64,000 bases of DNA, taken from Candidatus Portnoybacteria bacterium. Its GTDB lineage: Bacteria > Patescibacteriota > Minisyncoccia > Portnoybacterales > GWB1-42-6. Below the pieces are notes generated by a model. The model ran no database searches. It saw only the letters and a program-made list of their open reading frames with translations, and was not told the DNA's origin. Where the stretch lies: the NCBI GenBank assembly GCA_028688325.1, contig JAQTYI010000002.1:76379-140378 (forward strand), given 5' to 3'. Numbering within the stretch: position 1 is the stretch's first letter; each line of letters opens with the position of its first letter. Shown piece after piece: positions 1-64,000 of this stretch. The position numbers and the translations under genes are program-made.

Positions 1-1233
1 AATGGATGAGGCCACGATTTTCCCTTCTTGGATTTTCGCGCCGGGCACGGTTATTGATTTTATCAAACGGAATATTTTGCCATCGACGGAAGCAAAGCGG
101 GTTTTTTCCACCAGCGCCTGCGCACCGGAGCTGAACTCGTTATATATGGTAATGATGCCCTTGGCTTTATCATTGACCTGGCGCTGTCCGGTGGCGCTAA
201 ACTCCTGCGATTGACGCTTGTCTAATTTTACGAATTGCGCCGGAATCTTATTTTGCATAAAATCGATTTTGCCGACGCCCTTGTCCGCCGTAACTGCCAG
301 GTCTTGATTAACGGCTTCTGTTTTGGGTTGAATCGAAATTTCGGCTTTGGGCAGAATGAAATATAAAGCCAGCAAAGCAACGACCAACGCCGCGCCGGCA
401 AACATGCCCAAAAACTTGCCGGAAAAAAACGGCACGATAGGTTTTCTGCTCGGCTTTTCCGGTCTCACCTTTTCAATTTTTAACAATTCTCCGAGTTTCT
501 TCAGGTTAAAAGGCAGCAAGTGGCCAAAAAATGGTTTTTTTTCTCTGCCGGACCGCTCTCCTTTGGCCAGGCCGTGAATCGGAAATTCTTCTTCATTTTC
601 GCCTTCTTTGGTTTCCTCGCCGTCTTCCGGCCGGTCGAAAAAATTTTTTATTTTTTCTTCTTTCTGGTCATTCTCTTCCGAGCCGCCGCGCTCTTCTTCC
701 TCAACAAAAGAATCTCCGAGCGCTCTTTCGTTTATCAGCTCATCAAGCTCAGATGAATTGTCCGCTTCTCTCTTCACTGGCAACGAGATCTTTTCGTCTT
801 TCTCTTCTATTTCTATTGAGTGTCTTTCAACGACCGCTTTATTGGGTCGGATATCGCTGAATTGGCGCGGGCCGGAAACGCTTTCGCGCTTGGCCTTAAC
901 CTCATCTTCCAGCATCGACTCGTATTTTCCCTGTGATATGTCATGAAAAACCTCCTCGTCTTCTTCGAGTTTCTTATTTTTAGGCAAGGCCACCCGCGAA
1001 GCGATTCCCACGCGTTTGGCCATTTCCCTGGCAACGCTGTCTTTAGTTATCAGTATAACTTCCTTGTTCAGGCGCTCCGCCTCGCGCTTCAAAAGCTTCA
1101 TCGCAATGATGTTTTTCAGAACGGCGGAATCTTTTGCCGCGACTAAAAAAACCTCTTCTTCGGCTGTCTCCCAAAGACGCTCCACGACAGAGGTTATATC
1201 ATCCTTCGTTTTTAAATTTATGACTTTAGCCAT
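1..1233 (-). CDS. Partial hypothetical protein. The N-terminal 411 codons are present and the C-terminus runs off the window start. It has an acidic low-complexity region and one predicted TM helix.
   Basis: ATG at 1231-1233 on the minus strand, preceded by a GAGG-type SD. By hand translation the frame is open to position 1 (MAKVINLKTKDDITSVVERLWETAEEEVFLVAAKD ... FLGMFAGAALVVALLALYFILP ...). The ORF track lacks it because no stop codon falls inside the window. Confidence 0.5.
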   Translation of the reverse strand, partial: MAKVINLKTKDDITSVVERLWETAEEEVFLVAAKDSAVLKNIIAMKLLKREAERLNKEVILITKDSVAREMAKRVGIASRVALPKNKKLEEDEEVFHDISQGKYESMLEDEVKAKRESVSGPRQFSDIRPNKAVVERHSIEIEEKDEKISLPVKREADNSSELDELINERALGDSFVEEEERGGSEENDQKEEKIKNFFDRPEDGEETKEGENEEEFPIHGLAKGERSGREKKPFFGHLLPFNLKKLGELLKIEKVRPEKPSRKPIVPFFSGKFLGMFAGAALVVALLALYFILPKAEISIQPKTEAVNQDLAVTADKGVGKIDFMQNKIPAQFVKLDKRQSQEFSATGQRQVNDKAKGIITIYNEFSSGAQALVEKTRFASVDGKIFRLIKSITVPGAKIQEGKIVASSI

Positions 1234-1495
1234 TTTCCCTCGCTTAAATGGTTAATGTTTATATAAGTATAGCAAAAATTCCTTTAATCACAAATATGCA
1301 TATCCACCGCGTAAAATTATGAGCGGAGCAAAAAATTTTAATTAGACCGGGAGCGAGGATTTGCTTTTCTGAAACGCTCAGTTTTGCGAGCGGGCACGGT
1401 TCTCCGCCTTGGGCGGAGAGAGCGAGCAAAGCTGGCGAATAAAATTTCCACGCTGGGGAAATTTTATGTTTTCAGAAAGCAAGTCCGAGCAATTA

Positions 1496-3589
1496 TTATT
1501 CCAATATCGCCTTAATCCTGCGCACACCGGCAGATGATGCTTCTTCCTTTACGATCTTAAATTTACCCAGCGCTCCAGTGCGCTCGGCGTGCGGCCCGCC
1601 GCAAATTTCGCGGCTGAATGCGCCTTCGACAAGCTCAGGCGATAAATCTTTATCCCCTGAGCGACCCCGCATTTGCGGGGGAGTCGAAGGGTTTTCTATT
1701 GTATAAACTTTCACCTTGTTTCCGTATTTGGCGTCAAATACGCCTGTTGCCCCGGACTCTTTCGCTTTCTCCAAATCCATCTCTTCGCAAACCACCGGCA
1801 AATCATTTTTTATCTGCTCATTAACGATATCTTCGACTTGCTTGATCTGCTCGGGCGTCATTTTCTGGCCGTAGGAAAAATCAAAGCGCAAGCGCTCGGG
1901 TGTGATGTTGGAGCCCTTTTGCGACACTTGCTCGCCCAAGACCTTTTTCAACGCCGCCAGCATCAAATGCGCGGCCGTGTGGTATTTCACCGTCGCCTCG
2001 CTGGCATCCGCCAGCCCGCCCTTGAACATCCCGGCCGAAGCGGCGCGGGAAAGTTCCTGGTGTTTTTTAAATTCTTCCTCAAACTCTTTCTTGAACTCTT
2101 TTTCATTTACAAGTAATGCCCTACCTGCTAATTCTTCTTGTATCATTTCCAGAGGAAACCCGTATGTCTGATATATAAAAAACGCTTTTTTTGCATCTAC
2201 TCTATTAAATTCTTTTATTTCTGCGCCCAAAGATATCTTCTGAGTACTACCAATAAGAAGCATCTTATTTAATTCTTTCAATCCCTGCTCCAGCGTTTCT
2301 TTGAATTTATTTTCTTCCTTGACTAACTGATGGATGATGAATTCCTTATTCTTTTCCAATTCCGGATAAGTATCTTTATATATTCTGACAACTTCGCCTG
2401 CGAGTTCAAAAGAAAAATTTTCTTTGATGCCCAGAGAAAAAGCGTTGCGCACCGCGCGGCGAATGAGCCGGCGCAAAACATAACCCGCGCCGACATTGGA
2501 AGGCGTGATCCTTTTTTCATCGCCCAGAATGAAAGCGGCGGCCTTGATATGGTCGGCGATAATGCGCATCGCGCGCGTTATATCTTCTCTCTCCTTTTGT
2601 AAATCTAACCCCCCTGCGCCCCCCTTTAAAAGGGGGGGAGATACAGGTTTTTCTCCCCCCTTATGCAAAAGGGGGGTTGGGGGGTTAATTTCCCCTCTTC
2701 TTAAAGGAGAGGGCTGGGACGAGATTATACCGTATTTTTTCCCCGACAATTCCTCTATCTTTCCTATCAGCGGCCAAAAGAGTTCGTTATCAAAAGCGTC
2801 TCTTTTACCATTTAACACGGATGCCGTCCGCTCCAATCCCATCCCTGTGTCCACATTCTTTTGCTTTAATTTTTCAAACTTGCCCGCCGTGATTTTATTG
2901 AATTCCATAAAAACATCATTCCAAACTTCCATCACTCGAAAATCATTAATTTCTTCGTCAAAAGTTTTTTGTAAAATGCCAAGTTGCGACTCGGTATCAT
3001 AAAACATTTCCGTGGCCGGACCGCACGGCCCGGTTTGCCCGGCCGGCCCCCACCAGTTATCTTTAGTAGGCATTGGAAAAATTCGGTAATTTTTATTACC
3101 GGCAATTTTTGTATTGTATGAGCAAACTTCTGCCTCAATCCCAGCAGAAGCAAAAACTTTTTTCCAAACTTCAATTGCTTCCGTATCCTGTTCGCTATTT
3201 TCATCACCCATAAAAACCGTAACATACAGCCGCTGCGGGTCCATTCCCAGCCATTCCTTGCTAGTCAAAAATTCCCAGCTCCACTCAATCGCCTCTTTCT
3301 TAAAATAATCGCCCAGCGACCAGTTACCAAGCATCTCAAAAAAGGTCAGATGACGGTTATCACCAACATCATCAATATCAGAAGTGCGAATACATTTTTG
3401 TGCATCACAAAGCCGCGAACTGGCCGGATGCTTTTCGCCCATAAGATAGGGCACCAGCGGATGCATGCCCGCGGTAGTAAAAAGCACGGTCGGGTCGTTT
3501 TCGGGAATCAAAGAAGCCGAGGGGATTGTCGTATGGCCCTTTGTCTTGAAAAATTCCAGATATTTTTGCCTCAATTCTTTTGCGGTCAT
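1496..3589 (-). CDS. alaS: Alanine--tRNA ligase (short form, 697 aa), carrying in-frame repeat insertions.
   Basis: N-terminal class II AlaRS catalytic motifs (FFKTKGHTTIPSASLIP, FTTAGMHPLVPY, RTSDIDDVGDNRHLTFFEMLGNWSLGDYFK). C-terminal editing-domain motifs (HTAAHLMLAAL, CGGPH). Confidence 0.9.
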   Translation of the reverse strand: MTAKELRQKYLEFFKTKGHTTIPSASLIPENDPTVLFTTAGMHPLVPYLMGEKHPASSRLCDAQKCIRTSDIDDVGDNRHLTFFEMLGNWSLGDYFKKEAIEWSWEFLTSKEWLGMDPQRLYVTVFMGDENSEQDTEAIEVWKKVFASAGIEAEVCSYNTKIAGNKNYRIFPMPTKDNWWGPAGQTGPCGPATEMFYDTESQLGILQKTFDEEINDFRVMEVWNDVFMEFNKITAGKFEKLKQKNVDTGMGLERTASVLNGKRDAFDNELFWPLIGKIEELSGKKYGIISSQPSPLRRGEINPPTPLLHKGGEKPVSPPLLKGGAGGLDLQKEREDITRAMRIIADHIKAAAFILGDEKRITPSNVGAGYVLRRLIRRAVRNAFSLGIKENFSFELAGEVVRIYKDTYPELEKNKEFIIHQLVKEENKFKETLEQGLKELNKMLLIGSTQKISLGAEIKEFNRVDAKKAFFIYQTYGFPLEMIQEELAGRALLVNEKEFKKEFEEEFKKHQELSRAASAGMFKGGLADASEATVKYHTAAHLMLAALKKVLGEQVSQKGSNITPERLRFDFSYGQKMTPEQIKQVEDIVNEQIKNDLPVVCEEMDLEKAKESGATGVFDAKYGNKVKVYTIENPSTPPQMRGRSGDKDLSPELVEGAFSREICGGPHAERTGALGKFKIVKEEASSAGVRRIKAILE
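1653..1693. repeat. GC hairpin insertion in the alaS editing domain (ccctgagcga-ccccgcatttgcggggg-agtcgaaggg), related to the CTGAGCG/CGAAGG family.
   Basis: Palindrome ccccgcatttgcgggg flanked by ctgagcga / tcgaagg arms; encodes an extra STPPQMRGRSGDKD-type segment just before the CGGPH motif. Confidence 0.55.
2607..2718. repeat. Three tandem GC-stem hairpin units inserted in frame in alaS, encoding SPLRRGEINPPTPLLHKGGEKPVSPPLLKGGAGG.
   Basis: cccccctttaaaaggggggg, ccccccttatgcaaaagggggg and ccctcttcttaaaggagaggg units, each a C-run / T(A/T)A-loop / G-run palindrome. Confidence 0.7.
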
Positions 3590-3661
3590 TCTCGTTTAAT
3601 CTTAACAATTCAAATTCGTTTAGTAAATACGGCGATTGTCGTTTTAAAATAAATAAAGCTC

Positions 3662-3690
3662 TTGACTTCAAAAATAACTTGTGCTAAATT
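3662..3690 (+). promoter_or_regulatory. Sigma70-like promoter (TTGACT-17-TAAATT, TGn-extended) driving a non-coding ~460-nt region.
   Basis: ttgact tcaaaaataacttgtgc taaatt. Confidence 0.5.
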
Positions 3691-3697
3691 ATAAATA

Positions 3698-4157
3698 ATT
3701 CATCGTGTTCTTTCAATTCGGGAGCAATCCCAGAAAGGAGAATGCTTATTTGCTTGTTTCGGTCCTCAGTATAACTCTCGCTTTGGCCTGATATCCGTAA
3801 AAATCGTATCGGGAAAAGCGAATTTGAGGCAACCGGCCCGGATGGCCACAACCAAAGGGAGGGACTATTATGTTTCTACGAGCCGAACTTTGGCCCCCAT
3901 TTTGCCCGCATTATTTTGCCAGTTAGAACAATCTTCTAAGGCAAAGTGGGGGCTGGGAAATTCCCCGGACTATTTACAAGGCAAAAAACCGAATATCGTT
4001 CCTTGTCCGCCTTCCGCGCGGCAAAAAATGGACATCGCTTATCCGCGATGCCGTCCCTAATCCCCATTCATGATGCCTGGCTTTGTCCAAGCAATAAACA
4101 TTGAATCGCGAGGCGGGACAAATTCAAGGGCTCCCCTGAAAAGGAGCCCTTTTTATT
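3698..4157 (+). ncRNA. Candidate non-coding transcript of unknown class, bounded by a promoter and an intrinsic terminator.
   Basis: No ORF with an SD; promoter at 3662-3690; terminator hairpin gggctcc-cctgaaaa-ggagccc + T-tract at 4128-4158. I could not match RNase P or tmRNA motifs. Confidence 0.3.
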
Positions 4158-4158
4158 T
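4128..4158 (+). terminator. Rho-independent terminator (T-tract overlaps the mnmA stop codon).
   Basis: gggctcc cctgaaaa ggagccc tttttattt. Confidence 0.65.
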
Positions 4159-5512
4159 ACAGAATAATTCCTCCTCCCAAAACCTCTCCTCCTTTATATA
4201 ATACCGCGCTTTGCCCGGGCGTTACAGCCCGCTGGGGCTTGGCAAAAACCACAAACGACTTGTGCCCCGACCGCAGCCGGATAGCGGCCCGCGCCCCTTT
4301 GCCCTGATATCTTATCTTAACCTTGCAGCTCAAAGGTAATTTCGGCGAATTGCCGCTCACCCAGTTGATATCGCCGACGAACATTTCTTTCTGCAATAGA
4401 TCTTTTTTATTACTGCTCACATATAAAATATTTTTCTTCGGGTCTTTTTTAACGACATAAAAAGGGCCCGGCCCGCCAATGCTTGCCCGCTGGCCGATGG
4501 TAAAAAGCGGCAAACCGGCATGCTGCCCCAAGATTGACTCTTTTGTCATCCCGGGCTTGACCCGGGATCCAGGCCCCTGGATTCCCGCCTCCAGTTTATC
4601 CCGCACTTGATGCGGGGCGGGAATGACAGATGCAAAAATAATTTTCCCTGGCTTCAATTTCAAGTGCTTTTTTAAAAAAGCATTGTAGTCCCCCGCAAAA
4701 CAGATATCGAATGACTGATGCGCCTGATGAGGCAGCTGCCATTTTTTGGCCAGCCCGTAAACTTCTTCTTTGGTATATCCGCCAAGCGGAAAAAGCACCC
4801 GGCTAATTTGACCTTGGTTTAAAAGGTGCAAAAAATACGACTGATCCTTCTGTTTGTCTTTGGCGGTGAAAAGTTTATACCCTAAGCTGTCATCCTGAGC
4901 GATAGCGAAGGATCTCCCGCGCATGCGGGCCGACATTCGGCGAAGATTCTTCGCTTCACTCAGAATGACACTCATAGATTTTATTTGCGCATAATGGCCC
5001 GTAGCGATATAATCCGCGCCCAGTTTTTTGGCGCGCGCCAAAAACAGCCCGAATTTTATCCGGGGATTGCAGACCACGCAGGGATTGGGCGTTCTGCCCG
5101 CGCGAAGCTCGGCCAGAAAATAGTCCACGACCTCGCGCTTGAATTCTTTGGAAAAATCAAAAATGTAAAAGGGGATGCCCAATTTTCCGGCCACCAGCCG
5201 CGCGGCCGCTTCGCTTTCCGCGGAGCAGCAAGCATTTTCCGATCCGCGTAGATCCGCGTCCTCAAGATCCGCGTCTATCCGCGGTTTCCAGAAACGCATA
5301 AAAACCCCGGCCACATCATAGCCCTGCTCTTTAAGCAAAGCCGCGGCCACCGAAGAATCAACTCCCCCGGATAAGCCGACAAAGACACGCTTGCCGGCGC
5401 CTCCGGCTTTCCCGGAGCGTAATCGAGGAGATAAGCCCGCCGATGCCATTTTTCCTTCATTTTTTTGCATACCAGATAGTAGAAATTCGGCTGTGTATAA
5501 AATCCGCCTCAA
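4157..5512 (-). CDS. mnmA: tRNA-specific 2-thiouridylase MnmA, 451 aa, expanded by three in-frame repeat insertions.
   Basis: PP-loop VGLSGGVDSSVAAALL, then GVFMRFW ... C ... LGIPFY, KDQSYFL and a C-terminal MnmA beta-barrel. Length exceeds the typical ~360 aa because of inserts at 4544-4628, 4889-4970 and 5241-5284. Confidence 0.8.
   Translation of the reverse strand: MRRILYTAEFLLSGMQKNEGKMASAGLSPRLRSGKAGGAGKRVFVGLSGGVDSSVAAALLKEQGYDVAGVFMRFWKPRIDADLEDADLRGSENACCSAESEAAARLVAGKLGIPFYIFDFSKEFKREVVDYFLAELRAGRTPNPCVVCNPRIKFGLFLARAKKLGADYIATGHYAQIKSMSVILSEAKNLRRMSARMRGRSFAIAQDDSLGYKLFTAKDKQKDQSYFLHLLNQGQISRVLFPLGGYTKEEVYGLAKKWQLPHQAHQSFDICFAGDYNAFLKKHLKLKPGKIIFASVIPAPHQVRDKLEAGIQGPGSRVKPGMTKESILGQHAGLPLFTIGQRASIGGPGPFYVVKKDPKKNILYVSSNKKDLLQKEMFVGDINWVSGNSPKLPLSCKVKIRYQGKGARAAIRLRSGHKSFVVFAKPQRAVTPGQSAVLYKGGEVLGGGIIL
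4544..4628. mobile_element. MITE-like palindromic element, family A (TGTCATCCCGGG ... CGGGAATGACA), inserted in frame in mnmA.
   Basis: Terminal inverted repeats tgtcatcccggg / cgggaatgaca, with an internal gacccgggatccagg-N-cctggattcccgcc module shared with the copy at 24614-24733. Confidence 0.7.
4889..4970. mobile_element. MITE-like element, family B (GTCATCCTGAGCGATAGCGAAGGATC ... GATTCTTCGCTTCACTCAGAATGAC), in frame in mnmA.
   Basis: 26-bp imperfect terminal inverted repeats around a cccgcgcatgcggg palindrome. 82 bp, not a multiple of 3, so the in-frame junction is not resolved. Confidence 0.7.
5241..5284. repeat. Short tandem repeat GATCCGCGT x3 (plus a partial copy) inside mnmA, encoding RIDADLEDADLRGS.
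   Basis: gatccgcgtagatccgcgtcctcaagatccgcgtctatccgcgg. Confidence 0.7.
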
Positions 5513-5720
5513 TTACCTTGACCTGCCGAACTCTATAATTTTATCAAATTTTGCCAGCCAACGATAAATCGGCTAAACTGCCGAATTTTCACTATCTGGC
5601 ATAGAATAGTTTTAGCGCATAAATCCCCTCTTGGCAAATTAAAAAAATTGTAGTATAAAGAAACCAGATGCTTAGACGGCATTTTTAAATTTAATTAAAG
5701 CAATCCGAATCTACGAGTCA

Positions 5721-5790
5721 CATCCGAATGCTCCTAATGGAATTCGGATGGGCGCTTTCGGATAATGTCCTGAGCGGGGCGAAGGACTTT
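5721..5790. repeat. Degenerate family-B-like element plus a 9-bp-stem hairpin in the efp 5' region.
   Basis: catccgaat ... attcggatg hairpin (5721-5750) and gtcctgagcggggcgaaggac (5767-5787). Confidence 0.5.
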
Positions 5791-5806
5791 GCGCTATTTG
5801 GATGCT

Positions 5807-6373
5807 ATGATCAACTACAACGAACTCAAACCGGGTGTTTTTTTCGTGATGGACGGCGAACCCTATGAAGTCCTGGAATTCGGCTTTATGCGCATGCAGC
5901 AAAGAAAGCCGGTCGCCCAGACCAAGATCAAAAATATGCTCACCGGCAAGGTACTTAACCGCAATTTCCAGCACACCGACAGCTTCCAGGAAGCGGAGAT
6001 AGATTATAAAAAAGTTAAATTTTTATACGCCCACCGCGACAAATTCGTTTTCTGCGAGATGGATAATCCCTCGGCGCGCTTTGAGCTTTCCCAAGAAGCC
6101 ATCGGCGACAAGGCAAAATTTTTCAAACCCAATTCGGAAGTTGAGGTCGTGAAATTCGAAGATAAGCTCATCAATGTCGAGCTGCCCATAAAAATGCAGT
6201 TTAAGGTCATTGAAGCTCCCCCGTCCATTAAAGGCAACACTGCCCAGGGCGGCAACAAGGCCGTGAAAATCGAGACCGGCGCCATGATCAATGCGCCTCT
6301 CTTTGTTGAAGAAGGCGACATTATCGAGGTTAACACCCAAACGGGCGAATACTCCGGAAGAGTGAACAAATAG
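5807..6373 (+). CDS. efp: Elongation factor P.
   Basis: MINYNELKPGVFFVMDGEPYEVLEF ... three-domain EF-P architecture. The start is trimmed from the track ORF (5789) to the Met that aligns with EF-P N-termini. Confidence 0.9.
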   Translation: MINYNELKPGVFFVMDGEPYEVLEFGFMRMQQRKPVAQTKIKNMLTGKVLNRNFQHTDSFQEAEIDYKKVKFLYAHRDKFVFCEMDNPSARFELSQEAIGDKAKFFKPNSEVEVVKFEDKLINVELPIKMQFKVIEAPPSIKGNTAQGGNKAVKIETGAMINAPLFVEEGDIIEVNTQTGEYSGRVNK

Positions 6374-6397
6374 TTCAGCTAACAGTTAACAGTCAAC

Positions 6398-6430
6398 AAA
6401 AAACACCTTGCAGATGCGAGGTGTTTTTTT
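6398..6430. terminator. Bidirectional intrinsic terminator between efp (+) and the VirD4-like gene (-).
   Basis: aaaaaacacc ttgcagatgcga ggtgttttttt. Confidence 0.55.
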
Positions 6431-6483
6431 ATAAAATATCTTTATTATTTTTGTTTACTGTTATCTGTTTTCTGTTTGCTGAT

Positions 6484-8472
6484 TCACAGTTCCGCCGTTT
6501 CCCCCGGCTTCAGGTCTTTCATATCACCCTGACTCGCCGGCTGATTTTTTTGTTCCGGCATTTTTTCCGCGGATCTGGCAACCCCGTAAAATTTATCGTC
6601 CCCGTAGAGCTTTTCGCCACGAGGCGCAGCGCCTGGCGCGGCCGGGCCCACCACTTCATTCAGCGCGCTGCGCAATTCCGACAGATTCGGGCCGGTCCGC
6701 GGTTTTTTGATCGCAAACCTGGCTGGCTCGACGCGAGGGGCAAACTCGGGCATCTTGCGGCCGGTCGCCTCGCTCAGAGAGATGGTCGGGCCGGTTTCTT
6801 TTATGACCGGTCCGCTCTCATTTCTCACTCTTTCGTTAAAACTTTGGCTCTCGCCAAAGCGCTGAGGTGCGCTTTGGCTAATATTTTTCTTCAACCCGTC
6901 AACCTTAGGCGCGCCGGGATTTGGCGCCTGACTGCGGACTTTTATTAAGCAGTCCTTGCAATAAACAGGCCTTACGCCGTCGGGCTTAAAATTCAATTCC
7001 ACTCGCTTGCCGCATTCGAAACATTTGTCAACATATATCGGCCCACCCGCAACGCCAGCAATGCGGCCTGCCTGGCGAAGGGAGCTAACCGGTTGTTTGG
7101 CCAGTTGCGGCCTTTCCGAAGCGCGGCCCTGCGTCTGAGGCAAAGAATATCTTTTTTCGCCTTCTTCGCTTTCTTCTTCCACAAATCCGCTCCAACGCGC
7201 AATCTTCTCTTCCACTTCTTTGCGCGATAAGCCCCCGTAGCGCTCGCGGGAAACTTTGATTATCTTTTCCCGGTGGCTTTTTTCCGTGCGCTCTATCGGC
7301 GCCAGAGTCGTGGCTGAAAACGGCCGCGAGGAAAAACCATTTATCATTAATTTTAAATAAACCTGGGCAAACCCCAAGCCAACCAGGTCGTCAGCGACAA
7401 ATTCCGGCGAAAATTCTTTTTCCAAAAACTCTGCGTCCTCCGCCCCCACGCGAAAAACTATTATCGTGCCCACATTGCCAAAAACCGCGTCGCGCACCCT
7501 GGTGCTGGTGTCTGTAGCCAGCTGCCCGATGTATTGGTGCGCTAAAACAAGATTCAAATGATACTTTCTGGCCTCGGATAAAATATTGGCGAAGCTGTCT
7601 GTGGCAAAATTTTGGAATTCGTCCACATACAGATAAAAATCTTTTCTTTCATTTTCCGGAACATTGACCCGCGACATGGCAGCCAGCTGAATCTTGGTTA
7701 TCATCATGGCGCCAAGCAGCGCCGAAGCGTCCTCGCCGACCTGGCCTTTGGATAAATTCAGTATCAGAACTTTTCCTTCGTCCATCACTTTTCGCGGATC
7801 AATGGTGGATTTGGTCTGGCCCACAATATTGCGAATCAGGGGATTCGTTAAAAATTGCCCGACTTTGTTTTGGATGGGAGAAATGGCCTCCACTTCAAAA
7901 TTACCCTTATATTTTGAAAATTCATCCACCCAAAAACTTTTGACCACCGGATCTTTAACTTTATCCATCACCTTGGCCCGGTATTCTTTGTCCACGAGCA
8001 GCCGCATGATGCCAAGAAGCGTGGCGCCCGGATATTCCAGCAGCGCCAAAACCGCGTTTCGCAAAACATATTCCAAGCGCGGCCCCCAACTCTCGGCCCA
8101 AATCTTCTTGAACACGCCGATGAGCCCTGAAGCCACCAAATGACGGTGTTCGGAATCAACTTGTTCCATAACATTAAAAGCGATGGGGAAATCCATATCC
8201 GCGGGATTGAAATAGATGACATCGTTAACACGGTTGGACGGCACGAAATCTATCATCTTTTCGGCAAAATCGCCATGCGGGTCCACGATCGCCAGGCCCT
8301 TGCCCGCCTGAATATCCTGCTTGGCCATATTTTCCAGCAATGTTGTTTTACCTGTACCGGTTTTTCCCACGATATAAACATGGCGCTGCCTGTCGCCGTT
8401 TTTTATGCCGAACTTGCGCTTTTGGCTGCGAAAATCGGTCTCGCCGATAGTTGTGATATATTCTTCTGCCAT
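6484..8472 (-). CDS. VirD4/TraD/TrwB-like type IV coupling-protein ATPase with a C-terminal C4 zinc ribbon and a GC-rich disordered tail.
   Basis: Walker A VGKTGTGKTTLLENM, Walker B-like LYVDEFQNF, TrwB_AAD-like ARKYHLNLVLAHQYIGQL. Zinc ribbon CFECGKRVELNFKPDGVRPVYCKDC. The last ~150 codons are markedly more GC-rich than the rest of the gene. Confidence 0.6.
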   Translation of the reverse strand: MAEEYITTIGETDFRSQKRKFGIKNGDRQRHVYIVGKTGTGKTTLLENMAKQDIQAGKGLAIVDPHGDFAEKMIDFVPSNRVNDVIYFNPADMDFPIAFNVMEQVDSEHRHLVASGLIGVFKKIWAESWGPRLEYVLRNAVLALLEYPGATLLGIMRLLVDKEYRAKVMDKVKDPVVKSFWVDEFSKYKGNFEVEAISPIQNKVGQFLTNPLIRNIVGQTKSTIDPRKVMDEGKVLILNLSKGQVGEDASALLGAMMITKIQLAAMSRVNVPENERKDFYLYVDEFQNFATDSFANILSEARKYHLNLVLAHQYIGQLATDTSTRVRDAVFGNVGTIIVFRVGAEDAEFLEKEFSPEFVADDLVGLGFAQVYLKLMINGFSSRPFSATTLAPIERTEKSHREKIIKVSRERYGGLSRKEVEEKIARWSGFVEEESEEGEKRYSLPQTQGRASERPQLAKQPVSSLRQAGRIAGVAGGPIYVDKCFECGKRVELNFKPDGVRPVYCKDCLIKVRSQAPNPGAPKVDGLKKNISQSAPQRFGESQSFNERVRNESGPVIKETGPTISLSEATGRKMPEFAPRVEPARFAIKKPRTGPNLSELRSALNEVVGPAAPGAAPRGEKLYGDDKFYGVARSAEKMPEQKNQPASQGDMKDLKPGETAEL

Positions 8473-8585
8473 ATAATATTATAAGATTTGACTGTTGAAT
8501 TCTCTCCGCGCATACGAAAAACTTTAGAACAAAATCGAGATGAGCAAGGCGTAAAATTTGCGTGTTGTGGTGGGGCCCCGACCGT

Positions 8586-8605
8586 CAGGTCGGGGCGTTG
8601 AGGAT
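8586..8605. repeat. GC-rich hairpin (ccccgacc gtca ggtcgggg) between the membrane-partner gene and the VirD4-like gene.
   Basis: Perfect 8-bp stem; no U-tract on either strand. Confidence 0.6.
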
Positions 8606-8668
8606 AGTAAATTTAGACGAGCGAATCCGATTTTGTTAAGGTTTTATCGTCGCGCGGCGGTTTTTCTG

Positions 8669-8696
8669 GTTCTCTTTTGCCCGGGCAAAAGAGAAC
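8669..8696. repeat. 28-bp perfect palindrome gttctcttttgcccgggcaaaagagaac in the same intergenic region.
   Basis: Perfect dyad symmetry. Confidence 0.7.
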
Positions 8697-8737
8697 GAAC
8701 TAATTTCACGATTTCAGGAAGCAAATCCGAGCGATTT

Positions 8738-10015
8738 CTATTTCATGGGTAAGTCCACGGGCGGGCCGCCTTTTTTAACTTCCAGATACGGCGTCATCGG
8801 GCTGCGCACGCCAATAGTCGGGAAGTGAAACAGCGTGGCCAGCTCTTCAATATTCATAATATATCCATTTTCCCAAAACGAACGGGCGCGCATCATTCGC
8901 ATCAAAACCCGCTGCTTATAGGCCTTGCGGCCCTTGGCAAAAAGATAATTGGCCTTGGTGATCGTTGCGGGATCAGGCCTTAAACTATTCATATTCAAAT
9001 TGGCGGTCTGGGCGATAATACCCATGGTCGCCGAAACATTGGCCATGGTAAAAATATCCGACCGGCCGATGTAAACAAAATTAACTTTTGATTCAAAGCC
9101 CTTTTTGCTGGCTTTGAGTTCAATTCCTTGTATAACATCTTTATCTCCCTGGGAAAGATGCATCGCTAAACTGTAGGGCTCGTTTTTGTTGTCTTTTTTG
9201 TCGCGCGGCGGAGCGACATCGCCGAAGATGATAGCGTAAGCGGCATCATAAAAGGCCTCATACCAAGTGCGCGCCTCCATGGCGAAAATGCCTTCTTTCT
9301 TTTCGGGCGGTTTTTTGCCCAGCAATTTGTCGGCTATGGCTTTGGCTTTCTTCTGCCAGACATCGTCAATCGGCCGAAAAAGAATTTGCAGCCAGACCTG
9401 TTCTCCCTGCTTTAATTTGCCGAAAACTTCCATTAAGCCGGCCATCGGGTCGAAAAACGGCTGGTCGGTCTTGGCCACATCTATAAGTTCAACATAAGTT
9501 CTCAAGGGATAGGCGTCTTCATTGGCCATCTTCAAGCGCGCTCCCCATAAATTCCAATTTTTGTTCGGCACATCCGTCGGCACAGACCAGACATAATCCG
9601 GAACTTCCCTGATTTCCGCCTGGGGATATTGCGAATAAATCTGCGCCTCGACCAGATCACGAAATTTGCTTAGCGTGCGCAAATAAAAATGCGCTTCGCC
9701 GTTGATGCCAACCAGTTCAAAGCTGAAATAATCCTGCGTTTTACCTAAAATATATTTCTCGTATTTATATCCCACTGTGCCGATAACGCCCCACAGGCCG
9801 GCGAAAATCTGTTCCATATTTTTGGGCGAGCTTTCCACTTCTTTGGGCGGTTTAACCTCAAGCATGATCCAATCCAGTTGGCGCCACTGCCAGCGCTGAA
9901 TATAATACATCCATGATTTAAAAAAAATAACTGCCAAAAAAATCGGCAGCCATATCCAAGCAACCCTAAAGAAAAAATCCAGAAAGTTTAAATAGACGGT
10001 AAAGATCTCTTGCAT
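8738..10015 (-). CDS. Membrane protein (N-terminal TM segment plus a large soluble domain), co-oriented upstream partner of the VirD4-like ATPase.
   Basis: Hydrophobic N-terminus FFFRVAWIWLPIFLAVIFF; same strand and adjacent to the ATPase gene; no recognisable catalytic motif. Confidence 0.45.
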   Translation of the reverse strand: MQEIFTVYLNFLDFFFRVAWIWLPIFLAVIFFKSWMYYIQRWQWRQLDWIMLEVKPPKEVESSPKNMEQIFAGLWGVIGTVGYKYEKYILGKTQDYFSFELVGINGEAHFYLRTLSKFRDLVEAQIYSQYPQAEIREVPDYVWSVPTDVPNKNWNLWGARLKMANEDAYPLRTYVELIDVAKTDQPFFDPMAGLMEVFGKLKQGEQVWLQILFRPIDDVWQKKAKAIADKLLGKKPPEKKEGIFAMEARTWYEAFYDAAYAIIFGDVAPPRDKKDNKNEPYSLAMHLSQGDKDVIQGIELKASKKGFESKVNFVYIGRSDIFTMANVSATMGIIAQTANLNMNSLRPDPATITKANYLFAKGRKAYKQRVLMRMMRARSFWENGYIMNIEELATLFHFPTIGVRSPMTPYLEVKKGGPPVDLPMK

Positions 10016-10098
10016 TTTTTTAAAAAACTTGGTTTCGCCCTCCTTTTTTTTTGCGGGACGCGCGACGACCTCCGTTTTTTTGAATTATATCAAAAAAC

Positions 10099-10131
10099 AG
10101 ACCGCCTCGCAACAAGCGAGGCGGTCAAAAA
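10099..10131 (-). terminator. Intrinsic terminator downstream of the HARE-HTH gene (A-tract / 11-bp stem / T-tract).
   Basis: gaccgcctcgc aacaa gcgaggcggtc, flanked by A and T runs. Confidence 0.7.
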
Positions 10132-10133
10132 AG

Positions 10134-11207
10134 TTATTTTTTCAGAAGATAGGTTCCGCTGTCCGTGCGGCTGAAAATCTTGCGATTCTGCAAGTTGATC
10201 AAAATCGTATTTTCTTTGACCAGGCGTTTGGCCAAAACATTTTTAACTATTTCCTCTTTGGACAAGGGGCGGTTCTCTTTTTTCAAAAGTTGAACGATGG
10301 TTTGCGCCACGGTGCCCGGCTCATATCCCCATTCGGCCAAAGCATAGAGCCCCCGGCCCACCAGAACAAACCGCTTGTCTTTTATCAGTTCGTTGTGCAC
10401 GGTCTGCATATAGGCCTGGCGGCCAGACGGCAAAACCTTGTTTATTTCCGCCGTGACTTCCGAAAAATGCAGAGGTTTGCCGGCGTTTTTCAAGACGATA
10501 TAGGCCTTGTCTTTCACGCCGCGAGGACTGATCTCCGGCCAATGAACCAGGCCAAAATGACCCAGATGATTTTGTTCTATATTTTTGGAAGCGTCAACAT
10601 AGGAATGGACGGCCTTGGGAGAAAGCTCCGGGAACAGGACCTTGGCCGCGGACAAAAGTTCTTCTTTGCTCAAAACCTGCTTTTTGCCTTCCATGTGCTT
10701 AGCCAAAGAATCCACGGTTTTTTTTGCCGTTTTGACGGAGTTTTTGCTGCTGGTCCAGACGGAATAAAACTGGTCGCTTTCCGGCAAGCGCTCAAATTTG
10801 TTGCCCAGCGACATGATGAAATAGAAAGCCGAATGGCATTTGTCGAGAACGGACAAATCGCCTTCTTTTTTCATTCGCTCAATTTCTTTGACCGGAAAGC
10901 AAACATAGGTCAAATCATCATAAAGTTTGTGTTCTTTTTTCAGCTCACCGTGTTCCTTCATATGGTTCTCCACGGTCTTAAAAACCGGCTGAAATTTATC
11001 CATTATTTTGGCCTGTTTCAAAGTGGCCAGGCCCCCTTCCTCTATTTGGCGCACGCGCTCACGGGTAATGCCGTGGTCATTGCCGATTGCCTCCAGGGTG
11101 TGGCGCTTGCCGTCTTTCAGCCCAAAACGCCGCACAATCACCTCTTTGGTGCGGCTATTGGGGATAATCTGTATGGCCTCGTTGACTAAATTTAATATAT
11201 TCTGCAT
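10134..11207 (-). CDS. Sigma-70 region-4-like HTH protein with a C-terminal HARE-HTH (RpoE/delta-like) winged-helix domain.
   Basis: N-terminal RRFGLKDGKRHTLEAIGNDHGITRERVRQIE (region 4 signature). C-terminal HFSEVTAEINK ... KRFVLVGRGLYALAEWGY (HARE-HTH pattern). Confidence 0.6.
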   Translation of the reverse strand: MQNILNLVNEAIQIIPNSRTKEVIVRRFGLKDGKRHTLEAIGNDHGITRERVRQIEEGGLATLKQAKIMDKFQPVFKTVENHMKEHGELKKEHKLYDDLTYVCFPVKEIERMKKEGDLSVLDKCHSAFYFIMSLGNKFERLPESDQFYSVWTSSKNSVKTAKKTVDSLAKHMEGKKQVLSKEELLSAAKVLFPELSPKAVHSYVDASKNIEQNHLGHFGLVHWPEISPRGVKDKAYIVLKNAGKPLHFSEVTAEINKVLPSGRQAYMQTVHNELIKDKRFVLVGRGLYALAEWGYEPGTVAQTIVQLLKKENRPLSKEEIVKNVLAKRLVKENTILINLQNRKIFSRTDSGTYLLKK

Positions 11208-11253
11208 TATTGTCCGGCCTCTCCCGGCCGGGTATAAATATTACGATATGTCT

Positions 11254-11282
11254 AATATAGCACGGGGCTATAAATCTGTCAA
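11254..11282 (-). promoter_or_regulatory. Sigma70-like promoter for the HARE-HTH gene (TTGACA-17-TATATT on the minus strand).
   Basis: Reverse complement reads ttgaca gatttatagccccgtgc tatatt. Confidence 0.6.
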
Positions 11283-11323
11283 CTGCCGCTATAAAATATC
11301 AACCTGTCTTAAAAAATAAAAAA

Positions 11324-11351
11324 CATCGCCCTCTGCTTGGCGATGTTTTTT
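11324..11351. terminator. Intrinsic terminator downstream of secF.
   Basis: aaaaaa catcgcc ctctgctt ggcgatg tttttt. Confidence 0.65.
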
Positions 11352-11363
11352 CTACCGTTGACC

Positions 11364-12296
11364 CTATTTCCCCATCTTTTTTGCTATGCGCTTTTGCCGC
11401 CAATCCTCCCAGGTAACCAGCAAAGAGCTGGCCACGAAGATCGAAGAATATGTTCCGAAAAACACGCCGATCATCAAAAGCAAAGAGAAATATTTCACGC
11501 TTTCTCCGCCAAAGATAAAGATGGCCAGAAGCGTCAAAAACACCGTCAAGGAAGTATTGATGGAACGGGTCATTGTCTGGTTGATACTGATGTTGACGGT
11601 ATCTTTGAAATTTTCGCCCAATCCTTTGCGCAGATTCTCGCGGATGCGGTCAAACACGACGATGGTGTCGTGCACCGAAAAACCGAGAATCGTTAAAAGG
11701 CCCGTCACAAACAACAAGTCAATTTCCACTCCTAAATAATGCCCCAAGACGGAAAAAACGCCGATCGGAATGAAGATATCATGAAAAAGCGCGATGATGG
11801 CGGCCAGGCCGTATTTCCAGGAGGCCACTGGACGGGAAACTTTGCGGAAGGCAAAAGCGATATAAATAACTATCAAAAATAACACCGTGATGATAGATAG
11901 ATAAGCCCGGCCCTTGAGCTCTTCACCCACCACTGGCCCGATGGAATCAAATTTCTTTTCTTCCAGAGCACCCAAGGAAGCCAATGCCTGCAACGCCCGC
12001 TGATGAGAGGGCTCATCCAGGTCTTTAGTCCTGATGATAATTCCCCTATCGCCAGCCGACTGAACGGCCGCGTCACCCAGGCCCAAACCGGACAACACAT
12101 CCTTGATAGCTTTCGCTTCCGGCCGCGCCTGCGCAAACTCTATTTCAATGAACGAGCCGCCGGTAAAATCGATGCCGAATCTCAAAAGATGGCCGGATTG
12201 GAGAAATCCCCAATACAGCGTGCTGAAAATCCCCGCGCCAATGAGCAGGATGGAAAAAGTGTAAAATATTTTTCTACGGCCAACAACATTTATCAT
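11364..12296 (-). CDS. secF: Protein translocase subunit SecF.
   Basis: SecF topology and motifs (FGIDFTGGS, 6 TM helices); adjacent to secD. Confidence 0.85.
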   Translation of the reverse strand: MINVVGRRKIFYTFSILLIGAGIFSTLYWGFLQSGHLLRFGIDFTGGSFIEIEFAQARPEAKAIKDVLSGLGLGDAAVQSAGDRGIIIRTKDLDEPSHQRALQALASLGALEEKKFDSIGPVVGEELKGRAYLSIITVLFLIVIYIAFAFRKVSRPVASWKYGLAAIIALFHDIFIPIGVFSVLGHYLGVEIDLLFVTGLLTILGFSVHDTIVVFDRIRENLRKGLGENFKDTVNISINQTMTRSINTSLTVFLTLLAIFIFGGESVKYFSLLLMIGVFFGTYSSIFVASSLLVTWEDWRQKRIAKKMGK

Positions 12297-12377
12297 AGTG
12301 TTCGCTAATAACGCTAATTGTCAACGAATAATGCTAATAAGATTTTTTATTCGCGTTATTAGGATTTTAAATTCGCA

Positions 12378-13829
12378 TTATTGGTGATTACTCTTAATTC
12401 CGAACAACCACAATCTCTTTTCCATTTTCTCGCTCACAAATAATTTCAAGAAATTGCGCGTCACGAATATGGCCGAAAACATGCTCACGGCAATGCCGAT
12501 GGCCAAAGTCAGCGCAAATCCCTTAATGATGCTTGTGCCGAGCCAGAATAAGACCAAACAAGTGATCAATGAGGAAGCGTTGGAATCGCGGATGGAGGTC
12601 CAGGCGCGCTTAAAGCCCTCATCGATCGCGCCGCCCAGCGACTTGCCCCAGCGCAACTCCTCTTTTAAGCGTTCAAATATCAAAATATTGGCGTCCACCG
12701 CCATGCCGACCGACAGAATGAATCCGGCGATGCCCGCCAAAGTCAAAGTGACAGGAATCAATTTGAATATCAGTAAAACGATGGCCGAATAGATGGCCAG
12801 CGCCACCACCGCCATAAGTCCCGGCAAGCGATACCAGAATATCATAAACAACGCCACGGCCAAAATGCCTATCATGCCGGCAAACAAACTTTGCTTCAAT
12901 GATTGTTGGCCCAGTGACGCTCCGATACTCTGCTGGCTGATGAGTTTAATCGGCACGGGCAAGGCGCCGGCATTTAAGCGCTGGACCAATTGCTTGGCCT
13001 CGTCATATTTGAAATTACCGGTGATCTGCGCCTTGCCGCCGGTGATGGCTTCGTTAACGCGCGGCACGCTAATGGGCGAGCCGTCCAGATATATGGCTAC
13101 TTTTTTGCCGACATTTCGGCCGGTGATATCGGCAAAAAGTTTGGCGCCCTCGGCATTGAATTCCAGCCCCACCAACGGCTCGTTGGTATTCTGATTGAAT
13201 TCCAAGGTTGATTTGGCCAGATATTTTCCCGTGAGCTCGGTGGGCTTGAAATACGGGTCTTCCGTAAAATTTTTCTGCTGTTCTGGCAGCAAGGCCTTGT
13301 ATCTGTCCAGTATCGCCTGCGTTTCGGCTGCTATTCTTTCCTCGCGGAAATCAAGAAAAGGGGTCTCGCCTATCATGGCAATTGCCTGATGGATATCTTT
13401 AATGCCCGCCAACTCCACTATCAGGCGATAATGGCTTCCCACGGTATCCACCTGCACCAAGGGCTCGGCCACTCCGAATAAGTTTACGCGCCGTTCGATG
13501 ACATCGCGCACGCCCTGCATTGAATTGGTATATTGGCTTTTATCAATGCTGCTCAAATCCGCCTCATAGACCAAATGCGTGCCGCCCTGCAAGTCCAGGC
13601 CCAGCCGGAAAGGCAAATTAAAATACTGCGGGATATTGGGAAGCGTCTTTAAAACCGCCGACTTGTTCTTTTGAGCATTTATCCAATCAACCGGCCTGTC
13701 CCAAGCGCGCGGATAGATGGCAAAACCGGCGATGGCGGCCAATAAAAAAATCGCCACCACGGTCCAAGCGGTTTGCGACATCTTTTGTTTGGTGAATATG
13801 GCCGAGAAAAATCTTGACGCGAAATTCAT
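12378..13829 (-). CDS. secD: Protein translocase subunit SecD.
   Basis: LGLDLQGGTHLVYEADL, periplasmic domain and C-terminal 6-TM bundle typical of SecD. Confidence 0.85.
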   Translation of the reverse strand: MNFASRFFSAIFTKQKMSQTAWTVVAIFLLAAIAGFAIYPRAWDRPVDWINAQKNKSAVLKTLPNIPQYFNLPFRLGLDLQGGTHLVYEADLSSIDKSQYTNSMQGVRDVIERRVNLFGVAEPLVQVDTVGSHYRLIVELAGIKDIHQAIAMIGETPFLDFREERIAAETQAILDRYKALLPEQQKNFTEDPYFKPTELTGKYLAKSTLEFNQNTNEPLVGLEFNAEGAKLFADITGRNVGKKVAIYLDGSPISVPRVNEAITGGKAQITGNFKYDEAKQLVQRLNAGALPVPIKLISQQSIGASLGQQSLKQSLFAGMIGILAVALFMIFWYRLPGLMAVVALAIYSAIVLLIFKLIPVTLTLAGIAGFILSVGMAVDANILIFERLKEELRWGKSLGGAIDEGFKRAWTSIRDSNASSLITCLVLFWLGTSIIKGFALTLAIGIAVSMFSAIFVTRNFLKLFVSEKMEKRLWLFGIKSNHQ

Positions 13830-13928
13830 TGTTAAAGCAAAATGAAAAAATAATCTCCTTCCATAATAACCATCGGGACTTAAAAAGTCAATAAAAAAAC
13901 GGCCAAACTATAAGCCCGGCCGCCAAAG

Positions 13929-14420
13929 TTAAATTTCACTGGCCTCGCGCAGATCTTTATGGAGAATCTTCATGGACTCTTTATTGTTGTACAAAACCCG
14001 TCCACGGATCTTTTTTCCTTCCAACACCAAAGGCAGCCAGTGCCTGTCAATAGTCCACATCTCATGATACGGAATATCTTTGATATCAAACCATTCCGGC
14101 CTCATCATTTCGTCCGTCTCTTGCGGCTCGCCGGAAAACTTCTTAACCACAAAGATATGTGTTTCGTTGACTATTCCCGGCTCATTGGCAAATCTAAACT
14201 CGATAAAACCAACCTTCTCTCTCGTCTCAACAACCAAACCGGATTCATCCTTGGTCTCGCGATCCAGACATTCTTCGATTGTTTCCCACTCTTCCACATG
14301 CCCGCCAAAGCCATTCCATTTGCCAACGCCCATCCTCCCTTTTTTCTTAAGGCCCAGAAGGATAAAAGATGGCCGGGAAATTATGCCGAGAGTCAAAACT
14401 ACCTTCATATCGTCCTCCAT
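13929..14420 (-). CDS. NUDIX hydrolase (MutT/NUDT1-like).
   Basis: GKWNGFGGHVEEWETIEECLDRETKDESGL Nudix box. Confidence 0.75.
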   Translation of the reverse strand: MEDDMKVVLTLGIISRPSFILLGLKKKGRMGVGKWNGFGGHVEEWETIEECLDRETKDESGLVVETREKVGFIEFRFANEPGIVNETHIFVVKKFSGEPQETDEMMRPEWFDIKDIPYHEMWTIDRHWLPLVLEGKKIRGRVLYNNKESMKILHKDLREASEI

Positions 14421-14429
14421 AAAAAGAGC

Positions 14430-14954
14430 TTAATTAAATTTCACTTCCTCTTCGCTTTTGCCATTCAAAATCTCGTCCACCATCCTTATCTCATCCAAGA
14501 TGCCTTTTATTAAATCGTATTTTTTGCATTCTTCATAGCTTGCCCAAATAAATTCGGTCGCATCCTCATCCAGCTTCACTTCGCCGGATTTATACGGCGC
14601 GTAAAAACTCAAAGTGATAACAGGTATGCCATCCGGCCTGAGGAACGCCAAGTCCAGCAAGTATTTTATAAAACCCACTTCCAAATTAACCTCTTCCTTG
14701 ATTTCCCGGCGCAATGAAGTATATAAAGCGTAATACCAATGCCCGTCGTCGGTTGTCGGCGGCGTAGTCGCATAGTCGTCCGTTTCCAACCCGCCGCCCG
14801 GCACGGTCCATTTGCTCGGAAAAACCTTTTTATGCGGACTGCGCTTGGTTATCAGATATTTATATTTAACTTGCCCTGAGCCCGTCGAAGGGCCATTTTC
14901 TTTCTTATGGATGATGGCGGTGGAAACGATGCGATGCAATTCCTGGTTTGGCAT
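14430..14954 (-). CDS. NUDIX hydrolase with an unusual insertion inside the Nudix box.
   Basis: PGGGLETDD[YATTPPTTDDGHWYYALY]TSLRREIKEEVNLEV: GX5E ... REUXEE elements present but split by a ~20 aa insert. Confidence 0.6.
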   Translation of the reverse strand: MPNQELHRIVSTAIIHKKENGPSTGSGQVKYKYLITKRSPHKKVFPSKWTVPGGGLETDDYATTPPTTDDGHWYYALYTSLRREIKEEVNLEVGFIKYLLDLAFLRPDGIPVITLSFYAPYKSGEVKLDEDATEFIWASYEECKKYDLIKGILDEIRMVDEILNGKSEEEVKFN

Positions 14955-14977
14955 TGATATATATTAATATTAGAAAT

Positions 14978-15322
14978 TTATTTTAATTCCCATGCTATCA
15001 AACCATACTTTTTTATTTTATCACGATAGCTCGGGAAGCCATAATACATTTTCCGCAATTCCGTTTCGGTCTTAACCGCCGGATTAATCTGGCTCGGCCG
15101 GTATTTTTTAAGCAGCGCGGCAATCGTCGGAAAAACCCGCGCCGCAACGACTTGTTTTATAAATTTTTTCCGCCCGCACGACAAACAAACTTTATCTCCC
15201 GTCTGTATTTTTCGATATTTCTCCGTTGCGGCGCGGGTCTCTATTTTCTTCTCCCCCGACTTTATCACCTCAAAAATATCGCGATTTTCCGCTCTGAATT
15301 TAATATTAATCCTGCCTTTCAT
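14978..15322 (-). CDS. ASCH/PUA-like domain protein.
   Basis: Small beta-barrel-like protein MKGRINIKFRAENRDIFEVIKSGEKKIETR ... GDKVCL. Start trimmed to the internal Met so it does not overlap the upstream gene. Confidence 0.45.
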   Translation of the reverse strand: MKGRINIKFRAENRDIFEVIKSGEKKIETRAATEKYRKIQTGDKVCLSCGRKKFIKQVVAARVFPTIAALLKKYRPSQINPAVKTETELRKMYYGFPSYRDKIKKYGLIAWELK

Positions 15323-15326
15323 AACA

Positions 15327-15871
15327 TTAATGTGTAAGAGAATATATCTGCGTATCATAACCTCTTGTTTCCTCGTCGTCCCGGGATAAACTCAAGGATT
15401 CTATAACCTCAAAAATTTCATTCCTGATCTTTTGCGGATCGGCGTCTCTCTCGGTTAATTTTTCAATCTCAATGAAATTGCCCAATTTTTCAACCTCATC
15501 AAGGCAAATTGCATATTCTCCAAGCTTCCCTGACCGCCGCAGTTTTTTTGCTTCTACGGCCGGAGTGTATCCTAAAGCAGTGAGAATTTTATTCATCGCC
15601 TCGGGATCATTTATTTCCGTTTCATACTCAAGATTATCCATCTCTCCAGATCTTTGCTGCTTAAGATTGAGTTCGGCAATATTTTTTGAAAAACGCATGC
15701 GGATGATAATGTCCCCCTCTTTTGAGCTTTGCCATTCTTCCTTGCTGTTTCCTTTTGAATATATAACATCGCGCTGGCTGATGGGGCCGGAAAGAAGGCA
15801 TCCTTTTTCTTCAAGTTTTTTTGGATATCGTCCAGGTCGGAAATTTTAATTTTTATTTCTATTTCTCTCAT
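15327..15871 (-). pseudogene. CYTH-domain (CyaB/thiamine-triphosphatase-like) gene interrupted by a -1/+1 frameshift in a 7-nt homopolymer.
   Basis: N-terminal frame MREIEIKIKISDLDDIQKNL ends at a T7 run (15816-15822 on the plus strand). The alternative frame continues with LEEKGCLLSGPISQRDVIYSKG ... RMRFSKNIAELNLKQQ ... ICLDEVEKLGNFIEIE, matching CYTH motifs. The track shows two overlapping ORFs, 15611-15871 and 15327-15698. Confidence 0.55.
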
Positions 15872-15880
15872 ATTTTAATA

Positions 15881-16420
15881 TTATTTTCCGCTCCGCAAAA
15901 ATTCGCTTAATTTGTTCAGAGCGTTTCTCCTCATGCTTATCTCATTCTTTTCTTCCCGACTCATCTCCGCGAAAGTTTTTTCATAACCGTCGGGCAAAAA
16001 TATCGGATCCCAACCGAAATTGGTTTCGCCCTTAGGATTAACTATCCGCCCTTTTATCGCGCCCTCAAAAAAATAGATCTCTTCGCGATTTTTGGCATAG
16101 CCGATGATGGTTTTCGCCTCCGCCTTGTTGTTCCCCAATTTCTCGGCAATCTCGGCCAGGCCGTCATTTCCTATCGTCTGTAAAAACCATTTTATCAATG
16201 GCCCGGGCAATCCCTTCAGGCAATCAAAATACAGCGAAGTATCTTCCACTATGAATTCTCCGTCCGCATGATTGAACGCCTCGGTTAATTTTGTTTTTAT
16301 GATTTCCTTTGCGTCAATTTCCTGAATTTCCGGCAGATCGATATCCAGTTGCTCCACATCCGGCAAAATAGATTTTACTTCCTCAAATTTATTTTTATTC
16401 CCTGTAATAAAATAAATCAT
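15881..16420 (-). CDS. rdgB: Non-canonical purine NTP pyrophosphatase (RdgB/HAM1/ITPase).
   Basis: [14 protein letters not shown] ... FIVEDTSL ... GWDPIF motifs. Confidence 0.85.
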
Positions 16421-16429
16421 AATATTATT

Positions 16430-19108
16430 TTATTTTCCACAACACTTCTTATATTTCTTGCCGCTCCCACAAGGGCAAGGATCATTGCGCCCCACTTCCC
16501 CGTCTTTTTTCTCGGCCACAACCTGGCCAGAAATGATATTTTTAACTTCTCGCCTTTCAGCCGCCTGCTCGCTCATTATGCCGACTTTATAAATAGAGCC
16601 GACAAAGCTGCTCTGGATTGCGCCCAGCAGGCGCTGAAAAAGGCGCATGCCTTCGTTTTTATATTCCACCAGCGGGTCTTTCTGGCCGTAGGCGCGCAGT
16701 TTTACAGAATGGCGCAGATGCTCCATTTCGTCCAAGTGCTCCATCCAGAACATATCGATGGTGCGCAAATAGAACATTTTCTCGATTTCGCGCATACTGG
16801 CCTCACTGACCTCTTTTTCTTTTGTCTCGTAGGCCTGCCTGGCCGAATCGGACAAATATTTTTCCAGCTCTTCCTTGTTTTTAATTTCGGCCATCTTCTG
16901 CTCAGCATCGCTGGGCAGATTAAAGATCGCTTTGACACCCTCCTGAATTTCCGCCAGATTCCAATCCTCGCGATAATCGCCTGGCGCGTGAAAATCGATG
17001 ATCTTGGTTATTTCTTTATCGATTATTCCCAAAACCTCATCGCGCAAGCTATCGGATTCCAAAACTTCCAGCCGCTTGCGATAGATGGTTTCGCGCTGCT
17101 TATTCATCACATCGTCATATTCCAGAACATGCTTGCGAGTATCGAAATTAAAGCCCTCTATCTTGGCCTGCGCGTTCTCGATGGCGCGGGAAATCATTTT
17201 ATTCTCGATGGGCTGGTCTTCCGGAATCTGCATAACTTCCATCAGCCGTTTAATTTTATCGGGTGCAAAAATGCGCATCAGGTCGTCTTCCAGCGAAACG
17301 AAAAATTGCGAAGAGCCGGCGTCCCCCTGGCGGCCGGAGCGGCCGCGCAGCTGATCATCGATGCGCCGCGCTTCGTGGCGCTCAGTGCCGATGATATGCA
17401 AACCGCCGAGCGCGACAACTTCGTCGTGTTCTTTTTGCCAATTGTTTAAATCTCCCTCTTCGAGTCCTGTCGGCCTAACCCCTCCTAAAGGAGGGGAACC
17501 CGCATCGCCGCTCCCTCCCTTTAGGGAGGGCTGGGGAGGATTTTCATCAGGTCTTCCACCAAGAATAATATCCACGCCGCGGCCCGCCATATTGGTCGCC
17601 ACCGTCACCCCGCCCTTGCGGCCGGCCTTGGCGATTATCTGCGCTTCCCGCTCGTGGTTTTTGGCATTCAACAATTCATGCGGAATGCCTTCTTTTTTCA
17701 AAAATTGGCTTAATAGTTCATTTTTTTCTATGGAAACCGTTCCCACCAGCACCGGCTGGCCCGCGTCGTGCCGGTTTTTTATCTCCCGCGCCACGGCGAC
17801 AAATTTCCCGTGTTCGGTGCGATAAATGCTGTCGGGCATATCCACGCGCACCATCGGCTGATTGGTCGGCACGATAACGACATCCAATTTATAAACTTTA
17901 GAAAATTCCTCGGCGGATGTTAAAGCCGTGCCGGTCATGCCGGACAGTTTTTTATACAAGCGGAAATAATTCTGGAAAGTTATCGTCGCCAAGGTGCGCG
18001 ATTCTTTCTGCACGGGCACCCCTTCTTTGGCTTCCAAGGCCTGATGCAAACCTTCGCTGTAGCGGCGGCCCTGCATCAAGCGGCCCGTAAATTCATCAAC
18101 GATTATTATTTCGCCGTCTTTCACGACATAATCTTTGTCGCGCTTGAAAAGCGCTTGCGCGCGCAGCGCCTGCTCCAAGTGGTGCGCGTATTTTATCCCG
18201 CCTTCGGTATAGATATTTCCCATGCCCAAAATCTTTTCCACCTTATCTATGCCCTCTTCCGTCAAAGTGGCGGCGCGCATTTTTTCATCGAGATTGTAAT
18301 CAACATTTTCAACAAGACGCGGAGCGATTTTAGAAAAGGTCTCGTATAGTTTTCCCGAATCCTCGTCCGGCGCGGAAATTATCAAAGGCGTGCGCGCTTC
18401 GTCTATCAATATCGAGTCCACTTCGTCCACTATGGCAAAGTTATGTTTGCGCTGAGACATATCTTTCAATTCAGCCACCATATTGTCGCGCAGATAATCG
18501 AAACCGAATTCGTTGTTGGTACCGTAAGTGATGTCGGCGGCATAGGCCTCGGGCCGGCGGACTTCTTTTAGATTCGCCATCTCCACCGTAATCTCGTTCT
18601 TGTCCAACACCACGGGTTCATATATATAGGATCTTTCGTGTTGCAGGCAACCCACGGAAAGCCCCAACAAATTAAAAACCGCGCCCATCCAGTTGGCATC
18701 GCGCTTGGACAGATAATCGTTCACCGTAACAACATGCGCGCCTTTTCCTTCAAGCGCGTTAAGATATATCGCCAAAGTGGCGGTTAAGGTTTTTCCTTCG
18801 CCCGTTTTCATTTCGGCAATCTTGCCTTCATGCAAAACCATTCCGCCGATAAGTTGCGCGTCAAAATGCCGCTGGCCCAAAGCTCTTTTGGCCGCCTCGC
18901 GCGTCAGCGCGAAGGCCTCCGGCAAAATTTCATCCAGCGTTTGACCTTTTTGCAAACGCTCCCTGAGCTCCTGTGTTTTGTTTTTCAATTCCTCAACCGA
19001 AAAACGCCCGAACTCCGGTTCAAGCTTGTTTATCTGTTCAACGATGGTTTCGTATTTGGCAATGCTCCCCCCGCCCGCGTTGCCGAAAAAATTAGTTAAA
19101 AACGACAT
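16430..19108 (-). CDS. secA: Preprotein translocase ATPase SecA, with an in-frame palindromic-repeat insertion.
   Basis: Full SecA architecture (DEAD motor motifs, PPXD, HWD/HSD) and C-terminal zinc finger CPCGSGKKYKKCCG. Insert NPPQPSLKGGSGDAGSPPLGGVRPTGLEEGD encoded by 17478-17538. Confidence 0.95.
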   Translation of the reverse strand: MSFLTNFFGNAGGGSIAKYETIVEQINKLEPEFGRFSVEELKNKTQELRERLQKGQTLDEILPEAFALTREAAKRALGQRHFDAQLIGGMVLHEGKIAEMKTGEGKTLTATLAIYLNALEGKGAHVVTVNDYLSKRDANWMGAVFNLLGLSVGCLQHERSYIYEPVVLDKNEITVEMANLKEVRRPEAYAADITYGTNNEFGFDYLRDNMVAELKDMSQRKHNFAIVDEVDSILIDEARTPLIISAPDEDSGKLYETFSKIAPRLVENVDYNLDEKMRAATLTEEGIDKVEKILGMGNIYTEGGIKYAHHLEQALRAQALFKRDKDYVVKDGEIIIVDEFTGRLMQGRRYSEGLHQALEAKEGVPVQKESRTLATITFQNYFRLYKKLSGMTGTALTSAEEFSKVYKLDVVIVPTNQPMVRVDMPDSIYRTEHGKFVAVAREIKNRHDAGQPVLVGTVSIEKNELLSQFLKKEGIPHELLNAKNHEREAQIIAKAGRKGGVTVATNMAGRGVDIILGGRPDENPPQPSLKGGSGDAGSPPLGGVRPTGLEEGDLNNWQKEHDEVVALGGLHIIGTERHEARRIDDQLRGRSGRQGDAGSSQFFVSLEDDLMRIFAPDKIKRLMEVMQIPEDQPIENKMISRAIENAQAKIEGFNFDTRKHVLEYDDVMNKQRETIYRKRLEVLESDSLRDEVLGIIDKEITKIIDFHAPGDYREDWNLAEIQEGVKAIFNLPSDAEQKMAEIKNKEELEKYLSDSARQAYETKEKEVSEASMREIEKMFYLRTIDMFWMEHLDEMEHLRHSVKLRAYGQKDPLVEYKNEGMRLFQRLLGAIQSSFVGSIYKVGIMSEQAAERREVKNIISGQVVAEKKDGEVGRNDPCPCGSGKKYKKCCGK
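17478..17538. repeat. Two GC-stem hairpin units inserted in frame in secA, encoding PPQPSLKGGSGDAGSPPLGG.
   Basis: cccctcctaaaggagggg and ccctccctttagggaggg; same architecture and same PxLKGG peptide as the alaS units. Confidence 0.7.
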
Positions 19109-19148
19109 ATGTTAGTCCTAATCCTCGCTATTTATTTTTGTCACATTA

Positions 19149-19177
19149 ATAATACCCATTAAATGTTATATTATCAA
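19149..19177 (-). promoter_or_regulatory. Sigma70-like promoter for secA (TTGATA-17-TATTAT on the minus strand).
   Basis: Reverse complement reads ttgata atataacatttaatggg tattat; the -35 sits 1 bp from palindrome copy 1. Confidence 0.55.
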
Positions 19178-19178
19178 T

Positions 19179-19216
19179 CTTGGACACTTTTACGCTATAG
19201 CGTAAAAGTGTCCAAG
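19179..19216. repeat. 38-bp perfect palindrome, copy 1 (cttggacacttttacgctatagcgtaaaagtgtccaag), abutting the secA -35.
   Basis: Perfect dyad symmetry. Core cacttttacgctatagcgtaaaagtg is shared with copies 2 and 3. Confidence 0.8.
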
Positions 19217-19258
19217 AGACAGCCGACAACAACTTCTCTATCCCTCCAGTATGGACTC

Positions 19259-19852
19259 CTACACATTAAAATATTTTTTTAATCTTTTGTCGATATCTTT
19301 AATGTCCGACTCCAGATATAGAATATCATCGCCGACTCCAAAAAAATCCGAAATAAAATCAATCTCTTTTTTGCAGTCAAATGGATAAATAAAAACACTT
19401 TTCTGAAGCTGCAGCATCCTCAAATTTTTGAATTTAGAGCGCAAAGCATCTCTGGCTTGTTTTTTATCTTCTGGTATGTCAAAAATTATTACCCGCCATT
19501 TGCCGTCCCATCGCTTATCGTTTTTTAATTCAATCCTATCGACATCATATTTTAATAATTCTTCCCGGCCTTTTTTCGTTAAAATCATCTCTGCCCGCCC
19601 ACCCCTCATTTTTCTTTTTATTAATTTTCTTTTTTCTAACCGGCCGACATATCGCCTGGCGCTTGACCGGTTGAAATTTTTCCAAGAAACATAATTTTCG
19701 TCTTTTAATAAAAAACTAAAAGCTGACACCGCGTTAGGCGCCGCTATCGCCGCCAACAAAACCCCGCCCATCCCCAAAAACTTCAGAATGGCCTTAGCTG
19801 AAAAAGCGTCCGAATCTTTATTTAATTCCTTTATTTTATCAAATATTCTCAT
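19259..19852 (-). CDS. Small regulator-like protein: hydrophobic N-terminus, winged HTH, and a C-terminal Cas2-like/PaaX_C-like ferredoxin fold.
   Basis: RRYVGRLEKRKLIKRK ... ILTKKGREELL (wHTH-like). WRVIIFDIPEDKKQARDALRSKFKNLRMLQLQKSVFIYPFD ... ILYLE closely matches the Cas2/PaaX C-terminal signature. Confidence 0.5.
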   Translation of the reverse strand: MRIFDKIKELNKDSDAFSAKAILKFLGMGGVLLAAIAAPNAVSAFSFLLKDENYVSWKNFNRSSARRYVGRLEKRKLIKRKMRGGRAEMILTKKGREELLKYDVDRIELKNDKRWDGKWRVIIFDIPEDKKQARDALRSKFKNLRMLQLQKSVFIYPFDCKKEIDFISDFFGVGDDILYLESDIKDIDKRLKKYFNV

Positions 19853-19950
19853 TTTAGTAATTCAAGTCCTTTTCAAATTGCCATCCTTATGATTCTTATT
19901 ATATTATGTATGCCATATATTGGCGCCGCGTATTTTATTATTTTAATTTT

Positions 19951-19998
19951 ATCATCCTGGACACTTTTACGCTATAGCGTAAAAGTGTCCAGGATGAT
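19951..19998. repeat. 48-bp perfect palindrome, copy 2 (atcatcctggacacttttacgctatagcgtaaaagtgtccaggatgat).
   Basis: Perfect dyad. Located between the divergent PaaX/Cas2-like gene and the 146-aa gene. Confidence 0.8.
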
Positions 19999-20056
19999 TG
20001 CCTATTCTATTATATATCTTGTACCTGTTGTACATCGACCATTCAACCTCGGCCTA

Positions 20057-20085
20057 TTGACAAGTTGATAAAAAGATTCTATACT
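20057..20085 (+). promoter_or_regulatory. Consensus sigma70 promoter (TTGACA-17-TATACT) for the 146-aa gene.
   Basis: ttgaca agttgataaaaagattc tatact. Confidence 0.7.
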
Positions 20086-20150
20086 GTACTGCGTTGACTT
20101 ATCCGGCTCTTTTTATCTGAAAATATATACCAAACCAACAAGGAGGAATT

Positions 20151-20591
20151 ATGGATGCGAAAGAAAAACAGTTCGGAGAGATTAACACCGTGCTTGCCAA
20201 AGAGCTTGAACATCACGCCAGGCCAGGCAGAAGCATGATGGGGCCGCGCTTCAAGATGACATTCTATTTTTCCTTTGCTCACCTGTCCGACGGGCGCCGT
20301 ATCAATATGGTTTCCAAGGTAACGGGAATCCCGGTTGCGGAGCTGCGCGAATACCGCGAATTCCGCAAAACGGAAATCCCGCGATTGCTCAAAAAGATAT
20401 TCTTGGAAAATCCGGATTTGGCTCCAAGCAACAAAGAAATCCAAAATGGCAGCGCCTGGGGCGATATGCAACCAGAGTTTTCCAAAAAGATGAGCGTTTG
20501 GGCAAAAAAGACCAGTATCAATTTCCACATCATCCGCGCCGTCTGGGACGAAACACTGCCCAGCAAACGCCAAAAGATCTTTGGAAATTAA
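20151..20591 (+). CDS. Hypothetical 146-aa protein with a possible internal HTH (INMVSKVTGIPVAELREYREF), expressed from its own strong promoter and terminator.
   Basis: SD AAGGAGG 4-5 nt before ATG; sigma70 promoter at 20057-20085; intrinsic terminator at 20611-20645; no recognisable family. Confidence 0.5.
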   Translation: MDAKEKQFGEINTVLAKELEHHARPGRSMMGPRFKMTFYFSFAHLSDGRRINMVSKVTGIPVAELREYREFRKTEIPRLLKKIFLENPDLAPSNKEIQNGSAWGDMQPEFSKKMSVWAKKTSINFHIIRAVWDETLPSKRQKIFGN

Positions 20592-20610
20592 AACGATATC
20601 CGAAACAGCA

Positions 20611-20645
20611 CAAGGACTGCAAATGCAGTCCTTGTTTTTTTATTT
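20611..20645 (+). terminator. Rho-independent terminator after the 146-aa gene.
   Basis: caaggactgca aat tgcagtccttg ttttttttatttatttt. Confidence 0.8.
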
Positions 20646-20850
20646 ATTTTACACAATTTTCTTATAATCTTTTTGAATACAGCAAAAATTTTGTCGGGTC
20701 GTCTTTGGCAAAGATTTCCGGAATGTCTTCATTTCATCAATTGTTTTTATTTTCATAATTTTGTGCCCATCTAACCAAACCGCGACTTTCCAATTTTCAC
20801 ATCCGCTATTTGCACCATATACCATAGGAGGCCCTATTTTCATTTTATCA

Positions 20851-20890
20851 TCTTGAGCACTTTTACGCTATAGCGTAAAAGTGCTCAAGA
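20851..20890. repeat. 40-bp perfect palindrome, copy 3 (tcttgagcacttttacgctatagcgtaaaagtgctcaaga), with compensatory arm changes (ggacac>gagcac, gtgtcc>gtgctc).
   Basis: Perfect dyad; same core; the left flank ttttatcatc is shared with copy 2. Confidence 0.8.
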
Positions 20891-21074
20891 ACTACTGTTA
20901 CATACCGATACCAATACTGATCGAACTTATTCAATCCGGCAAATTCCCCACCTCTCTCTGCTGAAAAAATTAGATAAAAAAGGACATTTTTATTTTTATC
21001 GTCCTGAACTTGATTCAGGATCCAGAAGATTAAATTTATACCAAATTATACAAAAAAATAGCCGAAATTGCAAA

Positions 21075-21108
21075 TAAAAAACCACCGATACTAAACATAA
21101 AATCGGTG
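21075..21108 (-). terminator. Intrinsic terminator downstream of the GNAT-like gene.
   Basis: Minus strand reads caccgat-loop-atcggtg followed by gttttttatttg. Confidence 0.6.
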
Positions 21109-21131
21109 ACTAAATACGATCCTATAAATAA

Positions 21132-22349
21132 TCAAAGTTTTTTCGTATAGAATAAAAACATTGACTCGTCTCCGCCGTCCTTGCTCTTTAAGTAAACATC
21201 CGGGCCAACACCATTTTCGCCGGATTGAAAACCATTTTTTTGGTATCTCTCCGCCTCGCCTTCCCTGTGTACAAGCATAACCTCTACATCAATATTTTTT
21301 CCGTAACCCTTTATTGCCTCTGCTAATCTATCAACAGATTCCGGACTGTCGGGATTTACCCCATCCCAATTAACCCATAAAATATTTTCATAAACGCCAA
21401 TAGAAGCTATACAAAAGTTTTCAATGTTCCCTTGCTTATCCCGCAAAACAAAACTGTGTGGTTCAAAAATAACCGGCTCTCCTTTCTTCTGTTGTAAAAA
21501 AAGATCCAAACAGACCCTAAACTCTTCCATTCTATCAGGAGAGTATATTTTTTCGGCTAATTTTAAAATTTCCTCCTTATTCTCAACGGCTATTTCTTCG
21601 GTCGGAATAAAAGGTTCTATCTGCTGATTACTTATATTGGAAAAATAAGAAAAGAGATCTCTTCCCGGCCCAAAATAATCCTTTACATTAAAACTCTGCT
21701 TGTAGCCAGCATTTTCGTATTTTCGGCGCGCCCTATCTTCACTTACCCAATCACTTGTTTCACTGGCAATTAAAGTACCGCCTCTCGCTTTGGCTAATTT
21801 TTCAGTCCAATTTAAAATGAAACCGCCCACTCCGGAGTTTTGGTATTTCTTACTAACAGCGTACCAACCGAGGCGAACGACCATATGATGCTTTTCTGGG
21901 TCTAAAAGATTCCTGGTACCAAGCCCGGCTGCATCTTGGATGTCGGTCGTAAAAATACCAGTCAGCGCAAATGGCTTATTCTCATCATCAGTAATAACAT
22001 AATACTCGGCTGTGTAAAGCGTTGGGTGGTCTAGTTTTTCTTGCTCAAGATAAGAATCAATTTCTTCTTTAAGATCCGGAAAAGAAACATCTTCACCCTC
22101 CCAAGAATCCTTTACTTCCCGAAATAGTTCTTCAGTAAAATTATCACTCATAGCAAAAACTCGAAACTTAATTGGCGTTTCTCCTTCCTTAGTTTTTTTT
22201 ATTATTTCGTGCTCGAATAAGGGCGCCTCGGGCCTCTCTTGGTTCTTCTTGAATTCTTCCCGGCTAACGACTCCTTGCAGAAATCTTTCTTTTTTTTGTG
22301 ATTCAGTTTCTTGATTATAAACCTGATTTTCAATTTTTTCTTTAATCAT
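21132..22349 (-). CDS. Hypothetical protein with a GNAT-like acyl-CoA N-acyltransferase core.
   Basis: VVRLGWYAVSKKYQNSGVGGFILNWTEKLAKARGG resembles the GNAT motif A (Q/RxxGxG/A); the rest is unassigned. Confidence 0.4.
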   Translation of the reverse strand: MIKEKIENQVYNQETESQKKERFLQGVVSREEFKKNQERPEAPLFEHEIIKKTKEGETPIKFRVFAMSDNFTEELFREVKDSWEGEDVSFPDLKEEIDSYLEQEKLDHPTLYTAEYYVITDDENKPFALTGIFTTDIQDAAGLGTRNLLDPEKHHMVVRLGWYAVSKKYQNSGVGGFILNWTEKLAKARGGTLIASETSDWVSEDRARRKYENAGYKQSFNVKDYFGPGRDLFSYFSNISNQQIEPFIPTEEIAVENKEEILKLAEKIYSPDRMEEFRVCLDLFLQQKKGEPVIFEPHSFVLRDKQGNIENFCIASIGVYENILWVNWDGVNPDSPESVDRLAEAIKGYGKNIDVEVMLVHREGEAERYQKNGFQSGENGVGPDVYLKSKDGGDESMFLFYTKKL

Positions 22350-22354
22350 AAAAA

Positions 22355-23140
22355 TTAATCATACAAATTAAATAAAGATTGGGCAGTTTTATAGAAAATG
22401 TTCTCTTTCTCTTTTTTGGTTAATTGCAGTCGGTTTATATAGCCAACATATCCTTTTTGGTCACACAGGTTCCAATCAGTCCCGAATAGAAGCTTATCAG
22501 TTGAGCCACCAAACAAAAGATAATCAGAAAATAGTCTTTTTAATAAAATTTTATCCTGCGGCTTAACAGAGTCGTATACCAGACCAGAACAATCTATGTA
22601 GACATTTTTATTTTTATAAGAAACCTCCGCCGCATCCTTTGCCCAAGGATTGCCAAAATGAGCAATCACGATTTTTAAGTTTGGCAGATCAGAAGCCAAA
22701 TCATCAAAAATCAAAGGATGTGCATATTTTAATTTTGCGTCTTTTGCTTGATTCCAAGTATCACCGCTATGAAAAATTGCCGGTTGATTGTATTTTTCCA
22801 ACAGATTCAAATAAGGCCTCAAGATTTTGTCACTGGGATAAAAATGCTCATAACCAGTGTAAAATTTTAAACCGTAAATCTTTTTACCGGCTAACCATTC
22901 TTCTATCTGCTCTGGCGTTGATCTATTCTGAGAAAGCGGAGAAATTGAAGCAATCGGGAAAAGAATTCCCTTGAACAATGAAGATTCGCACAACAGTTTC
23001 TCGTTGGCGCAATTAAACATTTCGCCGGCATAAACCAAGGCCTTTTTTATTTTAGCTTTTTTCATTGAAGCAACTATTTCTTGTGCTCCAAATTTCTTAT
23101 CGGGATAAAATTCAAGATGGGTATGGCAATCTATAATCAT
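22355..23140 (-). CDS. Metal-dependent TIM-barrel amidohydrolase (amidohydrolase_2-like).
   Basis: MIIDCHTHL ... HSGD ... IVIAHFG ... FGTDW motif series. Confidence 0.6.
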   Translation of the reverse strand: MIIDCHTHLEFYPDKKFGAQEIVASMKKAKIKKALVYAGEMFNCANEKLLCESSLFKGILFPIASISPLSQNRSTPEQIEEWLAGKKIYGLKFYTGYEHFYPSDKILRPYLNLLEKYNQPAIFHSGDTWNQAKDAKLKYAHPLIFDDLASDLPNLKIVIAHFGNPWAKDAAEVSYKNKNVYIDCSGLVYDSVKPQDKILLKRLFSDYLLFGGSTDKLLFGTDWNLCDQKGYVGYINRLQLTKKEKENIFYKTAQSLFNLYD

Positions 23141-23226
23141 AGGTTAATACTATCAAATATTCACATTAAAAGACAATCTTTATCGTTAATTTTATTATCA
23201 TCGGAATTATTGTAAAAAAATAATTG

Positions 23227-23265
23227 AAAAGGGGCACGGATGAATTTGTCCGCGCCCCTTGTTTT
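23227..23265. terminator. Intrinsic terminator-like hairpin downstream of the flavoprotein gene.
   Basis: aaaa ggggcacgg ... ccgcgcccc ttgtttt. Confidence 0.45.
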
Positions 23266-24086
23266 CAACAGTTTGGCTCCAAATATTTGAAGTCATCCCA
23301 TTGATAGCCGCTTTCCTTGAGCATCCTCGAAATAAGAACTAAATTGCGCCCATCGGCTCGCATCGTGTTATCAACCCATTCAAATTTTCTTTGATTGATA
23401 ACCCGCAAACCAATGCGAACTAGTTTTCTATTCAAAAGATTTGGCTTGAATACTTGACCCCAGGGCAACGCCCAAACTCCCATTGCTCTTAGTTGGCCAG
23501 CCATCCAGCCAAGCGCCATATTCGCCCCGTCTCCTTCTTGAGAAGCCAATAAAACACAAGGATTTCCAAACAGAGGTTCCTTGCCGTTTTTGAAGGTGAT
23601 TTCATAACGATTCTCTTCTATCGCCGTCATTTTATCAATGAGAATTTTTATTGCGGCTGAGGGCGAAGACCAATGAACTGGCGTGGCGAATACAAAGGCG
23701 TCGGCGTCGATCATCGCCTGCAGGATTTCATTGGTGTCATCGTCGCAGTGGATGCATGGGAATTCACATTCCCTGTCCGAATCCGACACGCAACCCTCGC
23801 ACGGTTTCATCTTTTTCTCGCACAGCATTATGACCTTTGTCTCCGCGCCGAAGCTTCTGGCATGAGCCAATAGCGTTTCCAGCATTTTATGGCTGCTGCT
23901 TTTGGCGCCGCGCGGACTGCCGGAAATGCCCAGGATCTTTATGGGCCCCTGGAATTTTTCCCTCGGTTTCAAGCGAACTTCCACGGTTTCCGTGCCTATC
24001 AACCGCCTCAGTAAATTGAACAAAAATACTTTCCATGCGTTCATTTTTTCCTCCTGTATGCCTGAATTGTTGTATTTTAGGAACAA
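23265..24086 (-). CDS. NAD(P)H-dependent FMN reductase / iron-sulfur flavoprotein-like protein.
   Basis: ILGISGSPRGAKSSSHKMLE flavodoxin-like motif, plus a cysteine cluster CEGCVSDSDRECEFPCIHCDD. Confidence 0.55.
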   Translation of the reverse strand: MFLKYNNSGIQEEKMNAWKVFLFNLLRRLIGTETVEVRLKPREKFQGPIKILGISGSPRGAKSSSHKMLETLLAHARSFGAETKVIMLCEKKMKPCEGCVSDSDRECEFPCIHCDDDTNEILQAMIDADAFVFATPVHWSSPSAAIKILIDKMTAIEENRYEITFKNGKEPLFGNPCVLLASQEGDGANMALGWMAGQLRAMGVWALPWGQVFKPNLLNRKLVRIGLRVINQRKFEWVDNTMRADGRNLVLISRMLKESGYQWDDFKYLEPNC

Positions 24087-24206
24087 AATTACCCTATCTG
24101 ACTATTCTTATATTATACACTTTTGATTATGATTTGTCAATATATCAGACGCCAAACAAAAAACCGCCCTGCATTTTGCGGAGCGGCAAAAACTTCCCAA
24201 AAAAAA

Positions 24207-24605
24207 TTAAAATAAATTTCTGGCTTTCATCATCGCGGCGAATTCCTTCGACGATTTGCCTTGGCTCATTTTTTCCATCGGGCAAAGGTCGTCGCCTTCT
24301 TTGTTTAAAATACACTTAACGATTTTTTGATATTCCACTTTCGCGCCGCCGCGCGCCAAGACGATAAGCGCCCCGCGGGAAATCAGCGGCGTCATCACCT
24401 TTTTCACTCCGCCATAAATTAGCAGCAGCGCGGCGGCGCGGCCCACGACTTTATCGAAAACCGTAGCTCCGCGCATCTGCGCTTTATGTTTTTTCAGGCA
24501 AAAAATCAGCGGCGCAAGCCGCTGTTTTTTTGATTTGTATATGACTTTTCCGCCTTTGATCAGCGCGAAAGCGAGTTTTTTGTCGGTGAAATATTTTAAA
24601 TCCAT
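24207..24605 (-). CDS. Hypothetical small protein.
   Basis: ORF MDLKYFTDKKLAFALIKGGKVIYKSK ..., lying immediately downstream of a MITE-like element; no firm family assignment. Confidence 0.35.
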   Translation of the reverse strand: MDLKYFTDKKLAFALIKGGKVIYKSKKQRLAPLIFCLKKHKAQMRGATVFDKVVGRAAALLLIYGGVKKVMTPLISRGALIVLARGGAKVEYQKIVKCILNKEGDDLCPMEKMSQGKSSKEFAAMMKARNLF

Positions 24606-24613
24606 TCCCAATT

Positions 24614-24733
24614 TGTCATCCCGGGCTCCCGCCTCGCCCGACGAACATGCCGGCCTCGCCGAGTCAGGCGGGCGAGTCGAGGCGGGTGACCCGGGATCCA
24701 GGTCCTGGATTCTCGCCTTCGCGGGAATGACAT
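24614..24733. mobile_element. MITE-like palindromic element, family A, intergenic copy.
   Basis: tgtcatcccgggc ... gacccgggatccaggtcctggattctcgcc ... gcgggaatgaca; fills the gap between two minus-strand genes. Confidence 0.7.
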
Positions 24734-25266
24734 TACTGTTTTATTTCGTTTCCTAAAAATTTCCGTAGAGATATAACCGCTACGGGCACCAGTAAAATCT
24801 GCAACGCAATCCCCCGCCAGCCATCTTTGACGGCGCTGACGACAAACGGCATAGCCGCCAATTTGGTCGGCAGCAAAATCAGGCCAGCAAACAAAACTGC
24901 CCGTCCCAAAATCAACGCGCCAACAAGCGACAGCCAGATATTTTTCATCTTCTGCTGGAAAAACCCCGCCAAGAAACCATAGGCGGCAATTTCGATGACG
25001 ACAAACGGCAAAACCATAGCCGGCGGCATGCCGGTCAAAGAGTAGCTAATAAGCGGCGTTAAAACGCCGATCGCCAAACCCGCTTGCCAACCAGCAAGCA
25101 AAGCGCCGGCGAGCACGAAAAAATGCATAGGCAGAAACAGCCGGCCGGCTGCCACGCCGCCAAGATAGTGCGCCAGCATCGGCGTCAGCACCGATAAGAC
25201 GGTAAACGCAAAAACAAAAATCGCGGTTTTTACTTTTGTTAAATGCAGAACTTGGAGATTCGTCAT
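24733..25266 (-). CDS. Polytopic membrane protein, ECF-transporter S-component-like.
   Basis: 177 aa, 5-6 predicted TM helices, no soluble domain. Confidence 0.4.
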   Translation of the reverse strand: MTNLQVLHLTKVKTAIFVFAFTVLSVLTPMLAHYLGGVAAGRLFLPMHFFVLAGALLAGWQAGLAIGVLTPLISYSLTGMPPAMVLPFVVIEIAAYGFLAGFFQQKMKNIWLSLVGALILGRAVLFAGLILLPTKLAAMPFVVSAVKDGWRGIALQILLVPVAVISLRKFLGNEIKQ

Positions 25267-25309
25267 ATTTTTATTATTTAATATGTTAATTATTAATTAA
25301 TTGATTAAT

Positions 25310-26434
25310 TTATCTTTTTTCGTAATCCGGCCACCAATAAAGACCCTTATCTTCCTTTTTTAACTGACCCATAAATTCTTCTCGGCGCAGATACAATTTT
25401 TTCTGCACTCTGGGGTTGGCCTCAGAAAGAGCATAAGAAAAAAGAATGGGTGAAGCAATGGTGACATCAGCATAAACCACCACGGTGTTTTGCAGCTCGT
25501 TAGGATTGACTTTTCCCCAAGAAACAGCTTCCGAAGGGGTGGCGCCGGAAAGCCCGCCCCATTGCGGCGAATCCATGGTTATCTGAATAAAATAATCGTG
25601 TCCGCCCCGCTCAATGCCCAAGCACTCCCAAAGCATGGGCTGGGTTTGCATATAAAAATTTTTGGGGCTGCCGCCGCCCAAAATTATCGCCCCGTTCTGT
25701 TTGGCGCACATTACAATCGCGGCGGTTTCCAAAACATCAAGATTGGGATCGATGGTTAAATTGATGCCATCTGGCACATAAGAAGCCATATTCATGCCCA
25801 AAGTGGAATCGCCCGGCGAAGAGGTGTAAATGGGAATATTCAGTTTGGCCGCTTGCGCCAAAATGGAAATTTCCGGATTTTTAGCTTTGGCCAAAAGCTT
25901 GCGGCCGATATAATGGTGCAGTTCGCAAGAAGAAATGGCTCCTCTGGGCGCGTCTTTTTCAAAAGACGTGATCTGATCAAGAAATTTATCGGTTCTTATC
26001 AAAGTGTCGGCCCCCAGATAAGTATCGTAAATCCTCACAATCCCGTTTTTCCAAAGCGTCGCGTCATCTATATTAAAGACGCCTTTATGCAAATTCAAAC
26101 CCAGAGCAAAATGCATATCATGATAAAGATTGGCGCCGGTGGAGATAATGAAATCTATAAAACCCGCTTTCATCATGGAAACAATCATGCCCGACATGCC
26201 GGCCGGCGTGAGCGCTCCGGCCATGGTCAAACAAATAGTAGCCGAGTTTTGCGACTTTAACATTTTACGCGTCAATAATTGACAGGCCTCGCTCAAGCGG
26301 GCGGAATTATAGGATTGAAAATAACCGTCGACTAATTTTTTAATGCTTAGATTTTTTTTCAGCTCGCGTGCTTCTATTTTGCGTCCGCTCAAAAAATTCT
26401 GTCTTAGCGACTTTCGTTTTTTCTTTTTAGCCAT
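25310..26434 (-). CDS. Deoxyhypusine synthase-like protein (paralog 1).
   Basis: DHS-family pattern IISTGANLYHD, ILGGGSPKNFY and a C-terminal WGK; about 45% similar to paralog 2. Confidence 0.65.
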   Translation of the reverse strand: MAKKKKRKSLRQNFLSGRKIEARELKKNLSIKKLVDGYFQSYNSARLSEACQLLTRKMLKSQNSATICLTMAGALTPAGMSGMIVSMMKAGFIDFIISTGANLYHDMHFALGLNLHKGVFNIDDATLWKNGIVRIYDTYLGADTLIRTDKFLDQITSFEKDAPRGAISSCELHHYIGRKLLAKAKNPEISILAQAAKLNIPIYTSSPGDSTLGMNMASYVPDGINLTIDPNLDVLETAAIVMCAKQNGAIILGGGSPKNFYMQTQPMLWECLGIERGGHDYFIQITMDSPQWGGLSGATPSEAVSWGKVNPNELQNTVVVYADVTIASPILFSYALSEANPRVQKKLYLRREEFMGQLKKEDKGLYWWPDYEKR

Positions 26435-27269
26435 AAATATAGCATATCAGCTTATAGATTAATTTAGCCACTAAAAAATCCGGCGCGTGAAGGCCTTTTA
26501 TCGGCGCCAATTCCACGAAGTCCGCGCCGATAATGGTTTTTTTGGCGCAAACCGCCCGCAAAATATTTATCGCTTCATACCAGTCCAGCCCGCCGGGCTC
26601 GGGCGTGCCGGTTGACGGCATTATGCCACAGTCAAACACATCAACATCAAACGATATATAAACTTTATTCTTGAGGCCCTCTACTATTTCTTCAATTTGC
26701 CATTTCTTTTTATCTTTGGCCCAAAAAGTTTTTATGCGGCTTTGATTTTTCTCCCAAAAATTAAGCTCGTCGTTTTCGTTGCTGATGTTTCTGATTCCCA
26801 CCTGCACTAAATTTATCCCGAGATAATCGAGGGACCGGCGCATAGCCGCGGCGTGAGAATATTTTTTTCCCAAATATCCGTCGCGTAGATCGGCGTGCGC
26901 GTCAAATTGCAAGATGCTAAAATCATCAAAGCCGGATTTTTTGTATTGGCCAATAATGAATTGTGTTATGCTGTGTTCTCCGCCTAGAATTATCGGTAAT
27001 TTTTTATTTTTAAGCGAATCGCCGACAATCGCTTCCATCTTTTTAATATTCTTCGGTTCCTTAACCGTCTCGATGGCGACTTTTTTATATGTCTCTTGCC
27101 AAAGCTCTTCGTCAAAAAGTTCCACTTGCGAGCTGGCTTTAATTATGGCTCCAGGGCCCTTATCCGCCCCGCCGCCATAAGTCGTCGTCGCTTCAAAACC
27201 AAAAGGCACAATTATAACTTGCGCCTCCCGCCCGAGCCCTTCTTTGATATCTAAGAAATTTTTTGCCAC
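26427..27269 (-). CDS. speB: Agmatinase (arginase/ureohydrolase family).
   Basis: ILGGEHSIT, FDAHADL, SFDVDVFDCG ... TGTPEPGGL manganese-binding motifs. Confidence 0.8.
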   Translation of the reverse strand: MAKNFLDIKEGLGREAQVIIVPFGFEATTTYGGGADKGPGAIIKASSQVELFDEELWQETYKKVAIETVKEPKNIKKMEAIVGDSLKNKKLPIILGGEHSITQFIIGQYKKSGFDDFSILQFDAHADLRDGYLGKKYSHAAAMRRSLDYLGINLVQVGIRNISNENDELNFWEKNQSRIKTFWAKDKKKWQIEEIVEGLKNKVYISFDVDVFDCGIMPSTGTPEPGGLDWYEAINILRAVCAKKTIIGADFVELAPIKGLHAPDFLVAKLIYKLICYIYG

Positions 27270-27279
27270 AAAAAATAAA

Positions 27280-28449
27280 TTACAATTTGCTATTTTTCAA
27301 TAAGCCGTTTTTCTTTTTTCCTTTGTCAAAATACGCTTTCAGCGTATGTTTGCGCAACGCTTTGTCCAAAAGCGCCACCGCTTCTTCTCGCTGATCGAAC
27401 AAGCGCCTCGGCTCCTTCTCCAGTCCTTCCTGCATCAATGCGTGAACAATAAAAGGAAAAACAGCTGTGACATCGGATAAAACATATTGCGAATTTTTCA
27501 CGCATTCCTCCGATGTCTTGCCCCAAGTATGGGCTTCTGAGGCAGTACAAGAAGACAGACCGCCGTTTTGCACATGCGCGTCGCAAATCTGCACATCGGT
27601 GTCATAGCCGCCGACATCCAAGTCGCAAATTTGCGCCAGATACGGCTCCGGCTGCAACGAATAATTTTTTGGCACGCCCCCGCCTAAAATTATGATGGAA
27701 AGTTTTTTGCTGAATTTATTCTTGGCCAAATAATGATATGCGCCGAATTCATGAATATCGTCTTCCAGGTTAATTCCGAAATGGTATTTATGCCCCAGCT
27801 TTTTTTTCAAAAACGCTAAATTCAAAAAAATGGAGCCGTCCTGCGGGGCGCCGCAAAATATCGGCACGCTATTGCGATAGGCCTGCACCAGAATGCTGCG
27901 GTTCAAATCGGCGCGCTTGAATCGCCTGTTACCAAACCGCGCCAGATGCCTGCCCAACAGATAATGAAATTCCGTTGTAGTCATTTGTTTGGCAAAATCC
28001 GGCCGCCGCACCAAGTCCACCACCAAATTATCCGTTTCCCAAAGATCGTCTTCCGGAAACCCCGTATCATATATCCTGGTCCAGCCGGCCTTGCGCAGCT
28101 TTATGTCGCATTGATTCGGATTCACCTCATACCAATTATCGCTTTCCTGCCGCTGCAGATCATGATAAAGATTGGCGCCGGTGGTCGTGATGATATCTAC
28201 CAAGCCGGATTTTATCAGCGGGATGATGCAGGAAACGCCAAAATCCGCCGGTGTCATCGCGCCCGACAACGCCAAAACAATAGTATGATCTTTTTCGATC
28301 ATCCGCCTGATTATCTGGTAGGCATTTTTCACTTCGCGCCCCACATAGGCGCCAAACGCCTTCTCAAGGAGTTGCGCGGTGGTTTCATTGCCCGTGATGG
28401 GTTCGGACAACACTCTTTTGCCCACCAGCCGCTTGGTTAAATGTTTCAT
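27280..28449 (-). CDS. Deoxyhypusine synthase-like protein (paralog 2).
   Basis: ITTTGANLYHD, ILGGGVPKNY, WGKT; DHS family. Confidence 0.65.
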   Translation of the reverse strand: MKHLTKRLVGKRVLSEPITGNETTAQLLEKAFGAYVGREVKNAYQIIRRMIEKDHTIVLALSGAMTPADFGVSCIIPLIKSGLVDIITTTGANLYHDLQRQESDNWYEVNPNQCDIKLRKAGWTRIYDTGFPEDDLWETDNLVVDLVRRPDFAKQMTTTEFHYLLGRHLARFGNRRFKRADLNRSILVQAYRNSVPIFCGAPQDGSIFLNLAFLKKKLGHKYHFGINLEDDIHEFGAYHYLAKNKFSKKLSIIILGGGVPKNYSLQPEPYLAQICDLDVGGYDTDVQICDAHVQNGGLSSCTASEAHTWGKTSEECVKNSQYVLSDVTAVFPFIVHALMQEGLEKEPRRLFDQREEAVALLDKALRKHTLKAYFDKGKKKNGLLKNSKL

Positions 28450-28484
28450 TCTACAAACAAGCCCCTCCGGCTATATTTAGTTTT

Positions 28485-29075
28485 TTAGCTGTGGCCGTTG
28501 CCATTTGTTTCTTTTTGCTCCAAATAGCTTGGCAAAATGAAAACTGCCGCGGCCAGCACAGTAGTCCATGACCCGTCTTTATTGCCAATGGCCGATTGAG
28601 TAATATTGGTCGTTTTAACGATTTTGCCGCTCATCTTATACAAGTCCTCCCGTTCGTCCCAGGCGGTATTGGGATCAAATTCTATGCCGAGCGTTGAAGC
28701 CAACATGGAAGCGGCCAAATCCTCGGCATATTCGCCCGCTTTTTGGTCGGTCTCGCCGAAAGAATGATGCTCTGAAAGATAACCGTATTGCTGTTCTCCC
28801 TCCGCCGGCACGGCGCAGCCGACCGAAGCAGCAATCAAGCGGTTGGCTTCATTGGTGGCGTTGCGGCTCATAACGCAATAGATTATTTGCCCGGGATGAA
28901 TTAATTTTAAGCCGTCTTCTTTGGAAATGCGCTTGCAGCCCGGCGGAAATATGCTGGAAACCGTCACTAAATTGAAAGGAGCGATGCCGGCGTCGCGCAA
29001 GGCCATTTCAAAAGAAGTCAGATATTCTTTATGAACTCCCACCCCTTTTGTAAAAAATACTCTGCTCGGAACCAT
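28485..29075 (-). CDS. pdaD: Pyruvoyl-dependent arginine decarboxylase.
   Basis: [13 protein letters not shown] ... [25 protein letters not shown]: PdaD signature including the SS cleavage site. Confidence 0.8.
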
Positions 29076-29094
29076 ATAAATTAGTGGTTAATGA

Positions 29095-29493
29095 TTAATG
29101 ATTAGGATCTCGTTTTTTAAAGCGCGCCAGCGAAGAAAGCCCGAATTTCTTTTTTATGCTTCGCGCGCCGCGGATGAAAATCGTTTCTTTTTTTGTTTTG
29201 AATTTTTTTATTTCCTGCTCCAATTCGTTCCGCACTTCGTCAATAGCGGTATACAGGTCTTCCCTTTCCGATTCAGCCCGGAACATTCTGCCGCCAGCGC
29301 TCAAATTAATTTCCGCCCGGAAAATATCGCCTCTTTTGTGGCGGCCAGTCGTGCGCCCGACCTCCACTTCGCATTTTATCGTCTCTTCGCTAAAATTGCC
29401 CAAAAACTTCCCCAGGCCATTGATTTTTCTTTGAAGATAATCTTCGATGCTTGGAGTTAAAATAAATTTTTTGCTTTTGAAAATAATTTTCAT
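29095..29493 (-). CDS. hpf: Ribosome hibernation promoting factor / RaiA family.
   Basis: MKIIFKSKKFILTPSIEDY ... TGRHKRGDIFRAEINL motif. Confidence 0.75.
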   Translation of the reverse strand: MKIIFKSKKFILTPSIEDYLQRKINGLGKFLGNFSEETIKCEVEVGRTTGRHKRGDIFRAEINLSAGGRMFRAESEREDLYTAIDEVRNELEQEIKKFKTKKETIFIRGARSIKKKFGLSSLARFKKRDPNH

Positions 29494-29569
29494 AAAAATA
29501 TTTTCTTACTTCTATGATACTACACTAAAAAATAAATGCAATAGAAAATACTAAAAAATAAATTTCTAA

Positions 29570-29670
29570 ATCCTGATGTCTAATTTCCAATGAAAATCTC
29601 AATGTCCAATGTCTAATTTTTGGTCATTAAGAAACCAGCTATTTCATTAGGCATTAGAAATTAGTAATTT
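29570..29670. repeat. AT-rich repeat block on the left flank of murB, containing TAATGAC/GTCATTA and AATGTC words.
   Basis: gtctaatttccaatga and taatttgacatttag, inverse of words in the right-flank block. Confidence 0.5.
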
Positions 29671-29675
29671 GACAT

Positions 29676-30611
29676 TTAGAGCCCGAGATATCTGACTTCT
29701 TCCTCCAGTTCTATTCCATATTTTTCTTTCACGGATTTTTTTATTATCACTATCAATTCCAAAACATCTTTGGCTTTGGCGCCGCCGGTGTTGATCATAT
29801 AGTTGGCGTGGCCTTCCCAAATTTTGGCGCCGCCCTTTTGCGTTCCCGCCAAACCGCATTGGTCTATCAGAAATCCAACGCCCAATTTTCCCTCGCGCAC
29901 GCGCGAAGCAAGTTCTGGATGATCTTTCAGCAACTCATCTTGCTCCCCTTTTGTCCGATAATTTTTAAAAATGCAGCCGGCCGAAGGGAACGGCGGAGAA
30001 TGCTTGACGACTTTTTTGGCTTCGTTCAAAATCTCGTCTATTTCAGTTTGCTCTTTTTTTATAAAATTCAGATTAATTTCCAAAATTATTTCGCCTGTTT
30101 TTTTGAAGCGGCTGTGCCGGTAATCAAAACCGCATTCTGCCTTGCTTAATTTTTTAATATTTAAATCCGCGTCTAAAATCGTAACTTCTTCAACTATCCG
30201 CGAGATATCCTGGCCCAAGCGCCCCGCGTTGCCGCATACCGCTCCGCCGACGGTGCCCGGAATGCCAAAGCCCCATTCGGCGCCGCTGAAGCCGTCTTTG
30301 GCGGTTTCCACGATAAGTTTATTAAATAGCGCGCCCGCACCGCAAACCGCGACAAGATTGTCGCCTTCTCTTTGATATTCGATCTCCGACATTTTGCATT
30401 TTATGACAAGCCCCCTAAAACCCTCATCGCTCGCCAGCAAATTGCTGCCTCCGCCCAAAATAAAAAACAGCAAGGAATTCTCTTTGGCCCATTTTATCGC
30501 TTCTATCAACTCTTGGGCGGTTTTTACCGCCGCAAAATATCTGGCCGGCCCGCCGATGCGGAAAGTGGTATGGGAAGCTAAGCTAATGTTTTCTTGCAAA
30601 TTATTAATCAT
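29676..30611 (-). CDS. murB: UDP-N-acetylenolpyruvoylglucosamine reductase.
   Basis: FRIGGPARYF ... ILGGGSNLL FAD-binding motif and a C-terminal MurB domain. Confidence 0.85.
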   Translation of the reverse strand: MINNLQENISLASHTTFRIGGPARYFAAVKTAQELIEAIKWAKENSLLFFILGGGSNLLASDEGFRGLVIKCKMSEIEYQREGDNLVAVCGAGALFNKLIVETAKDGFSGAEWGFGIPGTVGGAVCGNAGRLGQDISRIVEEVTILDADLNIKKLSKAECGFDYRHSRFKKTGEIILEINLNFIKKEQTEIDEILNEAKKVVKHSPPFPSAGCIFKNYRTKGEQDELLKDHPELASRVREGKLGVGFLIDQCGLAGTQKGGAKIWEGHANYMINTGGAKAKDVLELIVIIKKSVKEKYGIELEEEVRYLGL

Positions 30612-30639
30612 TTATGTTTATGTGTTTTTTATAATGACA

Positions 30640-30750
30640 AAATCCTAATGACGAATGGCAAATCAATGACTAATGACTAAATGTCAAACTATAAATTTTT
30701 GACATTTGGGCTTGGGATTTTATTTGTCATTGGAAATTGGTCATTTGTTA
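30640..30750. repeat. AT-rich repeat block on the right flank of murB, partly the inverse complement of the left block.
   Basis: taatgac x4; ctaaatgtcaaa and tcattggaaattggtcat are reverse complements of left-flank words. Confidence 0.5.
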
Positions 30751-30752
30751 TT

Positions 30753-32540
30753 CTATCTTAACACCTCCGCTCCCGTCTTATACAAATCTCTTTCTCTCGC
30801 ATTTACTATATATACCATATTCCAACTCCGGCCGGAATCGGCAAATTGTTGCGCGCTCATATTCAACCAATGCTTGGTGCCGTCGCCGTTGATCTCATAA
30901 ACCCGCGCATCGCCGTCCGCCCGCACCAGCCAGGCATCTTGATAAAAATTAAGCTGCTCCGGCGCCACCTCGATGACATTTTGCCACCCCAAATGCGGAT
31001 AGGCCGACAGAATTTGCGGCGTCTGCAGCCAGCGCCGATAATTTCCTTTTATGATGAACACTTTTTCTTCGCCCTTGGCGCGGATCAAAGAACCGTCGGG
31101 AAAATTCGGGTTCGCAGGCCGCAGTTCAGGCAAAGGCGCAACGCTCGGCTCCGGCGACAAAGGCGAAATTAAGAAAGGCGGCAGCTGGTTGTCCGCTGTT
31201 GTTTTAACGGTATAAGAAAATTGGCGGGCCGGATCGCTGGCCGAAAAATTGGAATTTTTTGTCTGGCTGGACAAAATCAAAATTACGCGCACGACCTGAT
31301 TGCCGAATCTTTCCACTATGGTTGCCGCCAATCGAGCCGAGTCGAAAGACAGCGGGCGGACGCTTTTTGCGCCATTATTTTCAATGATCACCAGCGCCGC
31401 CTGCCAGTTGGCCGCGCCTGCGCCTTGAATTTTAACCATTAAATTCAGGCCGCTTCCTTGCGGCAATATTTCATACCACCGGCCAGCCCAGTCCTTTATC
31501 GCGTCGGAAAAAGTAAATTCCATTCCTTCGCGCACGCTCAAAAGATTACTCATTTGGGGACTGACATGCAACCGCTCATAAGGCAAAAGGGGGCTTAAAT
31601 AACAATATTTCTGGCCCTCGCCTATTTGGCAATCGTCAATATAATCGGCGATTATCCAATTGGCGAAAACATCCCCGAAGCGCTCGGAAAATCCGCCGTC
31701 GGCCAAGGCCTGATCTATGCTGGCGATGCCCACCGCCTCGGTTTTCATCATGCGCGTCAAGATCTGCTCGCCGTAGCGGTTTACCAGATATTGCATGAAA
31801 AGATTGGCTGCGCCGTAATCGGAAAACTCATTTTGCCACTCGGTCAAAGAATCGGTCGGGTAGCGCAAAAAATCTTTCACCCGCCGTTCCAAGTTGCTGC
31901 CCGAATACGGGCTGTCGTAGCCGCAAAGGGATGAAGCGTATTCGGAGCGCGCCTCATTCAGCCAAACATCTTCCACGCTGTTGCGCAATTTTTCTTTTTG
32001 GTAAAAGTTTATCATATGCTGAAATTCGTGCGCCAAAAAATCCTTGGCCGAAGACGAAGCGGCATACGAAGAATTTAAATAGAGAATTTCTCGCTCGTTG
32101 GAATTGGCAATCTGCGCCCGCGGATATTCGTCGAACGAATTGAAATAGCCGCCGGCCCCCTTTCTTATTTTGGTAATCAAAACAACGACGCGCAGATCGT
32201 TATCAATGCCCGGCGACCATTCGGAACCGTAAACCTTGGTCAGCCGGGGATAGATCGTTTTATCAAATTCAACGGCTAAATTTAAAATTGCCGCGCCGGC
32301 ATCCTCTTTTTCCACCGGCCCCGATTCGGACCACCAATCGTTGGCCGCGTAAAACAGAGCGTGGTCGCCAACCTGCAAAAGAGTGGCACTAACTTGCGTG
32401 CGCCCGAGAAGATCATAAGCGGTATCCACGAAAAAGGTTTTGTTCTCGCCCATATCAAAAGCCAGCGCGTTTCCCGCGCATAAAAAACCGCCAAAAACCA
32501 TTCCTGCGACCAACCATGAAAATTTGTTTTTTTTCGCCAT
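30753..32540 (-). CDS. Secreted protein with an HExxH zinc-metallopeptidase-like motif.
   Basis: N-terminal signal peptide MAKKNKFSWLVAGMVFGGFLCAGNALA; LAHEFQHMINF. Confidence 0.45.
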   Translation of the reverse strand: MAKKNKFSWLVAGMVFGGFLCAGNALAFDMGENKTFFVDTAYDLLGRTQVSATLLQVGDHALFYAANDWWSESGPVEKEDAGAAILNLAVEFDKTIYPRLTKVYGSEWSPGIDNDLRVVVLITKIRKGAGGYFNSFDEYPRAQIANSNEREILYLNSSYAASSSAKDFLAHEFQHMINFYQKEKLRNSVEDVWLNEARSEYASSLCGYDSPYSGSNLERRVKDFLRYPTDSLTEWQNEFSDYGAANLFMQYLVNRYGEQILTRMMKTEAVGIASIDQALADGGFSERFGDVFANWIIADYIDDCQIGEGQKYCYLSPLLPYERLHVSPQMSNLLSVREGMEFTFSDAIKDWAGRWYEILPQGSGLNLMVKIQGAGAANWQAALVIIENNGAKSVRPLSFDSARLAATIVERFGNQVVRVILILSSQTKNSNFSASDPARQFSYTVKTTADNQLPPFLISPLSPEPSVAPLPELRPANPNFPDGSLIRAKGEEKVFIIKGNYRRWLQTPQILSAYPHLGWQNVIEVAPEQLNFYQDAWLVRADGDARVYEINGDGTKHWLNMSAQQFADSGRSWNMVYIVNARERDLYKTGAEVLR

Positions 32541-32647
32541 AAACCGCTTTCCGTTTTCCGCTCCATTTTTATAATACCCTCATTTTACTAAAATTTTTCC
32601 CTAAACTCAATGAGTCCCCCATCTTTAATAAAAATAGAAAGAAAAAC

Positions 32648-32676
32648 TTGCCAAAATCAACAAAAAATCATAAAAT
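32648..32676 (+). promoter_or_regulatory. Candidate promoter for the plus-strand glycan operon (TTGCCA-17-TAAAAT).
   Basis: ttgcca aaatcaacaaaaaatca taaaat. Confidence 0.45.
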
Positions 32677-32703
32677 CAAAACAGTGGAAATACCTTCTTA
32701 TTT

Positions 32704-34065
32704 ATGAGCGCCTTGACGAGAAAAATCAAAGAATTTTTTTGTTTGGCGGGCGATATCGCCATGCTTTATTTGGCGTTGTTTTTGACCCTGCTCATCCGTT
32801 ACGGCTACGATTGGCGGGAAAATTGGCGCTCCCATTTTTTGCCTTTTACCCTGATCTTTTTCTTTTCTTTAATAATTTTTTATATTCTCGGCCTTTACGA
32901 CCTGTCGCTGGCCCGCAATAATCTTTATTTCTTCACTGTTCTGACCAAGGCGCTTGTCATCAGCACCGTTCTGGCTATTTTATTTTTCTATTTTATTCCT
33001 TATTTCGGCATCGCGCCCAAAACCAATCTCCTCATAAGCTTCGGCATTTTTGCCGTTCTTTTTTTCTTTTGGCGGCAATTCTATAACCGCTTCATCAAAA
33101 GTCCCGGCCTGATGAATAATGTTCTGGTCCTGGGGCAGAACGAAGAAACAAAAGAACTGGTCCAATATATAAAAACCAATCCTCAGCTTGGCTATCGCAT
33201 AAAAAAAATCGTGAGCGCCGATGATGTTAAAATTCTTTACGATCTCATTGAAACCATCATCCAGGAAAAAATCCAGACCGTGGTCATCACCGCCAACCCC
33301 CACGAAGATAAAAACCTATCCAGGAATCTGTATCAATGCATTCCTTTGAAAATTACGGTGGCGGATATGCCGTTGTTCTATGAAAAAATCACCGGTAAAA
33401 TTCCGGTGTCCTCCATCGGCGAAATGTGGTTTTTACAGAATCTGATGAACAGCCATAAAATCTTCTTCGGGGGAGCGAAAAGGTGCGCCGATATTTTTTT
33501 CACGCTCATTATCGGGTTTTTCACTTTCGTGCTCACGCCTTTTATCGCTCTGCTGATAAAAATTGACAGCGTCGGCCCCGTTTTTATATGGCAAAAAAGG
33601 GTCGGGATAGACAACAAAATATTCAAGATAGCCAAATTCCGCTCCATGCTTGCGCTCGCGCCCGACGGCAGTGCCGAAAAAAATGGCGCCCAATGGTCTG
33701 ACGAAAAAGATAAACGGATAACCCGCGTGGGCAAGTGGCTGCGCAAAACGCGGCTGGACGAGCTGCCTCAGATTTGGAATGTTTTAAAAGGCGAGATGAG
33801 TTTTGTGGGGCCGCGGCCGGAACGACCGGAGTTCGCGTTTTCTAACGAATTGCTTTCTCGCGTCCCCTTCTACCAGGTGCGCCATTCCATAAAGCCGGGC
33901 CTCACCGGTTGGGCGCAGATAAAATATCCCTACGGCTCTTCGGTTGAAGACACGCTGCAAAAATTACAATACGACCTTTACTACATTAAAAACCGCTCGG
34001 CCGCGCTGGATCTGGCCATCACCTTGAAAACCATCAAAATAATCCTCTCCGGCGGCGGACGATAA
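32704..34065 (+). CDS. Polyprenyl-phosphate sugar-1-phosphate transferase (bacterial sugar transferase, WbaP/PglC family).
   Basis: N-terminal TM region, then C-terminal KFRSM ... DELPQ ... SFVGPRPERPEF ... GLTGWAQI motifs. Confidence 0.8.
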   Translation: MSALTRKIKEFFCLAGDIAMLYLALFLTLLIRYGYDWRENWRSHFLPFTLIFFFSLIIFYILGLYDLSLARNNLYFFTVLTKALVISTVLAILFFYFIPYFGIAPKTNLLISFGIFAVLFFFWRQFYNRFIKSPGLMNNVLVLGQNEETKELVQYIKTNPQLGYRIKKIVSADDVKILYDLIETIIQEKIQTVVITANPHEDKNLSRNLYQCIPLKITVADMPLFYEKITGKIPVSSIGEMWFLQNLMNSHKIFFGGAKRCADIFFTLIIGFFTFVLTPFIALLIKIDSVGPVFIWQKRVGIDNKIFKIAKFRSMLALAPDGSAEKNGAQWSDEKDKRITRVGKWLRKTRLDELPQIWNVLKGEMSFVGPRPERPEFAFSNELLSRVPFYQVRHSIKPGLTGWAQIKYPYGSSVEDTLQKLQYDLYYIKNRSAALDLAITLKTIKIILSGGGR

Positions 34066-34084
34066 TAAATGTGATTTATCGAAT

Positions 34085-34738
34085 ATGAACTTCTTTGAAT
34101 TAATAAAATCCCGGCGCAGCATCAGAAAATTTTCCCCTCAAAGCATCAGCCGAGATTTGATAGAAAAAATTATTGAGTCCGGCGCTTACGCCCCGTCCGC
34201 CTGCAATATCCAGGGCTGGCGGTTTGTCGTGGTTGATGAACCTCTGCTCAAAGAAAAAATCTTTGACCTGGGCGGATCCGCCATTATCAGATCGGCGCCT
34301 GTCGTAATCTTAGTTTTCTACGATAACCGCACCACCAATACAGAATACGCCGACTATATCCAAAGCGCCGCCGCCGCCATGCAAAATATGCTGCTGGCCG
34401 CCGCGGAACTGGGCTTGGGCGCCTGCTGGGTGGCCCACCTGCCGCGCAAAAAAGATTTGCGAAAACTTTTTAACTCTCCGAAATATTTTGAGCCGATCGC
34501 CGCGATGCTGCTGGGCTTTAAAGACGGCTCGCCGGACACCGCGATGCCGCGCAAATTTGCCCTGGCCAAGATCGTCGGTTATAATGCCTTTGCCGACATC
34601 GCCGAAAAAACCGGCGCGCCGGACAATCTTTTTTTAAAACGGCTGGCCAGAAAAATATATTATCGCCTGCCCGGCGGCCCGAAAAAACTCTTGAATAATT
34701 TTATCGATAAGAACTTCGTGAAAAAATTTAAAAATTAA
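34085..34738 (+). CDS. Nitroreductase-family flavoprotein.
   Basis: RRSIRKFSPQSISRDLIEKIIESGAYAPSACNIQGWRFVVV. Confidence 0.75.
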   Translation: MNFFELIKSRRSIRKFSPQSISRDLIEKIIESGAYAPSACNIQGWRFVVVDEPLLKEKIFDLGGSAIIRSAPVVILVFYDNRTTNTEYADYIQSAAAAMQNMLLAAAELGLGACWVAHLPRKKDLRKLFNSPKYFEPIAAMLLGFKDGSPDTAMPRKFALAKIVGYNAFADIAEKTGAPDNLFLKRLARKIYYRLPGGPKKLLNNFIDKNFVKKFKN

Positions 34739-34741
34739 TTT

Positions 34742-35623
34742 ATGCCAAACTACAAGATAACCGGCTTGACCGCTGTCGTGCCGGTCCATAATGAAGAGTT
34801 AATAGTGAAAAAGGTGCTGGAAGACCTGAGGTCTTGCCTCGGGCAATCCGGACTCGACTGGGAGATAATCGCGGTTAATGACGGCTCAAAAGATAAAAGC
34901 CAAGCGATATTGGAAAGTATTTTCGGCATAAAGATCCTTACGCACCCCGAAAACCGCGGTTACGGCGCCAGTTTGAAAACCGGCATCAAAGAAGCGAAAT
35001 ATGACTGGATATTGATAATTGACGCGGACGGTACCTACCCCATCTCCGCCATCCCGGAATTTTTAAATTGCGCCGGCAATTACGATATGGTCAGCGGCTA
35101 CCGCACCGGCAAAAATCACGATGCCCGGTGGCTTGGCCTCCAAAAAATCGTCAAATTCATCCTGAAAAAATTGGTCGGCTATGTCTGCGGCCAAAAAGTC
35201 AGGGACATCAACTGCGGCCTCCGCGTTTTCAGCAAAAAGATAGTCCTGGAGTTTTGGCATCTTTATCCTGAAGGATTTTCCTTCACCACGACCTCGCTGA
35301 CCGCTTTTTTATCCCATGGCTACTCGGTCAAATTCTTGCCCATTGATTATCACCCGCGCCAAGGCAAATCCGGCATCCGGCCCCTGCGGGATTTTTACAA
35401 CTTCATCAATCTTATTCTGAAAATCGCCCTCTTCTTCCGCCCCCTGAAAGTTTTCGCGCCCATCAGCATACTGCTTTTTTTGGCCGGCCTTGTTGTGGCC
35501 GTTTATTCAGCGGTCTTCTTGCCCAAGATCCTGGATACCTCGGTAACCCTGCTCTTTGTTTCTTCTTTGCAAACGCTGTTTTTCGGACTCCTGGCCGCGC
35601 TGATAGTCCGGCGGCCGGAATAA
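34742..35623 (+). CDS. GT2 polyprenyl-phosphate glycosyltransferase (DPM1/ArnC-like) with C-terminal TM helices.
   Basis: VVPVHNEE ... IAVNDGSKDKS ... DADG; two C-terminal TM segments. Confidence 0.8.
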   Translation: MPNYKITGLTAVVPVHNEELIVKKVLEDLRSCLGQSGLDWEIIAVNDGSKDKSQAILESIFGIKILTHPENRGYGASLKTGIKEAKYDWILIIDADGTYPISAIPEFLNCAGNYDMVSGYRTGKNHDARWLGLQKIVKFILKKLVGYVCGQKVRDINCGLRVFSKKIVLEFWHLYPEGFSFTTTSLTAFLSHGYSVKFLPIDYHPRQGKSGIRPLRDFYNFINLILKIALFFRPLKVFAPISILLFLAGLVVAVYSAVFLPKILDTSVTLLFVSSLQTLFFGLLAALIVRRPE

Positions 35624-35639
35624 TCAGCTAAATCAAAAA

Positions 35640-37052
35640 ATGAAAATCTTATTGATCAGCCCGCCTGATTCCAACGAGATCCTGAGTTGTAATCCGGAAC
35701 TGGTAAAAAAAGAGAGAGGTTGCGACCCGCCGCTGGGTCTTTTATATTTGGCCGGGTATCTGGAAAAACAACCGGGCCTCGAGATAAAAGTTCTGGACAC
35801 GCAAGTTGAAAAGCTGGATTACCGACAGATAGAAGAACGGGTCCGGGAATTTATGCCGGATGTAGTGGGCATGACCATTATGACTTTTACCATTTTTGAT
35901 GTGTTGGAAGTCGTGAAAATCGTTAAGAAAATATCGCCAACTATTAAAGTGGCTCTGGGCGGACCGCACGCACACATCTACCCCAAAGAAACCCTGGACC
36001 TGCCGGGCGTTGATTTTGCCATCTTGGGCGAAGGCGAAGCGGCTTTGGCTGGATTGCTCGCCAACATCAATCAACCGGAAAAATTGAAAATGGTAAAAAA
36101 TCTGGCCTTCAAGCATAACGGCCAATTCATCAATACCGGAGTCCAGGACTTCATCAAGGACCTTGATTCCCTGCCCTTCCCGGCGCGCCATCTTGTCCCC
36201 TACAAAAAATACACCAATCTCTTGGCCAAAAAAACACCCCACACCACCATGTTCACCTCGCGCGGCTGCCCTTACCAGTGCACTTTTTGCGACCGCCCAA
36301 CGATGGGCCGGTTCTTCCGTGCCCGCTCGGCTAAAAACATCGTGGACGAAATGGCGCAATGCGTAAAAATGGGCATCGAAGAAATTTTCATTTACGACGA
36401 CACTTTTACCGTTGACCGCCAGCGCGTTATTGCCATTTGCGACGAAATACAGCGGCGCGGCCTAAAATTCACTTGGGACATTAGGGCGCGCGTTAATACC
36501 GTGGACGAAGAAGTGCTGACCAAATTAAAAGCGGCCGGTTGCGAACGCATCCACTACGGCGTTGAGGCCGGCACTGAAAAGATCCTGAAAGTTCTGAACA
36601 AGGGGATCCACCTGGATCAAGCGCTGGCTGTTTTCCGCCTGACCCAAAAGATCGGCATCTCCACTTTCGCTTATTTTATGATCGGCGCGCCGGAGGAAAC
36701 CAAAGCCGATGTTTTGGCTTCCATTGAATTTGCCAAAAAACTGAACCCTGCTTTCGTCCAGGTGACCACGCTAACGCCTTTTCCGGCAACTAAGATATAT
36801 CTCGACGCGTTGGCCACGGGCCAGATATCCAATGACTACTGGCTGGAATTTGCCCGCCACCCCAAACGGGATTTCCAAACGCCCCACTGGACGAAGATCT
36901 TATCCGAAGAAGAGCTGCGGGAACTCTCAACCCGATTTTATAAAGAATTTTATGTCCGGCCCGGCTACATTTTTAAACAGCTTCTTCAAATAAGGTCTTT
37001 GGGCGAACTTATTAAAAAAAGCAAGGCCGGTTTAAAAATAATCTTCTCTTAA
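35640..37052 (+). CDS. B12-binding-domain radical SAM enzyme.
   Basis: N-terminal cobalamin-binding Rossmann-like region (MKILLISPP ... GMTIMT) and a TSRGCPYQCTFCD CxxxCxxC cluster. Confidence 0.8.
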   Translation: MKILLISPPDSNEILSCNPELVKKERGCDPPLGLLYLAGYLEKQPGLEIKVLDTQVEKLDYRQIEERVREFMPDVVGMTIMTFTIFDVLEVVKIVKKISPTIKVALGGPHAHIYPKETLDLPGVDFAILGEGEAALAGLLANINQPEKLKMVKNLAFKHNGQFINTGVQDFIKDLDSLPFPARHLVPYKKYTNLLAKKTPHTTMFTSRGCPYQCTFCDRPTMGRFFRARSAKNIVDEMAQCVKMGIEEIFIYDDTFTVDRQRVIAICDEIQRRGLKFTWDIRARVNTVDEEVLTKLKAAGCERIHYGVEAGTEKILKVLNKGIHLDQALAVFRLTQKIGISTFAYFMIGAPEETKADVLASIEFAKKLNPAFVQVTTLTPFPATKIYLDALATGQISNDYWLEFARHPKRDFQTPHWTKILSEEELRELSTRFYKEFYVRPGYIFKQLLQIRSLGELIKKSKAGLKIIFS

Positions 37053-37073
37053 ATTATCGCCTTTAAAGATTAT

Positions 37074-37835
37074 ATGCTAAATTTCTTCTCCCGCCTTACC
37101 CAAGAAATCAAATACCAGCGGCAAAATGACTGGACGCTCCGGGAAGTGGGCGCGCATTGGGACGCCACCACGGACTATGACGACATCAACGAACGGACCT
37201 ATTCTTATTTCCGCCGCTTTGTTGACGCCTTCGCTCTCTATCCTGATTTGACGCCCGGCGCCACGCTGGATATCTGCAGCCGCACGGGCAACGGCACAGC
37301 TTACTATTTTGAACGCGGTAAAATTACGGATGTCGTCTGCGCCGATGTTTCCCAAAAAATGCTGGATATCTGCCACCAACACCTCAAAGACAAAAACATT
37401 GAGCACGAATTATCTCTTTTTACGGATTGGCCCCTGCCCTTCGCTGATAAACAATTCGATACTGTCTTGTCTTTTGAAACCATCGAACATATCGCCCAAC
37501 CCGAGGTCTTCCTGAAGGAGCTGGGGCGCGTTATCAAGCCCGGCGGCACCCTCATTCTGACTATGCCCAATATTTTATGGGAAGCTGTTCATTTTCTGGC
37601 CGCGGTCTTCAAATTCCATCACAGCGAAGGCCCGCACACTTTTTTGCGGAAAAAATTCGTGTCCGAGCAACTGGCCAAAAATAATTTTAAGATCCTCGCC
37701 CGGCAAACCACCATTTTAATTCCGGGCGGCCCCAAAAAACTGATAAAGCTGGGTGAGTATCTGGAAAAATTTTTGCCTGCTTTTATTGTTGACTTTCTGG
37801 GCCTGCGACACATTTTTATCTGCCAAAAAATTTAG
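37074..37835 (+). CDS. Class I SAM-dependent methyltransferase.
   Basis: LDICSRTGNG motif I and an IKPGGTLILT post-I region. Confidence 0.7.
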   Translation: MLNFFSRLTQEIKYQRQNDWTLREVGAHWDATTDYDDINERTYSYFRRFVDAFALYPDLTPGATLDICSRTGNGTAYYFERGKITDVVCADVSQKMLDICHQHLKDKNIEHELSLFTDWPLPFADKQFDTVLSFETIEHIAQPEVFLKELGRVIKPGGTLILTMPNILWEAVHFLAAVFKFHHSEGPHTFLRKKFVSEQLAKNNFKILARQTTILIPGGPKKLIKLGEYLEKFLPAFIVDFLGLRHIFICQKI

Positions 37836-37844
37836 CTCGCATGA

Positions 37845-37958
37845 ATCCCGTTAGAAGCCGCGATTGCGCCAGGATAAAACAGAATTTACATATCACTTTA
37901 TAATAATACTAAATCCGTCGTAGCTCGTGATTTTTCAGATCGCGATCTGCTTCTAACG
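37845..37958 (+). promoter_or_regulatory. Long inverted repeat whose 3' arm covers the start codon of the rSAM gene at 37961.
   Basis: atcccgttagaagccgcgat ... atcgcgatctgcttctaacgggatgaaa; the 14-bp perfect arms are atcccgttagaagc / gcttctaacgggat. Confidence 0.5.
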
Positions 37959-37960
37959 GG

Positions 37961-39385
37961 ATGAAAATACTTTTAATCGTTCCTCCCTACACCAACTTTG
38001 AAGGCATGAAAGAATCCGGCGGCCATATGCTTTCGCTGGGACTGGCCTACATCGCGGCCTATTTGCGTTCAAAAAGCGACGACCAAATAGAAATATTGGA
38101 CACGGAAGTGGAAGGGTTGAATTATGACCAGATAAAAGACCGGATAAAAAAATATAGCCCGGATATCTGCGGCTTCAACTGCCCTACGCCGACCATGGCC
38201 CATGTCGGCCGCCTAACCGCCCTGATAAAGCAAGTTTTGCCCGCCTGCCAAGTGATCCTGGGCGGTATCCATCCCACGGTCATGCCGAACGAATCCCTCC
38301 AAGAAACCGGCGCCGATTTTGCGGTCATCGGCGAAGGCGAAATAACTTTTTATGAACTGATCGAAGCCCTGAAGCAAAAACAAACTGACCTTTCAAAAAC
38401 ACCCGGGCTGGCTTGGCGCATCGGCCAAAAAATCATCCTCAACGCGCCGCGCGAATTCATCAATGACCTGGATGCTCTGCCTTTCCCGGCGCGAGATCTA
38501 TTCGACCTGCCACTTTATTATTCCGCGCCAACCAAAAAAGTTAGCAAGGAGAACGCTACTCCCATCTTAACTTCGCGCGGCTGCCCTTTTAATTGTATCC
38601 ATTGCTGTTCCCGCGTGGTCTGGCAAGGCCGGTTGCGCTTCCGCTCGGCTCAAAATGTTCTGGCGGAGATCGAAGAATGCATCAATAAATACGACCTGAA
38701 AGAATTCAATTTTTTTGACGACACCTTTACCGCTAACCGCGCTCGCGTTATAGAAATATGCCGGGGACTGATTAACCGCCGTCTTAATATTTCCTGGATC
38801 TGTTTTTCCCGGGCTAATACCATAGACAAGGAGCTGGCGGCCATTATGAAGCGGGCCGGCTGCCAAAAGATATCCTTTGGCCTGGAAAGCGGTTCTCAAG
38901 AAATTCTGAACTTGATGAGAAAAAATACCACGCTGGCCATGGCGCGCCAAGCGGTCGCCGATGTCGCCAACAGTAATATTGCGGTCCATGCGAGCTTCAT
39001 GCTGGGAAATGTGGGCGAAACCGAAAACACCATAAAAGAAACCTTGGCTTTTGCTAAAGGCCTGCCGCTGGATAATGCCACTTTTTTCATCACCTCCCCT
39101 TTCCCCGGCACCGACCTCTACGATATCGCCCGGCGCCTCGGCAGCATCAACAGCCGGACCCGCTGGGAAGAATTCGCCCCGCTAACCAACGCTTCTCCCA
39201 TCCTCGTGCAAAAGAATGTTTCCAAGGAACGCCTGATATACTGGCAAAAGCGCGCCTTCCGGGAGTTTTACCTCCGGCCAAAATATATCATCAGGAAATT
39301 ACGCCTGCTGACTTCCTGGAGCGGCATAAAAACCCTGCTGGAAGGATTAAGAATTCTTATCAGGATAATATTTAAGAAAATTTAG
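37961..39385 (+). CDS. B12-binding-domain radical SAM enzyme.
   Basis: MKILLIVPP ... TSRGCPFNCIHCCS. Confidence 0.8.
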   Translation: MKILLIVPPYTNFEGMKESGGHMLSLGLAYIAAYLRSKSDDQIEILDTEVEGLNYDQIKDRIKKYSPDICGFNCPTPTMAHVGRLTALIKQVLPACQVILGGIHPTVMPNESLQETGADFAVIGEGEITFYELIEALKQKQTDLSKTPGLAWRIGQKIILNAPREFINDLDALPFPARDLFDLPLYYSAPTKKVSKENATPILTSRGCPFNCIHCCSRVVWQGRLRFRSAQNVLAEIEECINKYDLKEFNFFDDTFTANRARVIEICRGLINRRLNISWICFSRANTIDKELAAIMKRAGCQKISFGLESGSQEILNLMRKNTTLAMARQAVADVANSNIAVHASFMLGNVGETENTIKETLAFAKGLPLDNATFFITSPFPGTDLYDIARRLGSINSRTRWEEFAPLTNASPILVQKNVSKERLIYWQKRAFREFYLRPKYIIRKLRLLTSWSGIKTLLEGLRILIRIIFKKI

Positions 39386-39386
39386 C

Positions 39387-40805
39387 ATGCCAAACAACAA
39401 ATGTCTTTTCGTTTATGTCGGACAATCGGATATGGGATTCACTTTGGCCGGCCAAAGGGACTATGGCATGAAAAGAGAGCCCCAAATCGGGTTTGCCTAT
39501 CTTAGCGCTGTTTTGCAACAACAAAATGTTGACTCGGAAATTTTAGACCTGACAATTCATCCCCACACCAAAGAATCGCTAAATGACTATATTGGGAAAA
39601 CTGATCCGATTTTTGTCGGCTTCTACGCCGCTGCCGCCATCAAGGATTGCCTGATCGGTTTTTTGCGGTCAACCCGGCAGAAACTTCCGAACTTAAAAAT
39701 ATTCGTCGGCGGGCCGGATATGTTTGAGTATAAAGATTACATAGCGGCCGGCGCGGATATTTACTGCTTAGGGGAGGGAGAAAGAACCATTGTAGAATTG
39801 CTTGACTGGTGCCAAGGGAAAAAAGAAAAACACCAGATTAAAGGCATCGCTTATAAAGACGGTGCCGGCAAATTTCACCAGGCCCCAGCGCAAGAGTTTA
39901 TTAAAAATCTTGATGAGCTCCCCTTTCCGGCTTGGGATAAGTTCGACCTGAATAATTATTACGATTATCATGTTTTTGATATGGCTCAACCCTACGCCAC
40001 TATTATGGCCTCACGCGGCTGCCCCTTTAAATGCAGCTACTGCCTTTCCAATAAGATTTGGGGCGGCGTTTGCCGGCGGCGTTCTCCGGATAATGTTCTG
40101 GCGGAAATTGATTATTTGGTGCAAAAACGCGGCGTCAAATATATTAAATTCCAAGATGACATTTGGGCGCTGCTGGATATTAATTGGGCCACGGAATTTT
40201 GCCAAAAATTAATAAACCGGAAATATAATTTAAAGTGGCGGTGTATATTACACCCAACCAGCTTTTTAAATAATCGCGATAAAATTCTCCCGTTAATGAA
40301 AAAAGCTGGCTGCACCTCCGTGACCATCGGCTTGCAATCCGTCTCCGCCAGGATCTTGAAAAATATCCATCGCGATCCGGGACAACCGGCCGCTTTAGCC
40401 AACCTGGTCAGCCAGGCAAAAAAAGCCGGCCTGCTAAACAGCGTTGACTTCATTTTCGGCCTGCCGGGCGAAACCGAAGAAACCATTGAAGAAAATATCA
40501 AGTTTGCGATAAAGGTCAAGCCGACTTTTTGCGGCTTCTATGCTCTGTCTATTCTGACCGGCTCGGATATTTGGCAAGACCAAAAGCAAGGAAAATTCCA
40601 AGGCCTGCCGGAAGATATTGTTCAAAAAAGATGCAAAGAAGCCGCCCGGCGCTTTTATACTGATCCCGGCGTCTTTTTTAACACCTTCTTTTCTATCATG
40701 AAAACAAATCCTAAATGGATATTGCGGGCCCTGGGCCACACCAAGTATTTATTAAATCTTTCCGGCGTTTTAGGCAAAAAAACGATTAATGTTAACCGAC
40801 AATAA
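39387..40805 (+). CDS. B12-binding-domain radical SAM enzyme (paralog of 41720-43135).
   Basis: ASRGCPFKCSYCLS cluster; N-terminal region alignable with the inverted paralog. Confidence 0.7.
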   Translation: MPNNKCLFVYVGQSDMGFTLAGQRDYGMKREPQIGFAYLSAVLQQQNVDSEILDLTIHPHTKESLNDYIGKTDPIFVGFYAAAAIKDCLIGFLRSTRQKLPNLKIFVGGPDMFEYKDYIAAGADIYCLGEGERTIVELLDWCQGKKEKHQIKGIAYKDGAGKFHQAPAQEFIKNLDELPFPAWDKFDLNNYYDYHVFDMAQPYATIMASRGCPFKCSYCLSNKIWGGVCRRRSPDNVLAEIDYLVQKRGVKYIKFQDDIWALLDINWATEFCQKLINRKYNLKWRCILHPTSFLNNRDKILPLMKKAGCTSVTIGLQSVSARILKNIHRDPGQPAALANLVSQAKKAGLLNSVDFIFGLPGETEETIEENIKFAIKVKPTFCGFYALSILTGSDIWQDQKQGKFQGLPEDIVQKRCKEAARRFYTDPGVFFNTFFSIMKTNPKWILRALGHTKYLLNLSGVLGKKTINVNRQ

Positions 40806-40807
40806 TT

Positions 40808-41716
40808 ATGCTAAAAAAATTTCTTAAAAAAAGTTATCTGCTCATCGGCCTGGCTATCTTTGTTTGGGTTATGAAAGATATTAATTTTGCCGAGCTCGTT
40901 AAAATAATTCCCAATATAAATATCTGGTATTATATTTTGGCTCTTGTTTTATATCTGCCCGTCGCGCTGCTCAAATCCTACCGATGGAAAAAGATCCTGG
41001 AAATTCAAGGCATCGTCTATTCCTTTAAGGATGCTTTCTATATTTATAACTCCAGCCTGCTGCTGGGCTTGGTCACGCCGGGCAGGATAGGTGATGCCAG
41101 CAAGGTTCTCTACCTGAAAAAAGATAACCGATCTTTCGGGCAAGCGGTTTTTGGCGTCCTCTTTGACAAGGTCTCCGACTTGGTTTTTGTGGCTTTGTTC
41201 TTAGCGATCACTTTTCCTTTCTTGCCTCTGGTCCCGCGTCTGGCCGTCAATTACCCCGCTCTTTTTCAATTTTCCTTGCTCGTTGGCGGGTCGGCAATCA
41301 TTCTTTTCTCTTTCGTCTATTTTAAAAAAAATAGCCGGCTACGCCAGCTGACCCTGAGGACTATAGAAGAACTCAAGAAATTCAAGATAAAAGATGACCT
41401 CTACCTGTTGATCCTGACCGCTTTCACTTGGTTCATCTATTTTTTCATGATCTATCTTATCGCGGTCAGCGTCGGCATCAATAGCCAAATCGGATTTTTC
41501 TACTTAGCTTTTTCCGCCGCCCTGATAACTTTAGCCGCCCTCTTGCCAATCTCGGTTCTGGGCATCGGCACCCGAGAAGCCGCCTTATTATTTTTTCTGC
41601 TACCGCTGGGATTAAATAAAGAAACTATCGTCCTTTTTTCGCTGCTGATAACCTTCAATTATCTCGGCCTTTTTCTGATCTGCTTCTATGCCTGGTTCAA
41701 AAAACCGATGGTATAA
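40808..41716 (+). CDS. Flippase-like / lysylphosphatidylglycerol-synthase-TM-region (UPF0104) membrane protein.
   Basis: 8 TM helices; YRWKKIL ... GRIGDASKVLYL signature. Confidence 0.6.
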   Translation: MLKKFLKKSYLLIGLAIFVWVMKDINFAELVKIIPNINIWYYILALVLYLPVALLKSYRWKKILEIQGIVYSFKDAFYIYNSSLLLGLVTPGRIGDASKVLYLKKDNRSFGQAVFGVLFDKVSDLVFVALFLAITFPFLPLVPRLAVNYPALFQFSLLVGGSAIILFSFVYFKKNSRLRQLTLRTIEELKKFKIKDDLYLLILTAFTWFIYFFMIYLIAVSVGINSQIGFFYLAFSAALITLAALLPISVLGIGTREAALLFFLLPLGLNKETIVLFSLLITFNYLGLFLICFYAWFKKPMV

Positions 41717-41719
41717 AGA

Positions 41720-43135
41720 TTATTTTATGCTTTTACTTTTAACTTTGGAAAGGCCGGAAAGATCAAACACATAATCCAGGTGCCTTAAAGCCAGCAAGGG
41801 CCAGGCCGGATTCCTTTTCAGCATAAATTTGAGGATATTGAAAACTACTGCCGGATTCGTGAAAAAACGCCGGGAGGCCTCTTTGCATTTTTTATCCAAA
41901 AGCTCCCTGGGCAAGGACTGATAATTCCCTTCTTCTTTCGCCTGCCAGATATCAGAACCCGGCAATAAGGACAGCACATAGAAAGCCGTGAAGGTCGGTT
42001 TCACTTTCAAAGAATAACGGATAGATTCCTCGATGGTCTCCTCGGTCTCGCCCGGCAAGCCGAAAATGAAAGCCGTACTGTTCAAAATGTCTTCTTGCTT
42101 CATCACCTCTATCAATTTAGCCAAGGCCTCCGGTTCCGCGGGGCTTCTTTTTATATTCCGCAATATCTTAGACGAAGCGGATTGCAAACCGGTATTTATG
42201 GATGTGCAACCGGCCTCTCTCATCCTCGGCAAAATTTCCTTTTGGCTTTTCAGAAAACTCATCGGATGCAAAATGCACCGCCAAGTTAAATCATACTTCC
42301 GGTTTTTTATTTCGCGGCATATTTCTTTGGCCCAGCCATCATTCTGCCACGACCAGATGTCATCCTGAAAAGTGATGGTTTTGACCCCGAGCTCCCTGAC
42401 CAGATAATCTATCTCCCTCATCACATGCCCAACCGAACGCAAACGATACTTGCCCTGCCAAATTTTGTGGGAAACGCAATAAGCGCAACAAAAAGGACAG
42501 CCCCGGGAAGCCATAATGGATGTATGGGGCGGCCGCATGTCAAAAACATGATAGTCGTAATAATTGTTCAGATCGAATTTATCCCAGGCCGGAACGGGCA
42601 GCTCATCCAAATTTTCTATCAACTCCCTCGGCGGCGTGGAAATTATCTGTCCGCCTTCTTTATAAGCAATCCCTTTTATGTCGTTCCGCCGTTTTTTACC
42701 GGCCGCGTAGTCGATCAATTCCGCCATAGTTCGCTCGCCTTCGCCCAAGCAATAGGCGTCAGCGCCCGCGTTAAGATAGGCGGCGAAATCATAAACATCC
42801 GGCCCGCCGACGAATATTTTCAGGTCCGGGAACCTTTGATGGAGAAATTCTATGAATTCCACCAAATTATCTTTTATGGCCGCGGCCGCGTAGAGGCCGA
42901 CAAACAACGGCGCCAGGGCCGCCACATAATCAGCCAGCCATTCCTTGTTATGGGATTGGACGGTAAAATCAAGGATTTCCGGCTCCACCCCGCGCTCTCG
43001 TGCCACGGCAGCCAAATAAGCCGAGCCGATCTGCGGCTCTCTCTTTATCCCGTAGTCCCTCTTTTTGGCCAGCATATAATCCATATCCGTCTGGCCGACA
43101 TAAATAAAAACGCATTTCTTTGAGATATTATTCAT
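41720..43135 (-). CDS. B12-binding-domain radical SAM enzyme (inverted paralog of 39387-40805).
   Basis: ASRGCPFCCAYCVS; MNNISKKCVFIYVGQTDMDYMLAKKRDYGIKREPQIG parallels MPNNKCLFVYVGQSDMGFTLAGQRDYGMKREPQIG. Confidence 0.7.
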   Translation of the reverse strand: MNNISKKCVFIYVGQTDMDYMLAKKRDYGIKREPQIGSAYLAAVARERGVEPEILDFTVQSHNKEWLADYVAALAPLFVGLYAAAAIKDNLVEFIEFLHQRFPDLKIFVGGPDVYDFAAYLNAGADAYCLGEGERTMAELIDYAAGKKRRNDIKGIAYKEGGQIISTPPRELIENLDELPVPAWDKFDLNNYYDYHVFDMRPPHTSIMASRGCPFCCAYCVSHKIWQGKYRLRSVGHVMREIDYLVRELGVKTITFQDDIWSWQNDGWAKEICREIKNRKYDLTWRCILHPMSFLKSQKEILPRMREAGCTSINTGLQSASSKILRNIKRSPAEPEALAKLIEVMKQEDILNSTAFIFGLPGETEETIEESIRYSLKVKPTFTAFYVLSLLPGSDIWQAKEEGNYQSLPRELLDKKCKEASRRFFTNPAVVFNILKFMLKRNPAWPLLALRHLDYVFDLSGLSKVKSKSIK

Positions 43136-43145
43136 ATATTTGACC

Positions 43146-44852
43146 CTATCTGACCAGATTAAGGATAAATGACTTTATAGGAGAAATTTTCGGTTCGCCG
43201 GCCGAAGAGAGGCCGTCGGTCAGGTTTATGGCGCCCGATGACTCGGTGATCTTTTTAGACAGTTCGCTGTCATAAGCCATAATATAGCCGACTTTAAAAT
43301 CAGCAAAGGCCTCCTTAATTTTATTTTCCGCCAGCAGCTTTTTTACGGTTGCCTCACGGAAGATAACAATAGATTTTTCCGCCAGATAATTCAACAAAAC
43401 GGCATCCTGAGTATCCGAGCTAAAAGCGATAACCCGATCGGACTTTATATCGCGGCTTTTTATCTGGGCAAGATAATGCTCTGTTCTCGCGGAGTTACCG
43501 TTATAAACATTGCCGAACACCACATGGTCGGCTAAAAAAATGCTATACGCGAAAATGAAGATCAAAAAGAAAGAAAAAATCAGATTATTCTTAGCGGATA
43601 AACCAAGCTTTTCTTTGAGGATATCAATCAGATAAAATATCCCTAAAGAAGCTAACAGCGGCATCGCCCAGGAAAAATCCATCAGGTGGGGCCGCGAAGC
43701 CAAAACGACAAAAGACAGCAAGAGAATTGTTGTTGTCACCCAAAAAATAAAAAACTTATAGAGATCTTCGTCTTTGCGTCTTAAATAGAATAAACCTAGT
43801 AGCGCCAGGAACATCACGACCGGTCCGCCGGCCTCTTGCAACGAGAAAAAATAGCCCAGATGCCCGGCTAAAAGCAACCCGCCCAAAGGCAACCTTTCCC
43901 AAAAAGCCGCGCTACCCTCGCCGGTGTTCCCCAGCACTTTCTTTAATTGTAAAGATTCCATAAATCCGGCATTTTTTATTCCGGCATTATAGCTATCCAA
44001 AAAACTCTGTCTCTCGAAGTGATAAGTATAGGGATCCGGGTATAAGTGGCCGTAAAGCGAGAAATCCTGGAAGCTGTTTTCCGACTGGGCGTTGGAAAAA
44101 AATAATTTTGAATAGACATTCCCGCCTTCTTGGCTGAAAAAAGACGGAATGTAAAAAACCGATAGAATTAAAACTACCGGAATAAAAAGCGGGATTAGCA
44201 GCCGGCGAGAACGGTAGAGCCAAAAATATAAAAATAAAATGGGGATGAGCAGCAGAAAGGCCTCTCTGGCCAAGGCCGCCAAAACCAGGCAGATCCCGGC
44301 CGAAAACAGCCAGATATTTTCTCGGCGTGCACCGCGGCCAAAAACAAAACACAGGAAGAAAAGCGACAAAAATAAAAATGCAAATTCATAACTCCCGATA
44401 GAATAGATTTGCTGCCAAAGGATCGGGGTTAACGCGTAGAGTGCCGAAAACAAAGCGGCGGCTCCAAACCCGTAAAGGCGGCGGACAACCACGGCGAATA
44501 TCAATAGCGCCAAACAATTCAATAGGATAGAAACAATAACCAAAACATCCGGCGACAACGGACCCGTCACCTTGAACAGGGCGGCATATAAATAAGTGGT
44601 CAACTTATTGCCGGCTAAGGCAACTTCCGCCTCATCTTTGACCAACGATGGCGCCAAAAAAACATTTAATTTATTTTCAAAGCCAAAAACGCCGGTCTGC
44701 TGAAAATTCTTCGCGATAACCAGCGAGTCCTTTATCTTATACGGCGCCTGGCCTTTGAACAGCACCGGCGCGTACCAGACACAAAAACTGCCGATAAATA
44801 TCGTTGTAAAAAATAACAAAAGAAGGACTATTTTTTTTATTGAACTGCTCAT
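43146..44852 (-). CDS. Polytopic GT-C-like membrane glycosyltransferase (ArnT/PMT-like).
   Basis: About 12 TM helices with short loops and a C-terminal soluble domain; co-operonic with GT2 and flippase-like genes. Confidence 0.45.
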   Translation of the reverse strand: MSSSIKKIVLLLLFFTTIFIGSFCVWYAPVLFKGQAPYKIKDSLVIAKNFQQTGVFGFENKLNVFLAPSLVKDEAEVALAGNKLTTYLYAALFKVTGPLSPDVLVIVSILLNCLALLIFAVVVRRLYGFGAAALFSALYALTPILWQQIYSIGSYEFAFLFLSLFFLCFVFGRGARRENIWLFSAGICLVLAALAREAFLLLIPILFLYFWLYRSRRLLIPLFIPVVLILSVFYIPSFFSQEGGNVYSKLFFSNAQSENSFQDFSLYGHLYPDPYTYHFERQSFLDSYNAGIKNAGFMESLQLKKVLGNTGEGSAAFWERLPLGGLLLAGHLGYFFSLQEAGGPVVMFLALLGLFYLRRKDEDLYKFFIFWVTTTILLLSFVVLASRPHLMDFSWAMPLLASLGIFYLIDILKEKLGLSAKNNLIFSFFLIFIFAYSIFLADHVVFGNVYNGNSARTEHYLAQIKSRDIKSDRVIAFSSDTQDAVLLNYLAEKSIVIFREATVKKLLAENKIKEAFADFKVGYIMAYDSELSKKITESSGAINLTDGLSSAGEPKISPIKSFILNLVR

Positions 44853-44871
44853 AAACTTTTTATAATTATAA

Positions 44872-46884
44872 TCATAAAACCTTATAAATCCTTACGATTT
44901 TTTTTTCGCTTGATTTTTCGAACATCAGATCTAAATTATTATTAACCAAGCATTTTTGCTCTATGCCTTCAGGCCAGCTTCCATCAACATAAAGATATTG
45001 ATAATTTAAATATTTGATAGCGCTTGATAGGCATTCATCTAAAACGCTCTTATATCGAATTGCCGCCTCTTTTGAAGCATTAGCAGGGCCATATTGCTCT
45101 TTGAAATTACTATAAAAATTGGGCGCTAATCTCCCGGTAAGAACAACGAATCTAGAATTATAATCTGTGCCCGCTTGCGTTTCGTTAGGGATCAAAAAAT
45201 AATCATTGATAGTTGTTTGCTCTCTGATCCAACGAAAAGCTTCGGTTTCTATCTCTGTCTTGAAAGGCTTGGCCACTAAGGGTTGCCCCTTCTCCAAAGA
45301 CGGAAAGGCCGCCTGCACAACAAGATATAGCGCTCCCTGAAAAATAAAAATCGAGACCAGAAAAACCGCTAGAATTTTTTGCGGCCTATTTTTTAAATAT
45401 AGAAATAGCCATCCCAAAAATAAACCAAAACTAAAATTCCAAAATAAAGAAGCTAAAAATTTAGTCCTGGTCAAATCCCCTTGCCAGGCGCCAACTGTCA
45501 AGACCAATGGAATAAAAAGAGAAACGAATATAAGCAAAATAAAAAATAATCCTTCGCGAAAAAAATTTTTAAAAAAATACCTGGCGACGGGAATAATAAA
45601 AATAGCCAACAAACCCCACCCTAAAAACATCTCCCAGCTAAAAATGGGGATCGTTGAAAATTGCCTTGTTTTTCCAGTATAGATTAAACCGTTTGAAAGA
45701 TATTCCGCGGTAATTGAAAAATTATTGCCGGTCGAATAATTATGATCTAAAAATAACCCCTTAACAGTCTGGGTTATGGTCCCGCCCTGCAAAACTGCGC
45801 TTAGGCTCCCTAAAAACAAAACCAATAACGAACTTTTTAAAAAAAATTTTCCAGCTTCCCAGTCTTTTTTAAAAACACCATATAACAACGGGTATAAGAA
45901 AAAAACGATGCCAAGAACCCCAAAAAATACTTCGGCGCTTAAAGCTAAAAAAGAAAATAACACGCTCGCTAATAATGATATCCTCAGCCACCTATTTTTA
46001 TCGTTAATTATCCTGAAATATAAATAGATGATCGTCAGTGTTAAAGCAAAGCCTAAGGCCGCCCAAACGGTCTGAAAATTTTCTATTGTTAAGGTAGTCA
46101 CATGCGTACTCCCTTCGTCTAAAAATAAGCCGCTCAAAAACCTAAAAGGAGCTTCTGTTGGCAGGCTTAAAATATAATTTTTAAACAAATAGAATAAATC
46201 TCTAAATCCATAAAAAAACACTAGATTGCCGCCCAAGATCATCGCCAAAGACGCAAAATAGGCTTTAAAGCTGTCCTTACAAAAACTTTTTGCTAGCGCA
46301 AAACCTAGTAAAAAGACGGTCCCAATAATAAAGAAGTTAAAAAGGTCGAAGCCGAACCAAAGGGGCAAACCGGTAACTTTATAAATAGCGGCGATAAAAA
46401 GGCCCCAACCATAATGATATAAAGTGTAAAGATTAGGGTTAAAAACATCTTTCACCGGAAAATTATTTTCGGCGATAGTAGCGACAAGAGGAAGATGAGT
46501 AAGGCTACTGGTTTCGCCTATTGTCCGAAGACCGGATATCCCGGACAGGATCATTAATATAAAAACCGTAATAAATAAAATTTTCCTATATTTTTTATCA
46601 ATTCCCCATTCTACTTTTTCTTGCCGTTTATTAAGAAGGTATAAAAAATAAGATGCGGCAGCCAGCCCAATTAATATCAGGTAAAAATTTATTTGTATTT
46701 TAATTAAATAAGAAAGTGCGTTAAGTAAAAACGAGTAGACTCCATGCCCTACTATAAAAGCCAGCGGAATCAGTGTCTCTATCTTATTTTCTCCAAGGAC
46801 AAATCTGGATAGATTCCAACCAAAAAATAATATGATGCCAAAAAAAACAAGCAACAAAAATGCGGTGAGAATTAAAGCAATCAT
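44872..46884 (-). CDS. Large polytopic membrane protein (possible second GT-C / polymerase-like).
   Basis: 670 aa, more than 14 TM helices, C-terminal soluble domain. Confidence 0.4.
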   Translation of the reverse strand: MIALILTAFLLLVFFGIILFFGWNLSRFVLGENKIETLIPLAFIVGHGVYSFLLNALSYLIKIQINFYLILIGLAAASYFLYLLNKRQEKVEWGIDKKYRKILFITVFILMILSGISGLRTIGETSSLTHLPLVATIAENNFPVKDVFNPNLYTLYHYGWGLFIAAIYKVTGLPLWFGFDLFNFFIIGTVFLLGFALAKSFCKDSFKAYFASLAMILGGNLVFFYGFRDLFYLFKNYILSLPTEAPFRFLSGLFLDEGSTHVTTLTIENFQTVWAALGFALTLTIIYLYFRIINDKNRWLRISLLASVLFSFLALSAEVFFGVLGIVFFLYPLLYGVFKKDWEAGKFFLKSSLLVLFLGSLSAVLQGGTITQTVKGLFLDHNYSTGNNFSITAEYLSNGLIYTGKTRQFSTIPIFSWEMFLGWGLLAIFIIPVARYFFKNFFREGLFFILLIFVSLFIPLVLTVGAWQGDLTRTKFLASLFWNFSFGLFLGWLFLYLKNRPQKILAVFLVSIFIFQGALYLVVQAAFPSLEKGQPLVAKPFKTEIETEAFRWIREQTTINDYFLIPNETQAGTDYNSRFVVLTGRLAPNFYSNFKEQYGPANASKEAAIRYKSVLDECLSSAIKYLNYQYLYVDGSWPEGIEQKCLVNNNLDLMFEKSSEKKIVRIYKVL

Positions 46885-46971
46885 AAAAAATTAACGACGG
46901 CTAATTAAGATTACCTACCAAAGATGCTTTTAGTTTACTGGTCTGATCAAAAATTATATATGCACCCCCGA

Positions 46972-48096
46972 TCAACCAACGATTTCAATTACCGTTTTGA
47001 TAATATATTCAGTCTCTTTTTTGGTCAATTTCGGATACAGCGGCAATGTTATGGTTCTCAGACCGATATCTTCGGCGACCGGAAAATCGCCTTCTTTCAG
47101 TCCATATTTTTTCCGGTAATAACTCAGCAAGTGCGCCGGACTATAATTGACCACCGTATTAATGCCCTTCAACCGCAATTGTTGCATTATGGCATCGCGC
47201 CGACTCTTGCCGACCAAGATTGTGTATAGGTATCGCGCTGAAACGGTATCGGACTCCAGCCCTAGCAAGGTTATTCCTTTTATTTTAGAAAAATATTTAT
47301 CGTATGTTTGACAGATTTTTTCTCTGATCTTAAGCCGCCGGTCAACCCGCTTAAGCTGATCGAGCATCAAAGCCGCCTGGATGTTGCTCATATTGCACTT
47401 AAAGCCCAAGAATTCTTTATCATAATGGACATACGTTTTGCCGTACCGCTCGGAAACGTCTTTACTTAAACCGTGAGACCGAGCCTGCTTGAACCAATCA
47501 TTCGCATCAGCGATATTAGTCGCGATCGCTCCGCCTTCACCGCAAGTAATATTTTTAGTGGCGTAGAAACTGAAACAAGCGATATCCCCTAGCTGAGCGG
47601 GGGCGGCGCCGTCTCTTTTACCTTCCAGACAATGCGCCGAATCTTCAATTATTTTCAAACCGTATTTATCCGCCAGGCTCCTGATCTTTCGCATATCGCA
47701 CATTTGACCGTATAAATGGACCGGCAAAATAGCTTTGGTTTTTTTTGTTATCTTACTCTCTATCAAATCAGCGTTGATATTACCGGTTCCAGCTTCAACA
47801 TCAACCAGAACCGGCTTAGCCCCGACGTATTCAATCGCGTCCAAGGTCGCCGTATAAGTTAACGGGGTGGTGATAACTTCATCGCCCGAACCAATGCCAA
47901 AATAAGCCAGAGACAAATGCAACGCCGCCGTACCGCTCATCAATCCGACCGCGTATTTAGCACCGAGATACTGGGCTAATTTTTTTTCAAAATCAGCCAC
48001 TGTTTCGCCGGTCGTCAAAAAAACTCCTTTCAAAACTTTATTCAAGTTCGCGATATCCGCCTTGCTGATATCATGCTTATAAAACTCTATCTTCAT
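46972..48096 (-). CDS. DegT/DnrJ/EryC1/StrS-family PLP-dependent sugar aminotransferase.
   Basis: GLMSGTAALHLSL ... IIEDSAH ... FSFYATKNI (PLP lysine). Confidence 0.8.
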   Translation of the reverse strand: MKIEFYKHDISKADIANLNKVLKGVFLTTGETVADFEKKLAQYLGAKYAVGLMSGTAALHLSLAYFGIGSGDEVITTPLTYTATLDAIEYVGAKPVLVDVEAGTGNINADLIESKITKKTKAILPVHLYGQMCDMRKIRSLADKYGLKIIEDSAHCLEGKRDGAAPAQLGDIACFSFYATKNITCGEGGAIATNIADANDWFKQARSHGLSKDVSERYGKTYVHYDKEFLGFKCNMSNIQAALMLDQLKRVDRRLKIREKICQTYDKYFSKIKGITLLGLESDTVSARYLYTILVGKSRRDAIMQQLRLKGINTVVNYSPAHLLSYYRKKYGLKEGDFPVAEDIGLRTITLPLYPKLTKKETEYIIKTVIEIVG

Positions 48097-48103
48097 GCCT
48101 TGT

Positions 48104-49141
48104 CTAATGGATTATTTTTTTACCGTCTTTGTTGATTATCGGAATTTTTCTCATCCATAATCTTGTTTCCCACCATTCTTGATTGTTTCTATACCAGTCA
48201 ATGGTTTTTTCCAGGCCGCTTTCAAAAGAAATTTTTGGTTGCCAGCCTAAAAGCTTCCTTGCTTTTTCAATATCCGCGGTATGACGAAAAACTTGACCCG
48301 GCCTGTCATCCGTATAGGTTATTAACGATTTCGGTCTCTCCATTTTTTCCACAATAATTTCAGCGATTGTTTTAATGCTTATACTCTTGCCTGTCCCAAT
48401 ATTTATCACCTGTCCTTTGAGTTTTTCTATGTCTCCGCTCATGATTTTATCTATCGCCTGGCATGTGTCCTCAACATTAACCCAATCTCTTTGCGCGCTG
48501 CCATCGCCATGAACGGTTATCGGCTCATTTAAAAGACAGTTAGTAATGAATCTTGGAATTACTTTTTCTAAATGCTGCCTGGAGCCATAATTATTAAACG
48601 GCCTAACAATCACCACCGGAATATCATAGGTGGCCCAGTAAGAGTAAACCAGCCTATCGGCGCCGGCTTTAGCCGCCGCGTAGGGACTCATCGGCAAAAG
48701 CGGATGCTCGTCTTCCTTCATCGTATCTGAATTTGCCGTGCCATAAACCTCCGAAGTAGAGATGTGAATAAACTTTTCTATTCTTTTCTTGTGTTTTGAT
48801 ACGGCATTCGCCACCGATTGAGTCCCCAGGGTATCCGTCTGAAAAAAAATCAAGTTATCATAGATCGAACGCGTAACATGCGTTTCCGCCGCGAAATGAA
48901 CAACTATATCCGCGTTAGAAACAAGTTCGTCAACTAAATCATTATTGCAAATATTGCCATAAACCAACTCAAAGCGCTCCTTATTTCTCAGCATTTCCGG
49001 ATCAAAATTATCAATTCCTCCGGCATAAGTTAAACAGTCCAAAACAATAATTCTATAATCGGGGTATTTCTTAAAAAGATATCCGGTAAAATTACTGCCG
49101 ATAAATCCGGCTCCGCCGGTGATTAAAACTGTTTTTTTCAT
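48104..49141 (-). CDS. rfbB: dTDP-glucose 4,6-dehydratase (NAD-dependent epimerase/dehydratase).
   Basis: VLITGGAGFIGSN ... YAAAKAG YxxxK. Confidence 0.8.
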   Translation of the reverse strand: MKKTVLITGGAGFIGSNFTGYLFKKYPDYRIIVLDCLTYAGGIDNFDPEMLRNKERFELVYGNICNNDLVDELVSNADIVVHFAAETHVTRSIYDNLIFFQTDTLGTQSVANAVSKHKKRIEKFIHISTSEVYGTANSDTMKEDEHPLLPMSPYAAAKAGADRLVYSYWATYDIPVVIVRPFNNYGSRQHLEKVIPRFITNCLLNEPITVHGDGSAQRDWVNVEDTCQAIDKIMSGDIEKLKGQVINIGTGKSISIKTIAEIIVEKMERPKSLITYTDDRPGQVFRHTADIEKARKLLGWQPKISFESGLEKTIDWYRNNQEWWETRLWMRKIPIINKDGKKIIH

Positions 49142-49187
49142 AATTTTAATTAAAATTCATTAAACTTGTTTTTTATATTTATAATCG

Positions 49188-49889
49188 TTAAAATTCCCGT
49201 TTTTCAAAAAGCAGCTTTGCCTCGGGACCGCAATTAAATATGGCATCAATAATAGATAGATGAGAAACGAACTCCTTACCCAATTGCCTATAAACCGGAT
49301 GCTTATAATCGTGAAAATAAACACTTATATCATCCTGCTTAAACTGCTCAACGGAGATATAGTCTCGCGCGGCATCTCCCGTAAGGTAACTGTCTATCCC
49401 GAGCTCCTTGCAAATCGCGATCAGCCTGTCAGATTTTTTAAAATTACGGTCTATGTTCAACTCGGAAGAAAAAACTATTTTTCTTTCAATCTCTAAAATT
49501 CCAGCCGCCCAATAAATAATTGGCATCAATAAATCGATTAAAAGCCGGGGTTTTTTTGATAATATTTCGGATAGTCCCGGGCCATATTTTGAGAACCACT
49601 CAGTTTTGCTATATGCGTGCTTAATCGTCTCTATGTGATTTTTTTGCCAATCAAAACCATAGCTGATCAAAGCTTCGTTTATTTTTAAATCCTCTCTTGA
49701 TGTCCCAGCCGTATTGACCGGAACGGTAAGAGTGTGTATTTTATCGCCGAATTTAATCCTGTTTCGATTTCGCCAATCTCTTCTTGTATATTGAACGTCA
49801 TCATAAATTACAAAAACATCGGACTGAAATAGAAGATCAAAAAATCCCGCCCAGGGAAGATAACCCGGTTGTAAAATAGCGCCGGTCAT
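49188..49889 (-). CDS. WbqC-like protein.
   Basis: MTGAILQPGYLPWAGFFDLL ... pattern of the WbqC family; overlaps the next gene by 4 bp (ATGA). Confidence 0.55.
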   Translation of the reverse strand: MTGAILQPGYLPWAGFFDLLFQSDVFVIYDDVQYTRRDWRNRNRIKFGDKIHTLTVPVNTAGTSREDLKINEALISYGFDWQKNHIETIKHAYSKTEWFSKYGPGLSEILSKKPRLLIDLLMPIIYWAAGILEIERKIVFSSELNIDRNFKKSDRLIAICKELGIDSYLTGDAARDYISVEQFKQDDISVYFHDYKHPVYRQLGKEFVSHLSIIDAIFNCGPEAKLLFEKREF

Positions 49890-50830
49890 CTTCTTTCTGA
49901 TTTCAAAACTTTAAAATAATTATATTTCCATGACTTATACGGCCAGTCTGCGCATTTGGCGCAGATATCAATTTTGTCAAATTTACGATCAAGATGATAT
50001 TTTCTGTAACTTTCGAATTTTTTACCGTTCCAAATATCATAAATTTTCTTCCGATTAACATCACCAACAACATGATTACGCTTCAAATCATCGGCGCAAA
50101 ACAGAGCCAAACCGTCGCTGTTAATATGCAACCTGTCAAAAGGCCATGGACAAGGCACTCTCTTTGATTTATCTAAAAATGGTTCCGTAAAATTAGCCTG
50201 ATCTAAAACATTCCACGTTATCCATTTGCGGAAAATCACCGTATCGACTTTATTTTTCCAATAGTCGACAACTGCCTGAGGATCTTTTAGCTTATCGGGT
50301 TGGTTAATAACACTAACGGCCACGATAGTCTTTGCTTTTAGCTCCCTTTTTCGCGACATCAATAATTCAATATTTCTCTTAACCGAATCGAAATCCAGTC
50401 CTATTCTGATTTTGGAATATGTTTTCTTGTCCATCGCGTCAACGGAAACCTCAATCAGGTCGATACCGGCTTTCAAAAGCCGGTCTATTTTTTCCGGGTT
50501 CAACAGAGCGCCATTAGTGATAAAACCGATCCGGGCGCCTTGCTTTATCGCATATTCAACCAAATCAATTATTTTCTGATTTAACAAAGGCTCCCCCAAC
50601 CCGGTGATTCTGATCAAAGAACCATACTGCCCCGCCTCCCAGGCGATCCTTTTAAAAACCTTTTCCGGCATAACTTTATTCTTATCGACCTGCCTTAATT
50701 CTGAATGCAAATTAAAAGGACAATGCGGACACCGCGAATTACAAATATTAGAAACCCAAAGCACTAACATCGGCGGAAAATCTGCCACTTTGCAAAATTT
50801 ATCTGGTATGTGTTCCTTCTGTCCGGTCAT
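49886..50830 (-). CDS. Radical SAM / SPASM-domain enzyme.
   Basis: NICNSRCPHCPF and a C-terminal Cys-rich SPASM-like region. Confidence 0.75.
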   Translation of the reverse strand: MTGQKEHIPDKFCKVADFPPMLVLWVSNICNSRCPHCPFNLHSELRQVDKNKVMPEKVFKRIAWEAGQYGSLIRITGLGEPLLNQKIIDLVEYAIKQGARIGFITNGALLNPEKIDRLLKAGIDLIEVSVDAMDKKTYSKIRIGLDFDSVKRNIELLMSRKRELKAKTIVAVSVINQPDKLKDPQAVVDYWKNKVDTVIFRKWITWNVLDQANFTEPFLDKSKRVPCPWPFDRLHINSDGLALFCADDLKRNHVVGDVNRKKIYDIWNGKKFESYRKYHLDRKFDKIDICAKCADWPYKSWKYNYFKVLKSERR

Positions 50831-50917
50831 CGGTTATTTAAGGGGTCAATTAACATTAAAATCGCTATGCTTGATTACGAATTTACCATAATTTATTAAA
50901 CCATCGACGGCTCAATA

Positions 50918-51847
50918 TTAACAATATTCCGCGTAAGCCGATTGCCAATCACGGCAGGCCCGACACAGTTCCGGTAACTCATCGAAGCGATTCTGCAAAT
51001 GCATTTTTCGATATTCTCTGAGCTGGCCGCGCCAAAGCTCCTTTAAGGAAAGCTCTTTGGCATTACCGCACTTCACCTGACAATGCATATCCACTGAGCA
51101 CAAAGCGACTTCGCCATCAGCGCAAATATTCATTGTTTTCATTAACCAATAGCACGGCTTACGCTCAATCTCTTCGTTGCGCCAAAGATTTGGTGCGCTG
51201 ACCAACCCCCCCCAACTTACCTTGGGGCGAATTTTTACGTTAACGCCTTGATCGGCCCAAAACTTTTTAAAATCATCGAGTCCGCGTTCGTTCTCTTCGC
51301 TCAACACGAACTGGGCAAAAATTTTCTGCTCAGGCTTACCGTATTTATCAAGCAGCTTCTTATAATTGATTATATTTTGACGGGTCTTATAAAAATCGCC
51401 TCCCGCCCTGATTTTATTATAGTCTTCTTCGTTCGCGGCATCGATACCGACATAAATCGCGTCTAAGCCCGATTCGATCACGGCCTGCGCCTTTTTTTCA
51501 TCCATCAAAGTGCCGTTGGTGTTGGTAACGACATCTTTCAACCCTTTATCCTTCGCGTATTTTATGCGCGCGGCGATATCGGGAACAAGGAACGGTTCTC
51601 CGAAAAAAATCTCCCAAACGCGGGCCTTGGGATTCTCAACTGCTATTTCATCAATGATCTTTTTATAAAGCGCCAGCTCCATATTCTTGAATGGCCGATA
51701 TTTGGCAATATTTTTATGGTCACAGGCGGTGCAATGCAAATTACAGCAGTTGCTGTTCTCGATCAAAATAACTTCCGGAAAATTTTCCGCCTCTTTGATC
51801 CGATTAGCTTTTTCGATATCACTTTTATAAGTCATTTTATTTTTCAA
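50918..51847 (-). CDS. Radical SAM / SPASM-domain enzyme.
   Basis: NCCNLHCTACDH and a C-terminal Cys-rich region. Confidence 0.75.
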   Translation of the reverse strand: MKNKMTYKSDIEKANRIKEAENFPEVILIENSNCCNLHCTACDHKNIAKYRPFKNMELALYKKIIDEIAVENPKARVWEIFFGEPFLVPDIAARIKYAKDKGLKDVVTNTNGTLMDEKKAQAVIESGLDAIYVGIDAANEEDYNKIRAGGDFYKTRQNIINYKKLLDKYGKPEQKIFAQFVLSEENERGLDDFKKFWADQGVNVKIRPKVSWGGLVSAPNLWRNEEIERKPCYWLMKTMNICADGEVALCSVDMHCQVKCGNAKELSLKELWRGQLREYRKMHLQNRFDELPELCRACRDWQSAYAEYC

Positions 51848-53549
51848 TTAAATAATCTTCTATGAATAGCGCTTCGATGCCGCTGGTAAAAAAAGTTTTC
51901 AACGCATCTTCAGGCGAATTGACGATTGGCTCGCCGTTCAGGTTAAAAGAAGTATTGAGCAGAACAGGAACACCCGCGCGTTCTTCAAATTCATCCAGAA
52001 GTTCGCGAAGCAGGGGCTCTTCATTCCTTGAAACGGTCTGCAGCCTGCCGGTGCCATCTTGATGCACGACAGCCGGAACTTTTTTTATAGCTTGTTCTCT
52101 AAATTTAAACGCCTTTTCCATATATCGCACCTGATCGCTGTCTCTCGTCTCAAAATACTCGCTCAATCTTTCGAAGGGAATCATCGGAGCGAATGGCCGA
52201 TAAGCCTCTCTATATTTTACCATACTATTCAACTTGTCCTTCATCTCTTTATTTTTTGGCGAAGCAAAAATGGAACGATGACCCAATGCGCGCTGGCCAA
52301 ACTCGCTTCTTCCCTGAAACCAGCCGATGACCTTGTTCCGGGCCAAAAGGTCGGCGGCCTCCGCCGCGCGATTTTTCAGGCGGCGACTTTTTATTTTATA
52401 TTTTTCAAGCAACTCCCCTATCTTTTCAGAAGAATATTCTTTTCCGATGGCAGCGGTTTGGCCGGGCGCCTGGACCTTGATGCCAGACTGCAACGCCGCG
52501 CTAAACGCCGCGCCGATGGAATTGCCGCTGTCATCCGGGGCGAATCCAATCGAGCAACGGGAAAAATCAGTTTTTTGAACCACCGATCCGTTAAACAAGC
52601 AGTTCATGGCTGTGCCGCCGCTCAAGACTAGGTTTTTCGATCCAGTCTGACGACTGAGAAAAGCCAGGTTATTTTCCATAACTCTTTCGAACATTTCTTG
52701 CCCAGCAGCCGCAATATCATAATGCTTTTTTAAAAGTTGTTCGTTTGGCTTCCTGGCCGAGCCAAAAAGCTTTTCCATTTTTTCACTGTAAGATTTCGGC
52801 TGATCAAAATTATAAAAACCGAAATACGAGAGATCCAGCTCATAATCGCCATCCTTTAAAATTCTGACCAGCTTGCTCATTTGCGGAGCAAAAACTTTTT
52901 TATTGCCGTAAGCCGCCATGCCCATCACTTTCCACTCGTCAGCGAATGGCCGATAACCCAAAAAATCGGTCAATGCGGCATAAAGACAACCGACAGATTC
53001 GGGAAAAAACTTAGTCCTGATGGTTTCGAGCTTATCGTTTTTCGCATAGATCCAGGAAGTCACCTTTTGTTCGCTCCAACCGTCAGTCACCATCAGAGCG
53101 CATTCTTCAAACCCCGAGATCTGATAAGCCGCCTGGGCATGGCAAGCATGATGGTCGACAAAAATAATATTGGTTTTATTCCCGTTATCAAAATCAAAGC
53201 TGGAATTGGCCTGCTTAACGCCTCGCTCAAACAGCGGAAGCAGATGATTGGGAACCGAAGCGAGCCACTCGCCCGGATAACGCATCCAATCAGAAAATCC
53301 GCCGCGATATTTCATGGCAACGTTTTCGCCGGCGTTCCAACCGATCGCAAAAATATCCACGTTTTCAGGAGAGATTTTACAATAATCCAGACAAAAATCG
53401 AGAGCTTTATGAGGAAAAGCTTTGTCCTGCTTCACGCGCGTAAATCTTTCTTCCGGTGAGCCGGCCACGAGTTTGCCGTCTTTCAAAATAACGGCCGACG
53501 CAATCGGCCCCGATTGATGGATACCAACAATATATGAAGATTTTTCCAT
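51837..53549 (-). CDS. NodU/CmcH-family carbamoyltransferase.
   Basis: IVGIHQSGPIASAVILKDGKLVAGSPEERFTRVK N-terminal ASKHA-like domain plus a C-terminal YrdC-like domain. Confidence 0.8.
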   Translation of the reverse strand: MEKSSYIVGIHQSGPIASAVILKDGKLVAGSPEERFTRVKQDKAFPHKALDFCLDYCKISPENVDIFAIGWNAGENVAMKYRGGFSDWMRYPGEWLASVPNHLLPLFERGVKQANSSFDFDNGNKTNIIFVDHHACHAQAAYQISGFEECALMVTDGWSEQKVTSWIYAKNDKLETIRTKFFPESVGCLYAALTDFLGYRPFADEWKVMGMAAYGNKKVFAPQMSKLVRILKDGDYELDLSYFGFYNFDQPKSYSEKMEKLFGSARKPNEQLLKKHYDIAAAGQEMFERVMENNLAFLSRQTGSKNLVLSGGTAMNCLFNGSVVQKTDFSRCSIGFAPDDSGNSIGAAFSAALQSGIKVQAPGQTAAIGKEYSSEKIGELLEKYKIKSRRLKNRAAEAADLLARNKVIGWFQGRSEFGQRALGHRSIFASPKNKEMKDKLNSMVKYREAYRPFAPMIPFERLSEYFETRDSDQVRYMEKAFKFREQAIKKVPAVVHQDGTGRLQTVSRNEEPLLRELLDEFEERAGVPVLLNTSFNLNGEPIVNSPEDALKTFFTSGIEALFIEDYLIEK

Positions 53550-54559
53550 TATTTTTTTACGGCGCGAACTCCCAGCGTCGCTTTTAAAAAATATCCTTTT
53601 TCGAGCAAATTTTCTTTGATTTTTTGTACACTACTCCACCTGGAGCGCGTACGGAAATCATTTGTATCAAGCACTTTGAAATTACCAAAGCCGCCTTTTT
53701 CAAGCCAAGATAGCATCTGCGCCGGGGAGATTCTGTGACGAAAAGAGCTTGAGTACCAATCAAAATTATGCAGATGCTTTAACATGAAGCTAGGCTGGCC
53801 GGAAAGATGAAAAATATTCTCGAAAATTGGTACCGCCCCCGGAATATATTCTATGCAGGTCGGAATTAAAGAGAGATAATAAATAACCTTAACCGGCAGA
53901 CGTTTGGTCAAACCACAGATACAATTGTCGATAAATTTTTGGAAAGGGGTCAGGTTCCGGTAAACCAACAAGACAATTTCACCGCCCGGCTTAACTTTTT
54001 TACCCAGACACTCGACAGCCTTTTCCGGGTCCGGCGTCATCATCAGAACCCCATGACAATAGACGATATCGAAATATTCATCTTTAAACGGCATTTTAAA
54101 AAGATCTGATTGCAAAAAGTGAATGCCCGTAAACTCACGGCAGTTTTCGACAGCGCGCTCAATCGCCTGCGTAAAATCAAAACCAACAATATTGCCGGCC
54201 CCCTCTTCTGCGAACTGAACAAGCCAACGACCGTTGCCGCAACCGGCATCAAGAATATCTTTTCCGACAAGATCACCTTTTTCCCAGCCAGTCAGTTCAT
54301 AAAATCTTTCTTTATTCCGCTTCGCCTTGTGCCAATCCATTCTCAAAAGATAATGCTCGAAATTCTTGCTGTAGTTATCAAATCTATCACTTTCCGGGAG
54401 TAATCTCGGAATTCCCTTGATTATAGGATAAATTTTGCCGCACGAACTACATTTTATGTCGCCGGAGACTATCACACCATTCTCCCTGAGTATATTTTCA
54501 AAACTAAACTTGGCTCCACATTCAGGGCAAACGATTATTTCTATTAACGTTTCTTCCAT
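53549..54559 (-). CDS. Class I SAM-dependent methyltransferase with an N-terminal Trm112-like zinc ribbon.
   Basis: CPECGAKF ... CSSCGKIYPIIKGIPRLL, then ILDAGCGNGRW. Start trimmed to MEETLIEII to limit overlap with the upstream gene. Confidence 0.6.
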   Translation of the reverse strand: MEETLIEIIVCPECGAKFSFENILRENGVIVSGDIKCSSCGKIYPIIKGIPRLLPESDRFDNYSKNFEHYLLRMDWHKAKRNKERFYELTGWEKGDLVGKDILDAGCGNGRWLVQFAEEGAGNIVGFDFTQAIERAVENCREFTGIHFLQSDLFKMPFKDEYFDIVYCHGVLMMTPDPEKAVECLGKKVKPGGEIVLLVYRNLTPFQKFIDNCICGLTKRLPVKVIYYLSLIPTCIEYIPGAVPIFENIFHLSGQPSFMLKHLHNFDWYSSSFRHRISPAQMLSWLEKGGFGNFKVLDTNDFRTRSRWSSVQKIKENLLEKGYFLKATLGVRAVKK

Positions 54560-54570
54560 ACTTAATTTAA

Positions 54571-56433
54571 TTACAAAAAATACTTTTCCCACCAGCGCTG
54601 AAAAACTACAAGCTCCCAAATTTTGTTCGACATCCGGGTAAATTCTTCTGAAGAAAAGGCCGGCTGGCTAGAAGAATAATAGCATCCAAGCAGCCTTTTG
54701 ACAATATTTGGATCAAATAAACCGTGCGCCTTAAGGCGCTTCGATAAAAGAGCTTCTTCGACAAAACCGCGCATATTTTTAAAAAGCCAATAATTAAGAG
54801 GCAAGATAAAACCCTCTTTGGGCCGGTTTATTATATGAGCGGGCAGATAACCTTGAGCTGCTTGCTTCAATACATACTTGACCGATCCCCGCTTAATCTT
54901 CAAGCTGCCGGGAATGGTCGCCGCGAATTCAACCAGGCGCGTATCCAAAAAAGGCGGGCGCAGCTCAATCGAATGAGCCATAGATAATTTGTCACTGTAA
55001 GAAAGCACCTGGTCCGGAAAAACACCCTTGAATTCGGCTTCAAGAACCTTATTGAGCGCATCGCGGCTGGTTCCGGCGGCAAAATATCCTCTCCATAACT
55101 TACCGGTGTCGAATCCGCGAATACGAGTCTTGAATTTCTTGCTATAAAAGACTTTCTTTTCCATTTCGCTGAAAACGGATAATTGTGATCGCCATTGCCA
55201 AGGCTTCATCTTTTTGAACCGGCGCAAGATTTTTTCATCGTTCAGAGAGAGGCCAATATCTTTCAGCGCGGCCTCGTCGAAACCGGAGGCCTGGAAAGAT
55301 TCCAGGGGCGAGGCGAGACGATGTGACAAATAACTTCCGAAAAGTTCGTCGCCGCCGTCGCCCGAAAGCGCCACTTTGACATATTTTTTTATGAGCCGCG
55401 AAATGAAAAAAGTCGAAGTCACCGCCGCGAAAGGCTCATCAAATGCTCCGATCACATCGTCAATACCCTCAGGAATCTCTTTCCAAGACATTATATATTC
55501 ATGGTGACAAGTTTTATAAAGCTTAGAGATTTCCCTGGCGGCGTTCAGATCATCGAGTTTGTTTTCAAATTTTTCTTCGTAGCCTAAGCAAAACGTGTTG
55601 ATCGGCTTTTTTGTGCATTCGCTCATCAAAGCCAAAACAAGGCTTGAATCAAGTCCGCCGCTGAGATACGCGCCCACCGTAACATCGCTCCTCATTCTCA
55701 GCCTGACCGAATCGGAAAGAAGTTTAATTATTTTTTGAGCGGCTTCTTTTTCCTCGATTTCATTGTTTTCTTTATATTCAAAATCCCAGTATTTTTCTTT
55801 TTTTATCTTATTATTTGATATCGAAATCAGTTCGCCCGGGACCAAAGAAAAAATCCCCTTAAACATAGTTTTAGGCGCCGGCGTGTGCTTTAAGGACAAA
55901 TAATGATGCAGGCTTTCAATTTCAATTTCTTTTTTATACCCAGGATGGGCCAGGATCGCCTTGATTTCCGAGCCAAAAATAAAATTTCCGCCGCCGAAAA
56001 AATAATAAAGAGGCTTAATCCCTATCTGATCTCTAACAAGGATCAGCTTCCCCAACCGGCAGTCCCAGATCGCGATGGCGAACATCCCATTGAGGCGAAC
56101 CGGAAAATCAAGGCCGTATTCTTCATAAAGATGAACGATAGTTTCAGTATCTGACTTCGTTGAAAAAATATGACCCTTTTTTTCCAGGTCATCTTTCAGC
56201 TCTAAATAATTAAAAATCTCTCCGTTAAAGACGACCCAGACGGTTTTGTCTTCGTTAGAAATCGGCTGACGCCCGCCGGTCAGATCGATTATGCTCAAAC
56301 GGCGCATCCCCAAATTGATACCATCACCGACGTAAAAACCCTCATCATCGGGCCCACGATGCTCCAGGGTGTCCGTCATCTTTTTTATCAACCGCTCATC
56401 AGGCTGACCGCTAAAACCGCAAATTCCGCACAT
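54571..56433 (-). CDS. Asparagine synthase (glutamine-hydrolysing)-family amidotransferase.
   Basis: MCGICGF N-terminal nucleophile and a SGGLDSS PP-loop. Start trimmed to Met-Cys. Confidence 0.85.
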   Translation of the reverse strand: MCGICGFSGQPDERLIKKMTDTLEHRGPDDEGFYVGDGINLGMRRLSIIDLTGGRQPISNEDKTVWVVFNGEIFNYLELKDDLEKKGHIFSTKSDTETIVHLYEEYGLDFPVRLNGMFAIAIWDCRLGKLILVRDQIGIKPLYYFFGGGNFIFGSEIKAILAHPGYKKEIEIESLHHYLSLKHTPAPKTMFKGIFSLVPGELISISNNKIKKEKYWDFEYKENNEIEEKEAAQKIIKLLSDSVRLRMRSDVTVGAYLSGGLDSSLVLALMSECTKKPINTFCLGYEEKFENKLDDLNAAREISKLYKTCHHEYIMSWKEIPEGIDDVIGAFDEPFAAVTSTFFISRLIKKYVKVALSGDGGDELFGSYLSHRLASPLESFQASGFDEAALKDIGLSLNDEKILRRFKKMKPWQWRSQLSVFSEMEKKVFYSKKFKTRIRGFDTGKLWRGYFAAGTSRDALNKVLEAEFKGVFPDQVLSYSDKLSMAHSIELRPPFLDTRLVEFAATIPGSLKIKRGSVKYVLKQAAQGYLPAHIINRPKEGFILPLNYWLFKNMRGFVEEALLSKRLKAHGLFDPNIVKRLLGCYYSSSQPAFSSEEFTRMSNKIWELVVFQRWWEKYFL

Positions 56434-56437
56434 ATTT

Positions 56438-57310
56438 TTACTCCCGCCTATTAACATTTAATCTGCAAATAACGCCTTTCTTTATAACCTCTCTTTGACC
56501 CAAAACCACCCATTTGAACCACAACCGGAAAATATCTTCTATGGAATCAATTATGGCCCCCAGCCTTGTCCCCTTGGCCTCGCCGGCTTTCCTGGGAATA
56601 AAATTCACCGGAACTTCTTTTATGGACAGCCCGTGCCAATAAGACTTTATCAATCCTTCGGGATTGGCAAAAGAACTTTTCGCTTCATATTTTACCGACT
56701 GGATCCATTTGGTTGGATAAAAAGTGATATTCTGAAAATCCGAAAGAGGCACCCGAAAAAGAACCCTTATAAGAAGATAATTGATGACCGACACGACAGC
56801 TTTAAATATCGTGTCGGAGCGCTTGGTCAAGTGCTTAACGCCGAAAAGTTTTAAAATTACGGCCACTGGGGCTAAAAACCTTAATTTTATCTCTACTGGA
56901 CTCCGCCTGACACCTTGAACGATATCGTAGGTTTTTAGATTTTCTAAAAACAACCTCAAGTATGAAACATCGTAACACCAATCCACCATTTGCCAAAATA
57001 AATAATCTTTGGTAGCCGCCTGAATCGCCCGCCGGCTGGAATAGCCAATATTCAAATTCTTATGGTTCCGGAATATTTTTAATCGCGGATTCTTGGCCCG
57101 GATCGACTCGGCGATTTCGTAGGTTTTATCTGTGCTACCATCGTCTATCAGAATAATTTCATAGTCGTACACCGCCTCATCCATCAGGTTTAACGCTCTT
57201 TCCAGAAACTCCTTAATCAAAAGCTCTTCATTATAAGCCCAGCTGAGCAAAGAAACACTCCGGTCAAATTTACCATTTAATAAATTTTTTAATCCGTTAT
57301 CTTTAGTCAT
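56438..57310 (-). CDS. GT2 glycosyltransferase.
   Basis: LLSWAYNEE ... ILIDDGSTDKT. Confidence 0.7.
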   Translation of the reverse strand: MTKDNGLKNLLNGKFDRSVSLLSWAYNEELLIKEFLERALNLMDEAVYDYEIILIDDGSTDKTYEIAESIRAKNPRLKIFRNHKNLNIGYSSRRAIQAATKDYLFWQMVDWCYDVSYLRLFLENLKTYDIVQGVRRSPVEIKLRFLAPVAVILKLFGVKHLTKRSDTIFKAVVSVINYLLIRVLFRVPLSDFQNITFYPTKWIQSVKYEAKSSFANPEGLIKSYWHGLSIKEVPVNFIPRKAGEAKGTRLGAIIDSIEDIFRLWFKWVVLGQREVIKKGVICRLNVNRRE

Positions 57311-57343
57311 GATATTTATTGTTTAAAATATGGCCGACCTTGT

Positions 57344-58360
57344 TTATATTTTTTGCTCCGTAGCCTTCAATTTGGTCCTGGCCAATAAAATTAAATCTGA
57401 TCCCTCTATGATGCCTCCTATCATACCTATAGTCAAAGAGAGCACCCCGAAAGCCAGAGACAAGAAAAGCGCCGATTCCCTGGCTATCCCGACAGAACCC
57501 AAAAAATAAACAAAAGAACCCTCTCTGATGCCAAAACCAAAAAAGGTGACCGGAGCCAAAATTAAGGCGAGGTTAGACAGACAATTTACGACAAAAACAT
57601 CAAAAAAAGAAACATCTATACTAGCAGCCGCGGCCAGCGCATAAATAGCGACTGAGCTGATCACATACATTATAGCCCCCACCGCCACAGCCCAAGCCAA
57701 TAAAAAATAGTTTTTTGAATAAGATCGGAGCGCAAAAAAAACTTTATCTAAAATATCTTCCGCCGGAGAATATATCCTTGCCGCTATCTTTTTTAAACAA
57801 ACCTCTATTTCCCCCATAAACAGCAAAGAACAAAAAAATAAAGCCAGGAGGGCGACTGAGATTATCGCCAACTCGTGATAATAAGGGAATCCTTCAGAAC
57901 CCGGAACAAAAGAGCCAAGAACAATAGACAAAAGTAAGCCGACAAAACCGGTCAAACGATCCATAAAAATAGCGCTCACAAGAACTCGCCTATCTTGCGA
58001 AGTCTTAAAAACCCGATAGCACTTGATCAGATCGCCGGTGACTGCCCCACCAGGCATGATCGCGGTATAGAATAAGCCGATCAAGTTCAGCTTCAAATAA
58101 TAAATCAGTTTCAATTTAGCGCCTAAAAAAGAGGCCAACCGGCGCCATTTAACGGTGCTGATAAAAAAATGCGCGCTACAAATAAAAAATGCAACCAGCA
58201 CCAAACTAAGACTGGTCTTAAAAAAAACTGAATAAAAAACCTTAAACTCTATTTTTAAAAAAATTAAATATAGGATAAGGAAAGTGGCAACCATCCGTAA
58301 AAAAAAGAGAGTTTTATTTTTTTGTTCTTTTTGTTTCAAAAACATACATATAAGCCCCAA
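57344..58360 (-). CDS. Flippase-like (UPF0104) membrane protein, second copy.
   Basis: 8 TM helices, same architecture as 40808-41716. Confidence 0.5.
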   Translation of the reverse strand: MGLICMFLKQKEQKNKTLFFLRMVATFLILYLIFLKIEFKVFYSVFFKTSLSLVLVAFFICSAHFFISTVKWRRLASFLGAKLKLIYYLKLNLIGLFYTAIMPGGAVTGDLIKCYRVFKTSQDRRVLVSAIFMDRLTGFVGLLLSIVLGSFVPGSEGFPYYHELAIISVALLALFFCSLLFMGEIEVCLKKIAARIYSPAEDILDKVFFALRSYSKNYFLLAWAVAVGAIMYVISSVAIYALAAAASIDVSFFDVFVVNCLSNLALILAPVTFFGFGIREGSFVYFLGSVGIARESALFLSLAFGVLSLTIGMIGGIIEGSDLILLARTKLKATEQKI

Positions 58361-58366
58361 CAGCCA

Positions 58367-59020
58367 CTATTGATCTCGCTTCTTAACCGCGATATAAACA
58401 TTGGCGTAGACCGCTGGTTCTCCTTTTATCCTGCCGTCCAGCCAAGCCGCCAATTTTTGACTCCAACGCAAAAACCTATTAGCCCAAGGCCCTTGTTTTT
58501 TTTCTTTATAGGCCTTAAAACGGCTAAAAAAAGACAATCGGACCAGTTCTTTAAGCGTAGTAAAGAATTTTCCGTAAGATTCGCACTCTAAAATTTCAAA
58601 ACCGGCGTTCCGAAACAAAGATATTAACCCGTCTTTGGTGTAGCGAAAATAATCTTTGGGGTCGGGATGATAGGGCGCCAAGAATGGGCATGATAAAACA
58701 CATATTCCGCCACTCTTTAATACCCGGAATATCTCCTCTATCATTACCCATGGCTTCTCAACATGCTCTAAAACTTGGGTCGAAATGACCGTATCAAAAG
58801 AGCCGTCTTCAAACGGCAAAGCCAAAACATCCCCCACCACATCTATATGTTCGCCCGGGAACATATCTAAAGCGATGTATTCGGTCGCTTTGTCTTTTAT
58901 AATATCGCGGTATTTGGCCGAACCCGCCCCCAAATCCAAGGTCCGTCCGACAATGAAACGGGTAAAATATTGGACCGCTTCCTTGGTTTGAGTTATATTT
59001 TTATCGTTAATTTTTTTCAT
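58367..59020 (-). CDS. Class I SAM-dependent methyltransferase.
   Basis: TLDLGAGSAKY motif I; VLKSGGICVL. Confidence 0.7.
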   Translation of the reverse strand: MKKINDKNITQTKEAVQYFTRFIVGRTLDLGAGSAKYRDIIKDKATEYIALDMFPGEHIDVVGDVLALPFEDGSFDTVISTQVLEHVEKPWVMIEEIFRVLKSGGICVLSCPFLAPYHPDPKDYFRYTKDGLISLFRNAGFEILECESYGKFFTTLKELVRLSFFSRFKAYKEKKQGPWANRFLRWSQKLAAWLDGRIKGEPAVYANVYIAVKKRDQ

Positions 59021-59708
59021 TTTCGCAGACCAAAAAATTCAAGAATGACCAGTTAGGCCAGGCAAAAATATTTAAAATTCGGTGCCAACCGACCATACGG
59101 CTCGGGAAAAAATAAGTCAGCAAAGAAGAAACGGGAAAGGTCGGAAAAAGACCCCGCCTTTTTTTTATCGTGAACTTAAATTCCCTCAGAAGCTCCAAGT
59201 ATTCGGCGATCGGACGGTCGCTGATATGGCGCTTCGCCTCGGAGGTCCTGATGAGCCGGCCCAGAAAGAAAAAAGTGAACCGGGAAGCAAAATGCGCCAA
59301 ATTGGACAAAGTCAGGATCAAAGTTCCGCCCGGCTTTAATATCCTCTTTATTTCTTTCAGCGCCGCTTCCTGGTCTTCAAAAGATAGATGTTCTAACACG
59401 CAAAGACACAGCGCTGTGTCAAAGCTGTTATCGGCAAATCCCGTTCGCGTGAGGCCGCGTTTTAAAACAAATTCGGATTCGTAATTCAGGTCCAGCCCGA
59501 CAATATCATATCCCCTTTCTTTGAACTTCTCCACTAAAACCCCTTCCCCGCAACCCAAGTCAATGATCTTCCGGCTTTTATCCAAACTCGTTAAGGTTTT
59601 TTCCACCAATCTCATCTTGGCCACATACACGGGAAAAAACCGCCAGTCATTATCGAGGTTCTTATGGTAATCGCCTTTTTCCAGATATTCGTTCTCTCTA
59701 TTAGCCAT
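59007..59708 (-). CDS. Class I SAM-dependent methyltransferase.
   Basis: IIDLGCGEGVL motif I; LKPGGTLILT. Confidence 0.7.
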   Translation of the reverse strand: MANRENEYLEKGDYHKNLDNDWRFFPVYVAKMRLVEKTLTSLDKSRKIIDLGCGEGVLVEKFKERGYDIVGLDLNYESEFVLKRGLTRTGFADNSFDTALCLCVLEHLSFEDQEAALKEIKRILKPGGTLILTLSNLAHFASRFTFFFLGRLIRTSEAKRHISDRPIAEYLELLREFKFTIKKRRGLFPTFPVSSLLTYFFPSRMVGWHRILNIFAWPNWSFLNFLVCENEKN

Positions 59709-59730
59709 TGTTAATCATCTTACCAAAAAC

Positions 59731-59759
59731 TTGTAAAAAATCAAAATTTTTAGTATTAT
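59731..59759 (+). promoter_or_regulatory. Candidate promoter for the plus-strand GT2/DegT/rSAM operon (TTGTAA-17-TATTAT), in the divergent intergenic region.
   Basis: ttgtaa aaaatcaaaatttttag tattat. Confidence 0.5.
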
Positions 59760-59793
59760 TAGCATATCTTAATCCGTTGATTTTTATATCATC

Positions 59794-60747
59794 ATGGCAA
59801 ACGAAATCTATCTTTCTCTGGTCTCTCCGGTCTGCAACGAAGAGCCCAGTCTGAAAGAACTCTACGCGAAAATTAAAAAAGCTCTCGGCGCCATTGATAA
59901 AAAGTCCGAGATAATTTTTGTTGACGACGGCTCTTCCGATAACAGCTTCCGCCTGCTGCGGGAGCTGGCCGCCAACGACGATGGCGTAAAGATCGTCCGC
60001 TTCATCCGGAACTATGGCCAAACCGCGGCCTTGGCGGCCGGGTTTGATCTGGCCCAAGGCGAGGTCATAATCCAGATGGATGCCGATCTGCAAGATGACC
60101 CAGAGGATATTCCCAGGTTTTTAGAAAAGATCAACGAGGGCTACGACCTGGTGGTCGGCTGGCGGAAGAACCGGCAGGACCGGTACCTGACCAAAACCTT
60201 ACCCTCAAAGATCGCCAACGCCATCATTTCCCGGATCACCAAAGTTAAGCTCCATGATTATGGCTCTCCCATGAAAGCTTACCGGAGCGGGATATTAAAA
60301 AATATATCTCTCTATGGAGAGATGCACCGCTTCATCCCCGCTTATATGGCCTGGCACGGCGCCAAGATCATTGAGATAGAAGCCACGCATCACGCGCGGC
60401 AGTTCGGCCAAACCAAATACACCCTCTGGAAGACCTTTAAGGTCATCTTAGATGTCATCACGGTAAAATTTCTGCTTAACTACATTAACCGGCCTATGCA
60501 TTTTTTTGGCGGCGCGGGCTTTTTTGCTTTGGCCGCCAGCTTTTTAACCCTGGCCGCGGCCCTGATCCTCAAATTCGGCTATCAATTCAACCTAAATCGC
60601 AATCCGCTCCTGCTCATTTCGGTTTTCTTAGCTATCGTCGGCGTGATGTTCATTCTGCTTGGCCTGCTGGCTGAAATATTAGTCCGGGTATATTTTGCCG
60701 CCCAGAATAAGCAAAGCTATATCGTCAAAGAAAAAATAAATCTATAA
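59794..60747 (+). CDS. GT2 polyprenyl-phosphate glycosyltransferase (DPM1/ArnC-like) with C-terminal TM helices.
   Basis: LSLVSPVCNEE ... FVDDGSSDNS ... MDADLQDDP. Confidence 0.8.
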   Translation: MANEIYLSLVSPVCNEEPSLKELYAKIKKALGAIDKKSEIIFVDDGSSDNSFRLLRELAANDDGVKIVRFIRNYGQTAALAAGFDLAQGEVIIQMDADLQDDPEDIPRFLEKINEGYDLVVGWRKNRQDRYLTKTLPSKIANAIISRITKVKLHDYGSPMKAYRSGILKNISLYGEMHRFIPAYMAWHGAKIIEIEATHHARQFGQTKYTLWKTFKVILDVITVKFLLNYINRPMHFFGGAGFFALAASFLTLAAALILKFGYQFNLNRNPLLLISVFLAIVGVMFILLGLLAEILVRVYFAAQNKQSYIVKEKINL

Positions 60748-61997
60748 TGCGCTTTTTTTCCAAGCTCCCCAGAGCCAAGGCCTATTTGAAATTATCAGAA
60801 TTGCTGATGATTTTTTTAAAGATACTGTCCACCAAGCTTCAGGCCGGCGAAAAAACGATAGCCTGGGAAGCGGCCTTCAGTGAGCGCCTGGGCTCCACCG
60901 GCGCTCTTTGTTTATCCCGGGCCCGGTTAGCCTTATTTTTTTTACTGAAAAATCTGGGCCTGCCGGCGGGCAGCGAAATCATTATGACCCCCCTGACCAT
61001 CGCCGATATGGTCAACGCGGTGCGCTGGGCGAAGTTGAAGCCGGTTTTTTGCGACTTGGGCGTCAATACCTATAATATCGACTACCGGATGCTGCGCCAA
61101 CTCATTACTCCGCGCACCCGCATCCTTTTTATCACCCACCTGAATGGCCTGGCCACGGATATGGACGAGATAATGGCCATCGCCCGCCAGCATAGTTTGA
61201 TAGTTATTGAAGACGCCTCTCAAGCCTTGGGCGCCGCTTTCAAAGGTAAAACGCTGGGAACGTTCGGGCTGGCCGGTATCTTCAGCCTATCTTTCATGAA
61301 AACCTGCTGCACTCTTTTTGGCGGAATGATAATTTCCGATGACCGCGAGCTCCTGAAAAAAATCCGCCAAGAAACCAGAAATTTTCCGGCACCCGGCAGA
61401 GTCTCTTTATTGAAAGAAACTATCAGGAATATTATAATTTATCTGGCCACCAACCGTTTTGTTTTTTCGCTGGGCACCTATTATTTCATAAAATTTTCCG
61501 GCCGCCTGGTCGCCAAATTCATTAAGAGCAATCCACCGGCCGAATTGACCGACGAGCCGCCAAAAAAGCTTCTTTGCTCTTATACCGATTGCCAAGCCGA
61601 GCTGGGGCTAAAAATATTAAAGCGCTTATCAGCGGAGGATGGGCAAAGAATAAAAAATGTTGAAGCCTTGACCGCCGCGCTCTCCGGTGAAGCAAAAAAA
61701 TATCTTCCGCTTATACTGCCGGAAACTAAAAATGTTTTTTGGCGCCTGCCCTTCCAGACCAACGATCCGATAAATTTCCAAAAATACTTGCTGAAGAATT
61801 ATATCGATAGCGCCAGTACCAATCTGATCGTGGCCACGGAAGAGGAAGCCTTCAAAGAATACGCCGGCCAACCCGCGCCCAACGCCCAACTCGCCCACCA
61901 AACAATATTCCTGCCTGTCCACTCCTCTTTCAGCGCCAACGATATGAGATTCCTGGCGCGAATTCTAAATAATTATACCGGCCAAAACCGAGCCTAA
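60747..61997 (+). CDS. DegT/DnrJ/EryC1-family aminotransferase-like protein.
   Basis: IIMTPLT ... IVIEDASQALGA ... FSLSFMKTC (PLP lysine). Confidence 0.6.
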   Translation: MRFFSKLPRAKAYLKLSELLMIFLKILSTKLQAGEKTIAWEAAFSERLGSTGALCLSRARLALFFLLKNLGLPAGSEIIMTPLTIADMVNAVRWAKLKPVFCDLGVNTYNIDYRMLRQLITPRTRILFITHLNGLATDMDEIMAIARQHSLIVIEDASQALGAAFKGKTLGTFGLAGIFSLSFMKTCCTLFGGMIISDDRELLKKIRQETRNFPAPGRVSLLKETIRNIIIYLATNRFVFSLGTYYFIKFSGRLVAKFIKSNPPAELTDEPPKKLLCSYTDCQAELGLKILKRLSAEDGQRIKNVEALTAALSGEAKKYLPLILPETKNVFWRLPFQTNDPINFQKYLLKNYIDSASTNLIVATEEEAFKEYAGQPAPNAQLAHQTIFLPVHSSFSANDMRFLARILNNYTGQNRA

Positions 61998-62001
61998 AAA
62001 T

Positions 62002-63099
62002 ATGCTTAAACAGCTTAAACGCCAGTACCATAATATTTTCAAAATCGGCGCGGTTTCCCCCTGGCCGCTGCTACGCAACGGCCTGACCTTTCCTTTCCGC
62101 TATAAATTCAATCTGGACTCCAAACCCGTCAACATCATCTGGGACATCACTTATCGCTGCAACCTCAATTGCCATTATTGTTTTTTTGCCGTCAGCCGAC
62201 CGCTAAAAAAAGAGGTTGAGTTGCCGACCGAAAAAATAATCAAATTCGTCTCGCAAGTTGCCAAATATAAGCCCAGTTTTTATTTTACCGGCGGCGAACC
62301 GCTGCTGCGACCGGACCTGGAAAAAATAATCGCGGCCATCCGCGCCAATAAAATGAAGGTCGGCCTGAACACCAACGCCACTTTAATGACCCGCGAGCGC
62401 CTGCTTAGCATGGATAAAGCCGGTTTGAACTACATCATCGTTTCGCTCGACCCGAACAAAGAAACAACGGATAAAGCGCGCGGAGCGGGTGTCTACGACA
62501 AAGCCCTGCAAACCATCAAGATGGCCAAAGAGATGAATTTGCGAGTCCGCCTGACGGTTAACTGCGTGGTGGACGAAACCAATTTCCAATATTTGGACGG
62601 CTTCCTGGACATGATCGAAACGCTCAATGTTGACGCGCTGAAATTATCATTTGTGCATTTCAGCGCCGGCGCCGAGATAAAGAACCATGTGGCCGATTGC
62701 GCGCGTCGGCTCGGGATCGACGCCAATTGGGCGCCCGATTGTTTTCAAAAAGAAATCCCGGGTTTTGGCGAAGAGATTGCCGCCAAAATCCGATCCCTCA
62801 TGCCAAAGATCAAACGAATGAAAACACCGGTATCTTTCAACCCCAATCTCAGCGAAAAAGAAACCGTTAACTGGTTCAACTCCGCCAAGCCCTTGAACCG
62901 AAAATGCCTTTTCATTTTCAATGTGGTCCGGTTGTCGCCCAACGGCGATATTTATCCCTGCCAGCTCGTCAACCACCCGGTCGGCAACATCACGCAAGGC
63001 GATTTTCTTAAAATTTACAATAATCAATTCTATAAGACCCTGCGCCGAGAATTCAAAAAGGCGCCCTTCCCCGCCTGCTTGCGCTGCAACAAACAATAA
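62002..63099 (+). CDS. Radical SAM / SPASM-domain enzyme.
   Basis: DITYRCNLNCHYCF and a C-terminal CxxC ... CLRC region. Confidence 0.75.
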   Translation: MLKQLKRQYHNIFKIGAVSPWPLLRNGLTFPFRYKFNLDSKPVNIIWDITYRCNLNCHYCFFAVSRPLKKEVELPTEKIIKFVSQVAKYKPSFYFTGGEPLLRPDLEKIIAAIRANKMKVGLNTNATLMTRERLLSMDKAGLNYIIVSLDPNKETTDKARGAGVYDKALQTIKMAKEMNLRVRLTVNCVVDETNFQYLDGFLDMIETLNVDALKLSFVHFSAGAEIKNHVADCARRLGIDANWAPDCFQKEIPGFGEEIAAKIRSLMPKIKRMKTPVSFNPNLSEKETVNWFNSAKPLNRKCLFIFNVVRLSPNGDIYPCQLVNHPVGNITQGDFLKIYNNQFYKTLRREFKKAPFPACLRCNKQ

Positions 63100-63104
63100 T
63101 CCCA

Positions 63105-64000
63105 TGACAAACCAACCAAAAATAATTTTTACCCGCCCCTTGCTAACCCCGGAAGAGATGTACGGAGAGCTGGCCAGCGCCGGCGCGGCCGAGGCCTCAG
63201 TGGGCCTTTGTTCTTTAGCAGCCGCCACCCGGCAAGCCGGTTTTGGCACCCAAATAATCGACGCAGTCGCTTTAAATTTGAAAAATGACGAGCTGGCCGC
63301 TCAGATTGTGGCCGCCGCACCGGATTTTGTCGGCATTTCAGTGGTCACGCTAGCCGCCTATAACGCCGGCGACCTGGCCGAAAAAATAAAAAAATTAAAT
63401 CCCGAAATCATCACTCTGATCGGCGGCGTCCATATCACTTCCGTGCCGGAAGAGACCATGAAGCGCTTTCCCGCTTTTGATATCGGCATCATCGGCGAAG
63501 CGGAAATCACGATTGCGGAGTTATTAAAGGCCTTGCGCGATAAACGAAAATTAGCCGATATTCCCGGGCTGGTCCTTCGCCAAGAAGGCGCTCTGATAAA
63601 AACTCCCAAAAGAGAGTTCATCAAAGACCTTGATTCCTTGCCGCTGCCGGCTTGGGACCTCCTGCCCGATCTCCACCAATACTACAAGCCGCCGGCTTGG
63701 AGCTTGAACCAGGATACTTCCATGCTAATTATTTCTTCCCGCGGCTGTTCCAACGCCTGTATTTATTGCGACCGGGGCTGTTTTGGCACATTCGTGCGCA
63801 TCCACAGCGCCGACTATGTTTTTAAGATGATAAAAGACCTCTACGAAAACTACGGCGTTAAGCAGTTCCGCATCAACGACGATAATTTTATCCTTTTTAA
63901 ATCTCGGACCCGAGAAATTTGTCATAAAATAATTGAATCCAAGCTCCCCATCAAGTGGTCCTGTTTTGGCCGGGCCGACTCGGTGGAACCGGAAATGCTG
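63105..64000 (+). CDS. B12-binding-domain radical SAM enzyme, partial (3' end beyond the window).
   Basis: ATG at 63105; N-terminal B12-binding-like region, then SSRGCSNACIYCD; frame open to the window end. Confidence 0.7.

Follow-up and report, generated by a model that had tools for sequence, protein, structure and literature searches.

The genome of a Candidatus Portnoybacteria bacterium (Patescibacteria/CPR) contains a block of four tightly packed minus-strand genes that is probably an agmatine-dependent (diagmatine) homospermidine operon. The block spans positions 25310-29075 of the window, by which we mean the whole 64,000-nucleotide stretch of DNA that was analysed. Two of its genes encode homologues of deoxyhypusine synthase (DHS), here called A and B, and the most likely reading is that both serve the same step. 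As a bacterial homospermidine operon the block is ordinary; it is unusual only in carrying two anciently diverged synthases.

Organization of the gene cluster

The features considered in this study are listed in Table 1. The coordinates and families of the four genes of the block (pdaD, an agmatinase gene and two DHS-family genes) were confirmed as originally predicted. Their spacing is operon-like: pdaD and B are separated by 35 nt, B and speB by 10 nt, and speB and A overlap by 8 nt.

Table 1. Coordinates and identifying features of the genes discussed in the text
Gene or product	Position	Strand	Length and supporting evidence
pdaD	28485-29075	-	196 aa; PF01862 E=1e-62; NF009064 219 bits (cutoff 207)
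DHS-like B	27280-28449	-	389 aa; PF01916 E=4e-58; speY-like synthase, clade B
speB	26427-27269	-	280 aa, GTG start; TIGR01230 agmatinase 192 bits (cutoff 174); PF00491 E=2e-58
DHS-like A	25310-26434	-	374 aa; PF01916 E=3e-76; NF001980 460 bits (cutoff 450); speY-like, clade A
hpf, ribosome hibernation factor	29095-29493	-	TIGR00741 62 bits (cutoff 41)
murB	29676-30611	-	upstream of hpf
ECF-transporter S-component-like membrane protein	24733-25266	-	PF12822 32 bits
DUF1893/TM1506 protein	24207-24611	-	PF08973 E=1e-30
EF-P	5807-6373		PF09285, PF01132, PF08207

The original prediction extended the transcription unit to hpf and murB, and the two genes fare differently. For hpf, located upstream of pdaD across a gap of 19 nt, co-transcription with the cluster is plausible; hpf probably opens the transcription unit, and it has no part in the polyamine pathway. 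For murB co-transcription is uncertain; its gap to hpf is 182 nt long, AT-rich and provided with promoter-like matches. The hpf gene also lies ahead of pdaD in related loci of the syntenic sample described below (L005, L006, L086, L087 and L088). On the other side of the block, a gene for an ECF S-component-like protein is found downstream of speB or A in L005, L086, L169, L173 and L174: it is a conserved neighbour whose link to the pathway is hypothetical. The DUF1893 gene is kept downstream of the cluster in L005, L086, L168, L169, L173 and L174.

Proposed pathway and known counterparts

The chemistry that we propose is derived by homology to the characterised SpeY/CdmS enzymes. In the first step PdaD would convert arginine to agmatine. 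In the second, a SpeY-type DHS homologue would use NAD and its catalytic lysine to oxidise one agmatine; the 4-guanidinobutyl group, held as an enzyme imine, would be transferred to another agmatine at its amine, and the product would be N1,N9-bis(guanidino)homospermidine (G44G, caldomycin, diagmatine). In the third, a SpeB-type ureohydrolase would remove two ureas from G44G to leave homospermidine.

There are precedents for each element of this scheme. The CdmS/SpeY of Thermus joins two agmatines (PMC10981699); six more SpeYs from diverse phyla produce G44G, and the SpeBs associated with SpeY are G44G-specific (PMC13625781). Clusters of speY and speB have previously been reported in CPR and DPANN (PMC10407285). 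The pylADC-speY-speB cluster of Caldilinea aerophila (Li et al., J Biol Chem 2026, PMC13625781) resembles the block in that a pyruvoyl (archaeal-type) ADC, a DHS-homologue synthase and an agmatinase-family ureohydrolase are clustered in a bacterium, and the predicted chemistry, from arginine to agmatine, G44G and homospermidine, is alike. The window differs from Caldilinea in carrying two synthase genes, of different clades, which flank speB, and from Thermus in having PdaD where the latter has the PLP-dependent SpeA.

The product of pdaD is predicted to be a pyruvoyl-dependent arginine decarboxylase producing agmatine. Besides the models of Table 1 it passes a second curated one (TIGR00286, 119 bits against a cutoff of 107), and its VSSI motif, which includes Ser40-Ser41, is invariant across 7 orthologues; we take Ser40-Ser41 to be the pyruvoyl-forming self-cleavage site, by analogy with the M. 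jannaschii enzyme (MJ0316). A PDB sequence search with PdaD gave no match at E<=1e-3. The product of speB contains the metal-site motifs GGEHS, DAHAD and SFDVDVFD of a binuclear-metal, arginase-fold ureohydrolase, and its best PDB match is the agmatine ureohydrolase 3pzl (4e-29). Its predicted role in the block is that of a G44G (diagmatine) ureohydrolase yielding homospermidine; DUH is defined by its specificity for G44G and its inactivity on agmatine, and PMC13625781 names no sequence determinants for that specificity.

Family, fold and active site of the two synthases

Both A and B are members of the DHS superfamily (PF01916, DHS fold). A covers positions 10-287 of the 288 in the PF01916 profile, the AF2 models have pLDDT values of 85.4 (A) and 86.9 (B), and the model of B matches the DHS of P. 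horikoshii (7cmc) with a TM score of 0.85. Among the curated NCBIfam models, NF001980 ('homospermidine biosynthesis protein') is passed by A only; B passes no cutoff, its best model being the same NF001980 (283 bits against 450). The SpeY equivalog NF002699 (cutoff 500 bits) is passed by neither A (177 bits) nor B (135 bits), and both fall below every cutoff of the DHS equivalog models (for example, 214 and 149 bits against 304 for TIGR00321). A record of the exact B protein of the window was sought among encoding contigs and none was found; B had no match in phage genomes by tblastn either.

In the numbering of human DHS, K329, W327, E323, D238, GGG282-284 and K287 are kept in A and B; the catalytic Lys (in its WGK motif), the NAD-binding GGG and D238 are present as well in all 27 clade members that were aligned. 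The replacements H288N, Y176L, N292Q and A132G133 to GA are common to A, B and the SpeY proxies introduced below. Human D243 and D316 become Met and Leu in A, Leu and Leu in B. Comparison with the published residues of Thermus thermophilus CdmS/SpeY (TTHA1570, PMC10981699), an NAD-dependent DHS homologue in which K299 corresponds to human K329 and E293 to E323, indicates that the same two aspartates are replaced there by Phe204 and Leu286, and that the Glu is kept in A and B. Judged from these positions, A and B share a SpeY-type active-site signature, and they are predicted to be agmatine homocoupling enzymes that produce G44G/diagmatine.

Phylogeny of the two synthases

A and B are 31% identical to each other over 361 residues. 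Their relationships were studied in a neighbour-joining tree (200 bootstraps, custom distance routine), in which the SpeY references are proxies picked from plasmids by NCBIfam score (NF002699) and gene context: a Sphingomonas gene beside an ODC-like gene, as in the characterised R. wittichii, and a Trichormus plasmid gene. Bootstrap support is 100 for the A clade, 100 for the B clade, 97 for A and B together, and 98 for the group that A and B form with the SpeY proxies, apart from human and archaeal DHS. The original suggestion that the DHS-like proteins are homospermidine or other polyamine synthases, not hypusination enzymes, holds. The original prediction was to be given up if both paralogs clustered firmly within characterised bacterial homospermidine synthases and EF-P had a standard Lys/Arg loop with EpmA/EarP genes elsewhere. 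Half of this holds: both do belong to the bacterial SpeY-like superclade, but as sister clades to the family of characterised type, nested inside it in neither case. Identity to the proxies is about 27-28%, and A and B differ from them in a C-terminal extension of some 30-45 residues.

The archaeal and eukaryotic DHSs (human 1RLZ, P. horikoshii 7CMC) share fold, NAD motif and catalytic Lys with A and B; however, identity to them is 22-27%, their His288, Tyr176, Asn292 and Asp243 are replaced in A and B, and the bacterium of the window has EF-P and no a/eIF5A substrate. By sequence, A and B are not bona fide DHSs: they lie outside the DHS group and are without H288 and D243. They are members of two anciently separated clades and not tandem duplicates. 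A recent tandem duplication is ruled out by the level of identity between A and B and by the fact that each has relatives in other phyla that resemble it more closely than its partner does.

Synteny and distribution

The syntenic sample is small (n=11 loci, the window and 10 from Parcubacteria), and statements that a paralog is the only one refer to the pdaD-speB block. The order of the block is murB-(hpf)-pdaD-[A or B or B..A]-speB-ECFS-DUF1893. Both paralogs are found in the window, L006, L086 and L088; B is the sole DHS-like gene in L005 (where it is 93% identical to B of the window), L168, L169 and L173, and A is the sole one in L085, L087 and L174. L173, with B only, and L174, with A only, are equidistant from the window (66% and 66% identity for PdaD, 42% and 41% for MurB). 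In the window itself B sits where the synthase gene usually does, between pdaD and speB, while A comes after speB. Metagenomes were also scanned with a PdaD alignment; 79 of the 80 loci have PdaD with no DHS-like gene nearby, so that the scan contributed only L088 to the tally of A and B.

Clade B extends well outside this sample. In Micrarchaeota, B accompanies speB and pdaD as the sole DHS-like gene of the cluster; in Myxococcaceae it is near a SpeA-type ADC in 16 loci, and Myxococcus is a producer of homospermidine lipids. A species-representative genome collection has at least 591 stretches with B-type motifs, those of the sampled Myxococcaceae genomes included.

Relationship between A and B

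Because each is the sole synthase of the same block in sister lineages, and because they share the SpeY-type signature, A and B are probably isofunctional, each sufficient alone. The two distinct aminobutyl-transfer activities that had been read from the presence of two paralogs are not borne out, as A alone or B alone fills the slot in relatives with the same signature.

Against this it can be argued that A and B are non-redundant, with different donor/acceptor specificities, different regulation or kinetics, or a joint existence in a mixed tetramer. For example, one enzyme would make G44G, and the other would add a guanidinobutyl/aminobutyl unit, or use putrescine or homospermidine, to give a longer or mixed polyamine. 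Across the four loci that have both, A shows pN values of 0.14-0.17 and B values of 0.07-0.13, against a pS of about 0.7: both are under purifying selection where they co-occur, and synonymous sites are saturated. Purifying selection on both copies is unexpected under pure redundancy and hints at some division of labour. Fixed differences between the clades in the pocket region (W in A and N in B at 313, MD and DA at 308/309, F and Y at 289, A/T and E/D at 173) point in the same direction, as does the DHS of Trypanosoma brucei, described as a heterotetramer of two diverged DHS-family paralogs from one genome (Afanador et al. 2018, as cited in PMC10981699). Nevertheless, we consider non-redundancy unlikely: each paralog stands alone in the same pdaD-speB block of relatives, the residues of SpeY chemistry are identical in A and B, and the listed active-site positions of either copy are the same in genomes with both as in single-copy genomes. 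The trypanosome parallel is also imperfect, since its paralogs, as that citation presents them, are individually impaired in catalysis and make up for each other, whereas neither A nor B has lost catalytic or NAD-binding residues; with no complementary decay of these residues, nothing indicates a pseudoenzyme pair.

A pseudoenzyme or heterotetramer as the main explanation was ruled out, all catalytic and NAD residues being kept and each protein occurring alone. The broader proposition that A and B are kept together as non-equivalent enzymes, through a different substrate or product (for instance, G44G or homospermidine extended to a longer guanidino-polyamine or tetraamine) or in a mixed tetramer, is likewise improbable, and isofunctional synthases remain the preferred reading.

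The EF-P question

The presence of an EF-P gene in the window, noted in the original prediction, was confirmed (Table 1). The tip of this EF-P is non-canonical: its loop, R-M-Q-Q-R-K34-P, contains neither PGKG nor SGRN, and in the alignment Gln32 takes the place of the Lys that is modified in B. subtilis and E. coli. Of the 120 nearest EF-P clusters, 110 have exactly this loop, and our search of the EF-P literature found no report of this loop type or of CPR EF-P. Among the 29 window proteins scanned with Pfam there is no EpmA-, EarP- or YmfI-like gene. Of the standard Lys/Arg loop and the EpmA/EarP genes that would have counted against the original prediction, neither the loop nor, among these 29 proteins, the genes were found. 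The conserved odd loop is a curiosity in its own right, separate from the question of A and B.

These features, along with the position of hpf, a ribosome-associated factor, at the head of the operon, could be read as signs that one of the two DHS-like enzymes transfers an aminobutyl or guanidinobutyl group to a lysine of EF-P, or of some other protein, in analogy to deoxyhypusination. We regard this as very improbable. In more than 170 loci A and B accompany polyamine genes (pdaD, speB, SpeA) without exception, and in none of them do they occur with efp; both cluster with SpeY and not with DHS, and both carry the SpeY/CdmS substitutions, including the loss of His288 and Asp243. The residue aligned at the tip is Gln and not Lys, and a 2026 review reports no evidence tying bacterial DHS orthologues to EF-P (PMC12856214). 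Moreover, the loop is lineage-wide in Parcubacteria and is thus unconnected with the two-paralog state. Action of one paralog on the Parcubacteria loop R-M-Q-Q-R-K-P is much less likely than the other versions of non-equivalence: no observation favours an EF-P role, and nothing ties A or B to EF-P.

Significance

The block is no new kind of system, and it provides no support for bacterial hypusination. It adds a minimal-genome CPR bacterium to the organisms predicted to reach homospermidine along the agmatine/diagmatine route, defined only recently, for which a pyruvoyl enzyme and NAD suffice, with neither PLP nor S-adenosylmethionine. If A and B were non-equivalent, the polyamine repertoire of this CPR lineage would exceed homospermidine. 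Clade B, widespread and without a curated model, is a reasonable next target for groups working on SpeY. With one operon slot occupied by a member of one old SpeY clade, of the other, or of both, the comparison gives a clear example of one enzyme lineage replacing another in place.

Gene content of the operon

The block of four neighbouring minus-strand genes proposed in the original prediction was recovered in the ORF listing with exactly matching coordinates (see table). With intergenic gaps of 35 nt between pdaD and B and of 10 nt between B and speB, and an overlap of 8 nt between speB and A, the spacing of these genes is operon-like (A and B are the two DHS-like paralogs). The hpf gene is located 19 nt upstream of pdaD, and murB lies beyond it, across an AT-rich gap of 182 nt with promoter-like matches, which suggests that hpf is probably the first gene of the unit; thus, of the proposal that the unit runs on into hpf and murB, the part concerning hpf probably holds, while co-transcription of murB is rendered uncertain by the gap.

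Features of the window and genes inserted in comparison loci (L-numbers, clusters from other genomes)
Feature	Coordinates	Strand	Description
pdaD	28485-29075	-	196 aa; PF01862, 1e-62; NF009064 equivalog, 219 bits vs cutoff 207
DHS-like B	27280-28449	-	389 aa; PF01916, 4e-58
speB	26427-27269	-	280 aa, GTG start; TIGR01230 agmatinase equivalog, 192 bits vs 174
DHS-like A	25310-26434	-	374 aa; PF01916, 3e-76
ECF S-component-like and DUF1893/TM1506 genes	24207-25266	-	
Hairpin	24507-24524		strong, GC-rich; T-runs on both strands
Amidohydro_2 gene	22355-23140		
ORF	21132-22349	-	405 aa; weak GNAT acetyltransferase match only (PF13508, 26.7 bits)
Type IV coupling protein, TrwB/TraG-like	6484-8472	-	662 aa; HerA-like ATPase domain
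efp	5807-6373	+	
L173 insertion	6702-7988		ATP-grasp GARS_A/PurD-like gene, between pdaD and B
L087 insertion	9105-12565		M29 peptidase and GARS_A, between A and speB
L086 insertion	7072-7998		SAM methyltransferase, between speB and A

Taken together, these genes correspond to the agmatine-dependent homospermidine pathway; a framing in terms of archaeal hypusination is unnecessary. The CdmS/SpeY of Thermus thermophilus, a DHS homologue, converts two molecules of agmatine to N1,N9-bis(guanidino)homospermidine (G44G) (PMC10981699); six further SpeYs from phylogenetically diverse bacteria carry out the same coupling (Li et al., J Biol Chem 2026, PMC13625781), and the SpeB homologues associated with SpeY are G44G-specific ureohydrolases (PMC13625781). 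The cluster of Caldilinea aerophila, in which SpeY and SpeB are joined by a pyruvoyl ADC of archaeal type (PMC13625781), comprises the identical three functions. speY-speB clusters were also noted earlier in CPR and DPANN genomes (PMC10407285). The operon of the window is a known kind of pathway, correctly observed; two speY genes in one cluster are mentioned in none of these three papers.

The ECF S-component-like gene and the DUF1893 gene follow the polyamine cluster in the window and in most syntenic Parcubacteria loci (L005, L086, L168, L169, L173, L174); this may reflect either a functional link (e.g. substrate uptake) or merely conserved gene order. The hairpin, which resembles a bidirectional terminator, falls inside the DUF1893 ORF as called from a TTG start, in its 5' part, and a perfect sigma-70 consensus precedes the gene after DUF1893. 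The 405-aa ORF, two genes downstream of the operon and after the Amidohydro_2 gene, has at its position in L086 an unannotated gene of 403 aa.

Phylogeny and active sites of the two paralogs

A and B share 31% identity. A passes the "homospermidine biosynthesis protein" family NF001980 (460 bits, cutoff 450), and no curated family is passed by B (283 bits vs 450 for NF001980); the B-type proteins of Myxococcus, Archangium, Planctomycetota, Bipolaricaulota and Micrarchaeota likewise fall below this cutoff, at 277-296 bits, and pass no curated family either. We identified no assayed member of clade B. A neighbour-joining tree (200 bootstrap replicates) was calculated from members of both clades, human DHS (sequence checked against the PDB), a DHS from a Haloferax plasmid, the DHS of two archaeal structures, and two proxies representing the characterised SpeY type, both of which pass NF002699: a Sphingomonas gene beside an ODC-like gene, as in characterised R. 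wittichii, and a Trichormus plasmid gene. Clades A and B each have a bootstrap value of 100, their union 97, and the group of A, B and the SpeY proxies, separate from bona fide DHS, 98; this last value places A and B with the bacterial SpeY-like proteins rather than with DHS proper. The main expectation of the original prediction, that the pair are polyamine/homospermidine synthases, is borne out. An origin by tandem duplication was rejected, as both are old lineages in the tree.

In human DHS numbering, K329, W327, E323, D238, K287 and GGG282-284 are retained in both clades, and the changes H288N, Y176L, N292Q and A132G133 to GA are common to A, B and the SpeY proxies. In place of D243, A has Met and B has Leu, and D316 is replaced by Leu in either protein; it is at these two pocket positions that Thermus CdmS (Phe204, Leu286) reportedly departs from human DHS. 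Since no catalytic or NAD residue is lost in either protein, a pseudoenzyme pairing of the trypanosome type is not indicated. Consistent differences between A and B occur at positions 173, 289, 308/309 and 313. Both proteins are modelled with confidence by AlphaFold (pLDDT 86.9 for B, 85.4 for A), and the model of B superimposes on P. horikoshii DHS with a TM of 0.85; the matches in the PDB, whether by sequence or by fold, included no bacterial SpeY structure.

Distribution of A and B among related loci

Comparative genomics is the most informative evidence of this analysis. Scanning species-representative genomes with the B-specific motifs GGGVPKNY and EAHTWGKT yielded at least 591 B-type stretches, in Patescibacteria, WOR-3, Bipolaricaulota, Micrarchaeota, Planctomycetota and, above all, Myxococcota. 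In Parcubacteria a recurrent block, murB-(hpf)-pdaD-[synthase]-speB-ECFS-DUF1893-...-secA, occurs in three states: with B ahead of speB and A after it (window, L006, L086, L088); with B only (L005, whose B is 93% identical to that of the window, L168, L169, L173); and with A only, in the slot otherwise occupied by B (L085 from Nealsonbacteria, L087, L174). L173 and L174, a B-only and an A-only locus, are equidistant from the window (66% and 66% identity for PdaD, 42% and 41% for MurB). Elsewhere, speB, B and pdaD are found together in Micrarchaeota, and at 16 Myxococcaceae loci a SpeA-type arginine decarboxylase lies within a few kb of B; Myxococcus is a known producer of homospermidine lipids. 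On the basis of the single-synthase blocks and of the linkage of B to arginine decarboxylases, each clade appears sufficient as the pathway synthase, and the earlier claim of two necessarily distinct activities is left unsupported.

Some division of labour between A and B is, in our estimate, unlikely, but it agrees better than transient redundancy with the selection to which both have been subject: among the four loci with both genes, synonymous sites are saturated (pS ~0.7) while non-synonymous divergence is low (0.14-0.17 for A, 0.07-0.13 for B), indicating that the two genes have long been kept by selection.

The genes inserted in the clusters of L173, L087 and L086 may be polyamine-modifying enzymes. 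In WOR-3 MAGs (L002, L003, L007) the B-type protein is 76% identical to that of the window and nested inside the Patescibacteria B clade, which suggests either horizontal transfer or mis-binning. L029 and L048, two contigs bearing the label 'MAG: Klebsiella pneumoniae', carry Myxococcota-like B-type genes, the former also a SpeA, and are evidently mislabelled bins.

Relationship to EF-P

The EF-P of the window can be aligned with structurally characterised EF-Ps with no gap. Its residues 28-36 form a non-canonical beta3-omega-beta4 loop (M-R-M-Q-Q-R-K-P), in which Gln32, within R-M-Q-Q-R-K-P, occupies the site of the normally modified Lys (K32 in B. subtilis, K34 in E. coli); we found no description of this loop type in the EF-P literature searched. 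A Pfam scan covering 29 proteins of the window revealed no EpmA-, EarP- or YmfI-like genes. We consider an EF-P-directed role for the DHS-like proteins very improbable. Among the 120 nearest EF-P clusters (72-97% identical, Parcubacteria, with Portnoybacteria and Azambacteria among them), 110 have RMQQRKPVAQ without change, and the loop thus represents a lineage-wide trait, independent of the presence of two paralogs; at no locus examined is a DHS-like gene paired with efp; and according to a 2026 review no evidence ties bacterial DHS orthologues to EF-P (PMC12856214). The TrwB/TraG-like gene, which is unusual in a small CPR genome, lies directly downstream of efp and is encoded on the other strand.

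With the two paralogs regarded as SpeY-type synthases, the new elements of the finding are modest: one operon containing two old SpeY clades, a clean pattern, among CPR relatives, of one synthase clade replacing the other in place, and a clade B that is widespread and yet outside all curated families.

Follow-up and report, generated by a model that had tools for sequence, protein, structure and literature searches.

An uncultured Candidatus Portnoybacteria (Patescibacteria/CPR) bacterium has an island of genes, over 40 kb long, that is dedicated to a cell-surface glycan and rich in B12-type radical enzymes. Its functional core is a cassette of a family 2 glycosyltransferase (GT2a), a B12-binding-domain radical SAM enzyme (B12rSAM1) and a class I methyltransferase. 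The island is a mosaic: a polyprenyl-PP-linked backbone pathway, comprising a WbaP-type initiating transferase with Wzx and GT4 enzymes beyond the window end, is combined with decoration modules of the "three-component" type (GtrB/ArnC-like GT2, UPF0104 membrane protein and GT-C-fold transferases). We assign a probability of roughly 0.5 to the reading in which the cassette modifies a lipid-linked sugar, flips it and transfers it outside the cell. The cassette core recurs, uncharacterised, in many uncultured bacterial and archaeal phyla.

The window analysed here is a 64 kb stretch of a 789-kb contig, and gene content was assigned by Pfam and NCBIfam profile searches. The left boundary of the island is real: positions 1-32.5 kb hold housekeeping genes (AlaRS, MnmA, SecA/DF, polyamine genes and MurB), and the island lies at a conserved chromosomal site adjoining murB. 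The adjacent MurB would imply lipid II, and hence a polyprenyl-phosphate pool. The ORF map reproduces the three operon blocks given in an earlier note on this DNA (plus strand 32704-41716, minus strand 41720-59708 and plus strand from 59794 to the window end), although we count 27 genes from 32704 to the window end (the last being cut) in place of the approximately 29 reported there. Within the window the locus is 98.5% coding, with a widest gap of 125 bp. It runs past the window end: L132 and L134, which are 100% identical to window positions 59325-64000, continue with the rest of B12rSAM5, then Wzx (Polysacc_synt) and two more B12-rSAMs, and also carry three GT4 enzymes and a CmcI-type methyltransferase. 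Radical SAM enzymes number eight in the window and at least 10 in the whole island; eight among 27 genes would be far above any genome-wide frequency of such enzymes.

The first block opens with PGT (32704..34065, plus strand, 453 aa), a WbaP/EpsB-type polyprenyl-phosphate glycosylphosphotransferase (PF02397, 209 bits) with five TM-like segments. PGT exceeds the TIGR03025 cutoff (358.8 versus 295.6 bits) and is predicted to initiate the polyprenyl-PP-linked glycan. Downstream on the same strand are a nitroreductase-family flavoprotein (34085..34738, 217 aa; PF00881, 118 bits), whose top NCBIfam match is BluB (71 bits, below the cutoff of 150), and the three cassette genes: GT2a (34742..35623, 293 aa; PF00535), B12rSAM1 (35640..37052, 470 aa, MDD2753504.1; PF02310, 98 bits, and PF04055, 94 bits) and MT1 (37074..37835, 253 aa; PF08241 and related families). 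The flavoprotein is a candidate electron donor or redox tailoring enzyme.

Sequence similarity and a C-terminal TM hairpin support the assignment of GT2a and GT2c to the polyprenyl-phosphate (ArnC/GtrB/DPMS) type. GT2a, of the DPM1/AglJ/GtrB/ArnC type, matches the AglJ, Dol-P-hexose transferase, ArnC and PpgS models of NCBIfam, each below cutoff, and HpnI is absent among its matches. It aligns with solved ArnC, GtrB and DPMS (E values of 4e-14 to 5e-12), the GtrB alignment extending through the TM region, and its hairpin is formed by TM segments at 228-289. GT2c (59794..60747, plus strand, 317 aa; PF00535, 115 bits) is ArnC/PgfS-like, matching these two models over its full length (206 and 160 bits, both below cutoffs), and has two C-terminal TM helices (241-259 and 272-290). 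The earlier note had described all three GT2 enzymes as ArnC-type proteins with C-terminal TM helices; this holds for two of the three but not for GT2b (56438..57310, minus strand, 290 aa; PF00535, 77 bits), a soluble or peripheral GT2 in which no such helices are detected (maximum KD19 of 1.05 in the last 90 aa).

The pairing of GT2a with B12rSAM1 is conserved across phyla. B12rSAM1 orthologues (53-91% identity) occur in at least seven phylum-level groups, in every case accompanied by an orthologue of GT2a. Among the loci that carry one, 17 are non-redundant and have enough flanking sequence for comparison; they represent Patescibacteria, Saccharibacteria, DPANN (Iainarchaeum), Omnitrophota, Brocadia, KSB1 and Anaerolineae. 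GT2a has an orthologue (43-81% identity) in 17/17 of these loci, adjacent in 16/17, and in Brocadia the GT2 and rSAM genes overlap by ATGA. Of the GT2/B12-rSAM/UPF0104 triad that the earlier note suggested mining for, at least the pairing of GT2a with B12rSAM1 is conserved. A methyltransferase adjoins the B12rSAM1 orthologue in most loci; MT1 orthologues (49-77% identity) lie directly 3' of B12rSAM1, and in L088 the two functions are fused in a 725-aa rSAM-methyltransferase (P0042), residues 477-725 of which are 59% identical to MT1. Within CPR, the nitroreductase-like flavoprotein is usually present, and UPF0104 and GT-C proteins are common companions of the cassette in general; nitroreductase orthologues (44-66% identity) adjoin B12rSAM1 in L009, L088, L091-L098 and L136, and UPF0104 adjoins the cassette in L088, L092 and L135. 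A GT-C-fold transferase accompanies the cassette in 7/10 well-flanked loci, its identity varying by locus: PMT_2 in L004, L008 and L096, GT87 in L005, and the Mem568 family in L009, L088 and L136. In L089, no polytopic GT-C candidate was found within 9 kb. Such variation among the GT-C partners would be expected of a cassette whose lipid-linked donor is used by transferases that differ from lineage to lineage.

Mem568 (43146..44852, minus strand, 568 aa; distantly PMT_2/ArnT-like) and Mem670 (44872..46884, minus strand, 670 aa) both adopt GT-C folds in confident AF2 models (pLDDT 85-88, pTM 0.87-0.90), for which the underlying alignments were shallow (22 and 30 sequences), in agreement with the GT-C-like character attributed to them previously. 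Mem568 lies 6 kb from GT2a in the window, with three further rSAM genes between, and is the likely transferase serving the GT2a cassette on the extracytoplasmic side. Mem670, a member of a DUF2298-related family that is rare and known from CPR/DPANN, is not an STT3-type oligosaccharyltransferase. The two UPF0104/LPG_synthase_TM proteins are Flip1 (40808..41716, plus strand, 302 aa, approximately 8 TM; PF03706, 140 bits) and Flip2 (57344..58360, minus strand, 338 aa, approximately 7 TM; PF03706, 94 bits). Flip1 exceeds the TIGR00374 cutoff of 43.2 bits (72.8 bits) and Flip2 falls below it (38.7 bits); Flip1 is a candidate flippase for the lipid-linked sugar. UPF0104 proteins are not known to flip polyprenyl-P-sugars. 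The function of HpnL is likewise not established (10.1101/2025.07.29.667474).

All eight radical SAM enzymes in the window contain the CxxxCxxC motif, and the division into five B12-binding and three SPASM-type enzymes made in the earlier note is confirmed by Pfam and NCBIfam. The five B12-rSAMs all exceed the PF02310 gathering cutoff, while none of the eight enzymes reaches a curated NCBIfam subfamily cutoff. The top NCBIfam model for B12rSAM1 (motif CPYQCTFC) is HpnJ, matched over nearly the full length at 218 bits (cutoff 578), with BchE at 204 bits (cutoff 481); its nearest solved relative is AprD4 (1.5e-29), which is not known to use cobalamin. B12rSAM2 (37961..39385, plus strand, 474 aa; PF02310, 83 bits, and PF04055) is 36% identical to B12rSAM1, matches BchE (236 bits) and HpnJ (208 bits) below their cutoffs, and has orthologues in L089-L093 (55-89% identity). 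B12rSAM3 (39387..40805, plus strand, 472 aa; Pfam) is 58% identical to B12rSAM4 (41720..43135, minus strand, 471 aa; Pfam; motif CPFCCAYC) and is a recent paralogue of it; B12rSAM4 matches the PhpK-family, BchE and HpnJ models, all under cutoffs. B12rSAM5 (63104..64000, plus strand; PF02310, 74 bits; motif CSNACIYC) is cut by the window end and is 476 aa at full length in L132. The label "C-methylase-type" given previously to the B12-rSAMs was an assumption, as none meets a subfamily cutoff and HpnJ, BchE and AprD4 are not methylases. SPASM1 (49886..50830, minus strand, 314 aa; PF04055, PF13186) is a small radical SAM/SPASM-twitch enzyme whose best solved relatives, BtrN (6e-10) and BlsE, both act on a sugar or cyclitol; SPASM2 (50918..51847, minus strand, 309 aa; PF04055, PF13186) is 26% identical to it, and SPASM3 (62002..63099, plus strand, 365 aa; PF04055, 97 bits, and PF13186) is closest to solved PqqE and BlsE. 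No NCBIfam equivalog is reached by any of the three.

The remaining genes comprise a nucleotide-sugar tailoring set and further methyltransferases. On the minus strand are DegT1, a sugar aminotransferase (46972..48096, 374 aa; PF01041, 376 bits; PseC 337 bits, below the cutoff of 423; ArnB 252 bits), an RfbB-like NDP-hexose 4,6-dehydratase (48104..49141, 345 aa; PF16363, PF01370; TIGR01181 345 bits, slightly under the cutoff of 365), a WbqC-family protein (49188..49889, 233 aa; PF08889, 234 bits), an O-carbamoyltransferase of NodU/CmcH/TobZ type (51837..53549, 570 aa; PF16861, 224 bits; PF02543, 148 bits) and an AsnB-type glutamine amidotransferase (54571..56457, 628 aa; PF00733, 287 bits; GATase_7; TIGR01536 479 bits, above the cutoff of 267). 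A second aminotransferase, the DegT-family PLP enzyme DegT2 (60747..61997, 416 aa; PF01041, 179 bits), is on the plus strand. WbqC-family proteins are typical of O-antigen loci; searches for an NCBIfam match, a PDB relative and functional literature for this one found none. Its coding region (end 49889) overlaps that of SPASM1 (49886). No RmlA-type nucleotidyltransferase is present in the window. Profile searches bear out the earlier identification of these tailoring enzymes, as they do for the initiating transferase, the nitroreductase and the two UPF0104 proteins, and the glycan context is real. Five SAM methyltransferases had been claimed; we find four of class I, MT1 being joined on the minus strand by MT2 (53549..54619, 356 aa; PF13847, PF08241, PF03966), a fusion with a Trm112-like zinc ribbon (Trm112_arch, 52 bits), MT3 (58367..59020, 217 aa; PF08241, 62 bits) and MT4 (59007..59708, 233 aa; PF08241, 65 bits).

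In the mechanism that we propose, GT2a would make a polyprenyl-P-hexose(amine) at the cytoplasmic face; everything beyond this loading step is our inference throughout. B12rSAM1 would then carry out a radical modification of the lipid-linked sugar at an unactivated carbon, most likely a C-methylation, with dehydration or rearrangement also possible. MT1 would add an O- or N-methyl group, the flavoprotein may give electrons or perform redox tailoring, the UPF0104 protein would move the donor across the membrane, and the GT-C enzyme (Mem568) would attach the sugar thus modified to a surface glycan or a protein. The remaining rSAMs would diversify other sugars likewise. The product predicted in the earlier note, an amino sugar that is C-/O-methylated, carbamoylated and amidated, is plausible.

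The same island could instead operate as ArnA and ArnB do ahead of ArnC, with the rSAMs and methyltransferases acting on soluble nucleotide-activated sugars and the GT2s loading the finished sugar; we regard this as a serious if unlikely alternative. Every rSAM is predicted to be soluble, RfbB and two DegT enzymes are encoded beside the SPASM rSAMs, the closest solved relatives of SPASM1 (BtrN and BlsE) use soluble sugar-like substrates, AprD4 works on a soluble pseudodisaccharide, and L087 has B12-rSAMs amid heptose nucleotide-sugar genes. Against this, the minimal cassettes of Brocadia and KSB1 consist of GT2, rSAM and methyltransferase (with membrane proteins) without nucleotide-sugar enzymes, the translationally coupled GT2-rSAM pairing is kept across phyla, and HpnJ and Cds, the reviewed B12-type rSAMs of glycolipid context, are proposed to act after lipid attachment (PMC13459092); none of these counterpoints is decisive. 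The likeness to HpnJ also raises the improbable case that the GT2/B12-rSAM/UPF0104 unit has as its end product a membrane glycolipid or a head group of cyclitol type, in the manner of HpnI-HpnJ-HpnL (hopanoid cyclitol ether) or calditol synthase; it might then remodel lipids scavenged by the CPR cell and supply no donor for transfer. Hopanoid loci share the combination of GT2 (HpnI), B12-rSAM (HpnJ) and LPG_synthase/AglD-family protein (HpnL) (PMC13459092; 10.1101/2025.07.29.667474), and no recognised GT-C adjoins the Brocadia cassette. However, the best NCBIfam score of B12rSAM1 is far under the HpnJ cutoff, GT2a resembles DPM1, GtrB and ArnC rather than HpnI, shc and hpnH were not seen among the scanned window genes, and the GT-C-fold transferases beside the cassette in most well-flanked loci are users of lipid-phosphate-linked donors.

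An aminoglycoside-like or other secreted secondary metabolite, as opposed to a surface glycan, is very improbable: AprD4-like and BtrN-like rSAMs, GenK-like B12-rSAMs, a TobZ-type carbamoyltransferase and DegT would suit such a cluster, but the initiating phosphoglycosyl transferase, Wzx, GT4s, polyprenyl-P GT2s, UPF0104 and two GT-C proteins are hallmarks of envelope glycan assembly, genes for 2-deoxy-scyllo-inosose synthase, resistance and export were not found, and the organism's genome is approximately 0.8 Mb. The notion that the rSAMs are RiPP maturases, with all or part of the locus making a modified peptide, is effectively refuted. RiPP pathways often include SPASM domains and class B rSAMs, and the models for ApyD, rSAM_ocin_1 and sactipeptide maturases are matched below threshold; yet all RiPP models score below cutoff and the gaps contain no precursor ORF (RiPP-type rSAMs with precursor peptides nearby being what the earlier note had named as contrary evidence), protease, transporter and RiPP-recognition genes were not found at the locus, and the rSAM genes are embedded among, and translationally coupled to, sugar genes, with the B12rSAM1-GT2 coupling extending across phyla.

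The abundance of radical SAM enzymes, called highly unusual in the earlier note, is so in comparison with characterised systems, but rSAM glycan loci of similar density are found in CPR, DPANN, Omnitrophota, Bathyarchaeia and on one Solidesulfovibrio plasmid. For the proposed modification of a lipid-linked sugar, tailoring after lipid attachment has precedents in HpnI, HpnK, HpnJ and Cds (PMC13459092) and in the auxiliary epimerases of three-component systems (PMC11127046).

The window up to 32.5 kb encodes housekeeping functions (AlaRS, MnmA, SecA, SecDF, a polyamine cluster, a ribosome hibernation factor and MurB). The glycan island that follows consists of three dense blocks of open reading frames (plus strand, 32704-41716; minus strand, 41720-59708; plus strand, 59794 to the window end), comprising 27 genes that are 98.5% coding with gaps of no more than 125 bp. 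Pfam and NCBIfam searches identified one initiating phosphoglycosyl transferase of the WbaP/EpsB type (TIGR03025, 358.8 bits against an NCBIfam cutoff of 295.6), one nitroreductase-family flavoprotein, four class I methyltransferases (MT1-MT4) and three GT2 glycosyltransferases: GT2a (34742-35623, plus strand), GT2b (56438-57310, minus strand) and GT2c (59794-60747, plus strand). Five proteins have an N-terminal B12-binding domain and a radical SAM core (B12rSAM1-5), and three are radical SAM/SPASM proteins (SPASM1-3). The sugar enzymes are two DegT aminotransferases, an RfbB-like 4,6-dehydratase, a WbqC protein, a NodU/TobZ-type carbamoyltransferase and an AsnB-type amidotransferase, while the membrane proteins are two UPF0104/LPG_synthase_TM members (Flip1 and Flip2) and two polytopic proteins of 568 and 670 aa (Mem568 and Mem670) with no significant family match in these searches. 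The inventory in the earlier note was accurate overall, although it counted about 29 genes and five methyltransferases rather than 27 and four. WbqC had no solved relative, and no functional literature on its family was found.

The whole window was searched with Rfam at the gathering threshold, including the 125-bp spacer between MT1 and B12rSAM2 (37836-37960), and no cobalamin or other riboswitch was matched. This spacer contains a perfect 12-nt inverted repeat (CCCGTTAGAAGC / GCTTCTAACGGG) and is predicted to fold as RNA into a hairpin of approximately 115 nt with a 14-bp stem, the 3' arm of which touches the B12rSAM2 ATG (z = -3.06); the hairpin matches no Rfam family. It is apparently missing in a 90%-identical relative (L090), as the tblastn matches to MT1 and B12rSAM2 leave no room for a spacer there. 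The hairpin may be a terminator, an attenuator or an insertion scar.

The island runs past the window end. Two contigs (L132 and L134) are 100% identical to positions 59325-64000 and carry, onward from there, the remainder of B12rSAM5, a Wzx-type Polysacc_synt gene, a sixth B12-domain radical SAM gene, two GT4 genes, a seventh B12-domain radical SAM gene, a CmcI-type methyltransferase gene and a further GT4 gene. Counting these continuation contigs, the island is at least 41 kb in length and has at least 10 radical SAM genes. It encodes a backbone pathway, with the initiating transferase in the window and Wzx and GT4 proteins past it. Decoration by way of polyprenyl phosphate is represented by two or more modules, and enzymes that tailor nucleotide sugars are encoded as well, along with many radical SAM enzymes. 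A check for a Wzx/Wzy pathway found no Wzy polymerase; the Wzx-type gene is the one in L132, beyond the window.

B12rSAM1 is identical to MDD2753504.1, encoded on a 788,852-bp contig of a Candidatus Portnoybacteria MAG; the Portnoybacteria lie within the Parcubacteria group of Patescibacteria. Another CPR contig (L089) shares the flanks of the island (SecA, S30AE, MurB and a protein of approximately 580 aa) but has a different mix of GT2, B12-domain radical SAM, DegT and methyltransferase genes. Within the island the G+C content varies as a mosaic between 0.39 and 0.50: it is 0.39-0.42 at 44001-52000, compared to 0.48-0.50 in the region of GT2a (34001-40000) and in the GT2c block (60001-64000), which suggests that the modules have different origins. 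Variable surface-glycan loci that occupy a fixed place on the chromosome typically show both shared flanks with exchanged content and a mosaic G+C content.

Several genes outside the island were recorded. Between murB and the island (30753-32540) is a gene for a 595-aa protein whose sole match is a weak one to Peptidase_M30. Because a 579-aa counterpart occupies a similar position in L089, this protein may be a functional partner of the island, perhaps serving as an acceptor or processing enzyme. At 23265-25266, upstream of the island, a 177-aa ECF-transporter S component is encoded next to a DUF1893/TM1506 protein and an FMN reductase; the S component was considered as a possible cobalamin importer and had no NCBIfam match. 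The polyamine cluster (25310-29075) includes two deoxyhypusine-synthase-like genes, an agmatinase/arginase-family gene and a pyruvoyl-dependent arginine decarboxylase gene, and one of the deoxyhypusine-synthase-like proteins scores 460 bits against a homospermidine-biosynthesis model (cutoff 450). A 662-aa TrwB/VirD4-like coupling ATPase with a treble-clef zinc finger is encoded at 6484-8472 in otherwise housekeeping surroundings.

All eight radical SAM proteins of the island contain a CxxxCxxC motif, and the five B12-domain proteins each have both this motif and the PF04055 core. The B12-binding domain (PF02310) scores 98, 83, 43, 47 and 74 bits in these five proteins (gathering cutoff 32.1). 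B12rSAM3 and B12rSAM4 are recent paralogues with 58% identity; identities for the remaining pairs are 25-36%. None of the eight proteins reaches a curated NCBIfam cutoff in any family, and all five B12-domain proteins miss the cutoffs for the characterised class B subfamilies (HpnJ, BchE, HpnR, PhpK, GenK/KedN5-type, BzaD and RiPP C-methylases), the best class B scores being 218 against 578 bits for HpnJ, 236 against 481 for BchE and 154 against 600 for PhpK. B12rSAM1 itself was rejected as an HpnJ or BchE protein, as its scores (218 and 204 bits) are far short of the respective cutoffs (578 and 481). Its nearest solved relative is AprD4 (1.5e-29), followed by OxsB. AprD4 carries a B12-binding domain yet is not known to use cobalamin, so this domain is no proof of cobalamin use. 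The nearest solved relatives of SPASM1 are BtrN (6e-10) and BlsE, enzymes with sugar-like substrates, while SPASM3 gives generic matches to solved structures. C-methylation is the commonest activity of class B radical SAM enzymes; the sequences themselves give no justification for describing the B12-domain proteins of the island as C-methylase-type, as had been done previously.

The earlier note had named RiPP maturases accompanied by precursor peptides as a finding that would speak against its reading. Such an arrangement was looked for and not found: no RiPP model is matched at its cutoff, and the gaps of 125 bp or less contain no small open reading frame. This alternative is excluded, since the island has no room for a precursor peptide.

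The B12rSAM1-like subfamily is large, with 14,323 cluster representatives at E ≤ 1e-30 in the representative library; a database search listed 5,862 homologues. Five library proteins (P0234, P0272, P0284, P0249 and P0262) are predicted to be 926-2331 aa in length with two to five tandem B12-domain radical SAM or SPASM units, P0272 having an apparent domain order of radical SAM-methyltransferase-methyltransferase-GT2-radical SAM. These giant proteins could be either real fusions or gene-calling artefacts, and the conclusions here make no use of them.

By several criteria, GT2a and GT2c belong to the polyprenyl-phosphate glycosyltransferases related to GtrB, ArnC and DPMS. GT2a matches solved ArnC, GtrB and DPMS structures with E values of 4e-14 to 5e-12, and the GtrB alignment reaches the transmembrane region; GT2c matches the ArnC model (206 bits) and the PgfS model (160 bits) over its full length; and each protein has a hydrophobic C-terminal hairpin. 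GT2b is not a GT2 synthase of this hairpin-bearing type: the C-terminal transmembrane helices that had been attributed to it are absent. Candidates for the flippase position are the two UPF0104/LPG_synthase_TM proteins (PF03706, 140 and 94 bits). Among known flippase families, GtrA, ArnE/F and MATE/Wzx are all lacking from the window, with Wzx encoded just past its end.

Sequence searches of Mem568 and Mem670 against PDB chains returned nothing useful, so structure prediction was needed. For Mem670, 22 homologues were collected, and for Mem568, 56; every one of them comes from an uncultured CPR or DPANN organism. Some have weak family matches, to DUF2298 in the Mem670 family and to PMT_2 in the Mem568 family. 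The structures predicted from shallow alignments are confident, with a pLDDT of 84.9 and a pTM of 0.90 for Mem670, and 87.7 and 0.87 for Mem568. Both models are unambiguously GT-C folds, as expected for the extracytoplasmic transferase of a three-component system. The predicted Mem670 fold is nearest to AglB and STT3; nonetheless, membership of the STT3/AglB/PglB oligosaccharyltransferase family was rejected because the WWDxG motif at the start of the C-terminal domain is missing. Mem568 was similarly rejected as a Wzy polymerase or O-antigen ligase, as Wzy_C scores 20 bits against a cutoff of 31.7 and the top fold matches are GT-C proteins, with no WaaL or Wzy among them. The GT2/flippase-like/GT-C scheme proposed for the island is consequently upheld at the synthase position, by the similarities and hairpins of GT2a and GT2c, and at the transferase position, by the predicted folds, while a role for UPF0104 proteins in flipping a lipid-linked sugar is an assumption.

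A cassette composed of GT2a, B12rSAM1 and a class I methyltransferase, often with a nitroreductase, a UPF0104 protein and a GT-C protein, is conserved well beyond this island. The best 120 database clusters of the B12rSAM1 orthologue group are 55-100% identical over the full length; in a search of genome contigs, the matches listed were mostly 30-40% paralogues and included at least three true orthologues. From tens of loci overall, 17 non-redundant loci with a B12rSAM1 orthologue (53-91% identity) and sufficient flank were surveyed. Cassette loci occur in Patescibacteria (L088-L098 and L136), Saccharibacteria (L009), the DPANN Iainarchaeum (L008), Omnitrophota (L004), Candidatus Brocadia (L002), KSB1 (L135) and Anaerolineae (L005). 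A GT2a orthologue (43-81% identity) is present in 17/17 of the surveyed loci and lies directly upstream of the radical SAM gene in all except L009, where it is 2.5 kb away on the opposite strand (16/17). The pair is adjoined by a class I methyltransferase gene in most cassette loci, and in Brocadia the GT2, radical SAM and methyltransferase genes share ATGA overlaps. In L088, a 725-aa open reading frame (P0042, 2616-4793) joins a B12rSAM1 orthologue (59%) to a C-terminal MT1 orthologue (59%), a fusion verified at the DNA level; its neighbours encode a UPF0104 protein, a GT2, a nitroreductase, a Mem568 homologue and a YfhO-type GT-C. Nitroreductase orthologues (44-66% identity) are found between or beside the GT2-radical SAM pair in CPR, and a UPF0104 gene is part of the cassette unit in L088, L092 and L135.

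The GT-C partners are less uniform. Ten loci have flanks of 5 kb or more on each side, and seven of these have a recognisable GT-C gene within 5 kb: PMT_2 in L004, L008 and L096, GT87 in L005, and the Mem568 family in L009, L088 and L136. Two more have an unclassified polytopic protein (that of Brocadia with a C-terminal PA14 domain, that of KSB1 520 aa in length), and one, L089, has neither a GT-C nor a polytopic candidate. If lineage-specific transferases draw on a lipid-linked donor made by the cassette, one would expect just such a combination of an invariant GT2-radical SAM pair with GT-C families that change.

Two of these loci have further features of their own. The Brocadia protein (702 aa; L002, 12231-14339) is encoded directly after the cassette and has approximately eight N-terminal transmembrane segments ahead of its PA14 carbohydrate-binding domain; by analogy with GT136 (PMC11127046), this protein is possibly a GT-C that has escaped recognition and carries a carbohydrate-binding module. 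The compact KSB1 cassette (L135, 5531-11141) is flanked by an nqrE-like and an nqrF-like gene of a Na+-NQR operon and has five genes: besides the B12rSAM1 orthologue, these encode a GT2, a methyltransferase, a UPF0104 protein and the 520-aa polytopic protein.

L013, L017, L087, L089, L027 (Bathyarchaeota) and plasmid pDCAR1 also have B12-domain and SPASM radical SAM genes densely clustered with GT2, methyltransferase, sugar-nucleotide and AsnB genes. L013 (Omnitrophota) has 10 radical SAM genes in 21 kb and L017 (an unclassified bacterial MAG) has 8 in 20 kb, while a Nealsonbacteria locus has a Mem670 homologue amid at least four B12-domain radical SAM genes and heptose genes. At least four radical SAM genes are present in 15 of the 52 loci of 15 kb or more, a sample biased by having been chosen for a B12rSAM1 relative. 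Outside the CPR relatives, the multi-radical SAM loci contain 25-40% paralogues and not the B12rSAM1 orthologue. The number of such enzymes in a glycan context had been called highly unusual: this is true relative to characterised systems, but the island is not unique, as dense loci recur in other organisms. No polyprenyl-phosphate glycan pathway member appears in the recent reviews of class B and lipid-modifying radical SAM enzymes that were consulted, and full-text literature searches returned no description of a GT2-B12-domain radical SAM-methyltransferase cassette; the window exemplifies a widespread class of glycan loci that is apparently undescribed.

The pDCAR1 locus (L137, 48896-90299) is on a plasmid of the sulfate reducer Solidesulfovibrio carbinolicus DSM 3852. 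It is a glycan locus with four radical SAM genes: three are consecutive and adjoin heptose genes (SIS, PfkB), and the fourth comes after a gene for a glycosyltransferase. The locus also has nonulosonate (NeuB, PseF) genes and asnB. pDCAR1 is a possible experimental model for radical SAM-rich glycan loci.

One speculative reading, with a probability of roughly 0.3, is that enzymes of the cassette use cobalamin for radical reactions (C-methylation, deoxygenation or ring rearrangement) directly on polyprenyl-phosphate-linked sugars, generating a new class of lipid-linked donor that is set on the cell surface by a GT-C. In the most likely mechanism, GT2a would place a hexose or hexosamine on polyprenyl phosphate, B12rSAM1 would make a radical change at an unactivated carbon of that sugar, and MT1 would methylate a heteroatom, with the flavoprotein supplying electrons or redox tailoring. 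The donor would then be flipped by a UPF0104 protein and transferred outside the membrane by Mem568.

Action of the radical SAM enzymes on the lipid-linked sugar is favoured only modestly, because the minimal cassettes in the Brocadia and KSB1 loci lack nucleotide-sugar enzymes, because HpnJ and Cds have been proposed to act on sugars already attached to a lipid (PMC13459092), and because auxiliary enzymes are known to alter the lipid-linked sugar in pentofuranose three-component systems (PMC11127046). The leading alternative, in which the sugar is modified while still nucleotide-activated, fits the operon containing SPASM, WbqC, RfbB and DegT genes at least as well. A glycolipid as the end product, following the HpnI-J-L pattern, is given a low probability: HpnL does share the LPG_synthase/AglD superfamily with Flip1 and Flip2 (10.1101/2025.07.29.667474), but the GT-C partners speak for a transferable donor.

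Class B radical SAM enzymes, with more than 220,000 members (PMC12931638), are among the largest enzyme groups whose functions are mostly unknown, and a compact three-to-six-gene cassette found across domains of life offers a defined, testable context for a large part of that space. The cell surface of CPR and DPANN organisms is their interface with the host; with approximately a third of its genes devoted to radical chemistry, the island implies unusual, possibly C-alkylated, sugars at this interface and may also imply reliance on external cobalamin. The cassette occurs in CPR, DPANN, Omnitrophota, anammox bacteria and Chloroflexota, and several of these lineages are probably incapable of B12 synthesis. 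If B12-dependent chemistry does occur on the lipid-linked sugar, the surface coat would depend on cobalamin from hosts or neighbours. Brocadia can be grown in enrichment culture. Experiments are feasible given the presence of the cassette in Brocadia and of a multi-radical SAM locus on a plasmid of the cultured S. carbinolicus.

Among known systems, the aminoglycoside radical SAM enzymes (the C-methylases GenK and GenD1, the diol dehydratase AprD4 and the dehydrogenase BtrN) likewise perform radical SAM chemistry at unactivated sugar carbons. Unlike the enzymes of the island, they belong to actinomycete secondary metabolism, have soluble pseudo-oligosaccharides as substrates and are not coupled to a polyprenyl-phosphate GT2, and the likeness to AprD4 and BtrN is at the superfamily level only. 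The Arn pathway adds L-Ara4N to lipid A, with one tailoring step (deformylation by ArnD) occurring on the lipid-linked sugar. The island resembles it in having a DegT-type aminotransferase beside an ArnC-like GT2 (GT2c-DegT2) and, as we infer, in placing a sugar on undecaprenyl phosphate for flipping and transfer by a GT-C. In contrast to Arn, the island lacks ArnA and ArnD, has a UPF0104 candidate flippase rather than ArnE/F, uses other GT-C families and contains radical SAM enzymes with no Arn counterpart; the source organism probably has no lipid A.

The hopanoid module of HpnI (GT2), HpnK, HpnJ (a B12-domain radical SAM protein) and HpnL shows the same co-occurring triad of protein types, and HpnJ is the top curated model for B12rSAM1. 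However, that match is 218 against 578 bits, GT2a is DPM1/GtrB-like with HpnI absent from its matches, and the GT-C partners point to a donor whose sugar is passed on, not to a cyclitol ether as the final product; no hopanoid genes (shc/hpnH) are present among the window genes scanned. A similar design is that of the three-component systems (GtrA/B/C, CsbB-GtcA-YfhO and PPPRS-MATE-GT136; PMC11127046, PMC7389260), in which a polyprenyl-phosphate-sugar synthase, a flippase and a GT-C decorate a separate glycan; the related locus L088 has a YfhO gene. The island differs from those described in its cobalamin-type radical SAM enzymes, its dedicated methyltransferase and flavoprotein, its different flippase family and the stacking of several modules in one island. 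The earlier interpretation is partly supported: its radical chemistry and B12 scavenging are predictions, while the architecture holds, namely three-component polyprenyl-phosphate glycosylation with a built-in class B radical SAM tailoring cassette.
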